Of a stretch of 64,000 nucleotides of DNA, positions 1 to 64,000 are shown one piece after another. The notes beneath the pieces were generated by a model that worked only from the letters and a program-made list of their open reading frames with translations, ran no database searches and was not told where the DNA came from. Each line of letters starts with the position of its first letter. Position 1 is the first letter of the stretch. A program made the translations under genes and the position numbers. This DNA comes from Cyanophora paradoxa CCMP329 (Eukaryota; Plantae; Glaucophyta): contig QPMI01000560.1 of NCBI GenBank assembly GCA_004431415.1, forward strand, positions 124,001 through 188,000, in the 5' to 3' direction.

Positions 1-3000
1 CGGCGGCGGAGCGGGCGGGGGTGCCGGGCTTGGAGGGGTCCCCCGGGGCGGCCCCCGGGGCGGCGAGCAGGGAGGTGAAGTTGAGGGCCGACTCGATGCG
101 CTGCAGGCGCAGGCCCGTCTCCGGGATCGAGTCGGCGCTGCCCAGCCCGCTCGGGGTCGGCTGCGGGGCGACCGCCCCCGCGTTGTTCTGCGACTCGGCG
201 CGGATGTACTTGCAGAAGTCGATGAGCGTCCGCTCGTCGGCCTCGAGCTCGCGGTTGTTGCCCGGGTCGTAGTACGAGGGGGTGCACAGGAACCAGGAGA
301 GGGTGGCGTTGTAGATGCGGTGCCGGAGGAGGGCGAGGCCGGCCTGGTCCGCCGCGTTGCTGTAGTTCGCCACGCGCAGCGCCAGCAGCAGCAGCTTGAA
401 GCGGGGGCCCACCGCCTGCGGCGCCAGGCTGCGCAGAGGGTGAGCGAGGCGCAGGAGGGGGAGGTGGAGAAGGCGAGGGGCGGGCCTGAGGGCGGCGGGG
501 TTGGCGAGGGCCTTGTGGATCATGGCGGCCATGATCTTGATCTGCTGCGGGCTCCGGTACCGCACCACCTCGAAGCGCTCCATCAGGAAGTCCACCCACG
601 CCCGGTGCGGCTGCCCGGCCTCCCGTCAGCGAGGCGCCAGCTGCGCCGGGCGGGGCGGCGCGGGGCGGGGCGCACCCGGATGTCGTGGGCGCGGGGGTAG
701 GGCACGTGGTGCGCGGAGGGGTCGAACAGGTTCTGGGGCCCGTCCGCCGCCGGCTTGCCGGGCCGCCGCTTCCGCTGCGTCGTGTTCGTCCGGTAGACTG
801 CCGAAGAGGCGCCCCGGGGCGTGAGAGGAAGCAAGGCAGAACAGAGGGAAGGGGCGGGGGCGGACAGCGGCGGCCGAGGGAGGGGAGCTCGAGGTGGACC
901 TCGTCCTCGTCCACGTCCTCCTCGCCCCCCTGCTCGCCGCCGAGCTGCTGGTCGGGGGGCAGGCTGTAGTCGACGGGGGGCGAGTAGTGCGAGAAGAGGC
1001 CGAGGCGCTGCTCCACGCTCCAGCCCCAGGCCCCGCAGATCTCCGAGAGCAGCCGCGTGTCGCTCTCCGGGAGGGAGGCTGCGATCCAGCCCCACGCGAA
1101 GACCCCCGTCTGGAGCGTCTGCGGGCTGAAGAGGTACACGGGGGCCCAGCAGATGAGGTGCAGCAGCTGCTCGCGGTAGCCGGCCTCCTTGGGGGCCGGC
1201 GGGTCCAGGCTGAAGCCGTCGGGGCCGGGGCCGGGGGCAGGGCGCTCGTCGGGGTCGGCGGCGGCGTCGGCGGCGGCGGCGTCGCGCTCCTCCTGGTCGG
1301 CGATGAGGAAGGCGGCGGAGCGGTACATCAGCGAGTCGAACTCGGCGAAGTCCACCACGTCCCCGTCTGCGGCGCCGGCGGAGTCAGCGGGGGCGGGCAG
1401 GGTGCGCGGGGGCCGGGCGGGGAGAGGGCGTGGCGCGCCCTGGTGCCGCTCGAGCATCTCCATGAAGGCGGCGACGAGGTGGCGCCCGACGGTGGGGCCG
1501 AAGGGCAGCCGCGGGGCCCCCAGGGCGCGCTCCGAGCGCAGGGAGCCGAGGTTGCGGGCGAGGTCCGCGAAGATGTGCCGCATCCCGCTGATCTCCCCCG
1601 CGTTGTACGCCTTAAGCTCCAGCGACGCCACGAACTGCCCTGCCGCCCCGCCCGGCTGCATCGCCGGCGCCTGGGCCGCCGGGCCGCCGCTGGGGGCCGG
1701 GGCGGGCCCGCCTCCGCCCTTGGCGTTGCGCTGGGCGCCGACCTCGACGACAACGGAGGAGCCGAAGTGGCCGAGGAGGGAGAGGGAGAGGGAGCGGAAG
1801 GACTGGAGGTACTCCTGCAGCAGCGTCTGCGTCTCCGCGGGGGCCACCGTGAAGGCGAAGGTCAGCCACTGGCTGCAGAGGCGCGAGAGGTTCTGCAGCA
1901 TCGCCGCCCGGTCGTGGAGCTCCTCGGGGAGGTTCAGCTCGCCCTCGGACCACGGGAGGAGGTACGTGGCGACGGAGCCGGCGGAGCGCTCGCACGAGTT
2001 GCCGACGACCTCGAGCAGGGAGAGCAGCGTGCGCCACGTCCGCCCCACGAAGAGCACCTGCCCGCATCGCCCCGCGAGCTCAGCGGGGGCGACGCGAGCC
2101 CCGGGCGGGCGGGGGGGCGGGGGCACCTGGGGGAACTTCTGGATGACCCAGTGGGTGAAGCGCTCGGCGGCGGTGCGGGCGCGGGGCACGCGGCTGCAGA
2201 GGTTCGTGAGGAGGGTCACCATCTGCTGCTCGAGGATCGCCTGCCGCTCGGCCGTCGGGCCCATCACCTCCATCGCCGCCATGAACGTCACGATCACCTG
2301 CAGCCGCCTCAGAGGGCGCGCGGCGGGCTGGCGAGCGGGGCGGGGCGGGGCGGGGCGGGGCGGGCCTGGTCGGCGAGGCCGACGATGCAGTCCATGAGGA
2401 GCTTGGCGGTGTCTCCGGCGTTGACGCCCGTGCCGGCGAGCAGCTCGATGCCGGCGTCCTCGAGGTACGCGAAGATGCAGTAGAGGCGGCGCCCGCCGTG
2501 GAGCACCCGCATCCGCTCCAGGTGGAAGACGGAGAGCACGTAGGTCGCCTGGGCGAAGCTGATCCGCGCGCTCGAGAAGAACGACGAGTTGACGTTGGGC
2601 GAGAGGTGCGAGATCATCTTGAGCATGTCCGCCAGCGTCTTCTCGGTGGCGGGGCTCTTGGTGAGCATGTTCTGGATGGAGATCTCGGTCTCGAGGTAGT
2701 TGTGGGACTTGCGGGTGACGAGGACGGGGCTGCGGTCGGCGACGCGCTTGAGGGCCTGGTGCCACTCGGGGAGCCACTGGCCCTCGTTGACGAAGCCGTA
2801 GAGGACGGAGTAGAACCAGACGGAGCGGAACGCCTTGACGTCCCCCGCCTCCGCCTCCAGGATCACCCGCTCGTCCGCCTCCCCGAGGCTGTCCGCCAGC
2901 GCCGGCAGCAGCGCCCCCAGCGCCCCCGCCATCGAGTTGGCCTGCGCCCCGAAGCCCGACTGCGCCGAGCGCGCCGAGATGTCCGCCCCGATCGTGTTGA

Positions 3001-5513
3001 AGAGCAGCAGCATGCGCCGCCGCAGGTCCGCCCGCAGCTTCTCGGGCTTCAGGCCGGCGGCGAGGGTCTGCAGGCACTGGGGGATCTTGGCGACGGCGCC
3101 CTTGTGCTTCTCGTCGAAGGGGCTGCGGTAGAGCTTCTCCATGAGGTCGACGGCCTCGCGGTAGGGCCCCTCGTGGCCCAGCAGGGCGATCCCCGTGAGC
3201 TGGTCGAGCACGGCGCCGTGGAGCTGCTGCGCCCCCGGGCGGTAGAAGCACTCGAGGAGGTACGGCACGAGCGACTCGACGATCTTGGGGTCCGAGGTGG
3301 CGGTCGCGATGCGCCCCACCAGCAGGATGAAGTTCTCCGTCGAGTGGTTCAGCTGCAGCCGCTCCGAGGGGCCCCCCTCCGACCCCATCTGACCCCCCGC
3401 GTCGGCCCCCGCGGGGCGGGCGGGCGCGGGAACGGAAGGCGCGCCGCACCTGGTTGAAGACGCTGTAGATGAGGCTCGAGACGGCGCCGCTGAGCTGCTC
3501 CGCGGCCCGCGGGCCGCCCGTCCGCCGCGCCTCCCGCGCGCACGTCTGCCGGCCGGGCGTGAGCGCAGGCGGTGCGGAGCAAATAGGAGGGGGCGGGGCG
3601 GGGGGCGCGCCTTGAGGATGACGCAGACGGTGCGGATGATCTCGTCGCGGAGGGCGGGCTCCTCGCGCAGCAGCAGGCCGACGGCGCGGGGGTCGTTGAG
3701 GATGGGGGCCGTGAGGACGCTCCGGAGGGTGTCGGCGAGGGCGAGGGCGATGTCGGGGTAGCGGGCGGCGAGCTCGGCGGCGCCGCGGAGGGAGCGGGAG
3801 TAGAACTCGGCGATCTCGGCGGAGGAGGCGTGCTCGAGGATGCGGGCGAAGTCGAGCTGGGAGGCCCCCGCCATGTCCTTGAGCAGCTCCGTCGTGAAGG
3901 CCACCACGCGGCCCTTCAGCGCCGGCACCAGCACCGCGCACCGCACCGCCAGGCGCGAGGCCGCCGTCAGCAGCACCACGGCGGGGTGCGGGCCCTCGCC
4001 GGGGCCGGCCGGCGCGATGGTGGCGAGGGCGGGGGACCCGGGGGAGAGGTGCCCGCGGCGGCGGCTCTCCTCGTCGACGGCGAGGCCGAGGTCGGCGAGG
4101 GCCTTGATGGCGGCGTCAAAGAAGGCGAGCGTGAACTGCTCGCCGTGCTCCACCGCCGCCCCCGCCAGCTCCAGCGACTGCGTGATCTGCGCCATCGTCC
4201 GCAGCAGCAGCGGCCGCAGCACGTAGCCGCCGTCCAGCAGCGCCGGCTGCGGAAGCGGCGGGAACTCCGCCTCCACCACCTGCGCCAGCGTCGTCCGCCG
4301 CCGCGCGCCCGGCACCGACGAGGGCCCGGCGCGGGGCCCGCCGGCGACGACTTGGTAGCCGCCGTTCGAGGCGCCGGCGCCGTTGGCGTCGGCGGTGGTC
4401 CCGCCGTAGACGATGGCGCGGCTCGTCTCGATGGGCAGGGGCGGGAGCTCGCCGGTGGGGACCTGCGGGTACACCGGCACGAGGTCGTCCCGGTGGGCGT
4501 CCAGGTGCGCCAGCTCGTTCACCAGGTCCTCAGACACGCCCTCCGTCCCCTCCTCCTCCTGCGCGCGCCGCGCTCGGCCCCGCCCCGCACCCGCCGGCCC
4601 CCCGGCGGCGGCGAAGGGGAGGCGCGCACTAGCTCGCGGCGCTCGAAGTCCGAGAGCAGCGTCCGCAGCTTCTCGTCAGAGATCATGACCGTGACGAGGG
4701 CGGTAAGCTGCCCGATCTGCTGCTCCGTGATGTTCTCGAACCTGGGCGCCGGGGCGGCGTGAGAGGCGGCCGGCGGGGGGCGGGACTGCGGGCGCACCGG
4801 CCGTCGCCGAGGGCCTTGAGAAAGCCAGCGAGGGTGGCGATGGCGTTGTAGCTGAGGTCCCACTGCGAAGCCGCCTGCAGCGCTTGGGCGCCGCCCGGAA
4901 TGTCGCTGTAGCTCTCCGGCGCATCCTTGTTGCTCCACACGAGCGAGAGCGACTGCTCCAGAGAGTAAAGCACTTCCTCGACGAGCAACTGGGCCATTTC
5001 CGGCGTCCTGCACGGGATCCCGTTAGCTGCGCGCGATTGAAAACCCGGAAGCGCGCAGTACCTGTTCGCGATGCGAATGCAGTAGGATATGAGAAGTCTG
5101 CCGAAGCGCTTCGTCGCATAGCGGGACCGTCGGGCCCGCGAGATGCAGGACATGTATGGCAGCGCGTGGAGGTACTTCAAAACCACCGGCACCAGCTGAG
5201 CGGCGAACTGCCCGCCGGAGAGCACAACGAATCTGCTCCGAACGCTCTCATAAGCGGGGCGGGCGGCGGCGCTGGGCGGGGCGGGGCGGGAATCGATCCT
5301 AACGAACCGCGCCACAGCCAAAACCGCATCCTGGCCGGCGGCACTGAGCTGGAAGGTGGTGGGCGGGCGCCCATTGCTCGTTGAGAGCTCGTCTGGGAGC
5401 CGGGGGCACATCCGCACGATGCGCTCGACTTTGGGCCATGGCGCGGGCCCCTTCGAGAGCACCCGCACGAGGCCCAGCAGCGACTCATGATTCTCGGTCG
5501 CTGCCGCGACCAT
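1..5513 (-). CDS. PI4KA: Phosphatidylinositol 4-kinase alpha (PI4KIIIalpha/Stt4), N-terminal and middle exons; the gene runs off the left edge
   Basis: Spliced minus-strand exons start MVAAATENHESLLGLVRVLS. The block FRSVWFYSVLYGFVNEGQWLPEWHQALKRVADRSPVLV matches the conserved PI4KA solenoid motif (FRxFWxYxVLxGF...WPxEW...SPxL). The kinase domain is not in the window. Confidence 0.85.
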
Positions 5514-5744
5514 CTCGCTTCGCCGGCCGCACCCCTCCGAACTGAGCCGAGAAGCGGCGCTCAGGAAAAAAACGTGGGGGGAGGAGAACTGGGGGTACGC
5601 AGCGCTAACATCCACCAGCCTGCCCGAGCGCGCGTCTGCGGCGATCGCACTCTCAAAGGACTCAACACTCTGAGCGCGTGTTATATCATTGAAAAGCGAC
5701 CCACCGATCGCGCCCTCCTCTTTCAGCCAACATCACCCTGGGCG

Positions 5745-6584
5745 ATGGTGAAGTCCAGCAGTGCGCATCGTTCAGCCTCTTGCAAGTAGCACATCTGGTA
5801 TCTAACTCAGCGGCGCAGAGAAGCGGCGGGCGGCGAAGGATCGTGCGGCCGTGGAGGATGGTGTTGAGATCCCGTCGAAGCCGGCGAAGGCGGCAAAACG
5901 CGCAGAAAAGAATGCGATGGATATGACAGCAGACGATGAGTGGCAAACAGGCCCCGTGCTCGGTTCGTCAGGGGTCGTGCGGGCGAATGGGCCTCTGGTC
6001 GCGAGGTGCTAGCTATGAAGGGGCCTAGCTATTGTGCCACCGCGGCACTCAGGCGCTGGTATAAGGCGCATGCGCGGGGCACTCCTCACTTCGTTTGGTC
6101 AGCGCACGGCTTCTGACTTGCTGATTTCAGGTTCTGAGCTCGAACGCGCAGCAGAAGCAGCAGCGGCAGCAGCCTCTGGAGAGGGCGCGGGCGGTCTTAG
6201 TGCTGGCATGCTCAACCCTGGCGGCGTGGATCCGAACGCAGCGCCCAAGCCGAAGAGCGGGATGTCGGTGGCGTCCTCCTCCTTCCAGAGTCGCGGCTTC
6301 GGCTACCCGATGAAGAAGCTCAAGGTGAAAGCGAAAACGCGGAAACAGATCCTTCGGGAGCAACGAAACAAGGACCGTGGCATCGCCCTGAACGAGAAGG
6401 TCAGCATCAAAATGCTGAAGAAGAACAAGGTTCGCCCCCGAGAGCGCGCGCTCCCGCCAGCTGGCCGCGGCTACTTCTGGCTTCTGGATACCGCGGCCCT
6501 GCGCGGCCGGTTACGGCTACTTCTGACGTGCACTCCGTGCAGAAATTGGAGGCAAGAGAAAAAGCCAAAAACCTGTATTCGTGA
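5745..6584 (+). CDS. Small basic Alb1/Ecm1-like ribosome biogenesis protein (multi-exon)
   Basis: Splices to MVKSSKKRRAAKDRAAVEDG...KAKTRKQILREQRNKDRGIALNEKVSIKMLKKNK|KLEAREKAKNLYS*. The basic helical C-terminus resembles Alb1-family proteins. Confidence 0.5.
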
Positions 6585-7012
6585 ATCTGTCGTGTAAATT
6601 TCTGGACTCTTAGGCTTTGGTGATGGGGGCTCGTTTTCACTGGAGCACATGTGGATGCGGATGGATACTGTGTCGGAGCTAGCGGCTAGTCTTGGAGGCC
6701 ATGGCCAAGCTGGCGGTTCGAATTCATGGGGCACGGGCATCAAGAGATATCGTGCATCGATCTAGCTCATCAGATAGCTAGCTAGCTAGAATCGCGGCGC
6801 TGCCGCATAGAGGCAGATCTAGATCTATCGACGTCTGGCGGCGCGCGGCCCGGCGCTAGTGCGAGCGCTGCAGCTGCACAGCCGGAGGCAAGACCGACGG
6901 CTTGGAGCGTGTATACCGGCCCCGTACTTCCCGACAATGGCGCGCCGCCGCGACGCAGGCAAGCGTACCCCCCTGGACAAAGAGGTTGGGGTCGCAGCAA
7001 AACCCCGCCGAA

Positions 7013-8230
7013 ATGGCGGCCGCGGACGTCAGCAGGGAGCTAGCACGACAAATAGTGAGCGGCGACGCGCCCATGGTGCTGGATATCCACGCGGGCGCTA
7101 TGGACCTGGAGCGGCAGGTGTGCCCGGCGCTTTCGCGTCGGCTCGACGATGTCTTAGCCAGTGTCTTGCGCAGGTTCTCGGGCCCCTGTCAGCTGCGGGG
7201 ATCCAGGTCGGCCGGCATGGCGCCCTCATCGCCGAGGAGCTCTACCAGGTCCGAGCAGCGCATCGGGGCGAGCCCGCAGCCTCTGACAAGACCGATCCGA
7301 GCACAGATTCCGATGATGGAACTTGGGCAGATCCTCGAGGTCACTGTGAACGGGGTGCGACGACTTGCGCCTGGGAGCCTCGCTGTCGCTGGGCTGACGA
7401 GCGGCTCGCTCCGCAGGAGAAGTGCCCGCCGATCGGTATGGTGCTTGGAAATGTCGTTGGGAAACCCGAGGCGCGTCGCCCCGCTGAGTTGCAGCCGCGT
7501 ATCGTGCCTGACGCGCGCGGGCGCGGCGCAGGTGAAGCAAGTGTACAAATCGACCGAGCTGGCGGAGGCAGAAGCGCAGGGCATGTCCGTAGTCAGCGCC
7601 GGGGAGGTCCTGTCAACGATGGAGGTGCCGTGCAAGCACAGCGCGGGCTGTGCCATCGACAATGGCGCTTCGGACGGCGTCTTCGTCGCCAGCATCGAGC
7701 CGAGCTCCACTGCCCTCCCCTCGCAAGGGAGCAGCGAGCTCTCGATGCCCGGGCTGCTCAACACGCTCCCGGAGAGCCCAGCGGCGAGCAGCAGCGAGGC
7801 GAGCGCGAGCGGCGTGGCGAGCGGCAGCCGAGCGCCGAGCGGCAGCGGAGCGGGCAGCGCGGACGGCAGAGGCGCAAGCGGCGGCAGGGGAGGCGAGGCT
7901 AACGCGGCGGACGCGGTGTGGACAACGGTGGGCGGTGGCTCGGACGGGGCATGGACGGAGGCAGGCCCGGCGCCGTCGGAGGCGGAGCGGGGCAGGGCGG
8001 CGCCTCCGCCGGCGTCTGACGAGGCCGGCGAGCTGGTCGCGGAGTGGGGCGACGAGCCGGGCGGGGTGAACCCCGACGGAGACGGGGACGGGGACGGCGC
8101 CCCCGACGGGGGCTACGCCGGCGAGGAGGCCCACGACGCCGAACTCGAGCTCTCCGAGGCCTCCGCCGACGCCGACCTCCCCATGGGGCCCTCCCCCGCC
8201 GCCGCCGCATGGTCCGGCCAGGGACTGTAG
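7013..8230 (+). CDS. Hypothetical protein (multi-exon, acidic low-complexity C-terminus)
   Basis: ATG in AAATGG context and consistent short introns. Reads MAAADVSRELARQIVSGDAPMVLDIHAG... No recognised domain. Confidence 0.55.
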   Translation: MAAADVSRELARQIVSGDAPMVLDIHAGAMDLERQVCPALSRRLDDVLASVLRRFSGPCQLRGSRSAGMAPSSPRSSTRSEQRIGASPQPLTRPIRAQIPMMELGQILEVTVNGVRRLAPGSLAVAGLTSGSLRRRSARRSVWCLEMSLGNPRRVAPLSCSRVSCLTRAGAAQVKQVYKSTELAEAEAQGMSVVSAGEVLSTMEVPCKHSAGCAIDNGASDGVFVASIEPSSTALPSQGSSELSMPGLLNTLPESPAASSSEASASGVASGSRAPSGSGAGSADGRGASGGRGGEANAADAVWTTVGGGSDGAWTEAGPAPSEAERGRAAPPPASDEAGELVAEWGDEPGGVNPDGDGDGDGAPDGGYAGEEAHDAELELSEASADADLPMGPSPAAAAWSGQGL

Positions 8231-8896
8231 CAGCCCGGCCTCCCCCTCCCCCTTCCACGCCCGCTTCTCCGCTCCTCGCGTTCTTCCCCCGTGTAATTAG
8301 ATTACCACTCGTAACGTAGCTTTAGTAGCGCAGGTAGGTTGCAAAACCATGATTTGAACTCTTCAGCTCGGATGAACCGGTCGACTGCACCATGGCCAGG
8401 CCAGGCCAGCTACTAGGCAGCTAGCGCTCTAGCAAGCCCCTGCTGCTGGAGCAGCTGCTGGAGCATTCGAACACGTGCACCAATTACGTAGCGGCGCGCT
8501 CCGGAGCCATATGCGCACGCATGGCCACGGGCCACGGCCACCGGCCGCGGTACCTCGCGCTCCGGATCCGCACGGAGGACAAATCGAATTTATCGCGCGC
8601 CCCGACCCGGCCCTGCATTTCGTAGTACTAGTGCGCGCAGCCGCTGAGCGCGGCCGAGCTGCGCGCCCGCTGCGAGATCAGAATGCGAACGACGCTGAGC
8701 GGAGCGAGCGCGAAGTCGCGCTTAAGACTGCAGCACCCTCCCAGCCGCGCGCGCGCGGCGCCGGCCGGCCGCTGAGCAACTGCCAGGCTGTTACCGGAGA
8801 GCCTGCGGTACCCCTCCCTTGTCGGGGTATGCGTGTGCAGACGCTAGAGAACCTAGAGACGCCAGCGCCGCAGCCGATGCCGCCGGTCCGGAAGCG

Positions 8897-11800
8897 ATGA
8901 GTTCAGCACAGAAGTTGAAAGCGCGGCTGCGCGCGAAGGCAAAGGAGGGAGAAGGAGGTGCGATCGGTCCGGCTCCCAGCACTTTCGTCCTGACCCGCTT
9001 TCAGGGCTCGTCGCGGACAGCGCAAAGAAACAGGCGTCGCGTCTGCAGACGTTCTGGCGCGGGCTCTCAATCGATGAGCGCAAAGTGCGGAATGGTACCA
9101 CTGCGTCGCGACTGCCGGCGCTCACGCGTGCATTCGCAGGCATTCCTCCGTGAGCAGGCAGTCTGGAGCGTAGACGGGATCACACAGCAGATCGCGAATT
9201 TCATCCGCGTGCCGGACGATGCGGCGGCGCTGATCGTCGAGGAGGGCCTTGAAGCGCTCCAGGACAGGCTAGCTGCACCCGGTGCGCAGCCGCATTGTCG
9301 TTTAACACACGCGAATCTTATTCGATCGATCCGGCTCGAAAGGGCTGCCAGACTCATGCCCGACGCACAAGAAGGGTAGAATTCCGCTCCGCCCAGAGCC
9401 ACAGAAAGTTGCCGGCTTGCTTCAGTTCTACATCGGTGCCACCGGTCCTCAGAGCCTCCGCCAATTGGGGCTGATGCATAATTGCTGCAGCTGTGGTTCT
9501 CACCGGTCCAGGCCACGGAAACCAGAAGTCGAATGTGCTGCCGGCTCCGCTTGTCGATGCGGGCGAGTGCGGATACACAATCTCCTTCTCAGAGCTCGGT
9601 GCGGTCTTCTGATCGGAGCGGCCCGCCCGGCTGACCTCGCGAGCACCCGCAGCGCTGTTCCGCTGCAGCGATGTGAGCAACAGCGTTCGCGGTCCTTTCT
9701 TTAGTTTTGGCGGCGATGGTTCGCGGTTCTCATTCGTCGTCTTCGTGTCGCCGGAGCTCACAACGCCACCGCAGAAGAGACGATGCAAGTTGCGTCCAGC
9801 ATCGATGGCTCCCGGCCGATATCAACAGCTGGAAAGGCTCATGCCTCCGTTCGGTCAGCGAACATCCTTCTTTTCGTTCGCACTTTAAATGACCTGTTGC
9901 TTCAGACTCATCATGGCGCCCATGGACGCCTGCGAAACCTGGAGCGACTGCTTCGACATGCCGCCCGGAGGTACGGGTCTTTGCGTGTCTTCTCGCAATC
10001 GCTGCTGAGAGCACGCCAGGGCGCGTTCTCATCCACTGGGATTTCGATGCCGAGGAGGTGTGGGCTGCGCGTCACGGCATCGGCACGGGCAACCGCGGCA
10101 AGTCGAAGGTCGTCTGCGGGCCTGCGGTGCGCGGCGCGGGGCGCGGGAGCGCGTTGCGGGGCCTGATGTCCGGGCCGGCGGCAGTTCTACCTCATGGACC
10201 TCTCGTCGGAGGGCGTCTTCGACTGCCACGGCTTCGTGGACCGCAAGGTGGCCGGCGGGCAGTCTATGACGATCCGCTGCGAAGTCGGCCGCGCCGAGAA
10301 GGACCGCCGCTTCTACCTTGTCGACACCCTCCAGGTCCAGCTCTCCTGGTGCGCCCCGCCCCGCCCCGCCCCGCTCCTCGCATCGCTGACGGGAGGCTGG
10401 CAGGGACATCATCGCGCTGTGCTTCGCGCTGCCGATGATCCACCCCGGGGATCCGGGCCTGCACGCCTGCCAGCACTACAAGGAGGGCGACTCCAAGTCC
10501 ATCTGCTCCCTCTGCCGTCTCGTCCGCCTCAGCCGCGAGGACAAGCCCGGCCTCGGCCTCCCCACAGGGGCCCCGGCGCTTGACGGGCCGGCGGCGGCGG
10601 CCTCGGCGCAGCCGGCGGCGGTGCCGCCGGTGCTGGTGGTGGACGAGGAGGGGCGCATGTTCGCGGCGGAGCAGTGGGCGGAGTTCGGGACGGTGCCGGC
10701 GCTGAGCGAGGAGCAGCAGGTGCTGCTGCCGCACCGGGACCTCTCCAGCATGGCACGCGACCGAGCCATCGAGCTCCTCTCTTCCAAGCACGCCCCGCCC
10801 GCCGCCGCCGCACCGGCGCCCTCCCCGCCCCAGCGGCCCGCCCTTCCCGCCCCGGACCTCGAGATGGGCGGCCAGGCCCCCGAGACCGACGGGCCGACCC
10901 CCAACGCCCTCCCCTCCCCCGGCCCCTCCTCCCCGGCGGCCGCCGGGGACGCCCAGGCGCTGCAGCAGCCGCAGCAGAGCCAGGCGCTGGCGGCGGGGGG
11001 GCAGGGGGCGGGGGAGGGCGAGAAGGACGGGCCGCAGTGCTACGGCGAGGTGCTGCGGGCGTACGCGGACACGAACGCGCTGCTGCGGAAGGACCGGCGC
11101 GTGGCGATGGACGTCGAGGCGCAGCTCCGCGGCATCGAGCGCGGCGCGCCCCGCGGCGCCGAGGCGTCCCCCATCCAGGAGCCCATCAACCTCATCGACC
11201 CCGGCCACATCTTCTCCTACCGTGCGCCCCCCGCCCCGCCCCGCCCCGGGCCGCCGCCGACGGGACGCGCGGGCAGGGTTCACGGGGGACGCGATGACGT
11301 TCTGGGCGGGTGGCTACATGCCGCTGGGGGAGCGCGGCATGCTCTTCTCGTCCGAGTTCCGCCTCCTGACGAGCCTCTTCATGCTGACGCGGATGATGGG
11401 GGAGCGCCCGAGCGGGAACGCGTCGACGGGGATCTGCAAGAAGCGCATCCAGAAGGCCCTCGAGATGTACCAGAAGGTCCTCACCGAGGTCCTCGAGAAG
11501 CTCGAGACGGCCGAGTTCCAGCTCGCCATCCCCACCGGCCCGCCCCGCAAGCGGGCCCTGGAGGAGGGCGAGGGCTTCCCCGGCGCCGCCATCCACGAGC
11601 TGCTGCGGCGGCACATCGCGCTGCAGAGCTCGATCTTCTACGAGCACAACCCGACGCAGATCGCCAACCTGCTGCTCCAGCACCACGGCGAGGGCACCGA
11701 CGTCATCGAGTACCTGCAGAAGTGCCGCCTCTGGATCGACGCGCAGCTGCGCATCCGCGAGGGCGAGCTGCGCGCCCAGGAGCTCCGCCTCAAGCTCCTC

Positions 11801-14800
11801 CACAAGATGCTCGAGGCCGACGAGCGCTCCAAGGTCGAGGGCGCCGTCCTCGGCGTCGTCACGCACGCCTGGTACCAGTACTTCGTCAACGCCCTCAAGC
11901 TCCAGTGGCAGGCCCAGCAGGAGAAGATCGCCTCGGCGCTCCTCGCCGAGCCGGCCCCGGAGGCCCCGCCCCGCGACCGCGACTCGCCCCTCCCAGGCGC
12001 TGCCGTCCAGCCGGCCGCCGCCCCCGGGGCCCCCGGCGCCGCCCTGCCCGCGAACAAGGCGGAGAAGCGACGGCGGAAGAAGGACGAGGCGGCTGCCGCG
12101 GCGGCGGCGGGCGACGAGGCGGGGGAGGGGGACGACCGGGCCGCGAGCGGCAGCGGGGCGAACGAGGAGCTGGAGCGCCGCGTGGCCGAACTCGAGGAGG
12201 CGCTGCGCGGGCAGAAGACGGCGGCGCGCGAGGCGCAGCAGCGGGCGGCGGAGACGGAGGAGCGGGCGGCGCAGGAGCGGGCGCGCGTCGAGGCGCTGCA
12301 GCGGCAGCTGGCGGAGCTGCAGACGCGGGAGCGGCAGGCGAACGAGTCGCTCAAGGCGAGCCGCGAGACGAGCGCCGGCCTGCAGAAGCGCCTCGCCGAG
12401 GAGCGCAAGCGCACCGGCGAGCTCGAGGAGCGCGCCAAGAAGGAGCAGCGCCGGGCCGCGGAGGCCGAGGCGGCCCTCGCGGAGCGCAAGGCCGAGGCGC
12501 AGCGCCTCCGCGCCGAGAACGGCCTCCTGCGCGGCCGCTCCGGCCCGCCGCCGCCCTCTCCACCGCCGACTGGGAGCTCGTGCGCAAGGCGGCGGCCGAG
12601 GGCCGGGGTGCCTGGCGGGGCGGCCGCGGGAGGAGGTTGAGCGCCTCGTGGCGCACCTCGCCCAGGCGGCCGTGGCGGTCCAGTCCCTCGCCGAGGCCAC
12701 CCCGGCCCCTCCACCACCCCCGCCCCCGCCTCGAGCACCCCGCCCCCGCCCCGCCGTCCCGCCTCCTCCTCCTCCTCCTCGGCCTCCGCCCCGGCCCCCG
12801 CGCCGGCCGCAGCCCCGAAGGGGCGCCGGCAGCGCCCTCTCCGCCGCCCGCCTTCTCCTCGTCCCTCTCCTCGGCGGCGGCGCCCTTCATCCCGCCCTCC
12901 CGCGTCTCGGGCCTGCCCGCCCCGCACCCCGCAGGCCCCTCGTCGCCCCCGCATCGTCCCCGCCCGTACCCGCAGCCCCGCCCCCGCAGCGGGCCCCGAC
13001 GGGGGCACCTCCCCGGCGGGCCCCGCTCGAGCGCGCCTGCCGGCGACGCCCGGCCTAGCACCTCCTCCCCCGCCTCGTCCCCCGCCGCCGTCCCCCGTCC
13101 CTCACAACCTCCCCCCTCGCCCCTCTCCGCCCCGGCGCACCCCGGCCAGCCACCGCCTCTGCCCCCGCAACAGCAGCAGCAACAGCAGCAGCAGCAGCAG
13201 GGGGTGATCCCGGGCGGCCCGATGCCGCCGCAGCACGTGTACATTCCGCCGGGCGGGCCGCCGGGCGGGCACTACGGGATGCCCCCACTGGCGACGCCGG
13301 CGCCGGGGCCGCAGTACGCGTACGCCGGCCAGGGTTACGCCCCGCCCTACGTCCAGTACGTGCAGGCGCCGCAGTACTACTACTCGGCAGCGCCGCCCGG
13401 CGGCCCCCCGCCTCGCGGCCCCGCCCCCGGTGGCCACCCGCACGGGGGCGCCCCCGGGTGGACCCCCGGCAGTCCGAACCCGCGGCGAGGCGCCCCCTAC
13501 GGGCAGCAGCCGCAGCAGCAGCAGCAGCAGCAGCCGTTCAACGGCCCCGGCGGCACACCGTACCCGCCCATGCAGCAGCAGCAGCAGGGGGCGGTGCAGT
13601 ACGGGGCGCGGGGCGGGCCGGCCGGGGGCGTGGTGCCGGGGGGGTACGGGCAGCAGGGGGTGCTCTACCAGTACGTGGACGGGACGGGCAACTACTACTA
13701 CGTGTCCCCCGTGCAGGCCCAGGCCGCCTCGATGATCCAGCAGCAGCACGTCCAGGGGCACCACACGGGGCCCCCGCCCCCGCCCCACCCCTCCGGCTTC
13801 CCCCAGCAGCAGCCGCCCCTCGCCCCCGCGCCCCCGCAGCAGCAGCTTCAGCAGCAGCAGCAACAGCAGCCGCAGCAGCAGCCGCCCTCCAAGCCGGGCG
13901 AGCATCAGCAGGCGCCGCAGCCTGCCAAGCAGGCGCAGGAGCCTCCGGCGAAGGCGGAGAAGGCGAACGGGGAGGCGGAGGGGCTGGCGCACGCGCACGC
14001 GGAGGGGCCCAGCGCCCCCGCCGCCTCGGCGTCGGGGCCAGGGGGCGACAAGCAGCCGGAGCGGGGCGCCGCCTCGCCGGCGGGCGCGGCGGAGGGCCAG
14101 GGCGCCCAGCAGCAGCAGGCGGCCTCGGGGCCCTCGTCGCCCTCGGCCCACGCGCACCCGCACCCGCACCCCCAGCGCCCCGCCCCCGCCCAGGCCCGCT
14201 CGCAGCCGGCCGCCTCGCCGCCGCCCCAGGCCGAGGCGAGCTCATCGTCGTCCAAGGCGCCAGCAGCAGCAGCGCCGGAGGCAGGCCCGGCGGCACCGGG
14301 GGCCCCCGGGGCGGAGGCGGCGGCGTCATCCTCGTCCTCGGCGGCTGCGGCGGCGGAGGCGGCGGGCCCGCTGCGGGGGATGGATATCCCGGCGGAGCTC
14401 GTGGAGCGCTTCGAGGAGCTCGCCGCCTCCAACACCAAGCAGGAGCGCGAGACCTGCGCCGTCCTCCTCGGCCGCCAGGTCCGCCCCGCTGCCCCCCTCC
14501 CCGTCTATGCTCTCCGGGGCTCCGCGCACCCCCGCTTTCCGCTCTTTCTCCCCGGACGCCGATATGATGACCCTTTATCTGTCAATCCCCTGATTGACGT
14601 GATGATTCTCCAAAATAGTCCTCTAAGAAGTTCTGAAACAGCGTCCGGGTCCGTGGTTTCTTTTGACGCCGCTATGATGACCCTTTATCTGTCAATCCCC
14701 TGATTGACGTGATGATTCTCCAAAATAGTCCTCTAAGAAGTTCTGATGCTGCGTCTTCAGTCCCTCGATCTGCACTCTTTTTATGTGTCTCTATGGCCGC

Positions 14801-15899
14801 CGCTATGATGACCCTTTATCTGTCAATCCCCTGATTGACGTGATGATTCTCCAAAATAGTCCTCTAAGAAGTTCTGATGCCCGGCCTCGCCTCCTAGGCT
14901 TTATTCTCCTTCTATCTTCCTGCTTCGAGCGCTCCAATGAAAAATAGTCCTCTAAGAAGTTCTGACGCTGTGTCTTCAGTCCCTCGATCTGCGCTCTCTT
15001 TTTGTGTGTCTATGGCCGCCGCTATGATGACCCTTTATCTGTCAATCCCCTGATTGACGTGATGATTCTCCAAAATAGTCCTCTAAGAAGTTCTGATGCC
15101 CGGCCTCGCCTCCTAGGCTTTATTCTCCTTCTATCTTTCTGCTTCGAGCGCTCCAATGATGACCCTTTATCTGTCAATCCCCTGATTGACGTGATGATTC
15201 TCCAAAATAGTCCTCTAAGAAGTTCTGAGCACGCGCTCTTTCCCCCGCTTCTCTCGCTGCGGCCCCCGAGCCAGCACCGCGCCGGCGGCGCCTCATTATT
15301 GACCCGCCGCGCGCGCGGCAGACGGGGGCGGGGCGGCTGAGCGTGTCGGCGCTGCTGGTGCCGAAGCAGACGTGCGCGCCGGACCGGTGCGAGACGGCGG
15401 AGGACACGGAGGTGGAGACCCTCGCCATCGCCGAGAAGCACGACCTCCAGGCGCGCCGCCGCCTCCCCCGCCCCGCCCCGCCCCGCCCCGCGCCTCTCAC
15501 CGGGGCCCCCCTGGGCGGCAGGTGATGGGGTGCATCCACACGCACCCGTCGCAGGGCTGCTTCCTCTCGTCGATCGACATGCACAACCTGCTGGGGTACC
15601 AGCTCCAGCTCCGCGAGGCCGTCTCCATCGTCGTCGCCCCCAAGCACGAGAAGCGGTGCGCCGCCCCCGGCCCCGCCCGCCCCCTCGAGGTGGCTCGCCG
15701 CTGAGGGCGCGGGGCCGGCAGAGTCGGCCTCTTCCGGCTGACGGACAAGGGGACGGAGATCATCCGGGCGTGCAAGCTGGCGGACTTCCACGAGCACCGG
15801 GGCGTCCCCGACAGCGCCATCTACGAGGACTGCCCCCACATCACCCTCACCCCGGGCGCCCCCGGCCGGGCCCCGCTCGCCGTCTTCGACCTCCGCTAG
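8897..15899 (+). CDS. Large protein: unknown N-terminal region, coiled coil, PAM2-like motif, P/Q/Y/G-rich region and C-terminal AMSH/STAMBP-type JAMM (MPN+) deubiquitinase domain; hosts the snoRNA array
   Basis: The last exons give SNTKQERETCAVLLG...LVPKQ...IHTHPSQGCFLSSIDMH...EAVSIVVAPK...GLFRLT...C...FHEH...VFDLR*, a complete AMSH JAMM signature. Joining the 5' exons (8897-10430) into the same gene is inferred. Confidence 0.7.
14564..14636 (+). ncRNA. SNORD61: Box C/D snoRNA, U61/SNORD61-like with a second 18S guide, copy 1
   Basis: C box ATGATGA, D' CTGA, C' GTGATGA and D CTGA. The D guide TAGTCCTCTAAGAAGTT pairs with 18S AACUUCUUAGAGGGACUA and the D' guide ATCTGTCAATCC pairs with 18S GGAUUGACAGAU. 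Flanking stem CCCGGACGC/GCGTCCGGG. Confidence 0.92.
14674..14746 (+). ncRNA. SNORD61: Box C/D snoRNA, copy 2
   Basis: Identical 73-nt core with flanking stem GACGC/GCGTC. Confidence 0.9.
14805..14877 (+). ncRNA. SNORD61: Box C/D snoRNA, copy 3
   Basis: Identical 73-nt core with flanking stem GGCCG/CGGCC. Confidence 0.9.
14937..14965 (+). pseudogene. Internally deleted snoRNA copy (44 nt missing)
   Basis: ATGA is joined directly to AAAATAGTCCTCTAAGAAGTTCTGA, losing most of the C box, the D' guide, D' and C'. Confidence 0.8.
15024..15096 (+). ncRNA. SNORD61: Box C/D snoRNA, full copy 4
   Basis: Identical 73-nt core; the flanks duplicate those of copy 3. Confidence 0.9.
15156..15228 (+). ncRNA. 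SNORD61: Box C/D snoRNA, full copy 5
   Basis: Identical 73-nt core with flanking stem GAGCGC/GCGCTC. Confidence 0.9.
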
Positions 15900-16183
15900 C
15901 CGCCCCCCTCCCCGCGCCGCCCCTCCCACCTCCCGCCCCCACCCACTAGTTTCTTGTCGCACCGGGCCCTTTTTTTCTCGCGGCCCGCATCGCGCCACGG
16001 GCGCGGCGGCGACCAGGACGCTCCTTATTCTGTTGTATTCCACTGGAGCGAGGCGCCCTTCTTCACGAGTGCGGCGAGGGGCTGGCCGCGTGGGCCCGGG
16101 GAGGCTGCCAGCTCGAATAGCAGCCGGGTCCCGTGGACTGTGCGATTGCAATCGAGAAGCGAGCTGGGGGGCGAGGGGGGCCG

Positions 16184-18635
16184 CTAGGCGGTGGCGGCGG
16201 CGTGGAGGGCGGCCTCGGAGGCGGCGACGGTGGCGGCGAGGTCGGCGGCGAGGCGGTTGCGGGCGGCGGTGAGCCAGCCGCGGGCGACGTGCCCCGGGAG
16301 GCCCTCGAGCGCCTCGACCTCGCGCAGGGCGCGCAGCAGGTCGCCCCGCACGAGGGCCCCTCGGCGCGCGCCAGCACGGCCTCGACGCCGGCACCCGGGG
16401 CCTCCCCCGGCGGCTCGGCGACCTTGAGGCGGGAGGCGAGGGAGGCGACGGCGTAGGCGATGGGGCCCGCCCCCTCGGGGATCATCGCCGCCCGCCGCGC
16501 CTCGGGCGCCATCGCGCGGAAGCGCTCCAGTAGCTCCGCCCGCGTCGCCACGCCGCCCATGGCGCCCGGCGGGACGGAGAGGACGGCGGCGCCGGCGAGG
16601 GCGCGGCCGGTCTCGTCGCCGGCGGCGCCGGCGCGGCGGAGGAGGGCGATGGCGGGGGCGAGGGGCTTGCGGGACTCGAGGGCGTCGCGGGCGGCGAGGG
16701 CGGCGAGGGCGAGGCCCTGGGAGCGGTGCGCGAGCTGCTTCCACTCGACGTCGGCGTGGAAGGCGCGCTCGATGGCGACCAGCTGCGCGGTGAGGTCCTC
16801 GATCACCGCCGCCCGCTCCACGCTCTCCCGCAGCAGCTCCTCCCCGAGCCGCCGCTCCGCCTCGGCGCGCGTCCCCTCGAGCTCCGCGGCGTGCGCCTCG
16901 CCCATCTCGCGCGCCTGCCGCACCAGCGCGCGCTCCACCTGCGCCCGCAGCCTGGCCCGCCCCGCCCCGCCCCGTCGGCGTCCACCCTCTCCCCGGCTAC
17001 CCCCCCCCCCAGGGGGGGTACGCACTCTTCGACGACGGCGTCGAGGCGGCCCTCGAAGCGCGCGTTCACGCGCTCCTCCACGCCCCGCGCGTGCTCCGCC
17101 GCCTGCCCGAGCCGCGCCGGCCGCCGTCAGAGCGGGAGGGGGCGGGTGGCGGGCGGGGGCGGGGCGGGCCTGGAGGGCGAGGAGGCGGCGGGCGGCCTCC
17201 TCGTCCGAGAGGCGCTGGAGCCGCAGCGCCTCCAGCAGCCGCGCCGCCTCCGCCCGCGCCAGCCCCTCCAGGTGTCCCCGCAGCGCCGCCAGCTCCTCCG
17301 GCACCGCCGCCAGCGCCGCCGCCTCCTCCGGCAGCGCCGCCAGCGCCGCCGGCGCCGGCAGCTCCTCCGGCCTCCCCTCCGCCCCAGCCGCTCTGCCGCC
17401 GGGCGCGTGAGCCGCCGCCGGGGGCGCCGCGGGGCGGCGGGGCGGGGCGGGGCGGGGCGGGGCGGGGCGGGCGGCACCGATGACGTCGGCGGGAGCGGCT
17501 CGAAGCGGACCTCGATGGGCGTGCCCGCGGGGACGTGCGGGACGAGCTTCTCCGGCGTCACCACCTCCGACACGATCCGCTCCGCTGCCCCCGCCCCGCC
17601 CCGCTCGCTCGCTTGCTCGCTCGGGGGCCCACCAGCGGCCGCCGCGCGCGCGCGGCGGCGGGGAGGGGAACGCACCAACGACGTCGGGAGTCTGCTTCTG
17701 AGGTGCCTCCTTCTGCTCCGGCGCCGGCGCCGGAGCGGCAGGCGCGTGCGTCTCCTCGGCCGCGGCGGGCGACTCGGCGAGCTGCGCGGCGGCGGCGTGC
17801 TCCGCCGCGGCCGACGCCGCCGGCTCGGGCTCCCGCGGCGCGTCCTCGTCCTTGTCCGCGTCGGGCTCTGACGCCGAGCCCGGTGGCGGCATGTGCACCG
17901 CCTCCGCCGCCGCCGCGGCCGCCGGCCTCGCCTCCTCGGCCTCCGCCGCCGCCTCCGCCGCCTTGGGCGCGGCCTTGGGCGCCTCAGGGGCGGCCTCCAG
18001 TGCCTGCGCCGGCGCCGAGTTGGCGCTCGTCGCGTTGCGCCAGAGGTCGGCGATCGGTCCCGGCAGCTGCGACGCGATCTCCTCCCTGTAGGCCTGCCCC
18101 CGCGCGTCAGAAGCCGTCCGCGCGGGCAGCGCTTCGCGAATCCGCGGCCGCTATCTCGGCGGGGGATGCCGCCGCAGCCGCCCCCAGCGCAAACGAGCCC
18201 CGCACTGGGCCGACCGCAAGCATGCAGCTTCCCCCTCGGCTAGCTCTGAAGGGCGCGTGGACGGGTCCGCAGTTCACGAACCGGGTCGCGCTGCGCTCTT
18301 GCGCCAACGCTAATCACCGACGCCGTGCCGAGAATCGTCGCGCCGAAAAGGAGACGGCCCCATGTGATTCGCGCTGGCGGCGGGGCCTGCGCCTCCGCCC
18401 GCGCGCCTGTCGGTCCGGCGTTTGTCGCGCGAGCTCCGCCAGCGGAGCCGCCGGCGGAGCCGCCCGCTGATGAGCTGCTCGACCCGCTTTGCCCGGTAGA
18501 TGTGCTCGAACTGCGCAGGAAGGCCTGTCGCGCAGCACAGTCAGGTCGCGCGGCTTCGACCCAGCGCGACGCGGCAGAGTCTTCCGAATGGCTTGCGCTC
18601 ACCCGGAACGCCGCACGGGGCACGCCGCGCGCCAT
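16184..18635 (-). CDS. MIC60: MICOS subunit MIC60/mitofilin
   Basis: Arg-rich presequence, a single TM segment (ITWGRLLFGATILGTASVISVG), a coiled coil and a C-terminal mitofilin domain (GVATRAELLERF...AMIPEGAGPIAYAVASLASRLKV...VLARAE..LVRGDLLRALREVEALEG...WLTAARNRL). One apparent 1-bp indel near 16358. Confidence 0.88.
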
Positions 18636-18688
18636 CCGCAGCGCCTCGGCAGAGCAGACTGTGTACCCCAACCAGGACGAAGCAAAAA

Positions 18689-19861
18689 ATGGCGCTGGTT
18701 CTCGCGAGGACGGCCGCACGCTCGCTGGCAGCACCGCTGAGGGCGTCGACGGCGATTCGGTGCAGCAGCGCCGTGGCCGCCGAGCGCCCTGCGCTCCTCC
18801 GTGCTCGCGCAGCCGGCGAGGAGCGCGAGCGGCGCGATAGCTGGCAGCAGGCGGTACGTTCTGGGCGCAGTCGGCCGGCCCCCGACGCCGCCGCTGACGG
18901 CCAACCGCGCGTGCGCAGGGGACGTCATCGGCCCGCTGGTCCGCCGGCGCTTCGTGCGCTGCGCTCGGGTTCGGCCTCGTGGTCTTCCAGCTGGTTGCGA
19001 ATGCGGAAGCGCCGGAGGAGCACGCCGAGCCGCTCACGGGTCGGCGTCACGCCTGCGAGCGCGCCGTGCCCGCCTCACGCCGTCGCAGGCCTGAAGTACC
19101 CGCACCTCATCAGCGTCCCGGAGACGCCGAAGAAGCACGTGTTCGTCGGGTGCGGGTGCCGGCTGATGACACCGCTGAAGGTCCGCCCTAGGCAGCCCCG
19201 CGCAGCAGCGGTCCGGCGCGCCGCGGGGCCGACGCCGACGGCGGGGCGGGGCAGGTGAAGGCGTACACGATCGGGCTGTACGCCGACGAGGCGGGCCTGA
19301 AGAAGGCCGTGAAGGAGGGGAAGGGCGCGGCGGAGGCGCTGGGGACGGAGGCGTACGAGAAGACGGTGCGGCTTGTGATGGCGCGCGACGTGGACGGGAC
19401 GCACCTCGCCAAGGGCTTCGACCGCTCCATGCTCAAGCGCATCCGGACGGCGGCGAAGGAGGGCAAGGAGGGCGGCAAGGAGGCCCTCCGCAAGTTCAAC
19501 AACCTCTTCCGCGGCAGGAACCTCCCCAGCGGCACCGAGGTGCCCCGCCCCGCCGCGGCCCCCTGGCCCGCGATGGAAGGGAAGCGAGCGGGCGGGCGGC
19601 GGGGCGCAGGTGACGCTCTCGTGGCTCGCGGGCGGCCGCATGGTCACCGCCATCGGCGGGCAGCACGTCGGCACCATCGAGTCGGAGGCCCTCTGCTGGG
19701 GTACCCCCTGCCCGCCCGCGATCGCCCCTTGCCGCGCCGGCAGCCGACGGGTCGGGGCGCGCCGCGCAGCGATCTTCGACATGTACTGCGGGCCGAAGGC
19801 CGTCTCGAACGAGGCGCGGGAGGGCATCGCTGCCGGCCTCGCCGCCCTCGGCCACCACTGA
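18689..19861 (+). CDS. Chalcone-isomerase-fold protein (Aim18/Aim46/FAP-like), probably mitochondrial
   Basis: Reads EPLTGLKYP...FVGCGCRLMTPLKVKAYTIGLY...KTVRLVMARDVDGTHLAKGF...GTIESEALCWAIFDMYCGPKAVSNEAR, with a presequence-like N-terminus. Confidence 0.85.
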
Positions 19862-20228
19862 GAGGCACCCGCCCGACCGCGCCCCGGCACCCCTCCTCCG
19901 TCGCTTTCTCGGGCGCAATGCAAGCACCTCTAGATCTTGAGCAACAGGCACAAAGCGCGGACAGGCCGCGGGGACGGTGTACATACACTGATAGTAATGG
20001 CCCTAGAATGCTGGACTCAAAAAGAGGCTACGACGAAGGCACTACAAAGAACAGGCGACTTGAAAGCGACGGCGAGCTTGCGCTACGATGGCAGAAGGTC
20101 GTATATATCTATATAGCGATGCACGTAATTATAAGCTAGAAACATTACTGAACAGAAGCTTTGCAGCAACAGTAACACGAGCAGGGGCGCTATTGAAAGG
20201 AAAGAAGAGGGGTGGGGCCTCGGGGCCC

Positions 20229-22092
20229 CTACGAGTGCCCGAAGGAGGGGGGGAGGGTCTCCCCGAGGAGGGCGTCGAGCTCCTCGGCGGTGAAGCAGGG
20301 CGTCGCCGGCTCCATCAGGGGCATGGGGCGGCAGGGCCCCGCCGCGCCCCCGCCCCCGCCCCCGCCCTTGCACGGGGCGCCCTCGTCGGGCCAGCAGGCC
20401 GCCTGGCCGCAGGCGGCGGGGGCGGTCGGGGTGGCGAAGGGCGGGGAGTCGGCCGGGGAGCCGAGGGAGCTGGAGGGGCTCGCGACGGCCGCCCCGCACG
20501 AGGGGGCGCCCGGCGGGACCGCCACCGACGGCGCGGACCGCGTGCGCGCCAGCGGCCGAGGCGGCGCCGCCATCCCCCCCGACGCCTGCGGCCGCCCCGA
20601 GGGAAACACGGGCCCCGCCGAGGGGGGCGGACGGCTGACGTTGAGCGGCCGCGTGCGCGAGAGGGGGGCACGCGAGCGGGCGGCAACGGGGGGCGGAGGC
20701 ATGCGGGGGCCGGCGGGTGCGGAGGGCGCAGGGGGGCAGGCTGGGGGAGCTTGGCGGGGCGGCGGGGCTTGGAGCGGCGGCGGGGCTTGGAGAGAAGACG
20801 GAGCTTGGAGACGCTGCTGCTGCGTCTGCAGCTGCTGCTGCGTCTGCAGCAGCTGCTGCGAATGCGGCTGCTGCTGCGTCTGCAGCTGCTGCTGCGTCTG
20901 CAGCTGCTGCTGCGAATGCGGCTGCTGCTGCGTCTGCAGCTGCTGCTGCGTCTGCAGCAGCTGCTGCGAATGCAGCTGCTGCTGCTGCGAATGCGGCTGC
21001 TGCTGCTGCTGCGGCTGCAGTTGCAAATGCGGCTGCTGCTGTTGCGGCTGCAGTTGCAACTGCGGCTGCGGCTGCATTTGCAACTGCGGCTGCTGCGGCT
21101 GCGGCTGCGGGGTGATAGAGCGGGTCGCGCACGCAAAGCCTGCGTCGCCGGCGGTCACGGCGCCGCGAGGCCGGGAGGCGCGCGGGGGCGACGGACCGGG
21201 GTCGGGGCTCGGCTCGGTGTCGACATCGAGGTAGACCGGCCAGCTCTGCTGGTAGCCACCCGGGGGGAGCGGAGCAGCTCCCGCGTGCTCCATCGGCGGC
21301 CGGCGGGGCGGCGGCGCGGCCATCGGCATTGGCTGCTGGGGCGCCGCCGGTCCGAGCTCGAAGCCGTCCGGTCGGCGCTTGTACGGGGGATAGTCGACCG
21401 GCGACGTGGCATCGGGCGGGTCCTTGCGCTTTGGCGCGTACACGGGGGCGGCACAGGCGGCGGGGGGCGAGAAGGCCGGCACCGGCGGGCGCTGCGGAAG
21501 CTGCGCCGGCTGACCGCACGGCCCGAAGCCCAGACCGCCGGAGTGATCAAGAAGGTTCGAAGCCCTGCATTCGAACGCATTTAGAGGCTCGTGGACGTCA
21601 ACACGGAGCAGGGACGCACGGTCCAACAGGCTGACAGGAGGCCATGGAGAACGGTGGAGGCAGGTAGAGCCCGCGCATTGCAAGCTACAGACAGCGAGTG
21701 AGCGATGAATGATCGTCTCGGAATCCGAGACCACTGCGGCCTTGCGCACCTCCTGCTGCAAGGTGCTCAGGGTTCGAGCGAGGCCCGCGCTGAGCAGGAA
21801 GTGATGGACGCGTGCGAGGAAGTTGGTCCCTTGCTGAACATTTACTCCTGGAGCGTTCGACGGCGCCTCGCCGTGTGCTTGCCATGGACTCGGAGGCGCG
21901 CCACCTCCTAGCCCAGACGCGCACGCGCAGCAGATCAGCACTGCAGTGAAATATTATTGATACGGATAACGCACCACTGCGCTGAACCATGTAGACCCCG
22001 CCCGCGAACCGAGCGGTCGCCCCGGGCCAGGTATTTGGTGCTGTCACACCAACCGCGGCATCGCCCGCGCTCGGGCCGGCGTAGTTAAACAT
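20229..22092 (-). CDS. LisH-like motif plus Q/P-rich protein (paralogue A); 5' end uncertain
   Basis: FLARVHHFLLSAGLARTLSTLQQE fits LisH. It has a Q-rich tandem tract and an acidic-hydrophobic tail (FTAEELDALLGETL). Confidence 0.55.
20813..21109 (-). repeat. Coding CAG-rich minisatellite (QQQLQT / QQQPHS units)
   Basis: Repeated ctgctgctgcgtctgcag and ctgctgcgaatgcgg units on the + strand. Confidence 0.85.
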
Positions 22093-22482
22093 CGCTTTGA
22101 GAGCGTTGCGAGCTCCTCAGCCGCGTGGCGAGCTCCAGTAACGCCAGGAGCGGCCAGGCTCGGGCGCCCAGCAGATGAGCTCTTCAGTCCTCCCGGCGGT
22201 TCGCGCAGAAATCTCCCGACTCGTTGAGGTAGCGGTCGTGTGCTACTAGCTGCTGGGACCACTTGGTCGTATCGCGGCCGGGGGGAAACACGCGCTTGTG
22301 GGGCTCCTTAGACGGTGAGCCTGAGTACGCTGTACCCCCACTCCCTCCCTCCCCCGGCCAGCCTCGCTTACCAACGAGCCGGGGCCGCGCGCGCGCGCGC
22401 GCACCCTCGTGATCATGAGTTCGCGACGCGACGTGGACTTTCTTCACGCGCGGACGCGCACGCGTACGGTTCGTGTGCATAT

Positions 22483-22791
22483 TGGGCGGCGCCCGGCCAG
22501 GCCCCCGAGACCGACGCGTACGGGCCGACCCCCAACGTTAACGCCCTCGAGCTCCCCTCCCCCGGCCCCTCCTCCCCGGCGGCCGCCGGGGACGCCCAGG
22601 CGCTAGCGCTGCAGCAGCCGCAGCAGAGCCAGGCGCTGGCGGCGGGGGGGCAGGGGGCGGGGGAGGGCGAGAAGGACGGGCCGCAGTGCTACGGCGAGGT
22701 GCTGCGGGCGTACGCGGACACGAACGCGCTGCTGCGGAAGGACCGGCGCGTGGCGATGGACGTCGAGGCGCAGCTACGCGGCATCGAGCGC
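22483..22791 (+). pseudogene. Duplicated exon fragment of 10865-11142
   Basis: 278-bp parent versus 309-bp copy. They are identical except for one substitution and five small insertions (7+6+6+6+6 bp). Confidence 0.92.
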
Positions 22792-23053
22792 CGGGGGGTG
22801 CGCCGGGGGCGATGGCTGCGGCGCGCGAGGGCGGCGCGTGAGCCGGAGGGGCGCGTGATTTTCCTTTCGCGGCCCCGGTCACCTCGAGGCCCTCCAGGGC
22901 GGCGCGCAGCGACGAGGCCGCCGCCAGCTGCAGCGCCCTGTCGTCGCCGTCAAGCAGGTAGATACGGGTGCATACCCAGGGGATGGCGGGGATGGACGAG
23001 AGCGCACACGCGTACGGGCGATGCCGGCGCAGCAGCAGACTGGCGATGCAGCG

Positions 23054-23187
23054 TACCCCCAACCGCTAGCACCGGTACCCCCATCGTAATCGCAACATAC
23101 CCCCAACCGCTAGCACCGGTACCCCCATCGTAATCGCAACATCGTAATCGCAACATCGTAATCGCAACATCGTAATTTAATCGCAAC
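23054..23187. repeat. 44-bp tandem duplication with nested 14-bp repeats (TCGTAATCGCAACA)
   Basis: 23054-23097 equals 23098-23141. The 14-mer occurs three times in tandem at 23128-23169, followed by a degenerate copy. Confidence 0.9.
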
Positions 23188-23875
23188 TTGGCAACATCGA
23201 TATCGATATCGTAGCTGAAAAATATATAATCGATGGCCAGTCAGCTCACGTAAACGTACGCGTCGGCTTGCCGAGTCGAGCTCATCATGGCATGACTCAT
23301 GAGTCTCACGACCGTTGGACTCCGGGATCCTTTGCGCACGACGCCTGCACCTGCTTCACATTGCATTGCAACTTTCCAATTTGGCAACGGTTGCATTATA
23401 ATTACAAGTCACGATTCACGAGTCACGAGCACTTCCCCAAGTTCCTAAACATGAGCTAGCGCTGCACTGGCGCCGTGCGCACGCAAATACTTACGCGCGC
23501 GCTCGGTCGATATGTATCTACGACGCCCACGTGCACGTGGCGAGGAGCTAGCCGAGTGTCAGCTTGGCGTATCAGCAAGTCTACAGTGAAACGAATACGA
23601 CTGTCGGCTTTAGCACTATTACTACGAATAGAAAAGAGTTACAAGAACGAGATGATGGAAACATGAAAAGCGCATAATGAATCAATCTGCGCGGCCTTGA
23701 TCGCTTGAAACTGCGACATACAAAAACGGGAAGCGACAAGGTCCATAGAAAACTGCCTTCGAATTCTACAAGATGCGCGGCGCTGAACAAACGCGGCGAG
23801 TCTCGGTCGAATCTTGCACATGCATCCTATACAGGAGGAAAGGTCGCGAGCGGCCCGGCGCGCGGGTGCTTGGGG

Positions 23876-26073
<2,198 letters not shown>

Positions 26074-26979
26074 CACTGGAACGTGGGACGACTCAACCGC
26101 GGGGGGAGGCGGCATCGGGGGGCCCGCTCCCGGCGGGACAGCCGGGCCCCAGCCGCTCGGCCAGGCCCACATGCCCGCCGCCTGCATTTGAACAGTCCGC
26201 TACTGACGAGGCGCGGCAACGCAAGTCGACTTGACAGCTCGGAGGGGAAGCTCCACGACAACGACAGTGCGCGGCTAGGCGATTGCCCGCACTTGTAAAG
26301 CTGTACAGCCTCCCGAGGAGATCCTGCGGCGCCTGCTCAGCTGTTGGCTGGTGCCCTAGGCCTCAGCCGGATCGCGGTCGGTCAAGGAATCGACGCGCGC
26401 GCGTGCTCATGCAGCTCTTGCTGGAGCAAGCAACCGGGGGTACCTTGAAACAGGACAACGTACAGATGGCCAATCGCCAGCGACCAATGGACGATTTGAA
26501 TTCGCCGTGGTACTTCATGAAATCTGATGAAAACTTGAACAGGAAGAACTCACGAGGCCGGATCATAAATAGGAAAATCCCAGATGTTCCCCCAACCTCG
26601 CGCTCCAGGGAGGTGCCCGCACGTACGTGCTCCGGACGGCGTGATCGAAATCATCGGCCGGAATTCGAAAGAGGCGGAAACCCGCCGGATAGCCGGAATA
26701 GGGCCCGGAACCCGGGAAACGGCGCGGTGCTGCAGTTGATCTAGAGCTTTAGCTTTAGCTTTAGCTATGATAACTTTTCATTGATAAGCTATCATGCGGA
26801 ATCATTGCGGATCGGATCAGGCCGCGGCCACATCAGCCTATATGGCTACATGGACATGGCTACAGCCTACAGGCTAAAGGCTACAGATTGAGGGGCGAGA
26901 GAGGGACTGGCGTGGACGCGAGGAGGGCTGGAGTCTGGAGGGAGGCGGGGGCACCGGGGGGGCGGGCCGGGGCAGGAGC

Positions 26980-29900
26980 CTACGGGCCCCTGGAGAGGTT
27001 GTCGTAGAGGACGAACTGCTCTGCGGGGCCGTCAGCGAGGGGCGCGAGGGGCGCGCGGGGCGGGGCGGCGGGGCGCGGCGGGGCGCACCGAGGAGCATGC
27101 ACTGCTCGGAGGTGAAGCGGTCGGCGAGGTTGAGGGGGGCGAGGGCGCGCAGCAGGCCGCTCTCGGAGCGCGAGGCGTGGCCCGAGTTGAGCCCCACGAT
27201 CCCGCTCTCCGCGCTCGCCTCGCCGAGCAGCGAGCAGACGGCGGCGAAGGTCTCCCGCCCCAGCTCCCGCTCGAAGTACGAGCGCAGCTGCCGCGCCTTC
27301 CCCGTGAAGATCTGCCGCATCTCCGCCGCCCGCCGCTCTGCCGCCCGCGGCGCCCGCGGCGACGCTGCCGCCACGCCCCTCGGCGCGGAGCGGGGCGGGG
27401 GCGGGGCGGGGGCGGGCGGGGCGCACGGGGCACGTGGTCGAGGTCGGGACGGGGGGGCCGGGGGCGGGGCGGCGGCGAGGCGGCGCTCCATCTGCTGGGC
27501 GAGGGCGGAGGCGGCCTCGGAGAGCTCCCGCTTCTCCTGCTCGTCCGAGTCGTGCTCGTGCTCCTCCTCCGCCGGCTCGAAGTCGTCCTCGTAGAACGTC
27601 AGCGTGAACTCGTCTGCCCCGGGGCCGCCGGCGTCAGCGCCCGCCCGTCGCGGGCCCTCGCGGCCCCGCGGCGCCGCGCACCTTCCTCGACCTCCGTCGC
27701 GTCCGGCTCGGCGGCGGCCGCCCCGTCGCGGCCCTTGCCGGCCTCGCCGTGCGCGTGCGCGTGCCCGCCGGGGGCCTCGCCGCGGGCGCTGCGGAGCGGG
27801 GGGAAGTGGGAGAGGAGGCTGCGGGGCTTGAGGTTCATCGTGTCCTCGTAGAGGCACTGCTCGCTATCCTCCCCCGTGATCCGCGTGTGCCGCCGCGCGC
27901 TCGGCAGCGTCACCGCCCCGTCGATCGCGCCCCGCCCCAGGCCCAGCCGCGCCGCGTCCAGCTCCAGCTGGTGCACGGCCCCCGCGCTCCCCGCCGCCGC
28001 CGCCGCCGCCGCGCGCTGCTGCGCCGCGAAGTTCACGCCGGCCCCCGCCGCGCTCCCGGGCGTCGAGGCCGCCGCGGGCCCGGGCCGCGTCCGCCCCGCG
28101 CTCGAGGGGCCCCGTTGGCGCGGGCGCCCCGCGCGGGGGCCTCGAGTCGCCGCGGCCCGGGCCGGGGGCCCCGCCGAGGGCTGCCGCGAGGAGCCGGCGG
28201 AGCCCTGGCGCGAGGAGCCCGAGGCGGCCCGCGGCTGCGCCGAGAACGTGTACTGCGCGCCCCTCAGAGGCCGCCCTGCGCGGCGCGGGGGCCCGCGCGG
28301 CGCACCGGCGTCCGCGGGCCGGCGGCGGAGGGCGTCTGGGCGATGGGCGAGTCGTGGGGGAAGGCGGGGGGCGACGCCTGCGCCCCCGGCGAGCGTGGGC
28401 GGGACGAAAAGCGGGGCAGCGGGAGCGGGGAGGGGGGGCGGACGCCGAGGGGGGGCAGGTCGAGGTCCTGGGCGGGGTGCGGGTCGCGCTCGCGCTCGCG
28501 GAGCGGCTCGCGCTCGCGCTCGCGCTCGTGGAGGGTGCCCGAGGAGTGCCACTTGTCGAGCTTGCCGCGCGACGGGGAGCTCCCGAGGGCCTTCCCCGGG
28601 GAGGGCAGCTCCCCGCGGCGCGACGAGGAGCTCGAGGGCGGGGCCTTGCCGGGCGGCACGGAGGTCGGGCGCTTGGAGGGCGAGGTGGCGGGGTGGTGGC
28701 TGGGCGAGGGCGGGTGGTGGGAGCCGTCGGCAGCGGGGGCCACCTTCGAGGCGGGGGAGGGCGGGTGCGACGAGGGCCCGCCCTGCTCCGGCGTCGGCTT
28801 CCGGCGGGAGGGCGAGGGCGGCTGAGGGCGGCTCGGGGTCGTGCGGGAGAGCTTGCGGCTCGGCTGCCGCTCGGCCAGGGCCTGCGGGGCGGGTCGGGGG
28901 GCGGGGGCGGGGGCGGGGGCGGGGGCGCGCACGCGCTGCTGGCCTACGACCTCGAGGCCGGTGACGTCGACGTCGGCGTAGTCCTTGCGGATGGAGGGGA
29001 CGAGCGAGGGGCCCTCCTCCTGGATCGTCAGCGGGATGCCCTCCCCCGTCGACGCCAGGGCCCCCGCCGGGATCCCCCCCGTCATCGTCGAGACGAAGCC
29101 GGCGATGCCGCCGGCGCCCGCCGTGCCCCCCGGCAGCACGCCCGACGCCCCGAAGGCGTCCCGGTCGTCCGTCACGATCAGCTCCCGCACGCCCTTCCGC
29201 AGCGTCCGGTGCGCCCCCGAGACGGCGGCGGCCGGGGCGCCGGAGGTGGCTGCGGGGCCGGCGCGGCGGGGGCGGGCCTTGAGCTTGCGGCGGAGGGGCG
29301 CGACGAGGCCCTGCTCGGTGCGCATGGAGCGAAAGGCCTCGGAGACGAGCGAGGCGGAGAGGTTCGACTCCTTCAGCCGCAGCGCCGCCCGCTCCATCAC
29401 CGACATCCGCAGGATCGCGTACACCGTCGGCCGCTCCTCCGGGTCCCGCTGCAGCATTTTGCTGCCCCGCCGTCGGCCCCGGCGCCGGCCGCGGGCGGAG
29501 GGTGGGCGCGCGGGGCCGCGGACCAGGCGACCTCCTTGAGCTCCTCGGAGTACTCGTCGGGGAGCGGGGGCATCGTCCCCTGCATGATCTGCCGCCGAGC
29601 GATGCTCGGCTGGGGGCCGGCGGGGCGGACCGGGCGGGGAAGAGGGGGGTGCGGCACCTTGTAGAGGATTGCGAACATGTTCGTGGCGTCGAAGGGGTGC
29701 CGCAGGGCGCAGAGCTCCTGCAGGATGCAGCCGAGCGCCCAGACGTCGCTCTTGTAGCTGTACGGCTTGTTCTGGCACACCTCCGGGCTCAGGTAGTACG
29801 GCGTTCCCACCGCCTGCCGGCCCGGTCGCTACAGGCTCGGCGTGGCGGGGGCGGGGCGCGGGGCCGGAGGCTACCGTGAGGGCCATCTCCATAGAGCCGT

Positions 29901-30969
29901 CGAGGACCTTGGCTATCCCGAAGTCTCCGATCTTGATCACCCGCGCGTTCTTCGTCAAAAACAGCTGCGCACGCGCCTCAGCGCGCGGTTGGGGGGGGAG
30001 CAGGGCGGCGGGGCGGAGGGCGGCGCGCGTTCTTGGTCTTCAGGTCCCTGTCGAGCGGAGGGGCGGAGGGGATCAGAGCAGGCACTGGGGGGAGGCCTGC
30101 AGCGTCTGCTCCGCCTGCGAGGCGGGCGAACCGGTGCAGGATTTTGCTGCGCGGGAAAGTTCAGAGGGGCGTAGTGTGCTGGGCGAGCGATGGGCGCCGG
30201 CGCACCGCTCATGGATGTACTGGAGCGCCGATAGGATCTGATCAGGCGAGTCAGACTGGCAGCAGGGTGGGCGGAAATCTTTCAGGGCGCGCCTGGACGA
30301 TCCAGTTCAAGATTTCCTGCGGTACGCGCGCTCTCAGCGGCCGCGGGAAAGGAATTCAAAAGACTGAAGAGAAGGAGAAGCGCACGTCCTCGGTGAAGTG
30401 CCGCCCCTCGGCCTTCCGGGCCTTGATGAGCGAGTGCAGGTCGCCTCCCTCGCAGTACTGCATGACCTGCCGCACGCTCGATTCACATACCAACGCGGAC
30501 CTAAGCGCTCGAGAGTGCGTACGATGCACAAGCTTTCTCCTGTCGGCGCGCTTTCCATGAAGGTCTCTTTGTACGAGACGATGTTCTGCAGCGATCTTAA
30601 GATGGAGAGCGGCGCTCGAGGATGAGCACGCGCACCGGGTGACGCAAGGACGCAAGGAGCTCTGACTCGCTGTACGCTTTCTCCTGGTCCTCGGGTTTGA
30701 GTCCGGCTAGCAGGATCTTCTTGATAACCACGAGCTGGCCGTCCTGCAGGCTCCGGGCAAGGAAGGCCCTGCGCAAGGCGTTAGCTGTTGCTTGCGAGGG
30801 CAACCATCGATGCTGGTACCTCCCGAACGCGCCGCCGCCAATGCACTTTTGTATCTAAGCAATGCAGAGGCGTGAGATGCGTAAAAGCGCTGTGCGCTCG
30901 CGTCTGCACCTCGTAGTCTTTCATGGACGCCTCGGCTGGGGCCCCAGCTTGCATGCTAAAGTGCTGCAT
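26980..30969 (-). CDS. NIMA-related (NEK) serine/threonine kinase
   Basis: Contains VVIKKI, YSESELLASLRHP, VMQYCEGGDLHSLI, IKIGDFGIAKVL, GTPYYLSPEVCQNKPYSYKSDVWALGC and MLQRDPEERP. The C-terminal LRSYFERELGRETF helix is typical of NEK1-type kinases. Confidence 0.93.
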
Positions 30970-31303
30970 CTGCTGCAGCGGCTGTACCGACGGCAGCCTG
31001 CGCCGAGCACCACCAGCCCGCGCTGGCTGGGCCTACCTAAATGCGCGGGCGGAGGCTGTCTCAGGTCTAGACTACACGCGCCATAAGAAGATGCTTCTCC
31101 GATCCGGAGCCTATAGCTCCCAACCGGCAGGAAGGTTGCTCTGCGAGGGGTACGCCACTGAAGAGGGCTGCCTCGGACTTCGTCGGCATTCCTGATCTTG
31201 ATCGGAAGCCTCGCACGCAGCACTTTTCGAAGTCGGAGAACCCAGCCTCTAACTTCCAGCGCCTCTCCTTTGCCGGCTAGCGCAAATTTCTTTCGGCGCC
31301 AAC

Positions 31304-33650
31304 ATGTCGTTCTCGGGATTCAGTTCCAGCGACAAACTCTTCAATATCGGCACAGATGAGAAAGTCGGCATGTCGCTAGGTGGGCCTCTCCCCCGCGGAA
31401 ACGCCGGTTTCCTCATGTCTTGAAAGCAAGACGTCGAAGCTGATTTCGCGTCGGAAACGCAGATGATATCATCAAGAAGTCTCGCACCGGTGCTAAGCCT
31501 CAGCGGAAGGCTCCGGCCGCGGCCCAGAAGGGGAAGGCCGTCGCGGGTGGGAGGCAAAACGTGGCGCGGGTTCGCCAGAACGTGCGTCCATGCTTCTTCT
31601 TCGGCAGCACGCACAGCGGAAATGGTTGATTGTGCGATCTGACTTGCCGATACCCGCTTCCAGATGAAGGCCGCGACGCAGACGCGCGTCAATGTCCAGG
31701 CCAAAACTCGCATCCAGGCCGTCTCCAACCGCACGAAGGCCGTTCGCGGAAACCGTGTGGAGAAGATGCGTGGAATCCAGTACACTGCCGAGACCAAGAA
31801 GAAGCAGCAGCAGGTTCGCGTTTTCGTTCGTTCGGATGGCGCTCGTACACGCTCTAATCGTTCTTCTTCTCCGAAGAACGTGAAGGCGGCAACGCGCGGT
31901 CAGCGCAAGACGACTCTTGCCGCTGCTCGGGCCCAGGCGAACGCCGCCCGCATCCAGGCCAACGCTGCTCGTCTCCGCGCCAAGCAGACCGTCAATCGGT
32001 GAGAACAAAGTGTCGTTTGCGAGATGCACAATCTTTTCTTATCAGTATTTCTGTGCAGGGCGCTTGCCCGGGCGACCGGCCGCGTTCCTGTCGGTGTCAC
32101 CACCCGCGCGATGGCCGGCCGTGGCATGCGTTTCGTTGGCGGCAATCTTCGCAGCGCGGTCACCACCCGGCTCTCCGCGCGGAACCGCGGCGCCCAGCCC
32201 GGCGCTATGCAGATCAAGATCGTCAACGACATTGCCAGGTTGGTGACAACTCGCCTTCCGGCATGTCGGGCCCGTTGCGGAGGAAGGAGGGCACGGGCGC
32301 ACGAAACGAGACGGTCGAGGGCTTGAGCGCGGGAACACGTCGCCCGTTATTACGGCTTATTTTCAGCCAAAGCGGCGAAGCCACCGGCAGCCGTCCCTCC
32401 GGCCAACGCGCCGAATCGATTACTTACGCATTTCATGCGTTGAGGGAAGAGGGCCTCTCTCTCTTAATCAAGCCCGCTCATGACGTCCGCTGCCAAGTGC
32501 CGGATTCGTCATTGCGCGGTTGCGGCCCGCATCGGTGCGCCCCTGTCGGCGTTTCTTTGTTCTGTGAATTTTTCTCACTCTTTCTAGCGCAGCTATATTA
32601 TTTTTACAGTGGGGCCCAGGGCCGTCTTTCCCAGCAGCCTGGCAGCGGGAAGCGCATGTCGTGTCCCCCCTCCCATTATCCCCGCCCCCCCTGCGCAGAT
32701 CGAATGCCCAGCAGCGCGTACAGCGCGCCCCCGTTAAGCAGCTCCGCCGCGCCGTGCCTGCCGCGGTCCGTTTCCCCCGCGCCCGTCCTCCCTTCGGTCC
32801 GCCGACGCCGATTCGGCGCAGACGGCCGTCGCTCGCGTGCAGCAGGCCACCCGCGGCCGCCAGACGGCCATCGCTACCCGCCGCGGCATTCAGGTGCCGG
32901 GCCTGTTTATCTCAGTCATCCCGCACCCGTATCTAACGCCTTTCTCAGCCGGTGCAGGCCCCCGCCCGCGTTGCGAGGCAGGCGGCCCGCCAGCGGCTTG
33001 CGGCTGTTCAGCCGGTGAGCATCCGCCAGCGGCTCTCGGTCCCGCAGCAGCGCGTCGTGCGCGGGCGGGCAGCCCCCGGCGCCCACGCGGACGCGTTCGC
33101 CGCCGCCGTCGGCATCGCCCGGGCGCCCCGGCCGGTGGCCTACCAGCCCGTGGCGCGCCGGGCCGCCCCGTCCAGTACGAGGAGTACTATGATGAGCCGG
33201 TCTACGCCGCCGCGCCGCCCCGCCGCGCCGCCCAGGCCTCCGGTGCGCCCCCCAGGCACAGCCGCGCCACCCCGGGCCCGCCTCCTCACGCGCTGCGCAG
33301 GCTACATGACCCGGCAGCAGCCCATGGCCCAGCGCCTCTCCCGCCCCGTGCAGGCGGCCCCGGGTGCGTGCCGTGCTCGCGGCCGCGCCCTCTGCATGCC
33401 CGGCGGCCCCCGCCGACGGGCCGGCGCCGGCGCAGCGTACGACTTCGGCGTGGAGTACGAGGAGCCAGTGTACGCGGCGCCCGTGCGCGGCCGCGGCATG
33501 GCGCGCTACGCGGTGGTGCAGCCGGCGGCCCCCGTGCGGCGGCAGCCGGTGCGGCGCCAGGCGCAGCCCGTCGCCTACTTCGACGACCCCTCCTACGCGG
33601 ACCCGTACCACCCCCACGCGCTCCCCCGCAACGCGTTCGTCCGCCAGTAG
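31304..33650 (+). CDS. UAP56-binding mRNA export adaptor (UIF/FYTTD1-like, Arg-rich, no RRM seen)
   Basis: The spliced N-terminus EKVGMSL|DDIIKKSR is the UAP56-binding motif of ALYREF/UIF. The rest is R/A/Q-rich and disordered. Confidence 0.7.
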
Positions 33651-34013
33651 ACGCTGCCAGACCCCTGTACAGTCCCGCCCACCGCCCTCCGCCCCGTGTA
33701 CAACGCTCTCCTCTTCAATGCGCCACCCTCGATCCGGCCTTTCCTAGCCATGCCTTGCCGCACTAGCTGGTGCCAAAATTCACCAAGGGGGCTCTGGCTG
33801 ACCAGCTTCATACGGCGCGCGGACGGCCTCAGACGAATTAGAGCCGAAAGCGCGCCTGGCCGACTGCGCAGTAGCAGACGCCGGAGCCGGAGTTGAGCTA
33901 GCGAGGAGTTGCGCCGGAGCGCGCGGGCGTGTGCACGCCGTAGTACTCCTTCCGTACTACCTTCGAACCGTACCCGGCCAGCCGAACCAGCCAAGCCGCT
34001 TCCCAGCAGAGAG

Positions 34014-37000
34014 ATGGGGCGCGGGCGCGGAAGGCACAGCGATGGTGGCTACGGCGGCTACGGAGGTGCGCACGGCGCCGGCGGGGGACGAGGCCGCGGT
34101 GGCGGGCGCGGTGGTCGCGGAAGGGGCCGAGTTTCTGAGCCCATTGCGTTCCTGCCCTCGCGGTACGCACGTTCATGCTCTAGAATGCTTATTGAGGGCT
34201 CTGGCATGCGCCCAGCCTCGCCCTGGGAACCGAAATTGAGGCGTTCGCAGCAACACTCTTGAGGACGACTTCAACATGTTCCAGCTCTTCTCTCCGCATG
34301 CAACGCGGAAAGAAGCACGCAAGATCGCGCGCGAGCACGCGATGTCAAGGAGCGCCCCCGATCGGCAGACGAGCCCGCTGCACCAGCTCAGCGCCCTGCA
34401 CGATGCGCGCCGGAGCCCCTTCGAGAGCTCGCACCCGGAGCGCTGGAGGTCGGGCTCCCGCAAGAGCGGCGGCCGCGGCCGGGGGCGGGGCGGCCTGCAG
34501 AACGGGGCCAGCGCGCGGGGCGGGCGCAGCCCGATTGGAGGCGTCGCCATTCCCTTCGTCTACGGTGAGGACGGGAGCGCGAGCGTGCGCCCCCGCAAGG
34601 CGGGCCAGGAGGAGGGGGACGAGGCGCGCTTCTTCGACGTGCCGCACGCGCCGAGCGGCCCCTCCGACGCGGTGAAGCGCTTCCGCCAGCGCGACGCCGC
34701 CGAATCCCCGGCCCCGGGCTCCTCCTGTGCGCCCCTACGTCCCCTTTCTCTGCGATGCGACGTGACCCCTCGGCAGCCGGCGCGGAAGAGGCGGGGCGGG
34801 CCGGCCTCGGCGCCGGAGCGGGCCGGGCCCCCGAGGGCGCCGGGGCCCTCGCTGCGAGCCCCCGTGCGCGCCGCCCGCTTTCTGTGCCCCGCGGGCCTCC
34901 CCGACGGCCCGGCAGGGAGCAGCCACCCCGGGCTCGGTGCGCCTGGCCGCGGCAGCCGGGGCGGGCAGGCGTCGCCCCCGCCGCAGGCGGCGGCGAATGA
35001 CGCGGCGATGCGGGGCCACAAGGCCTGGCTCAAGGCCGCCGGCGTGGGAGCGACGGGCACCGGTGCGCCCCGCCCGCCGCCGGGCGCCTCCGAGCCGAGG
35101 CGAGGCGACGCGGGGGGGCGGGGCAGGGACGCTGCGTGGCTTCGTGCGGGCGAGCGCCGGCTTCCTCGAGCAGCGCGCCGCCTCCGTCATCATGCCCGCC
35201 TCCGCCTCCGCCTCCTCCTCCTCCTCCTCCGCGCCCCCGGCCCCGCCCCGGGGGCAGCGGCGGCGAGCCCCCGGCGCCCGCGCCACCCGCCCCGCCGCGC
35301 CCGCCCCCGCTGCGGCGGACGGCGACTGGAACGTGCGCTGCCCGCCGGCCCCGCGCTCGCGCGTGCCGCTCACGGCCGATGGGGCGGCAGGTGGTACCGG
35401 GCGCCGGCGCGTGGTGCCTCGACGCGCGGCCGGCGGGGGCGCTCCCGGGCGGCCCCTGCGCCGGCGGAGGAGGCCCCGGCGCCCTCCCCTCGCCCGTACC
35501 CATGGACGCTGATCCCCGGCCGCCCCCGCCCCGCCTCTCTCGAGCCGGCGCCCGCCCCCGCCCGGCACCACGCTCCCCGCCACCGCCCGAGCGCCGCTCC
35601 GGGCCCCGAGGGGAGCCTGCGCGGAGCCGGGCCCGGGGCCGGGGCCGGGGCCGGGGCGGGCGCGGCTCCGCAACGCACACGCGGGCGGGGTTCGGGCTGG
35701 AGGAGGAGACGTTGCGGGCGGGGGCGGTGGTGGACTCGGACGCCGAGTCGCTGGACGACGCCCTCGTCGACGACTTCCTCCAGGCACGCCCCCCCGCCCC
35801 GCTGCACCGCCCCGCACCGCCCGGCCCCGCCTCGCTTCTGCCTCGGCCCCGAGCCGCCGGCGCCCTGACGCCCGGCGCCGCAGAACGTCGACCAGGACTG
35901 GATCAACGCCGTCAGCCGCTTCAAAATCGGCGGCGCCGACGAGGAGGACGAGGAGGACGAAGAAGAGGAGGACGAGGAGGAGGAGGAGGAGGAGGAGGAG
36001 GAGGCGGAGGGGCGGCCGGCGAAGCTGCGCGCCTTCCGCCAGGGGAATCTGATGACGCGGCTGCGGGGCGGGCGGGGCATGCGGTGCGGGGCCCCGCCTG
36101 CGCCGCCTGCCGGCGGGCGCTGAGGGGCGGGACAGGCGGCTGGGGTCGTCGGGAATCAAGACGCGCGCGAAGCGGCCGGCGTCGGTCCCCGCGGGGGCCG
36201 CCAGCCCGAGCCCCGCCGGGGAGGCGCTCGGCGTGCCCGGGCCGGGCGCCCTGCGAAGGCGCGCGAGGCGAAGCGGGCGAAGCGGGCCTCGGAGGCGGCG
36301 GAGGCGGAGGCGGCAACGGAGGCGGCGCTCGACGAGGCGATCGGCCGGCACGGCGTCGGGCCCGAGGGCGCGCCGCCAGCCCCGCCCCGCCCCACGCCCG
36401 CCCCGCGCGGGCCGGCCTGACGGGGCGGCAGACGAGGACCCGCTGGGCAACCTCGAGCTCGACCCCGGCAGCAGCGACGAGGAGGAGGAGGAGGGCGGGA
36501 GCGGTGCGCCGGCGGCGGCGGCGGCGGCGGTGCCTTCCCGCCGGCGGCTCACTTCCAGCGCAGGGGACGAGGACTTCGAGTCGGGGTCGGAGGGGTCGGG
36601 CGCGGAGTCCGGCAGCGAGGGCTTCGACGAGGACGACGAGGAGGAGGACGAGGAGGAGGGCAGCGGGGACGAGGAGGACGAGGAGGAGGAGGACGAGGAG
36701 GGGTCGGAGAGCGGCGAGAGCGGGAGCAGCAGCAGCAGCAGCGGGGTCATGTGCGGGGCCCCCGCCCCCAGCACTCCCGGGGCGGGCGCTGACGGCGGGG
36801 GTCCCCGCTGACGGCAGGTACTACGCGAACCTGTCTGACGAGGAGGGGGGGCCCCGGGGCCGCCCCGCCCGCGGCGAGGCGCCCCGCGACGACTTCCTCT
36901 TCTCCACCTCCTGCCCGGGGCCCTCGAGCGGGCGCGGCGGCCTGCACGCCGGCGCCTCGCGCTCGTCGGCGATGCGCGTCACCCTGCGCGAGGGCGCCGG

Positions 37001-38495
37001 CGGCTGGGAGCGCCACGTCTCCGGCCCCGGCGGCCCCGGCAGGAGCGGCGCCGGGAGCAGCAGCAGCAGCTCGAGGCCGCGCGGTGCGGCGCGGCGGGTG
37101 CGCGCGAGGGCGAGGGCGCCACCGCCGACGGGCCGGGCGCAGGCTTCCAGGAGCGGCTGGCGCGGGCGCAGGGCGGGGCGCGGCAGGGGCGCCTCTCGGG
37201 CCAGTTCTTCGCGGAGGACGCCCTGGAGGACGCGGCGGAGGCGGAGGCGGGCTGGCGGGGCGGCCGCGGCTCCCGCGGCAGCGGCGGGGGCGGGCGGGGA
37301 AGCAGCGGGAGCGGTCGCGGGGCTGGGTGGCCGGCGGCGGGCTCGCCGCGGAGCGCGCCGGCTTCCGCTTCGACGAGGACGAGGACGAGGAGGAGGAGGA
37401 GGACTTCCTCCCCCTCCGGGGCCCCCGCGGCCCCGCGGCGCCCCGCAGGCGCGCCCGCCCGCCCCTCTCGCCCCCGCGCCGCGTCGCGTCGCGGGCCGGC
37501 CTCATATGCCCTCGCCTCCTCCTCCACCCGCAGGGGCGGCCGGGGTCGCGGAAGGAGAAGAAGGCGGCGAAGGCGGAGCGGAAGCGGCGGAAGCAGGCGC
37601 GCAAGGCCGGCGCCGTCGTCTCCGACCTCGAGCAGGCCCGCCCCGCCCCGGCCCCCGCCCCCCACCGCGCCCCCCCGCTCGCCCTGACAGCGGGGGCAGG
37701 TCTCCCGCGTCATGCGCGACTTCGTCTCCGACCCGTCCGCCCGCCCCCCTCGCCCGAGCTCGGGCCCCGGGCCGGGGGCCGACGCGGGGCGGGGCGGGTG
37801 CGGGGCGGGCAGGCGGGACGTGAGCCTGGCGCTGCCGGCGATGTCGAAGCTGCTGCGCTGGCACGTCCACCAGCTCGCCGAGCTCTACGGCCTCCGCTCC
37901 CGCTCCCTCGGCACCGGCCCGCCCCCTCCCCCCGCCCCCCCCGCCCGGCCCCCTCTCACGGGGGGCGGCAGGGGGCAACCGGTACCCGACGCTCCTGCGC
38001 ACGGAGCGGACGCGGGCGGCGCGCCCGAGGAGGTCCCCGCCCCGCCCCTGGGCGCGGGCGGCACGGGCGGGCGCGGCTCTGACGGCCGCGGCGCAGGTGC
38101 GGGCCCTGCTGGAGAACGCCGCCGCGCACCTCGCCGGGGCCCGGCGGGCCGAGGCGCCCTCCCCGGCCCCGCGTCCCGCCCGCCGCCCCAAGAAGCAGCC
38201 CGGCCCCGGCCGCCGCGCCTACGGCACCTGGGAGCCCGGCCCCGCCCCGGGCCCGCGCCCGCGATCGAGCGGGGGCGGGGGGGCGGGGGCGGACGGGGCG
38301 GCGTCGGCGCGGCCGTCGGAGGGGCTGCAGCGGGCGGACCCGATCGAGGAGGACAACGTGGGGCACAAGATGCTGGCGCGCATGGGCTGGACGAGCGGGA
38401 CGGGCCTCGGGGCGAAGCGGCAGGGGCGGACGGAGCCGATCCCCGTCGTCGTCCGCTCCTCCAAGCGCGGCCTCCGCACCGCCGCCGACGCCTGA
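34014..38495 (+). CDS. R3H plus G-patch protein (Sqs1/Pfa1-like)
   Basis: RGG-rich start and acidic tracts. R3H reads LPAMSKLLRWHVHQLAELYGLRSRSLG and the G-patch reads IEEDNVGHKMLARMGWTSGTGLGAKRQGRTEPI. Confidence 0.85.
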
Positions 38496-39229
38496 AGGGC
38501 TCGGCGACCGCGGCCCGGACCCCCCGCCCCCTCGAGACCTCTTCTCGTTCCGAGAAGGCTCCGCAGGCCCGGATTCGGGGGTCCACATGTACATGCTTCG
38601 CTCTGGACAGACCCCGCTCGCAATCGGCCGCATCACATTTCAAACACGCAGTGTTTCAAGCTTTTGATGCAAGTCGAGTATATGCCGCTTGCTCAGTATT
38701 TGAGTTCCATGCTACAGTCACACTGAGTGTTCGATTTATGCAGAGCTTTCAACTTGGCAATACCGTAGTAGGCCTAGGCTCTCTATCTGAGACTCTTGCA
38801 ATCATTTGAATTTGAGACTTTGAGACTTGCCGATCGGTTTCCGACTGCCCTCTCCCGGGCTCCCAGGCTCCCGGAGAGTCCCTCTGATGCATTCTTTTGC
38901 CAGCAAGCTAAAGTTGACAAGTCGACGCATACCACTCAGTGTGAATGGCCCAGCAAGCTTTAGTTGACTTAAGCCAGCAACTGGCCGCAGGCTGGCAAGT
39001 TTACAAGTTAAGGCGAGCCTCGCGATCCGAGGGCCAGACTCTGATCATGCCATCCCAATGCCATGAATGTGCACGTGCACGTGCCAAGTTAACGTTCAAC
39101 GAGGCACTGCGGCACTCAGTGACTGCCAGGCCCTGAGGCCCTGAGGCTGCGGCACTCCTCATCATGGCATCATGGCATTACTGAGTCATGATCATGCATA
39201 TGACACGGGCGCCCACGGTTACACGCCGG

Positions 39230-41668
39230 CTACTTCCTGTCGAGCTGGGCGCGGTGCTCGCCCACGCACTTCGTCGAGCAGTACTTGTACTCGAGCCGCT
39301 CGAAGGGCGTGCCGTACCCCGCCCCGCACCACGCGCACTTCTTCCCCTCCGCCCCGGGCCCGGGCCCCGCCGCCCCGCCGCCGAGGCCCCGCAGCCGCGC
39401 CTCCGCCGCCCGCGCCCGCTTCTCCCGCTCCGGCAGCGCCTCCTGCGCATGCCGCACCCTCAGCGGCGCCGGCGGGACGAGCGCGCGGGCGGGCGGGGGG
39501 CGCGCGCACCCAGGCGGCCTGCTCGGCGGCGGCGGCCGCCGCAGCCTGCAGGGGGTGGCGTCACGGGCGGGGCCCGCGGGGCGCAGGGCGAGGAGCGCCG
39601 CGGCGCCGGCCGCGAGGGCGACGAGGAGGAGGGCGCCCCAGCCCGGCCCCGGCCCCTCCGGCCCCTGCCCCTCCGCCTCCTCCTTCCCCTTCCCCGCCGC
39701 CGCCTTCCTCCCTGGCTTCCTCCCCGCGGGGGCCCGCCCCGCCGGGGCCCGCCCCGCCCTGTCGGGCCCCCGGGCGGGGGAGGAGCAGGCTCGCACCCGC
39801 GCCGCCTCCTCCTGCCGCCGGGCGGCCTCCTCGGCGGCCCGCTTCGCCGCCTCCTCCTCCGCCTTCTTCACACGCCGCGCCTCCGCGGCCCGCTTGGCCT
39901 TGGCCTTGCGCTTCTCCTTCTCCCGCCGCGCCCGCTCCGCCTCCGCCTCGTCCGTCAGCGGCGACGGCACCTTCGCCTGCGCTGGACGTCGAAGGCGGAG
40001 CAGAGCCGGGGGGCGCGCGGGCGGCGCACGAGCTTCCAGTCCCAGGCGTCGGGATAGGAGCCCATGTGCCGCCGGAACGCGTTCCGCGTCTCCGCGTCCT
40101 TGGCCACCTGCCCGAGGCTGAGCGGGAGGCATTAAAGAGGAGCAGAGGCGCGCACGGCGTAGGGGACGCGGCCGCGGAGGTCGGTGAGGCACGGGCTGGC
40201 GCCCAGCTCGAGAAGGAGGGCTACGGTGTCGGCGGCGCCGGCGGCCGCCGCCGCGTGCAGCACCGTCATCCCCTCCTGGTCCTCGAACGCCTCGTCCAGG
40301 CTCCCGTGGCCGCCGGCGGGGGCCCCGGCGGCCTCGCCCGCCCGCCCGCCGCCGCCCTCCTCGGCCCCGGCGCCGTCGGCGTCTCCGCCGGCGAGCTGCT
40401 CGATGGCGGCGAGGTCGCCCCGCGCGACGGCGGCCCAGAGCGCGCTCTCCTCGCTCCGCGCGAGCCGCAGCGCCGCCGCCGCCGCCTCCTCCTCCGCCGT
40501 CCGCGGCTTCATCCGGATCGCCACCGCCGCCGGCCCCGCCGGCCCCGCCGCCGCCCCGCCTCCGCCTCGGCCTTGCCCTTCTCCCTCTCGGGGCCTCTTT
40601 GCGGCGGGCGGGGCGCGGGGGCGCCCCGAGGCCGCCGCTCTCCGCGAGGCGCCGCGCGAGGGCCTCGACGTCGCCCTCCGGGCCCCGGGGCGGGCCCCGG
40701 GACCGCCTCCGCCTGCGCGAGGCACCGCAGCACGCGCTTCGCCTCCTCGAACGTCGGCCGCCGCGTCATGAACGGCACCCGCCGCAGCCGCCCGTCCCCT
40801 GCGCCCCGCTCGGCTCCGCGCGGCGGGGCAGCGAGCGGGGGCGCGCACGGGGGCTGAAGGGCGCCTTCTCGCCGCCATCGAAGAAGAGCCCGCGGTGCGA
40901 GAAGGAAACGCACATGAAGACGAGGCCTGCGCCGGCGTGAGCGGCTCCAGCGGGGCGGGCGGCGGGGCGGGGCGCGCCGCAGCGCTCGAGGTCGGGCTTC
41001 CAGGCGGCGACGAGCCCCCGCACGTCCTCCGCCAGCGCCGCCTCACCGTACCGCCGCAGCGCCGCGCCGGCGCTCTTGATGCGGTGCCCGCCGCTCTGCG
41101 CGTCCGCCGCGCTCTGCGTCCCGCCCTGCTTCTTGCGCGTCGTGTACCTGTGGAAGGTCTTGTGCTGCACGATCGCCTCCTTCTCGCGGTCCATGATGAC
41201 GGCCGCAAAGTGGCCGCCGCTGCACATGAAGACCGCCCAGAGGGGCGGCAGCAGCTCCGCGAGCTTCCCCGCGCGCACGACGAGCGCGCGCGGGTCGAGG
41301 TCCTCCCGCACAATCGCGTTCCGCCACACGGTGAGGTGCCGCCCCGTGCTGCCCTCCACGACGAGCACCTTGGGCGACTTGCCGAGCGCTTCCGACTCGC
41401 CCTCGCTCGAGCTCGAGCTCGTCGCGCTACCGCTGAGTGACTCGTCCGAGAGGCCGGCGTCGAGGTCCGCCTGCGATATCGCCGGCCGCTTGCTCAGCGC
41501 GCGCTTCAGGTTCAGGCGGTGGAGATCCGAGCGGTAGTGGGCCCGCTGCTCATCAATCGCGCCGCCGACGGAGCACGACGTGCACATAAACGTCTCCTTC
41601 TCATGCAGCAGCGCGCTGACTCCTTCTCGAGCGGGCTGCGGCTCTGCATGAATCGCGGGCGTCGCCAT
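39230..41668 (-). CDS. ANKZF1: ANKZF1/Vms1 (C2H2 zinc finger, VLRF1 domain, ankyrin, VTC zinc domain)
   Basis: Contains CTSC...QRAHYRSDLHRLNLK and SGGHFAA...HKTFHRYTTRKKQGGTQS...SAGAALRRYGE. Ankyrin GMTVLHAAA and terminal CAWC...FERLEYKYCSTKCVGEH are also present. Confidence 0.95.
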
Positions 41669-41797
41669 CCACCCAGCGGCGCGCTCTGGTCGAGAACACG
41701 TTGCCTTTGTCGCCAATGGCGCTGTTACACGGCCGAGATTCTCAGATGATCGCCGTAGGTTCGTATTAGGTCGGACGAGGGGGATACACTAACAGCA

Positions 41798-42975
41798 ATG
41801 CGAGCCAGCTTCGCCAGCGCAGCGGGCGCCTTGCCGGCGAACCGGAGCCCGCCGAGTGGAATACACAACACGTTCTGCGGGTCGCCGCGAGCCTGCGCAA
41901 GCCCGCACGTGGCCCCCTGCCGCAGCCCTGATCATGACGCCCGCCGCCTTGGTGCGCCACCCAGTGCTAGCTGCGTAGCCGCGCGCTGACATGCCCGGGG
42001 CCAACGGCGCGCGCAGCTCCGACGTTCCTCGGCAACCCGCTCTCGGGCCGCGCCGGCGCCGTCGCTCCGCCGAGTTTGCGACGGCGCTGGCATGCGCGTC
42101 AGGCGGCGATTGTAGGGCTATCAAAACCGGCGGCTGCCGACGGCGCCGCAGTCGAAGTTGACGGCGCCAGCGCCGGCCGCGGCCACAGGCCTGCAACACC
42201 GGCGCCGGCGCCGGCGGCCGAGGCGTCGGAGGCAGCCGCAGGCAGCTCAGCCCGCGTGCGGGCGGCGGCGCCGACGCTCGAGGAGGAGCTGGAGGAGGCG
42301 CGGCGCGCCCTCGGCCTCCTCCCCGAGCCCCGGGGCCGGGGCGGCCCGGCGGAGGTGGTGGAGGTGGAGGTGTTCGTGGCGAAGGAGCCGCTGCAGGTCG
42401 GGGGCGTGCCGGGCGCCCTCGGCCGCCTCGCCGCCCGCTTCTTCCCCCCCGTCTTCGAGCACGCCCTCCTCGTCCTCCGCGTCCGCCGGCGCCCCGGCGG
42501 CGGGGCGGGGGCGGCGGAGGCGGCGCGCCGGGCGGGGCGGGGGCGGCGGAAGAGGCGTGGGTGGTGCTGGACGTGGTGCCGCGGGACGCGCACCGGGCGG
42601 CGACGCAGCGGCGCCTCCTCCTCCTCGGCTCCGTCCCCGGCCACCTCCGCACCCGCGTCTACCCGGGCCGGCCCCGCGCCCTCGCCCCGCTCCGCGCCGT
42701 CCCCTTCGGGCCCCCCGCCCCCGGCGCCCTCCCCGCCCTCCTCGACGCCCACGCCGCCTGGGCAGACGCCGAGGTCCGCCCCCCTCTCGCGCCTCTCTGA
42801 TCATGATTCTCCGCGTGACTCGCTCGGATGGAATTCGCAGGTGCGGCTGCTGGGGCGGGACTGCAGGGGGCACGTGGCGGGCCTGGCGCGGACAGCGACG
42901 GGCCGGGAGCGCGCCGTCGCCCTCGCCGACCTCGCCCTCCTCCGCGGCCGCGGCGGGCCCCTCCTCGCCCTCTGA
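41798..42975 (+). CDS. Conserved algal/plant protein with a permuted papain-like His...Cys arrangement, possibly plastid-targeted
   Basis: Reads FEHALLVL...VLDVVP...LLLGSVPGHLRTR...W...VRLLGRDCRGHVAGL. The S/A/R-rich N-terminus starts MRASF. Start codon is uncertain. Confidence 0.5.
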
Positions 42976-43483
42976 GCGCCCCGCCCCGCCCGCCCTCCCG
43001 CCCTCCACACCGGTACCCACCGCAGGGCCTGGTAGCTGCAGGGCCCATCCGGGTCTGCTCTCTCCAGCTCAGTCTTCTTTCAAGTTTGCCTATCTCTAAC
43101 AACGTTGAATACCCCACGTCCGCCGCGATGAAGCGCTGATCTGTTCCTCCGTTCGGGGGCCGCGCTGAGGCGATGCAATAATGCAAGGGCAGCAATCGAG
43201 GTTAACGTTTAATTCTGCACAATAAGTCACAATAATTCATTCGAATACCTCGGTACTGTCGTACTACTTCCCAATTTGGAATCCAAATACTAGATACTAG
43301 GCGAATAAGAGTTTCGACCGGAGGCGACTACGCAAATCGAAGGCAAAAAGCGAAAATCTAAAACGCAGAGCAAGTGCAATTGAAAGTGAAGGGCCCCGCC
43401 CGGAGCGGGGGCGGGGCAGGAGAGATGCAGAGGGGCGGGAGCAGCCGCTCGATCTCTGAGTGTAGAGATGGCTCGATGGCGGG

Positions 43484-45074
43484 TCAGCCGAGGAGGACGG
43501 TGGCGCCGTCGACGTGGAGGGAGGCGCCCCCCGAGAGGCGGATCACCGCCCCGGCCCCCGCCACCTCCACCCGCCGCACCAGCCCCGCCTGCCCCCGCCG
43601 TCCCCGGGCGCGGTGAGGGCGAGGCAGGGGCGCTCGCGGCCGGCGGGCGGGCGGGGGCGGACGGTGTCGGTGAGGAAGAGGGCGCCGGCGGTCGGGTGGT
43701 ACGCCACGTCGTAGCTCGTCCCCAGGCACACCCCCGTCCCCACTGCGCATGCGCCCCACCCGGTCACCCTTGGAAGGCGCGGCGGCGGGGGCGGTGGTCT
43801 GCGCGCACCGCCGTCGGGGCCGGCGACGGCGGCGCCGCAGCCGGCGACCGTGCGCGTCTCGTTGGTCGCCTGCGGCACCGGCGGCCTCAGGTACGCGGGC
43901 GGGCCAAGCAAGCTGGGCGGGGCCGGGCCGGGTCGGACCAGGAGGATGGCGCGGAGGTAGGCGTCGTAGGGGTCGACGAGGAAGAGGGCGTCGAGGCCCG
44001 GGACGACGACGCCGTGCTTCGGCTGCTTGAAGTAGGCCGAGGCGCACGGGCCGTCCGAGGCGCCCCAGCCCTGGAAGACCCCGCAGAAGGGCTGCAGGCC
44101 GCCCCCCGCGGCGAGGCTGTAGAGCAGCACGCGGGAGTTGCCGCCGTCGAAGACGTAGAGGCGGTCCCGCGCCTCGTCCAGCGCCAGCCCGCTCCCCGCG
44201 AGGGGCATCCCGTCCGCCACCGCCACCGCCCCGCCCCCGCCGCCACCTGCCCCGCCCCCGCGTCGGCCTCGGCGGGGCCGGCGGGGCCGGGGCCGGGGCC
44301 GGCGCCGGCGCACGCTCTGGAGGCCGGCGCTGCCCGTGAACCACACGCGCTGCCGCCTGCCGTCGAACGCCAGCGCCGAGGGCGAGTTCAGCCCGCTCGC
44401 TGCCGCCCGCTTCAGCGGGCCGCACGGCGGGGCGGCGCCGGCGGGCGAGGGCACCGAGCTGGACGGGCGAGCCCGTGAGGGGGTAGTCGAGGCGAAAGAT
44501 CCTCCCCATGGAGAACTCGGCGATGTACCTGCGGCTCGGGAGGTCGGCGGCGCGCGCGAGGAGGCAGAGAGCTGAAGTCTGGGCCGCGCACGCGTTGCAG
44601 AGGGGGTCGAACGCGATGCCGGCGCTGCCGAAGCCCGTGATGGCGGGGCCGACGGGGTAGGGGGGGAATGCGCCCGCCGCGAAGATCGTCGTGCTCGTGT
44701 CGAACTGAGTGAAGTAGAGCCTGACCGGGCGGCGTCACGCGTACGTTCAATCAAACGGCAGCATTCTCGCGCAGCGCCCCTGCGTGGTTAAGAGCGCACC
44801 GGTCGTCCCTGGAGCAGTAATCAATCTGGCTCGCCTGCAGAAGCCTGACGTTCAACCCGTTCCCAGCGGCGTTCGCCGTGGCGGTCGTCGAGTTGCCGAT
44901 GACGAGGGTGACACGCGGAGCCGGAGTGTACGGGATGAGCGCCGCACAAGCGCGCTGCACGACCGCACAGAGCAGCAGCGAGCGGACGGCTGCGCGTATG
45001 CTGCAGAGCTTGAGGCACCGTCTTCGTCTTCGACGTGCAGCGTGACCTGCCGGTTGCTGGCCTCCTTGTCGCAT
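43484..45074 (-). CDS. NHL-repeat beta-propeller protein with a putative signal peptide
   Basis: Contains GLNSPSALAFD, GLALDEARDRLYVFDGGNSRVL, GASDGPCASAYFKQPKHG, TRTVAG and LFLTDT, with a hydrophobic N-terminal segment. Confidence 0.75.
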
Positions 45075-45426
45075 CTTTGCGACGATGTACTTACTGAATC
45101 TGTGCAGGGGAGCCACAGCTCTTCGATCTCTTGAAACGCCACAGGACGGCTGCAGTGCGAGTGGGATGCTTATGATAGCGAGTGCCGAGCTAAGCTATGC
45201 CGGATCCGGGTCGAGGCGAATTCGTTGACACGCGCTGCCACTGCCTGCCAGGTCAACAGCGTTAACAACAACACCTCCGAGCAAGTAAAGTCAGTTGATC
45301 TGCATGTGCTATGCGGGCGCTGCTGTCGAAAAACAGGTGCAACAGCGAGGGAAGCGAGGCCTATGGCTAGCGGATAGGAAGCTCTCAAGAACGCGCTACC
45401 CCCCCCAGACAGGAGCGCCGTGAAAA

Positions 45427-46058
45427 ATGCTGCGCAGCCTGTGCACGCTCGGCGGTGAGTCCTTTCGACGGTGTTCGGCCGTTGCGGAATCGCTGACTGT
45501 GCCGCTCCGCAGCGTCCACGTCGCAGCGGCTGTGCACGCCCACCGCCGTTCGCTGGCTCGCAACGGAGACATCGGCCGCGGCTGCGGCCGTGACGACAGG
45601 GGCGGCAGCAGGGCCCTCATCGAGCGCGGCGAATCCCGCGCGGCACGGCCTGCCTCCCCGCGTCGCCGAGATCATGCGGCTCTCGCCGGAGACGATGACT
45701 GAAATCAAGGAGCATTTCGGGTACAGGACAGCAGATACGACTAGCTTTCCGATCCAGAGTGAGCGCCCGTCCGCCGCCAATCGCGCAAGCGCCTGGCTGA
45801 GTCCTCGCAGTGGCGATGCGGACGCGGCAGATTGAGAAGCTGCACGCCTACTTGAAGCAGAACCCCGCCGATGCGGAAGTGGAGGCGGGCATCAAGAAGC
45901 TGCTCCAGGACCGCTCGCGGTGCGTGGCCCGATGGAAGGCGGCGGGCGCGCCTGCAGCTGACGCGTGCGTCGCGTGCAGGATGGCGAGGTTCATGAAGCG
46001 GCACGACTTCAAGTTCTACAAGCGCGTCGTGCGGAAAGACAAGCCGGACCTGCGGTAG
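45427..46058 (+). CDS. MRPS15: Divergent mitochondrial ribosomal protein uS15
   Basis: Presequence followed by DTTSFPIQ|VAMRTRQIEKLHAYLKQNPAD...GIKKLLQDRSR|MARFMKRHDFKFYKRVV, which is colinear with the uS15 consensus. Confidence 0.72.
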
Positions 46059-46156
46059 CGCCCGCCGCCCCAGCAGCAGCACCCGCCCCTCGCTCCCCTA
46101 GGCGCGCACGACGCTTCTCGTGCTTCGAGAATTCATCTTCGCAATACTCGAGCGGT

Positions 46157-49100
46157 CTAGGAGGGCAGCAAGGCGGGGTTGGGCAGAGGAGGGGAAGTCG
46201 GGCGGACGCCGGCGCGCCAGCGCCTTCGGAGGGGCGGGGGCAGAGAAAGGCGGGATTGGTCTGGTGCCTCCAGGTGGGCGCAGAGGGAGAGCGCGCCGTC
46301 CTAGGGCTCAGGCGGCGACCGCCGGCCCTCTCCCTGCGGGCGGGGGCGTCGGGCGAGCTCGAGGGTGGGCTCGCGAAGCAGTGCCCGCGCACCTGTAGAG
46401 GGGCCCGGGGCTGCGCCGAGGGCCGCCCGCAGGGCCGCGACGCCGGCCTGGCCGTCGGCCTGCATGCGCGCGCGTCAGGCCGCCCGAAGAGGGAAGAGAG
46501 GCGGGCAGGGCGCACGGAGAGCGGGGCCGGCGGGGGCGACGCGAGGGCCTCGAGAAGCGCGGCGCGGGCCGCGGCGGGGGCGCGGGTCAGGCACGACTCC
46601 AGCGCCGCCCGCAGCGGGCTGCCCGGCGCCAGTTTCGCGTCGGCCTCGCATGCTTCGTCGCCCTCGCCCTCGGCCGGCTCGGGCCCGTTGCGCCGGCGCG
46701 GCCGCCGGGCCGGCGCCAGCGGCGTGCACGGCGCGCTCGCGCTGGCGGCCTCCTGCGCGGGCGTCGGAGGCGCGGGCGTGCGGGCCGGGCGCGGGGCGGG
46801 GCGCACGGGGCGGGCGGCGCGGCCAAAGGCCTCCGCGGCGGCGTGCGCGAGGGGGCGAGGGCGGGGCCGGGGCGGCGGCGGCGCGCCCGGCGGCGGCGAG
46901 GAGGCAGGCGAGGGCGGGGCGGAGGGCGCGGGCGAGGCTCGCGTCGTCCCGCGAGCAGCGGCGGAGGATCCCCGCCGCGAGCGCCGCCCCCGCCGGCACC
47001 GCCGCCTCCTCCGCCCCGTCGCCGCCCTCAGCGGCGGCGGCGGCCGAGGCGAGGGCGCAGAGGAGGCGGGAGGCGGCGGCGGCGGCCGGCGGGGAGGCGG
47101 CGGCGGGCCCGCTGCCGGCGCGGCGGAGGAGATCCCAGAGGGGCGCCCGGGCGGGGGCGGCGGGCAGGGCGAAGAGGCCGGCGGCGTCGGCGAGGGCCGA
47201 GAGGAGCGCCTCCGCCGCCCGCTCCGCCAGGCCCCGCCGGGGGCCACCGCAGTCGCCGCCTCCCGCGGGGCGACTCGCCGGCCCCAGAGGCGGCGCCGCC
47301 CTCGCCCTCGTCGGAGCCGGAGGCGGCGCGCCGGGCCCGCACCAGCGCCGGCGAGCTCCCGAGGGCGTTCCCGGCGCCCCGGCGCCCTCCGCCCTGCGGA
47401 GCGGGTCGGGGAGGGGCGCTGGGCGGGGCGCGGTGGGCGGCGGGTCGCACGGGAAGAGGCCGGGGGTGTCGAGGGCCCAGCGCGCGAGGGCCGACAGCTC
47501 CTCGGGCCAGGCGGCCTTCCCGGAGCGCGCGGCCCGGCGGGCGCCGGCGCGCCGGCCCTTCTCCGGGGCCGGCTCGGCGCGGAGGGCGCAGGCGAGGCGG
47601 GCGTGGGCGGAGAGGGCCCGCAGCAGGGCGTCGGGGCCCGGGAAGTCCGCCCCCGCCGCCCCGGAGCCCTCCGCCCGCAGCCGCGCCCCCAGCAGCGGCG
47701 CGCTCCGGCCCAGCGCCGCGCAGAGCTCCGCCGCCGCCGCGCTGCCCGCCAGCTCGGGCCGCCACCGCTCGCTCGCCTGCCGGCCGCTCAGACTCGGCGC
47801 GCCTCGTACCCTCGGCGGACCGCGCACCAGGACGCTCTCGAGGATGCGCAGCGCGGCGATGGCGCGCACGCTCGCCTCCCCTCGCCCTCCGCCCCGCCGT
47901 CCCCGGGCCCCGCCCCCGCCTCGGCGGCCCCCGCGGCGCGCTGGCGCTGCTGCTGGCGGGCGCGCTGGCGGCCGGCGGGGGCGGCGGGGCGCTTGCGCTT
48001 GCCGGCCGCCTCGTCGGCCTCCTCGTCGCCGGGGCGGGGCGGGCGGGGAGGATGTCGCCGGCGGCGGCGGCGAGGAGCTCGAGGACGGGGGCGGCGCGGC
48101 CCCAGGCGGCCGCCAGGTCCAGGAGCCCCGCCACCGCGGGGCCGTCCCCGGCCAGCGCCGCAGCCACCAGCGCGTCCGGCAGGCCCTCCGCCGCCGCTGG
48201 CGCCGCCTCCGCCCCGCCGCCCCCGCCAGCCGGAAGAGCGCGGCGCGGGCGGCGGGCCCGGGCGGCGGAAGGCGGCGGGGAGGTCTGGGTTGGGGAGGGC
48301 GTAGCAGGCGAGGAGGGCGTCGAGGAGGCCGCCCGAGAGGCCGGCGGAGAGGGCGGGGGCGAGGGCGGAGTGCTCGGGGCGGGCGAGGAGCGGGCCCGCC
48401 GCCTCCCACGCCGCCGCCGCCGCCTCCAGCGCCGCGTCCGCCACGCGCGCCTCCTCCCCTCCTCCTCCTGCCGCCGCCGCTCCCGCTCTGCCGCCCCGCG
48501 TCACGGCGAGAAAAGGGGCGCCTCTGAGGGGGCCGGCGCGCCTTCCTCGGAGTCGGCGCCGTCGCCGGCAGGCCGCTTGCGGCGCTCCGCGAGGCGCGCG
48601 GCGCGGCGGGCCGCCTTTGCAGCGCTCGCGTCTGCGGGGCGGGGCCGGTCGGCGGGGCGGGCGCTGGGGGCGGGGCCGGGGCCGGAGATCGCACGGCGGC
48701 GCTCGAGGGAGGTGCCGACGCAGCCGATCCAGAGCTTGAAGAGCGAGGCGAGGCGCGGGAGGGGCACGGGGCCGCCCCGGCCGCCGGCCCTCGGGGCGAC
48801 GGCGCGGGCGTAGAAGGCGGGGGCCGCCTCCGGGCAGTGCTGCGCCAGCGCCACGAAGCGGCGCAGCTGCGGCGGCGTCGGCGAAGCGCGGGGCGGGAGG
48901 GGCGGGCGGGGCGGACGCAGTCGGCGGGGCCCTTGGAGGCGGGCATGAAGACGGGGGCGAGGACCTCCGCGAGGCCGTCCGCGCTCGCCTCGAGGGCGGC
49001 GCGGCGGGCCCCGGCGGCGCCCGCCGCGCCAGCGCGTGCTCGGCGGCGAGGCGCGGGAGGAGGGCGGAGGGGGGGACGAGGTCGCGGGGCGGAGGGGGAA

Positions 49101-51029
49101 GCCCGGCGGGGCGGCGGCGACGGCGCGGAGGAGGCGGACGAAGGCGGCGCGCACCGCCTCGCTCCGGTCGTCCAGCAGCGGCCGCAGCTCCGGCAGCACC
49201 TCTGCGCCCCGCGCCCCTCAGCCAGCCCGCAGCGCGGTGGACGGGCGGGGGGGCGGGGCGCGGGCCTGCGAGGGGGCCGTGGGCGAGGGGCTCGTCGACG
49301 AGGGGCGCGAGGGCGGCGAGGGCGGCGGCCCGCACGGCCGGCGAGGCGGCGTCGAAGGCGGAGCGGCGGGCGAGGGCGGCGGCGAGGGCGGACTGGGGCA
49401 GGCGGCGGAGGAGGCGCCCCGCGCCCTCCGTGGCCGCCAGGCGCACGCGGACGTCGCCGTCCTCGAGCGCCGCCTCGAGCGCCGCCGCCTGCCGCTGCAG
49501 CTCGGCCCGCACCTCCGCCTCGGGCGCCCCGCCCGCCGGCGGCAGCGGGAAGACCTCCGCCAGCAGCCCCGCCGCGTTCCGCCGCACTGCGCCTTCGTCA
49601 GCCGCGGCGCCGGCGATCGGCGCGGGCGGGCGGGGCGCGCCGGCGGGGTTGGCGGCGGTGAGGGCCCGCCAGAGGAGCGGCTCGTAGAGGCGGGCGAGGA
49701 GGGCGCCGACGGCCGGCCGCCCCGCTGCGCGGTGCAGGCCGCCCAGCAGGCCCCGCAGCGCAGCGCCCAGCGCCGGCGTCCGCGCCGTCAGCGCCCGCTG
49801 CGCCGTCCCCTGCACCGCGTCCTCTGACGCACCGCGTCGGCCCCGCCCGGGCTGCGGGCCGGCGGGGGGCGGCGCACCGAGGGCGGCGGCGGTTGCGGCG
49901 GCGGTGGAGTCGCCGGCGGCGGCGGCAGCGGAGGCGGCGCGCCAGGCGCGGAGGAGGGCGTGCGCGTGGCCCTCGACGGCGGCGGGGGCCGCGTGCGGGA
50001 GGGCCGCGAGCACCGCGGCGTGCGCCTCGGCCGCCACGTCCGCGCGGAGCGCCAGCAGGTGCGCCGCCAGCTTCGGACCCTCCTTGCGCCGCGCCAGCTC
50101 CCCGCTCGCCACCACCCGCGCCAGCAGGCCCGCAGCGCCCCGCCCCTGCTCCGGCTCGCCGGCGCGCTGCGGGGCGGGCCGGCGGGGCGGGCGCACGCGG
50201 CCTCCTCCTTGCAAGCGAGGGTGAAGGCACCCCGCATCGCGTACGCTTTCTTGATCTCTGCAAGCGGCTCGCTCGCCGGCGGCGGCGAGAGCTTGCAGGG
50301 GGCCGGGGGCGGAGGGACGGACCCGGGGCGGGAAGGGGCCGGAGGGCGAGGCGGCGAGCGACGAGGGGCACGAGCTCAGGCACGACCGTCTCGTAGTGCT
50401 TCCGGCGGGCCGTCCACCAGCCGTGCGCCAGCTCCGCCGCCTCCGCCAGCGCCTCCCGCGCCGCCCCCGCCACCCCCCGCTCCGCCGCCTCCCCCGCCGC
50501 CTCTGCTCGCCGCCAGCTGCGTTAGCTGCGGGTCGCGTTGAGGGCGGGCGGGCGGGCGGGCGTGCCGCGGAGGGACAGAAGGGCGTCGTAGAAGGACTGC
50601 GGGAGCGCCTTGTCGTCGGCCGCCACCGCGTGCCGCGCCAGCGCGAAGCCACAGCGCGCCAGCTCCGCCGCCGCCTGCACGGCATCCGAAACGTCCTGCG
50701 CGCAACGCTCTCTCATCGAACGCTTCAGGCTAGCTTTGCGCGGCGGGCGCTCGCCTCGGTTCCCTTCGCCGCCTCCCGGCACTTGTCCGCGGCTGCCTGG
50801 GCGCGCTGGTGCAGGGAGATCCACATAGTGAGTGCATCCTTGCGAGATAGCTCTGAGAGCGGCTCGCTGAGATCCAGCAGCGCCGCCCGCCGGCTCTTTG
50901 GCTGCGGTGCGAGGTCCGGTCAGAGGGGCACACCGCACCAGCCCGCCGGTGCACCTTGTTACGCGCTCGCTCTAGCAAATCGTCCAGAGGGTCGATCTTG
51001 GCTAGCACGAGGCTCCCCATGTCAGGCAT
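46157..51029 (-). CDS. NCAPG2: Condensin II subunit CAP-G2 (HEAT repeats); 3' end approximate
   Basis: Contains LYEPLLWRALTAANP|VRRNAAGLLAEVFPL, ELQRQ..LEAALEDGDVRVR, AFDAASPAVR, PLAHGPL and LPELRPLLDDRSEAVRAAFVRLL. Confidence 0.88.
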
Positions 51030-51335
51030 TTTGAATTCCACTCAAAACAGCTGCCGCCTGGGCAAGACCGTCTTTCTTTCTGTGCTGAGGTGCTCCACGC
51101 CCGCGTTTGCTGATATTACTAGCGCTACCGACACTGCATCCGGGTCCGGGGATCCACCGCGGCCGCGGGCTGTAGCGGCTTCGTTCGCCCAACTTGGGGG
51201 GTAGGCGAGTCGAAGACTGGGGTAGTCCCTCGGAGCCTGCCGAAGCGCAGACCCTGCGCGCCGCGCAGCAGATCAGGCCCACTGCAGCGGAGACGCCGGA
51301 GGACCGTGCGCGTCGCCTAAATTGACTGAATCCCG

Positions 51336-52988
51336 ATGATGAAGGTGCGCCGGCGCCGGGTCCTCTCCTGAGCTCCGGCCAGATCGGCGTTTTCCGAGCG
51401 CTCGCGCTTCAGGCGCTCATCTGCGAGAAGAAGGGCTCGCCCCTCGCGCACTTCAAGGTGTGTGCCGTCGGGTTGAGCTTCACGCTGCATTACGCGTGCA
51501 TTAAGCCCCTTCAGATTGCGGAGGTGGAGCGACCGGTGCCAGCGGACGACGAAGTGGTCATCCGCGTGAAGGCGGCCGGCCTGAACCCCGTGGACTTCAA
51601 GATGGCCCAGATCGGCTTCTATGTCTCTCACTGGTGCGCCGCCAGCCCCGGTGCGCGCGCGCGCCGGCGCAGACGTATGCGCGCGCCTGCGCTTGCCCCC
51701 GTCGACCCTGGCCCGGGCCGGCGGGCAGGCCGGTGGTGCTGGGGTGCGACGTGAGCGGCGTGGTGGAGGAAGTGGGCCCCGGCGTCCGGCGCTTCAAGAG
51801 GGGGGACGACGTGTACGCGTTCACGCCGCTCGGGGCGGGCCGCACGGGCGCCTTCGCCGAGCTCTGCGCCTGCCCCGAGGCCGGCGTCTGCGCCAAGCCG
51901 CCCGCCCTCTCCTTCGAGGAGGCCGCCGCGCTCCCCGTAGGGGCCCTCACCGCCGCACTCGGCATCTTCGAGGAGGTCCCCCTACCCCCATCCCCCTACC
52001 CGTCCCCGTTCTTCCCCCCCTAGGTCCAACTCACCGGCCGGCAGCTGGGCGTGCCGTACCCGCCGGCGGCGGGGGCGGCGCCCCGGGGGCAGGCGTTCCT
52101 GGTGTGGGGGGCGTCGGGGGCGGTGGGGAGCGCGGCGGTGCAGCTGGCGAAGCTCGCCGGCTTCCGCGTCGTCGGCGTCGCCTCCGCCCGCAACGAGCCC
52201 GTCCGCCCCGCAGGCGGCGCTCAGCCTCGGGTTTGGGGAACTCAAGGCGTGCGCAGAAGCTGAGGGCGCTGGGGGCAGACGCCGTCATCGACCGCTCCGA
52301 CCCCCACGCCGAGGCCACGGTCCGAGCTCCGCCGCCCGCTCGCAGGCGCCCCCGCCGCGCCGCCGACGCAGACGCGGGGGCAGATCCGGGAGGCGGCGGG
52401 GGCGCCCATCAGGCTCGCCTTCGACGCCGTTGGGCCCGAGGCGCGCCCCGCGCCCCGCGCCCCGCGCTTGGGCCGGGCCCGCCGCCCCGGGCCGGCCCGA
52501 GGTCGACCGGGGGCTCGAGCAGACGGCGGGGGCCGTGGCGCGGGTGCTTGCGGCCGGCGGCGGGGGCGCGATGGTGTGCGCCGCCGGGGGGCCCCAGCGC
52601 GCCCCCGCCGGCGTCACCGTCAAGAACGTGCGCCCTTTCCCCCTCCCCTCCCCGCGCCCTGCCCCGGGCCCCGCCCGAGGCCCCGGGCGGTGCAGGTGAT
52701 GCTGGGGGCGACGTGGGGGCCGGGGCGGGGCGGGCGGCGCTGGGGCGCCTGTGGGGCCTCGTGGGCCCCGCGGCGGCCGGCGGGGCGCTGAGGCCGCTGC
52801 CCGTGCACTCCGTGCGCGGCCTCGAGGCGGTCGTCGGCGGCCTGCGCCTCCTCCTCGAGGTCCGCCCCCGCCGCCCCGGGCGCCTGCGGCTGCGGCTGCG
52901 CGGGGGAGCGCTCACGCTGAACCCCGGGCCGGGGCCTCGCGTCCCGCAGGGCAAGGTCAGCGGCGAGAAGGTGGTGTGCACCCTCTAG
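51336..52988 (+). CDS. Medium-chain dehydrogenase/reductase, NADPH enoyl/quinone reductase-like (ToxD-like)
   Basis: Contains EVVIRVKAAGLNPVDFK, PVVLGCDVSGVVEEVG, LSFEEAAALP, LVWGASGAVGSAAVQLAKLAG and GKVSGEKVV. Confidence 0.92.
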
Positions 52989-53534
52989 GCGCCCCCGGGC
53001 CCGGGCCCGACGTCGACCGGCCCTCCATGGCCACCAAGGCCTAGGCCTATCCACGTGCACACCCTTGGCCTCCTTAACGTGTAATGTGTGCCTGCATTCG
53101 TTGTAATTGCATTCGTTGTCCTTGCGAAGTTGCATTAAATATTCGTTCCGGATCCACGCGGAGCATCGAATATAGCTCAAAGGGGGACGCTAGTAAGCCT
53201 TGAAGCCTAGCTTTAGGCGGATACACTGATACAGGCGCCCCTAGGCCCAGGATTGCGATCGAAGGGATTGTCGAAGGGACCATCGGACTCCGGTCCGCCG
53301 GGGCCAGGCCGGGATCCGATGATCACCGCTGAGCCGGCCGTGGCATCCGTGCAGGCCGTTGGACCGTTGCTAACTGGGGCCGGACCAGGGGCTGGCAGTG
53401 GCAAATTAGCCGCGGCCGGGCCGCGAATCATCGGCTCATGTGCATGGGCCAAGCCTAGGATCATGATCATCAAGCCTTGCCAAGTTGAAGACTAGCTCTA
53501 AGTGAGGTAGAATGCAGAGCTGGAAGGAGTGGGT

Positions 53535-56500
53535 CTAGAGGGAGATGAGGGAGGGGCTGGAGCCCCTGGCGGGCCCCCCCCGGCCCAGCGAGAGGCCGTC
53601 CTCGCCCTCGCCCTCGCCCTCCGCCCCCTCCTCCTCGCCCTCCTCGCCGTCCAGGGAGGCGGGGCCGGCGGGGGCGGGGCCGGCGGCCGGGGGCGGGCCG
53701 GGGGCGTCGGGGTCGAGGAGGCCGGAGCCGTGCGCGAGCTGCCGCCGCACGAGGCTCCGGTAGAGGCCCCCGGGCCGCCCCAGCAGCTCCTCGTGCCGCC
53801 CCTGCGCCAAGCGTAAGCTAAGCTTCAGCCACGCCAAGCTAAGCTCAGGAATGCGGGCCTGCTCGACGATGCGGCCGCCGGAGACGACGCAGACGAGGTC
53901 GGCGTCCTTGACGGTGGAGAGGCGGTGGGCGATGACGAGGACGGTGCGCCCCGCCATCAGCCGCTGCAGCGCCTCGTGCACCACGTGCTCGCTCTCCGCG
54001 TCCAGCGCCGACGTCGCCTCGTCGAGGAGGAGGATGCGCGGGTCCATCAGCAGCGCCCGCGCGATGGCGATGCGCTGCTTCTGCCCCCCGGAGAGGCGGA
54101 TGCCGCGCTCGCCGACGAGGGTCCCGTACTGCTCGGGGAAGTGCGTGATGAAGTCGTGCGCGTTCGCCTGCCGCGCCGCCTGCCGCGCCCCTCAGCCTCA
54201 GCCTCAGGAGAGCTCAGAGCTCAGGGCGGGAGGGGGCGCACGCGCTCCACGGCGGCCTGGTCGGCGCGGGCCTCGTCGTGAACGCCGTACCGTATGTTCT
54301 CCTCCACGCTCGCCGCGAACTGCAGAGGAAGGGAGGGAGTGAGGGGCGGAGCCGGGCGGGGCCGGGGCGGGGCGGGGCGGGGCGGACGAGGACGGGCTCC
54401 TGGGAGACGAGGGCGACGTGGCGGTGGAGCCAGCGGGGGTCGAGCTCGCGCAGGTCCACCCCGTCCACCGTGATCCGCCCCGCGCTCGCCTCGTAGAAGC
54501 GCTCCAGCAGGTTCACCACCGTCGTCTGTGCGTCTCGCCCCGTCAGCTCAGCTCCAGCGCCGCGCAGGGAGGAGGCGAGGGCGCCCACCTTGCCGCCCCC
54601 CGAGGGGCCCACCAGGGCGACGACCTGCCGGCGGGTGGGGCCGGTCAGGGGCCGGGGGCGGGAGGGGCAGGCGGGGGCGGGGGCGGGGCCGGGGGCGGGC
54701 CTGGCCGGGGCGGAGGTGGAGGGAGACGCCCGAGAGGACCTCGCGCTCGGGGCGGGCGGGGTACGCGAAGGCCACCCCCTCGAAGCGCACCTCCCCCGCG
54801 CACCCCGCCGGCTGCAGCCCGCCCTCGATGTTCACCGCCGGCTGCGCGCGGGTGAGATGAGATGAGGGACGGGGCGGGGCGGGGCGGGGCGGGGCGGGGC
54901 GGGGCGGGGCGCGGGCCTTGCGCTCGAGGAGCTCGAAGACGCGGGCGCCGGCGCCGGCGGCCTTCGCGAAGTCGGCGTAGATGCGCGAGATGCCCCCGAG
55001 CGCTGGCCCCGGCCCCTCAGAAGAGAAGAGGAGGCTGCGGGGCGGAGCGGGGCGGGGCGGGCGGGCGGGGGCGGGCGGGGCGCGCCGGTGCCGACGAAAA
55101 TCATGTAGAGGACGAAGGAGAGGAGCCGCCTGCGCGCGCGGGCGCGACGGCCGCGGCGAGGGGCGGAGGTCAGCGGCGGGGCCGCGGGCTCTCAGGCTCC
55201 CAAGCGGGCGGGCGGACCCCGGGGAGAGGAGGCCGTCGAGGGCGAGGCGGCCGCCGTAGAAGAGGACGAGCACGACCGCCACCGTCGACACCGCCGACAC
55301 GAAGCCTGAGGAGGGGGCGGGGGCGCTTCGGCGTGAGCGCGCGCGCGCTGGAGACGGAGGGAGGGCGGGCGGGCGAGCGCACAGTCGAAGGCGGCGTAGC
55401 CGACGGCGGTGCGCATTGCCATCCTGCGCGCGCCCCGTGAGCGCGGGCTGGGGCGGGAGAGGAGGAAGGGAAGCGGGCGGGCCTGTAGGCCTCGTCGACG
55501 CGGGCGGAGTAGCGCTCGAGCTCGCGCGCCTCCCGGCTGAACGAGCGCACCTGCGCCCCGCCCCGCCCCGCCCGCCCTCAGCCCCCGCGCAGGGGGGCCT
55601 TGCAGTGAAGGAAAAGGGGCGCGCGGTGCGGATGTTGCTGATGGCCTCCTCCGCGGCCACCGTCGCCAGCGCCAGCGCCTCTTGAACCTCTGCGGTCCCA
55701 GGGGGGGGTGGGGGGGGGCGGGGAGAGGGGCGAGGGGCGAGGGGGGCGAGGGGGCGCGCACGGCGGCCGACGGCCTTCATGAAGCGCCCGAAGCTACGCG
55801 CAGGAGGTCAGTGCTACTCTTAGACTGCATCCGAGCGGGAGAGTCACCTTACGGCGCCGATGGAGACGGCGGGGGTGACCGCCAGCATGAGCTGCGAGGC
55901 CGGGCTCAGCTGGGCGGGGGCCGCGGGCCGAGGGGCGGGTGGGGCACGAGGGTGAGGCGCCAGGAGATGGAGAGGAGGAGGACGAGGCCGGCGGCCGCCT
56001 GCCCCCGCACCCCCTCAGCGCCGCGCGGAGGGCGGGGCCGGGCGCCGGGGGCGGGCCTGGAGGGCGGAGCGGAGGAGCTGCGCGATGTTCTGCGTCACCG
56101 CGCTCTGGATGACCTGCCCGCGGCCCCGGTCAGAGGGGCCACGGGTGCTGGGCGGGGCCCCGGGGCGGGCGGGGCGGCGAGACGGGCCTGGCAGTCGCCG
56201 GAGAGGCGGTTGACGAGCTCGCCTGTGCGCGTCGTGTCGAAGAAGGCGACCTCCTGCGCCACCACCGCCCCGAAGAGCCGCCTGCGCGGCGCAGCTCAGC
56301 CGCCAAGGCTGGGCTTGGAGTGGCCGCGGGGGCGGGCTGGCGCGCTTGCGGAGGCGGGCGACGACGCGCTCCGACGCGAGGGAGAGGAGGTAGGAGCGGA
56401 AGAAGGAGGCCACCCCGCCCGCCAGCGCGATCCCCACCAGCGCCAGCATGGCGGCCCGCAGCTGCGCCAGCCCTGCCCCAAGCCTCGATGAGGGCGCACG

Positions 56501-57353
56501 GGGGCGGGGCGGGGCGGGGCGGGGCGGGCCGGCGTCGCGGGAGGGGCTGCTCCCGATCACGTCGATGATGCGCCCGATGAAGGCCGGCAGCGCCAGCGTC
56601 GAGCCGGCCGCTGCCGCCCGACCTCAGCGGCCGCGGCGGCAGCGGCGGGGGCGGGGGGGCGAGGCGGACAGGCGAGGGCGCAGAGGCAGCCGGCGGCGAT
56701 GACGTGCGCCTCGGGGCGCGCGAGGGCCGCCAGCTGGCCCGGCTTCAGCGGCTCCGCCTCCTTCTTCCCCTTCTCCTCCTCCGCGCCCCCGCCCACGGCC
56801 TCCGCGCGCGCCGCGCCCGGCCCCGTCTCCTCGTCCCCCGCCAGCGCGCTGTAGCCCGCCCCGGGGCGCCCGCCCGCCGCCGCCCGGTCCCCCGGTTCGT
56901 CGCTGCCGCGTGCAGCCTGCCGGCCGGGCCGCGGCCGGCGCCGGGTCGGGTTGGTGGGGCTCGAGACAGGCGAGGGGGGCCGCGGGGAGGGCGCACGCGA
57001 AGGCGACGGCCTGCAGAAGGACGAAGAGGGCACTGTAGGCGACGGCGGCGGCCGCAACGGCGCTGCCGCCGCCCCCCGCCGGCGCCGCGGCCGCCCCCTT
57101 GGCGCACAGGGCCGCACCGAAAACGGCGGCCACGGCGGCGACGTAGAGAATCTGGCGCCGGCTGTAGCGCTCGCGCACGGGCCAGACGGCCGGGAGGAAG
57201 CAGATGGCGCGAAGAAGTGCGAGTGCCAGGAGGTCCGCCGTCGACGACGAGAAGCTGTATACGCTCTGCCCCCCGCCGTCGCCCCTAAGCCCGGAGAACA
57301 AGCGGCGAGCACGGGCGGCGCACCGTATCCTCGTCCGAAGCGACGTAGAGCAT
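53535..57353 (-). CDS. ABCB half-transporter with an extra N-terminal membrane domain (ABCB9/TAPL- or ALS1-like)
   Basis: Walker A GPSGGGK|TT, Q-loop VSQEP, signature LSGGQKQR, Walker [12 protein letters not shown] and H-loop IAHRLST. Also [10 protein letters not shown] and [14 protein letters not shown]. The N-terminus reads [17 protein letters not shown]. Confidence 0.92.
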
Positions 57354-58154
57354 CGTAACGCTGCCGAGCGCGGGTCGAGATGTTAGCGCGCTGGCAAGCG
57401 CTTGCCCGGCGCTAGCGAGCCAATATCTCGGTAAACGCGATCCAACGAACTCCTTCTCGTGCAGCGTACGCATAGCGGTGCGCGTACGCGCCCGGGGATC
57501 GAGCGCGCGCGTCTAAGCGCGATCCGGGCTGCGCGACCTCGTCACGCTCACCCAACATAGTCCACGAATATAAGGGCGCGTAGAAAGCGCTGTCTTCGCG
57601 GCACCGGCTTGCTGGGCTTTTCGATTGCGCCGTCCAGCCTCGCGGACCGTTCCCGCAATCCACGCCCGCCCCCCCGCCCAACTCCCCTCCAGCCCATCGT
57701 GAGGGACGACCAGAGCTCGCTGAATGCGCTGCTCTCGATGCAACGCTTAAACGTGATGCGGGCTTGGAGCCGACAAGCTTGTGATGCTGTATCCCCCCGG
57801 CCTCGGGCAACCGACGCTCCAATTCGCGGCTGCCGGCGGCGGGCACCTGCAGCTGAGGCCTCGCATCGCCTTTTAGGCTACCGCAGTACTGCTTGAGCAT
57901 GGGATCCGGAGGCTCGCCTCAGATGCCGCTCACCGGCCGACAGCCCAAAGCCCCCTGCCCCCTATGCGCGCACGCCCGCCGCATGCGCATCCGCGACATC
58001 CCGTGGCCGTGAAGTTCAAAAGGGACCGAAGTTCTAATGAGACCGGCGGACACGGTCGCGAGGGGGCCAGAAACGCGCCCGAGGGCCGCGCCGGGGCCGC
58101 GCCGGGCGGGCGGGCAGGGCGGGGGCGGGGGGGCGGGGCGGGCGGCGCCGCCGG

Positions 58155-61100
58155 TCAGGCGAGGTTCGAGAGGTTGTGTGCGGCGTCGAACGAGCTGAAG
58201 CTCCCCTGCGCGAGAGCGAGAGCGTTGGCGGGGCGTCGGGGGCGGGGGCGGGGGCGGGGGCGGGGCGGGGCGGACGCGGGAGGAGGAGGAGCGGTTGCGG
58301 GCGAGGGCGGAGAGGAGCTCGTTGGTCTCCTCGTAGTTGTCGAGGAAGTACTTGGCGTGGCTCGGCTTGCGCCCGATCGTGATCGAGAACGAGGCGAGCT
58401 CCGACGGGTGCGGGTGCCCCGAGAGCGACGGGTAGCCCGACCCCGGCACGCCGAGCGCCGGCGAGTCGAGGCCCGAGGCGGCGGGGCCGCCGAGGGCGGG
58501 GGGCGGCAGGGCGGGGGCCGGCATGGCGCCGAAGGCGGGAGAGGCGGGGGTGTGCTGCGGGGAGCCGCCGGCGGAGGAGGTGGAGCGGGTGCGGCCGAGG
58601 TGGAGGCCCCAGTTGCAGCCGGGCGACTCGGCGTAGTTCTCGAGCGCGTTGAACATCTCCTCGTCCGAGCGGTCGTCCCCGATCACCAGCACGAAGTCCA
58701 CGCAGGGGATCCCCATGCTCCGGCTCTGCTCCGCCAGGTCCCCCAGGATGCGCTCCACGGTGGAGCCCTTGTTGCACATGCGCGGCTTCACCTCCACGAT
58801 CCCCTTGCCGTTGACGACCTGCACGGGGAAGGCCCCCAGCACGTTGTCCAGGTGGTCGTGCAGCTCCTTCGCCTGCATCGCGCCTGCCCCCGCCGATAAG
58901 GATCGAGAGAGAGAGAGAGGGGAGGGCGCTGGGCCGGGTCGGGGTACCGCACCGAAGTCGGGGTCGGCGTCGCGGAAGTGCCAGACGAGGGCGCACTCCT
59001 TGGCCTCGATGTAGGCCCCGTCCGTGCGCTCCGTGTAGCTCTGCAGCAGGTCCAGCGCAGCCTCCATCCAGCTCTGGTCCAGCGACGGCACCGAGAGCCG
59101 CCACCCCTCCGGCGCCTCGGGGCCGTACCGGTAGTAGATGCCGTGCTCGGCGGCGAGGCCGAGCTTGGGGACGGAGCCGAACCAGCGCTCGAGGATCTTG
59201 CGCTCGCGCCCCGCGACGATGAAGACGGTGTTGTGGGGGTCGTTGCAGAGGGCCTTGAGGCCGTTGAGGACGGCCTCCGAGGGGGCCTGCCGCGCCGTCT
59301 CGCGCCCGCCCGGCACCAGCGTGCCCTCGTAGTCGAGGACGATGAGGCGGCGCTTGGAGCGGCGGTAGGAGCGGACGATCTCGTCGAAGTCGGCCTTCTT
59401 GAAGCCGGTGCCGAACTCGAGGACGCGGAAGCCGGTGCCCAGGCCGAGCGACATGTAGGTGCTCTTGTCGGCCTTCTCGGCGGCCGCCTCGAGGTCGGCC
59501 AGGAACGAGTCGGCCCACGTCTGCGTCGTGTGCCGCGTCACGTACTCGTAGTCCTTGTCGTGCTTCACCTGCACGGGGGCCGGCGAGGGTGAGCGGCCGG
59601 CGGGGGCGGGAGAGGGGGCGAGGGGGCGGGCGGGCGGGCCTGGCGGTCGATGGGGGAGGCGGAGAGGGAGCGGTGGATGGCGGTGGCGACCTCCTCGGTG
59701 TTCCAGGGGTTGACGATGGAGGCGGCGGCGAGGCCGCGGCCGCAGCCGGTGAACTCGGAGACGACGAGGGTGCCGGAGCGGTCGCCGGAGCAGACGATGT
59801 ACTCGTAGGGGACGAGGTTGAGGCCGTCGCGGATGGAAGTGTTGACGACGACGTCGGCGACGCTGTAGAGCGCCACGCGCTCGTCGAAGGTCAGCGCCCG
59901 CTCGCTGAACTCCACGGGGCGGTACGTCCCCGTCGCGAACGCCGCGTCGATCTCCCCGATGAGCGCCCGGATCTCCTCCCGCAGCGCCGCCTGCTCCTCG
60001 TGCCGCGCGTTCTTCGGCAGGCCGATCTGCACCAGGTGCACGCGCCCGCGCAGCTGGGGGTACGACGTCAGGAGCTGCTTGAAGGCCATCAGCTTGAGAG
60101 GGATGCCCTTGAGCTTGTCCATGTCGTCGATGCCGAGGAGGACGGTGCGGCCGCGGTACCGCGCCGCCATCTGGTGCGCGCTCTCCCGCACCGCCGGCAC
60201 CTCCAGGCGCTGGATGAACCGATCCGGGTCGATCCCCACGTGCGACACGCGCACCTGCCCCGCGCCCCGCCGTCATCGGCCGGCGCTTCCGAGGGGCCGC
60301 GCGGAGGGGGGCGGCGGGCACCATGACGTGGCGCCCGTTGTACTCGACGCCGAGGAAGCCGCCGCGGCGGGACTCGAACTGGAGGCCGAGCATGCGGACG
60401 CAGCAGGAGAGGAAGTGACGGGCGAAGTCGAAGAGGTGGAAGCCGACGAGAGAGGCCGAGAGCATGCCGCGGAGGATGTCCTCGCGGATGGGCAGCGTGC
60501 GCAGCACCTCGGACGAGGGGAAGGGCGTGTGGAGGAAGATGCCGATCTTGGCGGCGTGCAGCCGGCGCCGGATGAGCGTCGGGAGCAGCAGCAGGTGGTA
60601 GTCGTGCACCCAGATCATGTCCCCCTCGTTGTACACCTGCCGTCGGCCCGCCGCGTCGGCGCCCGGCGCGGGGCGGGGCGGGGGCGGCCGATGGGGGCGG
60701 GCGGGGGCGCGGGGCGGGCACCTCGATGATGCTTTGGGCGAAGCGGTTGTTGACGGCGGAGTAGGCCTGCCAGAGGCGGCGGTCGAACTCCTTGGTCGTC
60801 GAGCCCGACGTGTCCAGGATGTTGTGGAAGAGCAGCCACATCTACCGGCCGCCCCCTCAGCCGCCCTGGCCGTGGGGCGCGGGCGGGCGGGCGGGCGGGG
60901 GGAGGGCGCGCCTGGGACTTGCAGAAGCCGTGGTAGTGGTCGTCGACGGACTCCTTCTCGAGGAAGACGGGCACGCAGCTGTGCTCGTCGAGCAGCTGCT
61001 TGGCGACGCGCTCGTGCTCGTCGGGGGGGACGTAGCACGAGGGCCAGCCGACCCAGAGGAGGCGCGTCTTCCCCTGCATGCTGCGCTTGAGGCCCTGCGA

Positions 61101-62036
61101 GGTCAGGTAGAGGGCGTCGTCGTCCCAGCGGAAGCTCCACGTCCCGTCCTCCGCCCGCGAGGGTATCACCGGCAGCCGGTACAGCACCACGATCACCGTC
61201 GTCGAGCGCGGCAGCGAGAAGGTCGCCTGCCGCGCCAGGTCCGCGTGGTGCGGGTGCGTCGCCAGCTTCGACCGCTGCGCCCCGCGCGCCAAAAGGAGCG
61301 CGTCGTTGAGAGCAGGTCGGCGAACCGGCGCGGCACCGCGGGCGGCGCGATGGGCGAGGGGCAGAAGGAGCGCACCTCGGTGAGGTTGATCGGCGTCGTC
61401 GCGCCCCTGTTCCCGGGCCCCGAGCCCATCGAGCCGAAGTTGCCGTCATCCTGGATGATGACTCCAGCCGTGGGATTGAGTGCTCGGTTCGCAGCCAGCA
61501 CCTCCCACCGGATCTCGGCCGACCCGCGCACAACGTACTTGTACTGCACCGGCAGATTCGGGGGGAGCTGGGCAGTCCCGCGCCATACGGGGTATCTGCG
61601 GTAACTAGGTCGAGGAAAGCAGCGCCCATGCCGGTGGCGGCAGAGCAAGGCCCCGCGCGCACAGAGCCGGACGCGTGCAGATCGCTGCCCGCGTCGCGGC
61701 CCGCAGCGCGGCGCAGCAAAGGGTAAAAGGATACGTTTCTGGCGTGGTCCTGAGAACGAGGCCCTGTGAAGGTTGCCACACGCCTGCGAGCGCGCATGGA
61801 TCAGCACATGGTGGGCGAAGCGGAAGGGGGTCTGGAGCGCCGATCCGGCACATAAAAGCATGTAAACACACACCGAGAGGCAAGCAATCGCCGACAACGA
61901 TCACGGAATCGGTCGGCTGCGTCTCAACCCGCACCAAGAAGGTCACCTCCGATATGGTGGGCCCGCGGGCTTCATCCGAGATAGTGAAGTTCGGCGGCTG
62001 CTGCCCAAGAATGGCTTTGGAATCGACGCGGCGCAT
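58155..62036 (-). CDS. TPS: CBM20 - trehalose-6-phosphate synthase - phosphatase fusion (class II-type TPS)
   Basis: CBM20 reads VTFLVRVET...VIVVGD...YPVW...QYKYVV...WE. TPS motifs are IWVHDYHL, IGIFLHTPFPSSE, GIDDMDKLKGI and RDGLNLVPYEY. HAD motifs are LDYEGTL, AEHG, VEVKP and IGDDRSDEEMF. Confidence 0.95.
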
Positions 62037-62247
62037 GGTGAAGTTGCTGACACCACGGCGACGATCGAGCGATCCGGCTTAGTCGCGGACGCGCATCCGC
62101 TGAACTCGGATAGCGTGCGCTGAACGTGAATCCCGGGTGATCTGGATGCAATCCCAAGCGGCCAGCGATCAGGGCGAACGTAGGATGTCGTACCCGGACC
62201 GCGCCATCCCCCCCTCCAAAACTCGCCCTCAGCCCGAAGGCCCCGCG

Positions 62248-63695
62248 ATGCTGGCGCTCCGCAGCATTGCTCGTGCCGCATCGGCGGCGCGGCTGGCGGC
62301 CCCCGCACACCCGCGCGCCGTAGTTGTCCAGCCGCGGCGCTGGTCGACGGCTCCACCCACGGGAACACCGCCGCCGTCGGGCGAGAGCGGTCCGTCCTCG
62401 TCGTCCGCACGTAAAGACGCCGTTGCGTCGAAGGTCCGGGCGATGTCGCCTGAGGAAGTGCTGGTTCGCCGATTCCGCCACGCCATACACGGTCAGCCCG
62501 TCAGCGCGGGCTCTGAGCGGCGCGCGCAGGTGCTCGACACGTACTCGCCGCGGGAGCTCCTCGAGCGCGGCAAGCGGATCATGGACGAGTTCAAGGCTCG
62601 CGGGGAGAAGCCGCCGCCGCAGGACGTGCTGTTCGAGCGGATGCTGCACGACATCATGCTGGAGCACAGGCGGAACCCCCGCGAGATCAAGTTGCCAAAG
62701 GGCATCCCGATGCCGGGCGAGATGCCGCCGTTGCCGGAGGGCCTGGAGACTCTGACCGCGGACACGCGGTTCGCGAAGGAGGTGGAGACGCGCCTGCAGA
62801 GGGCGCTGGACCTCGAGATGGCCGACATGGCCAAGCGGAAGCAGGCCGGCGGGGCCGTGCCCGCCTCGGGCCCCTCGGCGGGCGGCCCCGCCTCGGGCCC
62901 CTCTGCGGCCCCGCCCTCCGGAGAGGCCGGGGCCCTCGGGGCGGCGCCCCCGCCCGATCGCGAGCTCGACGAGGCTTTCGCGTGCGCCGCGCCGCCGCCC
63001 GCCCCCGCGCCGAGCCCCGCCCTCCGCCCGACCGCCCCCGCGCAGCAAGCAGATGACCAAGCTCCTCGACCAGTACGAGGAGCGCTTCCGGGCGCGTGCC
63101 GCCCCGCCTCGCCGGCCGCTGGCGCGTGCTCGTCTGAAGGGGCGGGGCGCAGAAGGTGAACCCGGAGCGGCCGGGGCTTGACAGGTGGCTCTCCACCCTC
63201 TTCTTCCTCTCCGTCTGCGGCTTCTTCCTCTACGACGGCCCGCCCCGCCGCCCCCGCGCCCGGGGCCCCGCCCCGATGCGGGCGCTGAGGCGGGGCGGGG
63301 CAGGCTTCGAGCGGTGGAGGAAGCACGAGCTGTGGAAGTGGCACGCGAACAACAGGATCAAGGAGCTCTCCGAGTACGCGGCCGGGGGGCAGGCGGCGGT
63401 GCGCGGCCCCTCCGCGTCGCCTTCTCGTCTCTTCCGGCCCCTGAGGCGGCGGGGGCGGGGGCAGAGGGAGGAGTTCCTGGCGGGGGCGCCGGCGCTGGCG
63501 CGGGCGCTGGCGGCCGAGCCCAGCGCGGAGCGCCAGGAGGCCATCCTCCGCGCCGCCATCGACCGCGCCTTCCCGCCCGCCCCCGCCCCCACCCCCATCC
63601 CCTCCCTCGACGCCTCTGCGCCCCCGTCTCCGCCCGCCCCGTCTCCGCCCGCCCCCGCCCCCTCGAGCGCTGCCCCCCCCGCCCGTGCGAGCTGA
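62248..63695 (+). CDS. Hypothetical single-TM protein with a mitochondrial presequence
   Basis: Starts MLALRSIARAASAARLAAP...RRWST and has a TM segment WLSTLFFLSVCGFFLY. Introns are consistent. Confidence 0.6.
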
Positions 63696-64000
63696 TTACG
63701 ACCGCGTCAGAGCCCCGTTGAATCCTAGATTTGAAGCCTGCGATGGGGTAGAGACCATCGGTTGGGAGGGGGGTAGGGGGCAGTTGAACTCGCCGCGAAG
63801 CTGCTCGCTGGACTTGAGTATAATCGAGTACGACGGCCCACACGAAGCACAGCGCACGCGGCCATTTCGAATTCCAGCTCCGCGCTCGAGCTCGCAGGCA
63901 GACTTCGGACTCGGCGCAGCTCGGCCTCTGCAGCAGCATTCGCCGAGTCGTACTTAAGCTGCCGCTTTCCCAGCTAGCTAAACCGCTCCCCGATGGATCT

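Follow-up and report, generated by a model that had tools for sequence, protein, structure and literature searches.

Tc1/mariner elements leave a predictable scar on excision, consisting of TA, a stretch of element-end bases and TA again, so that both copies of the target duplication are included. Templated insertions made by polymerase theta (Pol theta) are short, copied from the flank and sometimes inverted. For hAT, Transib and MULE transposons and for the RAG enzymes, it is documented that the flanks are sealed as hairpins, opened by the host and joined with footprints, and an inverted copy of the flank is the expected product when host repair joins such hairpins after off-centre opening (PMC5499845). 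Elements of the CACTA superfamily are bounded by CACT(A/G) and generate a variable 3-bp target duplication (PMC4423477, Table 1); they contributed only 2 of the 94 excisions in rice, where footprints were clean in 8 of the 94 cases and carried deletions or filler in 86 (PMC4423477).

The window analysed here is a stretch of 64,000 nucleotides (64 kb) of the Cyanophora paradoxa CCMP329 genome. Its non-coding DNA carries the scars of a recurrent insertion mutation, in which a triplet X becomes X-rc(X)-X (rc, reverse complement; +6 bp, six-bp form) or X-C-rc(X)-G-X (+8 bp, eight-bp form), and any triplet can serve. Literature searches and the supplements of the C. paradoxa genome paper gave no description of this signature, and those supplements hold no list of transposon classes. 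The published genome has dense genes, 770-bp spacers and 86-bp introns (PMC6704402), and the window fits this description.

Like the products of hairpin-forming transposons (hAT, including Ac/Ds, Tam3 and Hermes; Transib; MULE) and the P nucleotides of V(D)J joining, the scars have an inverted flank copy adjoining a retained target duplication. Hairpin-transposon footprints, however, differ between events and are observed at single loci, whereas here a single product, in two forms, dominates; the duplication is 3 bp long rather than 5 or 8-9 bp, and the scars are nested and reach 15-23 per kb, with no element identified in the window. A unit of three (k = 3), an unspecific X (21 of the 32 strand-symmetric triplet classes) and the C..G of the eight-bp form would fit CACTA / En-Spm (CMC) elements, but the window contains neither a CACTA...TAGTG pair nor a transposase (17 long ORFs); of the CACT(A/G)...(T/C)AGTG ends only the outermost C..G can be inferred (14 of 23 sites), and flank hairpins are not established for CACTA elements in the cited papers. 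The Tc1/mariner scar is likewise stereotyped and holds both copies of the target duplication, but its middle comes from the element ends and is constant, whereas in the present scars it consists of the local target triplet in reverse complement. Pol theta insertions share the short flank copy and the inverted orientation; they vary widely in length, though, and depend on a loop, in contrast to the fixed 3 nt and the 0- or 1-nt centre found here.

Low-GC spacer, in which introns and intergenic DNA are counted together, was defined by a local GC below 0.64 and totals 9.0-10.8 kb within the window; unless stated otherwise, spacer counts leave out period-2 microsatellites. All 18 sites listed by eye in the initial annotation, including three iterated forms, were found at the positions given there, and the enrichment that it proposed over shuffled and Markov controls was confirmed. 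Low-GC spacer contained 40 X-rc(X)-X 9-mers, compared to 2.4-4.4 expected from dinucleotide shuffles and Markov orders 2-4 (separate expectations of 3.2, 2.4 and 3.9; 3.0-4.4 for the Markov orders) and 11.2 under Markov order 5 (maximum 21 in 200 simulations); with microsatellites kept, 43 were observed and 4.2 expected. The peak is specific to k = 3 (k = 2, 1.4x; k = 4, 2 vs 0.2; k = 5, 0). Microsatellites do not account for these sites: single triplications, with a middle unit that is inverted and not direct, make up about 33 of the 40, and 7 of the 40 are in-register re-hits. Scars with one mismatch are also in excess (160 vs 86 expected), which suggests additional, older events. The whole-window total of 221 X-rc(X)-X matches is misleading because most of them lie in GC-rich DNA and are built from triplets of G and C alone.

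Such matches might also arise without any mutational process, from base composition, from microsatellites or from selection on palindromic regulatory motifs: of the 221 matches across the window, most lie near chance, the class of 6-bp palindromes is enriched 1.7x (251 vs 147 expected), and some of these palindromes (CACGTG, ACGCGT) resemble known factor sites. Against this, the enrichment holds under dinucleotide shuffles and Markov orders 2-5, and 21 different triplet classes are in use. Once the palindromes inside X-rc(X)-X are removed, 176 remain vs 138 expected; perfect scars thus explain about 75 of the 104 excess palindromes, and the surplus of palindromes is mostly a consequence of the scar sites rather than their cause. 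Control patterns that combine one palindrome with a direct copy occur at the chance level (X-X-rc(X), 7 vs 3.8; X-rc(X)-rc(X), 4 vs 3.8), so the third direct copy is real and required, and palindromes without it do not explain the pattern. A second palindrome follows a 6-bp palindrome at +3 with a probability of 0.130, compared to 0.013-0.055 at every other offset. Together with the clean insertions between paralogues and tandem units and the nested scars described below, these results make an explanation without a mutational process very improbable. The suggestion that the process builds the palindrome-rich spacers is partly borne out; perfect scars occupy 3.8% of low-GC spacer overall and 10-18% of the hot spacers.

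The eight-bp form was found 14 times in low-GC spacer, compared to 0.1-0.4 expected. Among 16 spacing variants compared, only (0,0) and (1,1) were truly enriched, and 14 of the 23 sites with (1,1) spacing carried C..G. An excess at spacing (1,3) (15 vs 3.4) had its source in a five-copy snoRNA array and was dropped. Hybrids with an extra base on one side only were at chance (6 vs 3.7 and 3 vs 3.8), and an agnostic scan for direct triplet repeats peaked only at gaps of 3 and 5 (periods 6 and 8; z = 11.8 and 7.9). The inverted tract is enriched at exactly 3 nt and not at 1, 2 or 4 nt, and abuts without a loop, its centre measuring 0 nt or, in the second form, 1 nt (C/G). The alternative joints X-rc(X)-rc(X)-X, X-CG-X and X-X were absent or at chance.

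This geometry bears on polymerase template switching of the Pol theta type, in which a 3' end at an ordinary break or stalled fork would fold back or change strands, copy 3 nt of the complementary strand and switch back. Such switching needs no mobile element, which fits a window without a donor, and alternative end joining is known to yield templated insertions in reverse-complement orientation. The rigid geometry, restricted to a 3-nt inverted tract and 0- or 1-nt centres in place of a length spectrum, argues against it; a loop-free inverted copy presumably cannot come from polymerase snap-back, which would be sterically implausible, and both the specific C..G pair and the two-sided symmetry are left unexplained. 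We therefore regard template switching as distinctly improbable.

The insertions can be observed directly between a coding exon (copy A) and a duplicated fragment of it (copy B; Table 1). The two copies differ by one substitution and four indels, and all four indels follow X to X-rc(X)-X. Copy A has none of the four scars and hence represents the unscarred state, while the reading frame of copy B stays open, its scars being two-residue insertions (AY, VN, EL and AL). A series of 14-bp tandem units likewise contains one 8-bp and one 12-bp insertion obeying the rule. The paralogue series thus holds the empty state in copy A and the scarred state in copy B, with no filled state among them.

Table 1. 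Positions of scars, scar clusters, spacers and duplicated copies in the window.
Feature	Positions	Strand	Content
Cluster	6660..6880		4 six-bp scars; initially listed sites 6717 and 6815 (AGA-TCT-AGA-TCT)
Scar cluster	8380..8800		7 six-bp and 2 eight-bp scars, nested ACC-GGT-ACC; initially listed site 8624
Copy A	10870..11145	+	Coding exon; GC3 = 1.00 in frame of ORF 10435-14703
TCT-AGA-TCT	19929..19937		Single scar, initially listed
GC-rich stretch	22386..23040		8 six-bp scars
Copy B	22490..22790	+	Duplicated exon fragment, inside GC-rich stretch 22386..23040
ACG-CGT-ACG	22514..22522		6 bp inserted in copy B vs copy A
AAC-GTT-AAC	22534..22542		6 bp inserted in copy B vs copy A
CTC-GAG-CTC	22546..22554		6 bp inserted in copy B vs copy A
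GCT-AGC-GCT	22602..22610		6 bp inserted in copy B vs copy A
Hot convergent spacer	23041..23832		11 six-bp and 3 eight-bp perfect scars, 17.7/kb; initially listed sites 23196, 23396, 23455, 23758
CAA-C-TTG-G-CAA	23184..23194		8-bp insertion in last 14-bp unit; single CAA in the three identical units before
ATC-GAT-ATC-GAT-ATC	23196..23210		Iterated scar, +12 bp; single ATC in other tandem units
GAA-TTC-GAA	26661..26669		Single scar, initially listed
Cold divergent 5'-5' low-GC spacer	30253..32668		3 scars in 2.1 kb, in contrast to the hot spacers
Hottest spacer, convergent	38580..39224		23/kb; 14 first-round and 2 nested scars; perfect scars 17.7% of length; initially listed sites 38585, 39069, 39088, 39186, 39194
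Nested block, 51 bp	39104..39154		Six nested or iterated X-C-rc(X)-G-X events, reducing to one GCA triplet
GTT-AAC-GTT	43201..43209		Single scar, initially listed
Hot convergent spacer	53000..53508		8 six-bp, 3 eight-bp and one nested eight-bp scar; initially listed site 53052
Window-end spacer	63846..64000		TTC-GAA-TTC (63866), CTC-GAG-CTC (63885), TCG-C-CGA-G-TCG (63940)

Contigs from four independent public runs (2012, 2024) matched positions 19900-25800 (5,901 letters), which include the densest scar cluster, with zero base or indel differences. As these independent runs reproduce the region, the scarred sequence is not an assembly artefact. Palindromic artefacts are known from some library types, and an error of long-read data at palindromes could be imagined on that ground, but the matching contigs are derived from short reads, so that the probability of a sequencing or assembly artefact is negligible. 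No allelic polymorphism was detected across the four runs over these 5.9 kb, and there is no sign of current activity there.

The process has also acted more than once at the same places, and its repeated action had been proposed in the initial annotation. Iterated scars are common in the window, and collapsing scars uncovers older ones, with 3 later-round events compared to 0.02 in shuffles. The triplets of the six events in the 51-bp block (Table 1) are GCA (twice), ACT, CTG and AGG (twice). Elsewhere, an eight-bp AAG scar (53472-53490) is broken by a TTG scar (53477-53487), and an ACC-GGT-ACC scar (8540-8554) is broken by CGG-CCG-CGG.

Scar density was about tenfold higher in the five convergent 3'-3' spacers (15.6/kb) than in the six divergent 5'-5' spacers (1.5/kb; p = 0.004; exact Mann-Whitney test). 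The three hottest spacers are all convergent, and the pattern is not promoter-like. Relaxed selection in 3'-3' DNA would explain the convergent excess as well as targeting would, including the preference for open chromatin at gene ends that the initial annotation suggested. Scars occur in GC-rich non-coding DNA too. In 3-periodic, coding-like DNA, the dinucleotide shuffle gave an apparent excess (48 vs 20.8 expected), which was dropped since a triplet shuffle that keeps codon periodicity gave 39 vs 31.3 (z = 1.4); the frameshifting eight-bp form was at chance there (4 vs 3.7). The enrichment is retained in low-GC spacer and vanishes in coding DNA. The initial annotation had noted neither this lack of a real coding excess nor the eight-bp form nor the scars of GC-rich non-coding DNA.

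On balance, and with moderate confidence, we read the scars as those of hairpin-type breaks, most likely left where a cut-and-paste transposon that duplicates 3 bp of its target was excised. The insertion rule with its two forms, its recurrence and its confinement to non-coding DNA are demonstrated by the data; the transposon, the chemistry of the hairpins and the joining by microhomology are what we infer from the sequence. At excision, the transposase would close each flank into a hairpin in the manner of the hAT, Transib, MULE and RAG enzymes. Host nucleases would open the hairpins off-centre, so that each end would consist of X followed by its own inverted copy, and the inverted 3-nt copy of the duplication could then hold the two ends together by annealing, with fill-in and ligation giving L-X-rc(X)-X-R. 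A first nick placed one base inside an element with 5'-C...G-3' ends would give L-X-C-rc(X)-G-X-R. The scar, a perfect palindrome, may in turn be favoured as the next target, and this would account for the iterated and nested scars and for the hot spots. Both copies of the target duplication are kept around the scar, as seen from the third direct copy (40 vs about 3) and from the co-occurrence peak at offset 3 only.

A search of the 64-kb window for a donor element, with 9-mer and 7-mer seeds, gave no credible pair of terminal inverted repeats with a 3-bp duplication on its flanks, nor was any duplication-flanked CACTA...TAGTG pair found in the window. The matches that the donor search returned were rejected as GC-rich or CTG-repeat chance matches. 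A Pfam scan of the 17 long ORFs in the window detected no transposase domain. The same scan identified PI4K_N, Mitofilin, condensin II and a TPS/TPP fusion; a look-up by exact protein identity returned no entry for the TPS/TPP ORF. The sole hint of element ends is the C..G pair of the eight-bp form. Further points count against a transposon: one outcome dominates, unlike the heterogeneous excision footprints of plants; six insertion-excision cycles within 51 bp would demand extreme local re-targeting; and the four runs are free of polymorphism over 5.9 kb.

The same hairpin chemistry could also operate without a mobile element, if a host nuclease, e.g. a domesticated transposase, made 3-nt staggered breaks with hairpin ends at many non-coding sites and, through a preference for palindromes, cut its own scars again. 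The stereotyped single outcome, which differs from ordinary footprints (PMC4423477), agrees with this, as does a window that contains neither donor element nor transposase. Extreme re-hitting (6 events in 51 bp; 7 of the 40 six-bp sites in register) and hot spots located at convergent gene ends point in the same direction. We know of no nuclease, however, that both duplicates 3 bp and caps the ends. Moreover, an integration step is the simplest source of the third copy, the C..G of the eight-bp form resembles leftover element ends, and a donor may exist elsewhere, the published assembly containing 29.4% repeats, 11.5% of unknown type (PMC6704402). A host nuclease of this kind is thus unlikely. 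Tentatively, and with somewhat less doubt, the scars may reflect an undescribed, self-targeting DNA-writing activity rather than ordinary transposon footprints, namely a hairpin-forming enzyme without a resident element that would be this alga's main source of small insertions and would grow non-coding DNA from single triplets, preferring convergent gene ends.

One exact insertion rule covers most small indels here (all four between the paralogues) and accounts for the greater part of the surplus palindromes and for as much as 18% of some spacers. The scars form a readable mutational record, as they can be counted, ordered by their nesting and dated against substitutions. Non-coding DNA, as well as two-residue insertions in a duplicated exon copy that stays open, can be written from a mere triplet. 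Should a transposon be the source, the scars give a measure of earlier insertion-excision traffic with single-base resolution, far beyond what resident copies record; otherwise, they come from an enzyme not yet described. In alignments, divergence estimates and motif searches of the Cyanophora paradoxa genome, each scar should be counted as a single event.

The window is eukaryotic nuclear DNA with a G+C content of 73%. Its genes lie close together (a TPS/TPP fusion, condensin II, PI4K and mitofilin), and the short spacers between them are poorer in G+C, with about 9.7 kb at a local GC below 0.64 (hereafter low-GC spacers). In the Cyanophora paradoxa genome, spacers average 770 bp and introns about 86 bp (PMC6704402). 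The genome paper makes no mention of palindromes, and literature searches found no published account of the X-rc(X)-X signature (a triplet, its reverse complement and the triplet again, adding 6 bp; hereafter scar). Contigs from four public runs (2012 and 2024) showed zero differences from the window at 19900-25800.

Across the entire window, 221 X-rc(X)-X 9-mers were found, the majority being GC-only triplets within GC-rich DNA; the 18 sites and three iterated forms listed by eye in the initial annotation were all present. Low-GC spacers contained 43 scars against 4.2 expected from dinucleotide shuffles (z about 18), with the control arrangements X-X-rc(X) (7) and X-rc(X)-rc(X) (4) at chance level (3.8 expected). 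The suggested peak at k=3 was borne out in these spacers, k=2, 4 and 5 giving little or no signal. After removal of period-2 microsatellites and a snoRNA array, 40 scars remained against 2.4. Markov nulls of order 2-4 predicted 3.0-4.4, and that of order 5, overfitted to 9 kb and itself carrying hexamer palindromes, predicted 11.2, still far under the 40 seen. Given one 6-bp palindrome, the probability of a second at +3 was 0.130, compared to 0.013-0.055 at all other offsets. Overall, 6-bp palindromes numbered 251 against 147 expected, falling to 176 against 138 when those within scars were excluded, so the palindrome excess is mostly due to triplication and not the reverse. Neither simpler account named in the initial annotation, an absence of enrichment over controls or a mere excess of palindromes or microsatellites, held: the enrichment outlasted Markov and shuffle controls, and the third copy was needed.

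Longer perfect palindromes were also in excess in low-GC DNA (12-mers, 17 vs 3.2). Iterated scars made up about a third of them, and the remainder, with arms of 5-7 nt and no third copy, may stem from a less frequent outcome of repair that leaves long inverted tracts. The low-GC snoRNA array was scar-free.

Coordinates of repeats, palindromes and related features in the window
Feature	Position	Description
Copy A	10870-11145	Coding, GC3 1.00 in frame of long ORF
Copy B	22490-22790	Duplicated exon fragment; open frame, GC3 0.97
snoRNA array	14557-15228	Five tandem ~80-nt units with C/D-box snoRNA features (ATGATGA ... CTGA ... TGATGA ... CTGA); intron-like, flanked by + strand coding blocks
Longer palindromes (examples)	5012-5023, 23294-23305, 26222-26233, 57393-57406	
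(TAGC)n run	6775-6789	Palindromic tetranucleotide run, 14-bp palindrome; matches neither scar rule
(GGGGC)n-type repeats	2309-2400, 17406-17493, 23916-23956, 54336-54930, 56489-56545	Dispersed, G-rich
Repeat family D1	20751-21144, 25248-25554	Mutually similar long CTG/CAG-rich arrays, 9- to 12-nt period, coding-like DNA

Direct evidence of insertion came from two paralogous segments recovered by a repeat search within the window (copies A and B). Their differences over about 280 bp amounted to one substitution plus four indels, each indel a 6-bp insertion in copy B that obeys X->X-rc(X)-X (ACG, AAC, CTC, GCT); the four insertions read as two-residue additions (AY, VN, EL, AL) and keep the frame open. 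A tandem array of 14-bp units has three identical copies and then one bearing an 8-bp CAA-C-TTG-G-CAA insertion; also in this array, an ATC site has become ATC-GAT-ATC-GAT-ATC. A 5-bp indel in the last unit (23169-23181; TAAT to TAATTTAAT) breaks the rule, the only one of eight small indels in direct comparisons to do so. The scars were polarised as insertions because deletions could not generate an excess of the long form.

Summed contig depth in bins 22264-22854, around copy B, was about 6-12 times as high as in the surrounding sequence, suggesting a family with multiple copies. Bin 23840-24036 reached about 60 times the depth of its surroundings, and the (GGGGC)n-type simple repeat is therefore very abundant genome-wide. 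The D1 arrays are probably low-complexity coding repeats rich in glutamine and leucine.

When all spacings X-n1-rc(X)-n2-X were scanned, only (0,0) (40 vs 3.2) and (1,1) (23 vs 3.1) stood above the rest, one-sided hybrids with an extra base on a single side being at chance level; a (1,3) signal arose from the snoRNA array and was rejected. Fourteen of the 23 (1,1) sites were X-C-rc(X)-G-X (hereafter the 8-bp form), compared to 0.1-0.4 in shuffles. Direct triplet repeats at any gap, scored with inversion not assumed, peaked solely at gaps 3 and 5 (z 11.8 and 7.9), with plain X-X duplication hardly above expectation and X-CG-X not raised. Only inverted tracts of 3 nt were enriched (1, 2 and 4 nt were not), and X-rc(X)-rc(X)-X and similar alternative joints were looked for and absent.

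The proposal that the process acts repeatedly was upheld. Collapsing perfect scars of both the 6-bp and the 8-bp form removed 3.8% of total low-GC spacer and 10-18% of hot spacers, and uncovered older scars beneath them, with three later-round events (0.02 in shuffles); the 51-bp block 39104-39154 reduced to a single GCA via six 8-bp events. Scars with one mismatch numbered 160 against 86 expected, consistent with decayed older events.

Excess density in low-GC spacers was +3.4/kb for the 6-bp form and +1.3/kb for the 8-bp form. An excess was likewise present in GC-rich non-periodic DNA (87 vs 39.5; 23 vs 3.2 for A- or T-containing triplets). In 3-periodic coding-like DNA, no excess of the 6-bp form was detected under a null keeping codon periodicity (39 vs 31.3), and the frameshifting 8-bp form was at chance level. 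Spacers were sharply unequal in scar content (chi-square 108, 20 df). Gene strand was inferred from codon-phase GC order, a criterion that agreed for each of the five genes with a Pfam or long-ORF anchor; on this basis the three hottest spacers were all convergent (3'-3'). Among low-GC spacers at 19933-62126, the five convergent ones averaged 15.6 scars/kb (both forms), about ten times the density of the six divergent (5'-5') ones (1.5; exact Mann-Whitney p = 0.004), tandem spacers having 2.3. A promoter preference does not fit this distribution, which reflects either targeting of 3' regions or protection of promoters by selection.

As the third copy is direct, the middle copy inverted without a loop and the length fixed at 3, we infer that the scars reflect a 3-bp target duplication with hairpin-capped flanks. 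Such hairpins are made by hAT, Transib, MULE and RAG enzymes and then opened by host nucleases (PMC5499845). Provided that the opening point lay at 3 nt or further in both hairpins, the two overhangs would have exactly one microhomology in common, namely the inverted duplication copy, and annealing at that point would yield X-rc(X)-X wherever the hairpins were opened, which would account for the rigidity of the product. If the first nick fell one base within a C...G-ended element, the result would be X-C-rc(X)-G-X. That one-sided hybrids are missing suggests either that two element families are involved or that a symmetric complex can adopt two states. Among known superfamilies, CACTA elements would fit best; they have a variable 3-bp duplication and CACT(A/G) ends (PMC4423477), in keeping with the k=3 peak and the C..G bases of the scars. 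Against a transposon origin, no donor element or transposase was found within the 64-kb window, the same bases were re-hit to an extreme degree in the 39104-39154 block, and documented excision footprints are heterogeneous (PMC4423477), whereas one type of product predominates here. Hairpin formation by a host nuclease with no mobile element involved is a serious rival, and polymerase snap-back a weaker one. As the case of copy B illustrates, the scar process can also make in-frame protein insertions.

Follow-up and report, generated by a model that had tools for sequence, protein, structure and literature searches.

The hAT, Transib, MULE and RAG systems form hairpins on flanking DNA that are opened by host enzymes, and end joining then leaves footprints (PMC5499845). 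For mPing, an element with a 3-bp target-site duplication, microhomology within the duplication directs repair after excision (PMC4561436). Pack-CACTA elements are known to carry gene fragments (bioRxiv 10.1101/342816). Templated insertions, reverse-complement ones among them, are also described as products of Pol theta (PMC5068794, PMC4912351).

We identified a series of short palindromic insertions in a 64-kb stretch of Cyanophora paradoxa DNA (hereafter, the window). In these insertions, a triplet X is followed by its reverse complement X' and then by X again (X-X'-X), which adds 6 bp. A second form, X-C-X'-G-X, adds 8 bp. We refer to both forms as scars. They make up about 9% of one 1.4-kb intergenic stretch.

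The scars share features with several described systems. Like hAT, Transib and MULE footprints and the P nucleotides of V(D)J recombination, they contain loopless, perfect inverted copies of the flank between what would be retained copies of a target duplication (PMC5499845). However, hAT, Transib and MULE footprints vary in length and content and are associated with target duplications of 5–9 bp, whereas the duplication would be 3 bp here and one fixed-length product (+6 or +8) dominates. P nucleotides also vary in length (0–4 nt), whereas only the 3-nt inverted form is enriched in the window. The scars parallel mPing (PIF/Harbinger) excision repair in that the repair product would be fixed by microhomology from a 3-bp duplication (PMC4561436). 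Unlike mPing, which excises precisely and has a TTA/TAA target, they keep both triplets together with an inverted one, and X is arbitrary. Insertions made by polymerase theta or template switching are similarly templated by nearby sequence, sometimes as its reverse complement, but their microhomology priming, variable length and usual loop or spacer are not seen here.

CACTA/En-Spm elements offer a further parallel. They duplicate 3 bp of target, show little preference for particular target sequences and have 5'-CACT...AGTG-3' termini, with C as the first and G as the last nucleotide, in keeping with the 3-mer rule and the C...G spacers. We know of no biochemical demonstration of flank-hairpin chemistry for CACTA transposases, and an incomplete literature search found no report of X-X'-X as a standard CACTA footprint. 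Similarly, no published description of the scar pattern was found in the 2019 genome paper or in full-text literature searches, the coverage of which was incomplete. Hairpin footprints are already known; a single fixed product at such density represents a new form of them.

A copied exon fragment carries five stereotyped insertions

We globally aligned a copy region (22460-22810) with its parent region (10840-11160). The aligned features are as follows.

10865-11142, plus strand: parent segment, mid-exon of a JAMM/MPN-domain gene (residues 476-568), in the short, ancestral form
22483-22791, plus strand: copied exon fragment of 309 bp, intergenic, defined by global alignment, blastn and read-derived contigs
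22487-22497: +7 insertion CGGC-GCC-CGGC, which would shift the parent reading frame
22514-22522: +6 scar ACG-CGT-ACG, adding Ala-Tyr in the parent frame
22534-22542: +6 scar AAC-GTT-AAC, adding Val-Asn in the parent frame
22546-22554: +6 scar CTC-GAG-CTC, adding Glu-Leu in the parent frame
22602-22610: +6 scar GCT-AGC-GCT, adding Ala-Leu in the parent frame
22776: sole substitution, C in the parent and A in the copy

Copy and parent share 277 of 278 aligned bases, and all five insertions lie in the copy. The alignment thus bears out the preliminary description of this DNA, which had reported one substitution and five insertions, four of them exact X-X'-X events and the fifth a +7 variant. Homology to the parent starts at 22483 and ends at 22791. 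A blastn comparison of 21500-24000 against the 64-kb window matched only the copy and parent pair, with no other copy detected.

The rule X → X-revcomp(X)-X is exact in four of the five insertions. The fifth follows the rule with one additional C, since GGC-GCC-[C]-GGC is an equally valid parsing, in which a regular +6 scar has gained a C within a C run. At the insertion sites, the triplet X is single in the parent and retained on both sides in the copy. X-X' and X'-X form perfect 6-bp palindromes at each of the four exact sites, and these palindromes extend into the flank in 2 of 8 cases, which is chance level. The X-C-X'-G-X form is absent among the five events. A random 6-nt insertion beside X would equal X'X with a probability of 1/4096, and this outcome was seen four times. 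All five insertions fall within the first 97 of the 278 parent positions (0.349^5 = 0.005, one-sided).

The copy is authentic and its parent has the ancestral form

The stretch is contained in 14 DNA-type runs of one organism (2012 to 2024). We compared Logan contigs of four public runs (2012, 2019 and two of 2024) over 21200-25200. Contigs of all four runs cover 21200-22581, 22552-22775 and 22746-23083, free of gaps and of any differing letter, and a single 2012 contig corresponds to 21200-22775, covering all five insertions. The contig breaks fall where the copy equals the parent over a length exceeding the k-mer, as expected for two-copy sequence. The preliminary description had called for the insertions to be confirmed in reads. 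These read-derived contigs match the copy base for base, which indicates that the copy is real DNA. No polymorphism was seen in the copy across the four runs, which probably all represent one laboratory strain, so that this uniformity carries no information on the frequency of scar formation.

An assembly or sequencing artefact is ruled out by the four agreeing read sets (2012-2024) and by the window-wide pattern described below. An engineered polylinker is ruled out by the same pattern and the independence of the four read sets. The copy resembles a polylinker (with MluI/BsiWI-, HpaI-, XhoI/SacI- and NheI-type sites) because each X-X'-X makes two overlapping palindromic hexamers.

In a protein search, the parent segment matched a single protein, EukProt EP00741 Cyanophora paradoxa tig00021127_g18732.t1, at 100% identity. 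This protein has 1773 aa and contains JAB/MPN domains, and matches to its exact 12-mers span 8897-15852 of the window. The ATG at 10864 is ruled out as a start codon, as it encodes an internal methionine (residue 476 of the 1773-aa protein).

The polarity of the insertions follows from the parent gene; for outgroup polarity, the protein search returned only Cyanophora paradoxa's own protein. The parent reading frame runs unbroken over all five insertion sites. Because this frame is continuous in an annotated exon and would be disrupted by the +7 insertion, the ancestral state is the short form, and it was the copy that acquired the insertions. The converse polarity, in which the long form is ancestral and palindromes were deleted from the parent, is ruled out because it would frame-shift the annotated exon. 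The copy itself is a captured gene fragment that is ectopic, frame-shifted by +7 and situated between other genes. Its surroundings are intergenic DNA of lower GC content, flanked by two glutamine-rich paralogues on the minus strand. These tandem paralogues (20229-21941 and 23876-25943, both minus strand) have a LisH-like N-terminus and carry long CTG/CAG arrays with a 9-nt period (20750-21150 and 25250-25560).

X-X'-X scars are enriched across the window

We identified 221 X-X'-X 9-mers in the window, 184 of which remain once dinucleotide runs are removed. Expected counts were obtained from order-2 Markov simulations within 2-kb blocks.

X-X'-X, 3-mers: observed 184, expected 59.4 ± 8.1 (z = 15, 3.1-fold)
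X-X'-X, 2-mers: observed 351, expected 353 (0.99-fold)
X-X'-X, 4-mers: observed 14, expected 8.8 (1.6-fold)
X-X'-X, X with A or T: observed 85, expected 13.5
X-X'-X, G/C-only X: observed 99, expected 48 (about 2-fold)
X-C-X'-G-X: observed 33, expected 11.7 (z = 6.8)
X-C-X'-G-X, X with A or T: observed 18, expected 1.4

The 3-mer excess supports the view that the five insertions belong to a process acting across the window; the further idea of a dominant genome-wide mutation class goes beyond what a single 64-kb window can show. Six-bp palindromes in general show no enrichment in the window (1998 versus about 2000-2070 expected); only the triple form is. Among spacer forms of the type X-a-X'-b-X, just one of the 16 nucleotide pairs (a = C, b = G) is enriched, and the A/T and T/A single-nucleotide forms have zero occurrences in the window. 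Dinucleotide (CA...TG) and trinucleotide spacer forms gave no signal in the window, and one-sided spacer forms are not enriched there (X-X'-C-X, 38 observed versus 29.6 expected). Partial forms with one or two inverted nucleotides (+4, +5) also lack enrichment, occurring at 0.7-0.9 of expectation.

The form X-X'-X'-X, which corresponds to a blunt join of two extended hairpins, occurs 5 times versus 0.2 expected. This excess is only suggestive, and two of the five occurrences lie in CTG/CAG repeat. X triplets are diverse, with 21 of the 28 A/T-containing classes used, and X is without sequence specificity. A control form consisting of X, reversed X and X was contaminated by shifted registers of true scars and was unusable.

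Distribution and tempo of the scars

Scars are dense in several intergenic stretches (6699-6868, 8390-8757, 22386-23760, 38585-39194 and 52994-53461). Clustering beyond the level of 200-bp bins is not significant in the window. The stretch that contains the copy has the following features.

22386-23760: scar-rich intergenic zone holding the copy, with 16 X-X'-X loci, 3 X-C-X'-G-X loci and the +7 variant
22410: scar immediately upstream of the copy, in unique DNA, TGATCATGA
22460: scar immediately upstream of the copy, in unique DNA, ACGCGTACG

This zone holds about 20 scars, or ~1 per 69 bp, and the density inside the copy is 1 per 62 bp. Five scars are found within 111 bp of a copy that is only 0.36% diverged. 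A hotspot, a recent burst or rapid gain and loss of scars could explain why the copy already matches the scar density of its surroundings.

The preliminary description had further claimed that a stereotyped, templated insertion outpaces point substitution in the copy. The insertions are indeed stereotyped and templated by the flank. The claim about tempo fares less well, as it compares only five events with one: for the insertion-to-substitution ratio of 5:1, the exact 95% interval extends from about 0.6 to about 240. In the A/T class, the excess of one-mismatch scars (about 132) is larger than that of perfect scars (about 72), a crude ageing count that is too rough for a rate but suggests that many scars are old or imprecise. 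Given the wide interval and the larger number of one-mismatch scars, the outpacing of substitutions holds only locally and is uncertain.

Among other duplicates in the window, no X-X'-X scars were found in a five-unit snoRNA array, which is under selection. This array (14557-15228) comprises five 80-nt C/D-box-like units that are 96-100% identical, are spaced by 110-219 nt and are apparently intronic in the JAMM/MPN gene. The long open frame of the parent gene contains an ACG-CGT-ACG sequence at 13316-13324, read as Tyr-Ala-Tyr-Ala. In-frame scars may survive in low-complexity coding DNA.

Proposed transposon excision and rival explanations

On balance, we lean towards the five insertions being excision footprints of cut-and-paste transposons with a 3-bp target-site duplication, the CACTA/En-Spm type being the most likely. 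An element would insert at a triplet X to give L-X-[element]-X-R, where L and R are the left and right flanks. Excision would then seal each flanking end as a hairpin with X at its tip, and off-centre opening by host enzymes would produce L-X-X' and X'-X-R. The X' extensions can pair because both derive from one duplicated triplet; pairing over 3 nt followed by gap filling would yield L-X-X'-X-R (+6). If the first nick instead fell one nucleotide inside an element with 5'-C...G-3' ends, the product would be L-X-C-X'-G-X-R (+8). The copied fragment would have landed in an intergenic zone in which such events are frequent, gaining five footprints and a single substitution.

Several properties of the scars are consistent with this mechanism. 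X-X'-X needs X on both ends beforehand, because a single hairpin gives just L-X-X'-R, and a 3-bp target-site duplication would supply exactly the X needed at both ends. The same model would cover both insertion rules and explain why they are strand-symmetric, specific to 3-mers and fixed in length, the last of these because repair would lock on the 3-nt microhomology provided by the target duplication. The C...G spacers, alike on both strands, are the trace expected from a terminal-inverted-repeat element with C...G ends. Zero-loop palindromes without extra flank complementarity point to a covalent hairpin rather than polymerase priming. The broad spectrum of X fits CACTA-type insertion and not families specific for TWA or TTAA.

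The preliminary description had offered two candidate processes, hairpin repair or excision footprints at a 3-nt duplication and double template switching. The former fits better, on account of the 3-mer-specific excess, the fixed C/G spacers, the lack of a +4/+5 excess and the absence of any need for flank complementarity. A donor transposon was not found in the window. Scanning its 64 kb for inverted repeats with a 3-bp duplication gave 160 of 6099 pairs, which is chance level, and no CACT[AG]...[CT]AGTG element with a duplication was identified in it; donors may lie elsewhere. No series of filled, empty and scarred sites was seen in the window. Excision footprints also require a strong hotspot or burst, as five insertion-excision cycles would have occurred in 111 bp of a young copy. 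Variable hairpin opening should yield +4 and +5 footprints as well, and the fact that neither is enriched counts against the footprint reading. Finally, the C...G rule leaves the +7 variant unaccounted for.

A transposon-independent host nuclease, such as a domesticated RAG/Transib/CACTA-type transposase or some other enzyme that forms hairpins, could alternatively make a 3-nt staggered cut in open chromatin, seal hairpins and generate X-X'-X through end joining. We consider this explanation unlikely but credible. Zero-loop palindromes and 3-mer specificity are equally expected from it, it is consistent with the lack of a donor element in the window and with the concentration of scars in intergenic, promoter-like DNA, and the occurrence of five events in so young a copy suggests that the rate is locally high. 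However, a single hairpin-forming cut would stop at the +3 product, with the second X needing a prior target duplication, and the C and G fixed in the +8 form are not flank-templated and are most simply element termini. These spacers are also left unexplained by fold-back double template switching by a repair polymerase (Pol-theta-like or through microhomology-mediated break-induced synthesis) during copying, which we view as rather improbable. Under template switching, the duplication event itself would have produced the five scars, within its unstable initial 100-130 nt. The confinement of all five events to the first 97 of 278 positions (p about 0.005), the single substitution and the retention of the intervening parent sequence in order all favor this idea, and reverse-complement templated insertions are known for Pol theta (PMC5068794, PMC4912351). 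Yet unique DNA (22410 and 22460) and the other intergenic zones of the window are scarred too, a loopless 3-nt hairpin cannot prime a polymerase, flank microhomology is not needed and the insert length is fixed at +6 or +8.

The scarring of unique DNA likewise weighs against a repeat-targeted defence, analogous to RIP, that writes palindromic insertions into duplicated DNA. Such a defence would account for a copy that is heavily hit for its age next to an untouched parent, but selection shields the parent anyway, neighboring unique DNA equals the copy in scar density and the fragment is short (278 bp). We therefore regard it as very improbable. The probability that no mutational process is involved, and that the pattern stems from artefact, engineered sites, chance or an ancestral long form, is close to negligible. 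Although the copy has the look of a polylinker, the chance probability of the insertions is about 1e-14, the pattern is window-wide, four read sets agree and a long ancestral form would shift the frame of the annotated exon.

Implications for genome evolution in Cyanophora paradoxa

If the scars are transposon footprints, Cyanophora paradoxa holds an unusually legible record of past excisions, in which one fixed product lets insertion-excision events be counted site by site. Footprints alone would then be able to form a visible share of intergenic DNA, and many palindromic hexamers would have been created near promoters. The scars would also constitute indirect evidence for CACTA-type excision through flank hairpins.

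If the scars are transposon-independent, they would represent a new class of templated indel mutation. A tentative and rather unlikely proposition is that a dedicated break-and-repair activity writes the scars by forming hairpins, with no transposon insertion needed; a domesticated transposase that works on open chromatin would be one example. Were it true, this activity would locally outrun base substitution, and it would keep assembling promoter and intergenic DNA from palindromes. As +6 insertions preserve the reading frame, low-complexity coding regions would gain dipeptides from it as well. Indel models, aligners and repeat finders applied to Cyanophora paradoxa should count +6 and +8 X-X'-X events as single mutations.

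Other repeats in the window

We also observed tandem arrays of the scar forms. Period-6 arrays are present at 23196-23210 (ATC-GAT-ATC-GAT-ATC) and 39069-39083 (GTG-CAC-GTG-CAC-GTG), and period-8 arrays at 39128-39146 (AGG-C-CCT-G-AGG-C-CCT-G-AGG) and 39160-39178 (CAT-C-ATG-G-CAT-C-ATG-G-CAT). These arrays could be repeated events at one triplet or the result of slippage. Two 11-mers of the +8 form recur at intergenic loci: CAA-C-TTG-G-CAA at three separate positions (23184, 38750 and 53477) and CAT-C-ATG-G-CAT at 23283, 39160 and 39168. Such recurrence could point to a preferred target or to a regulatory word that the loci share.

The 23060-23200 region contains a 44-bp tandem duplication and, after it, a 14-nt repeat in four units; GCTAGC and ACC-GGT-ACC are both present in each copy of the duplication. 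Contig depth in this region is about 7x that of the flanks, which indicates that this repeat is multi-copy in the genome. Finally, (GGGGC)n arrays of 6-9 units occur on the plus strand at several gene borders (2330-2373, 17430-17475, 54864-54917 and 56491-56531).
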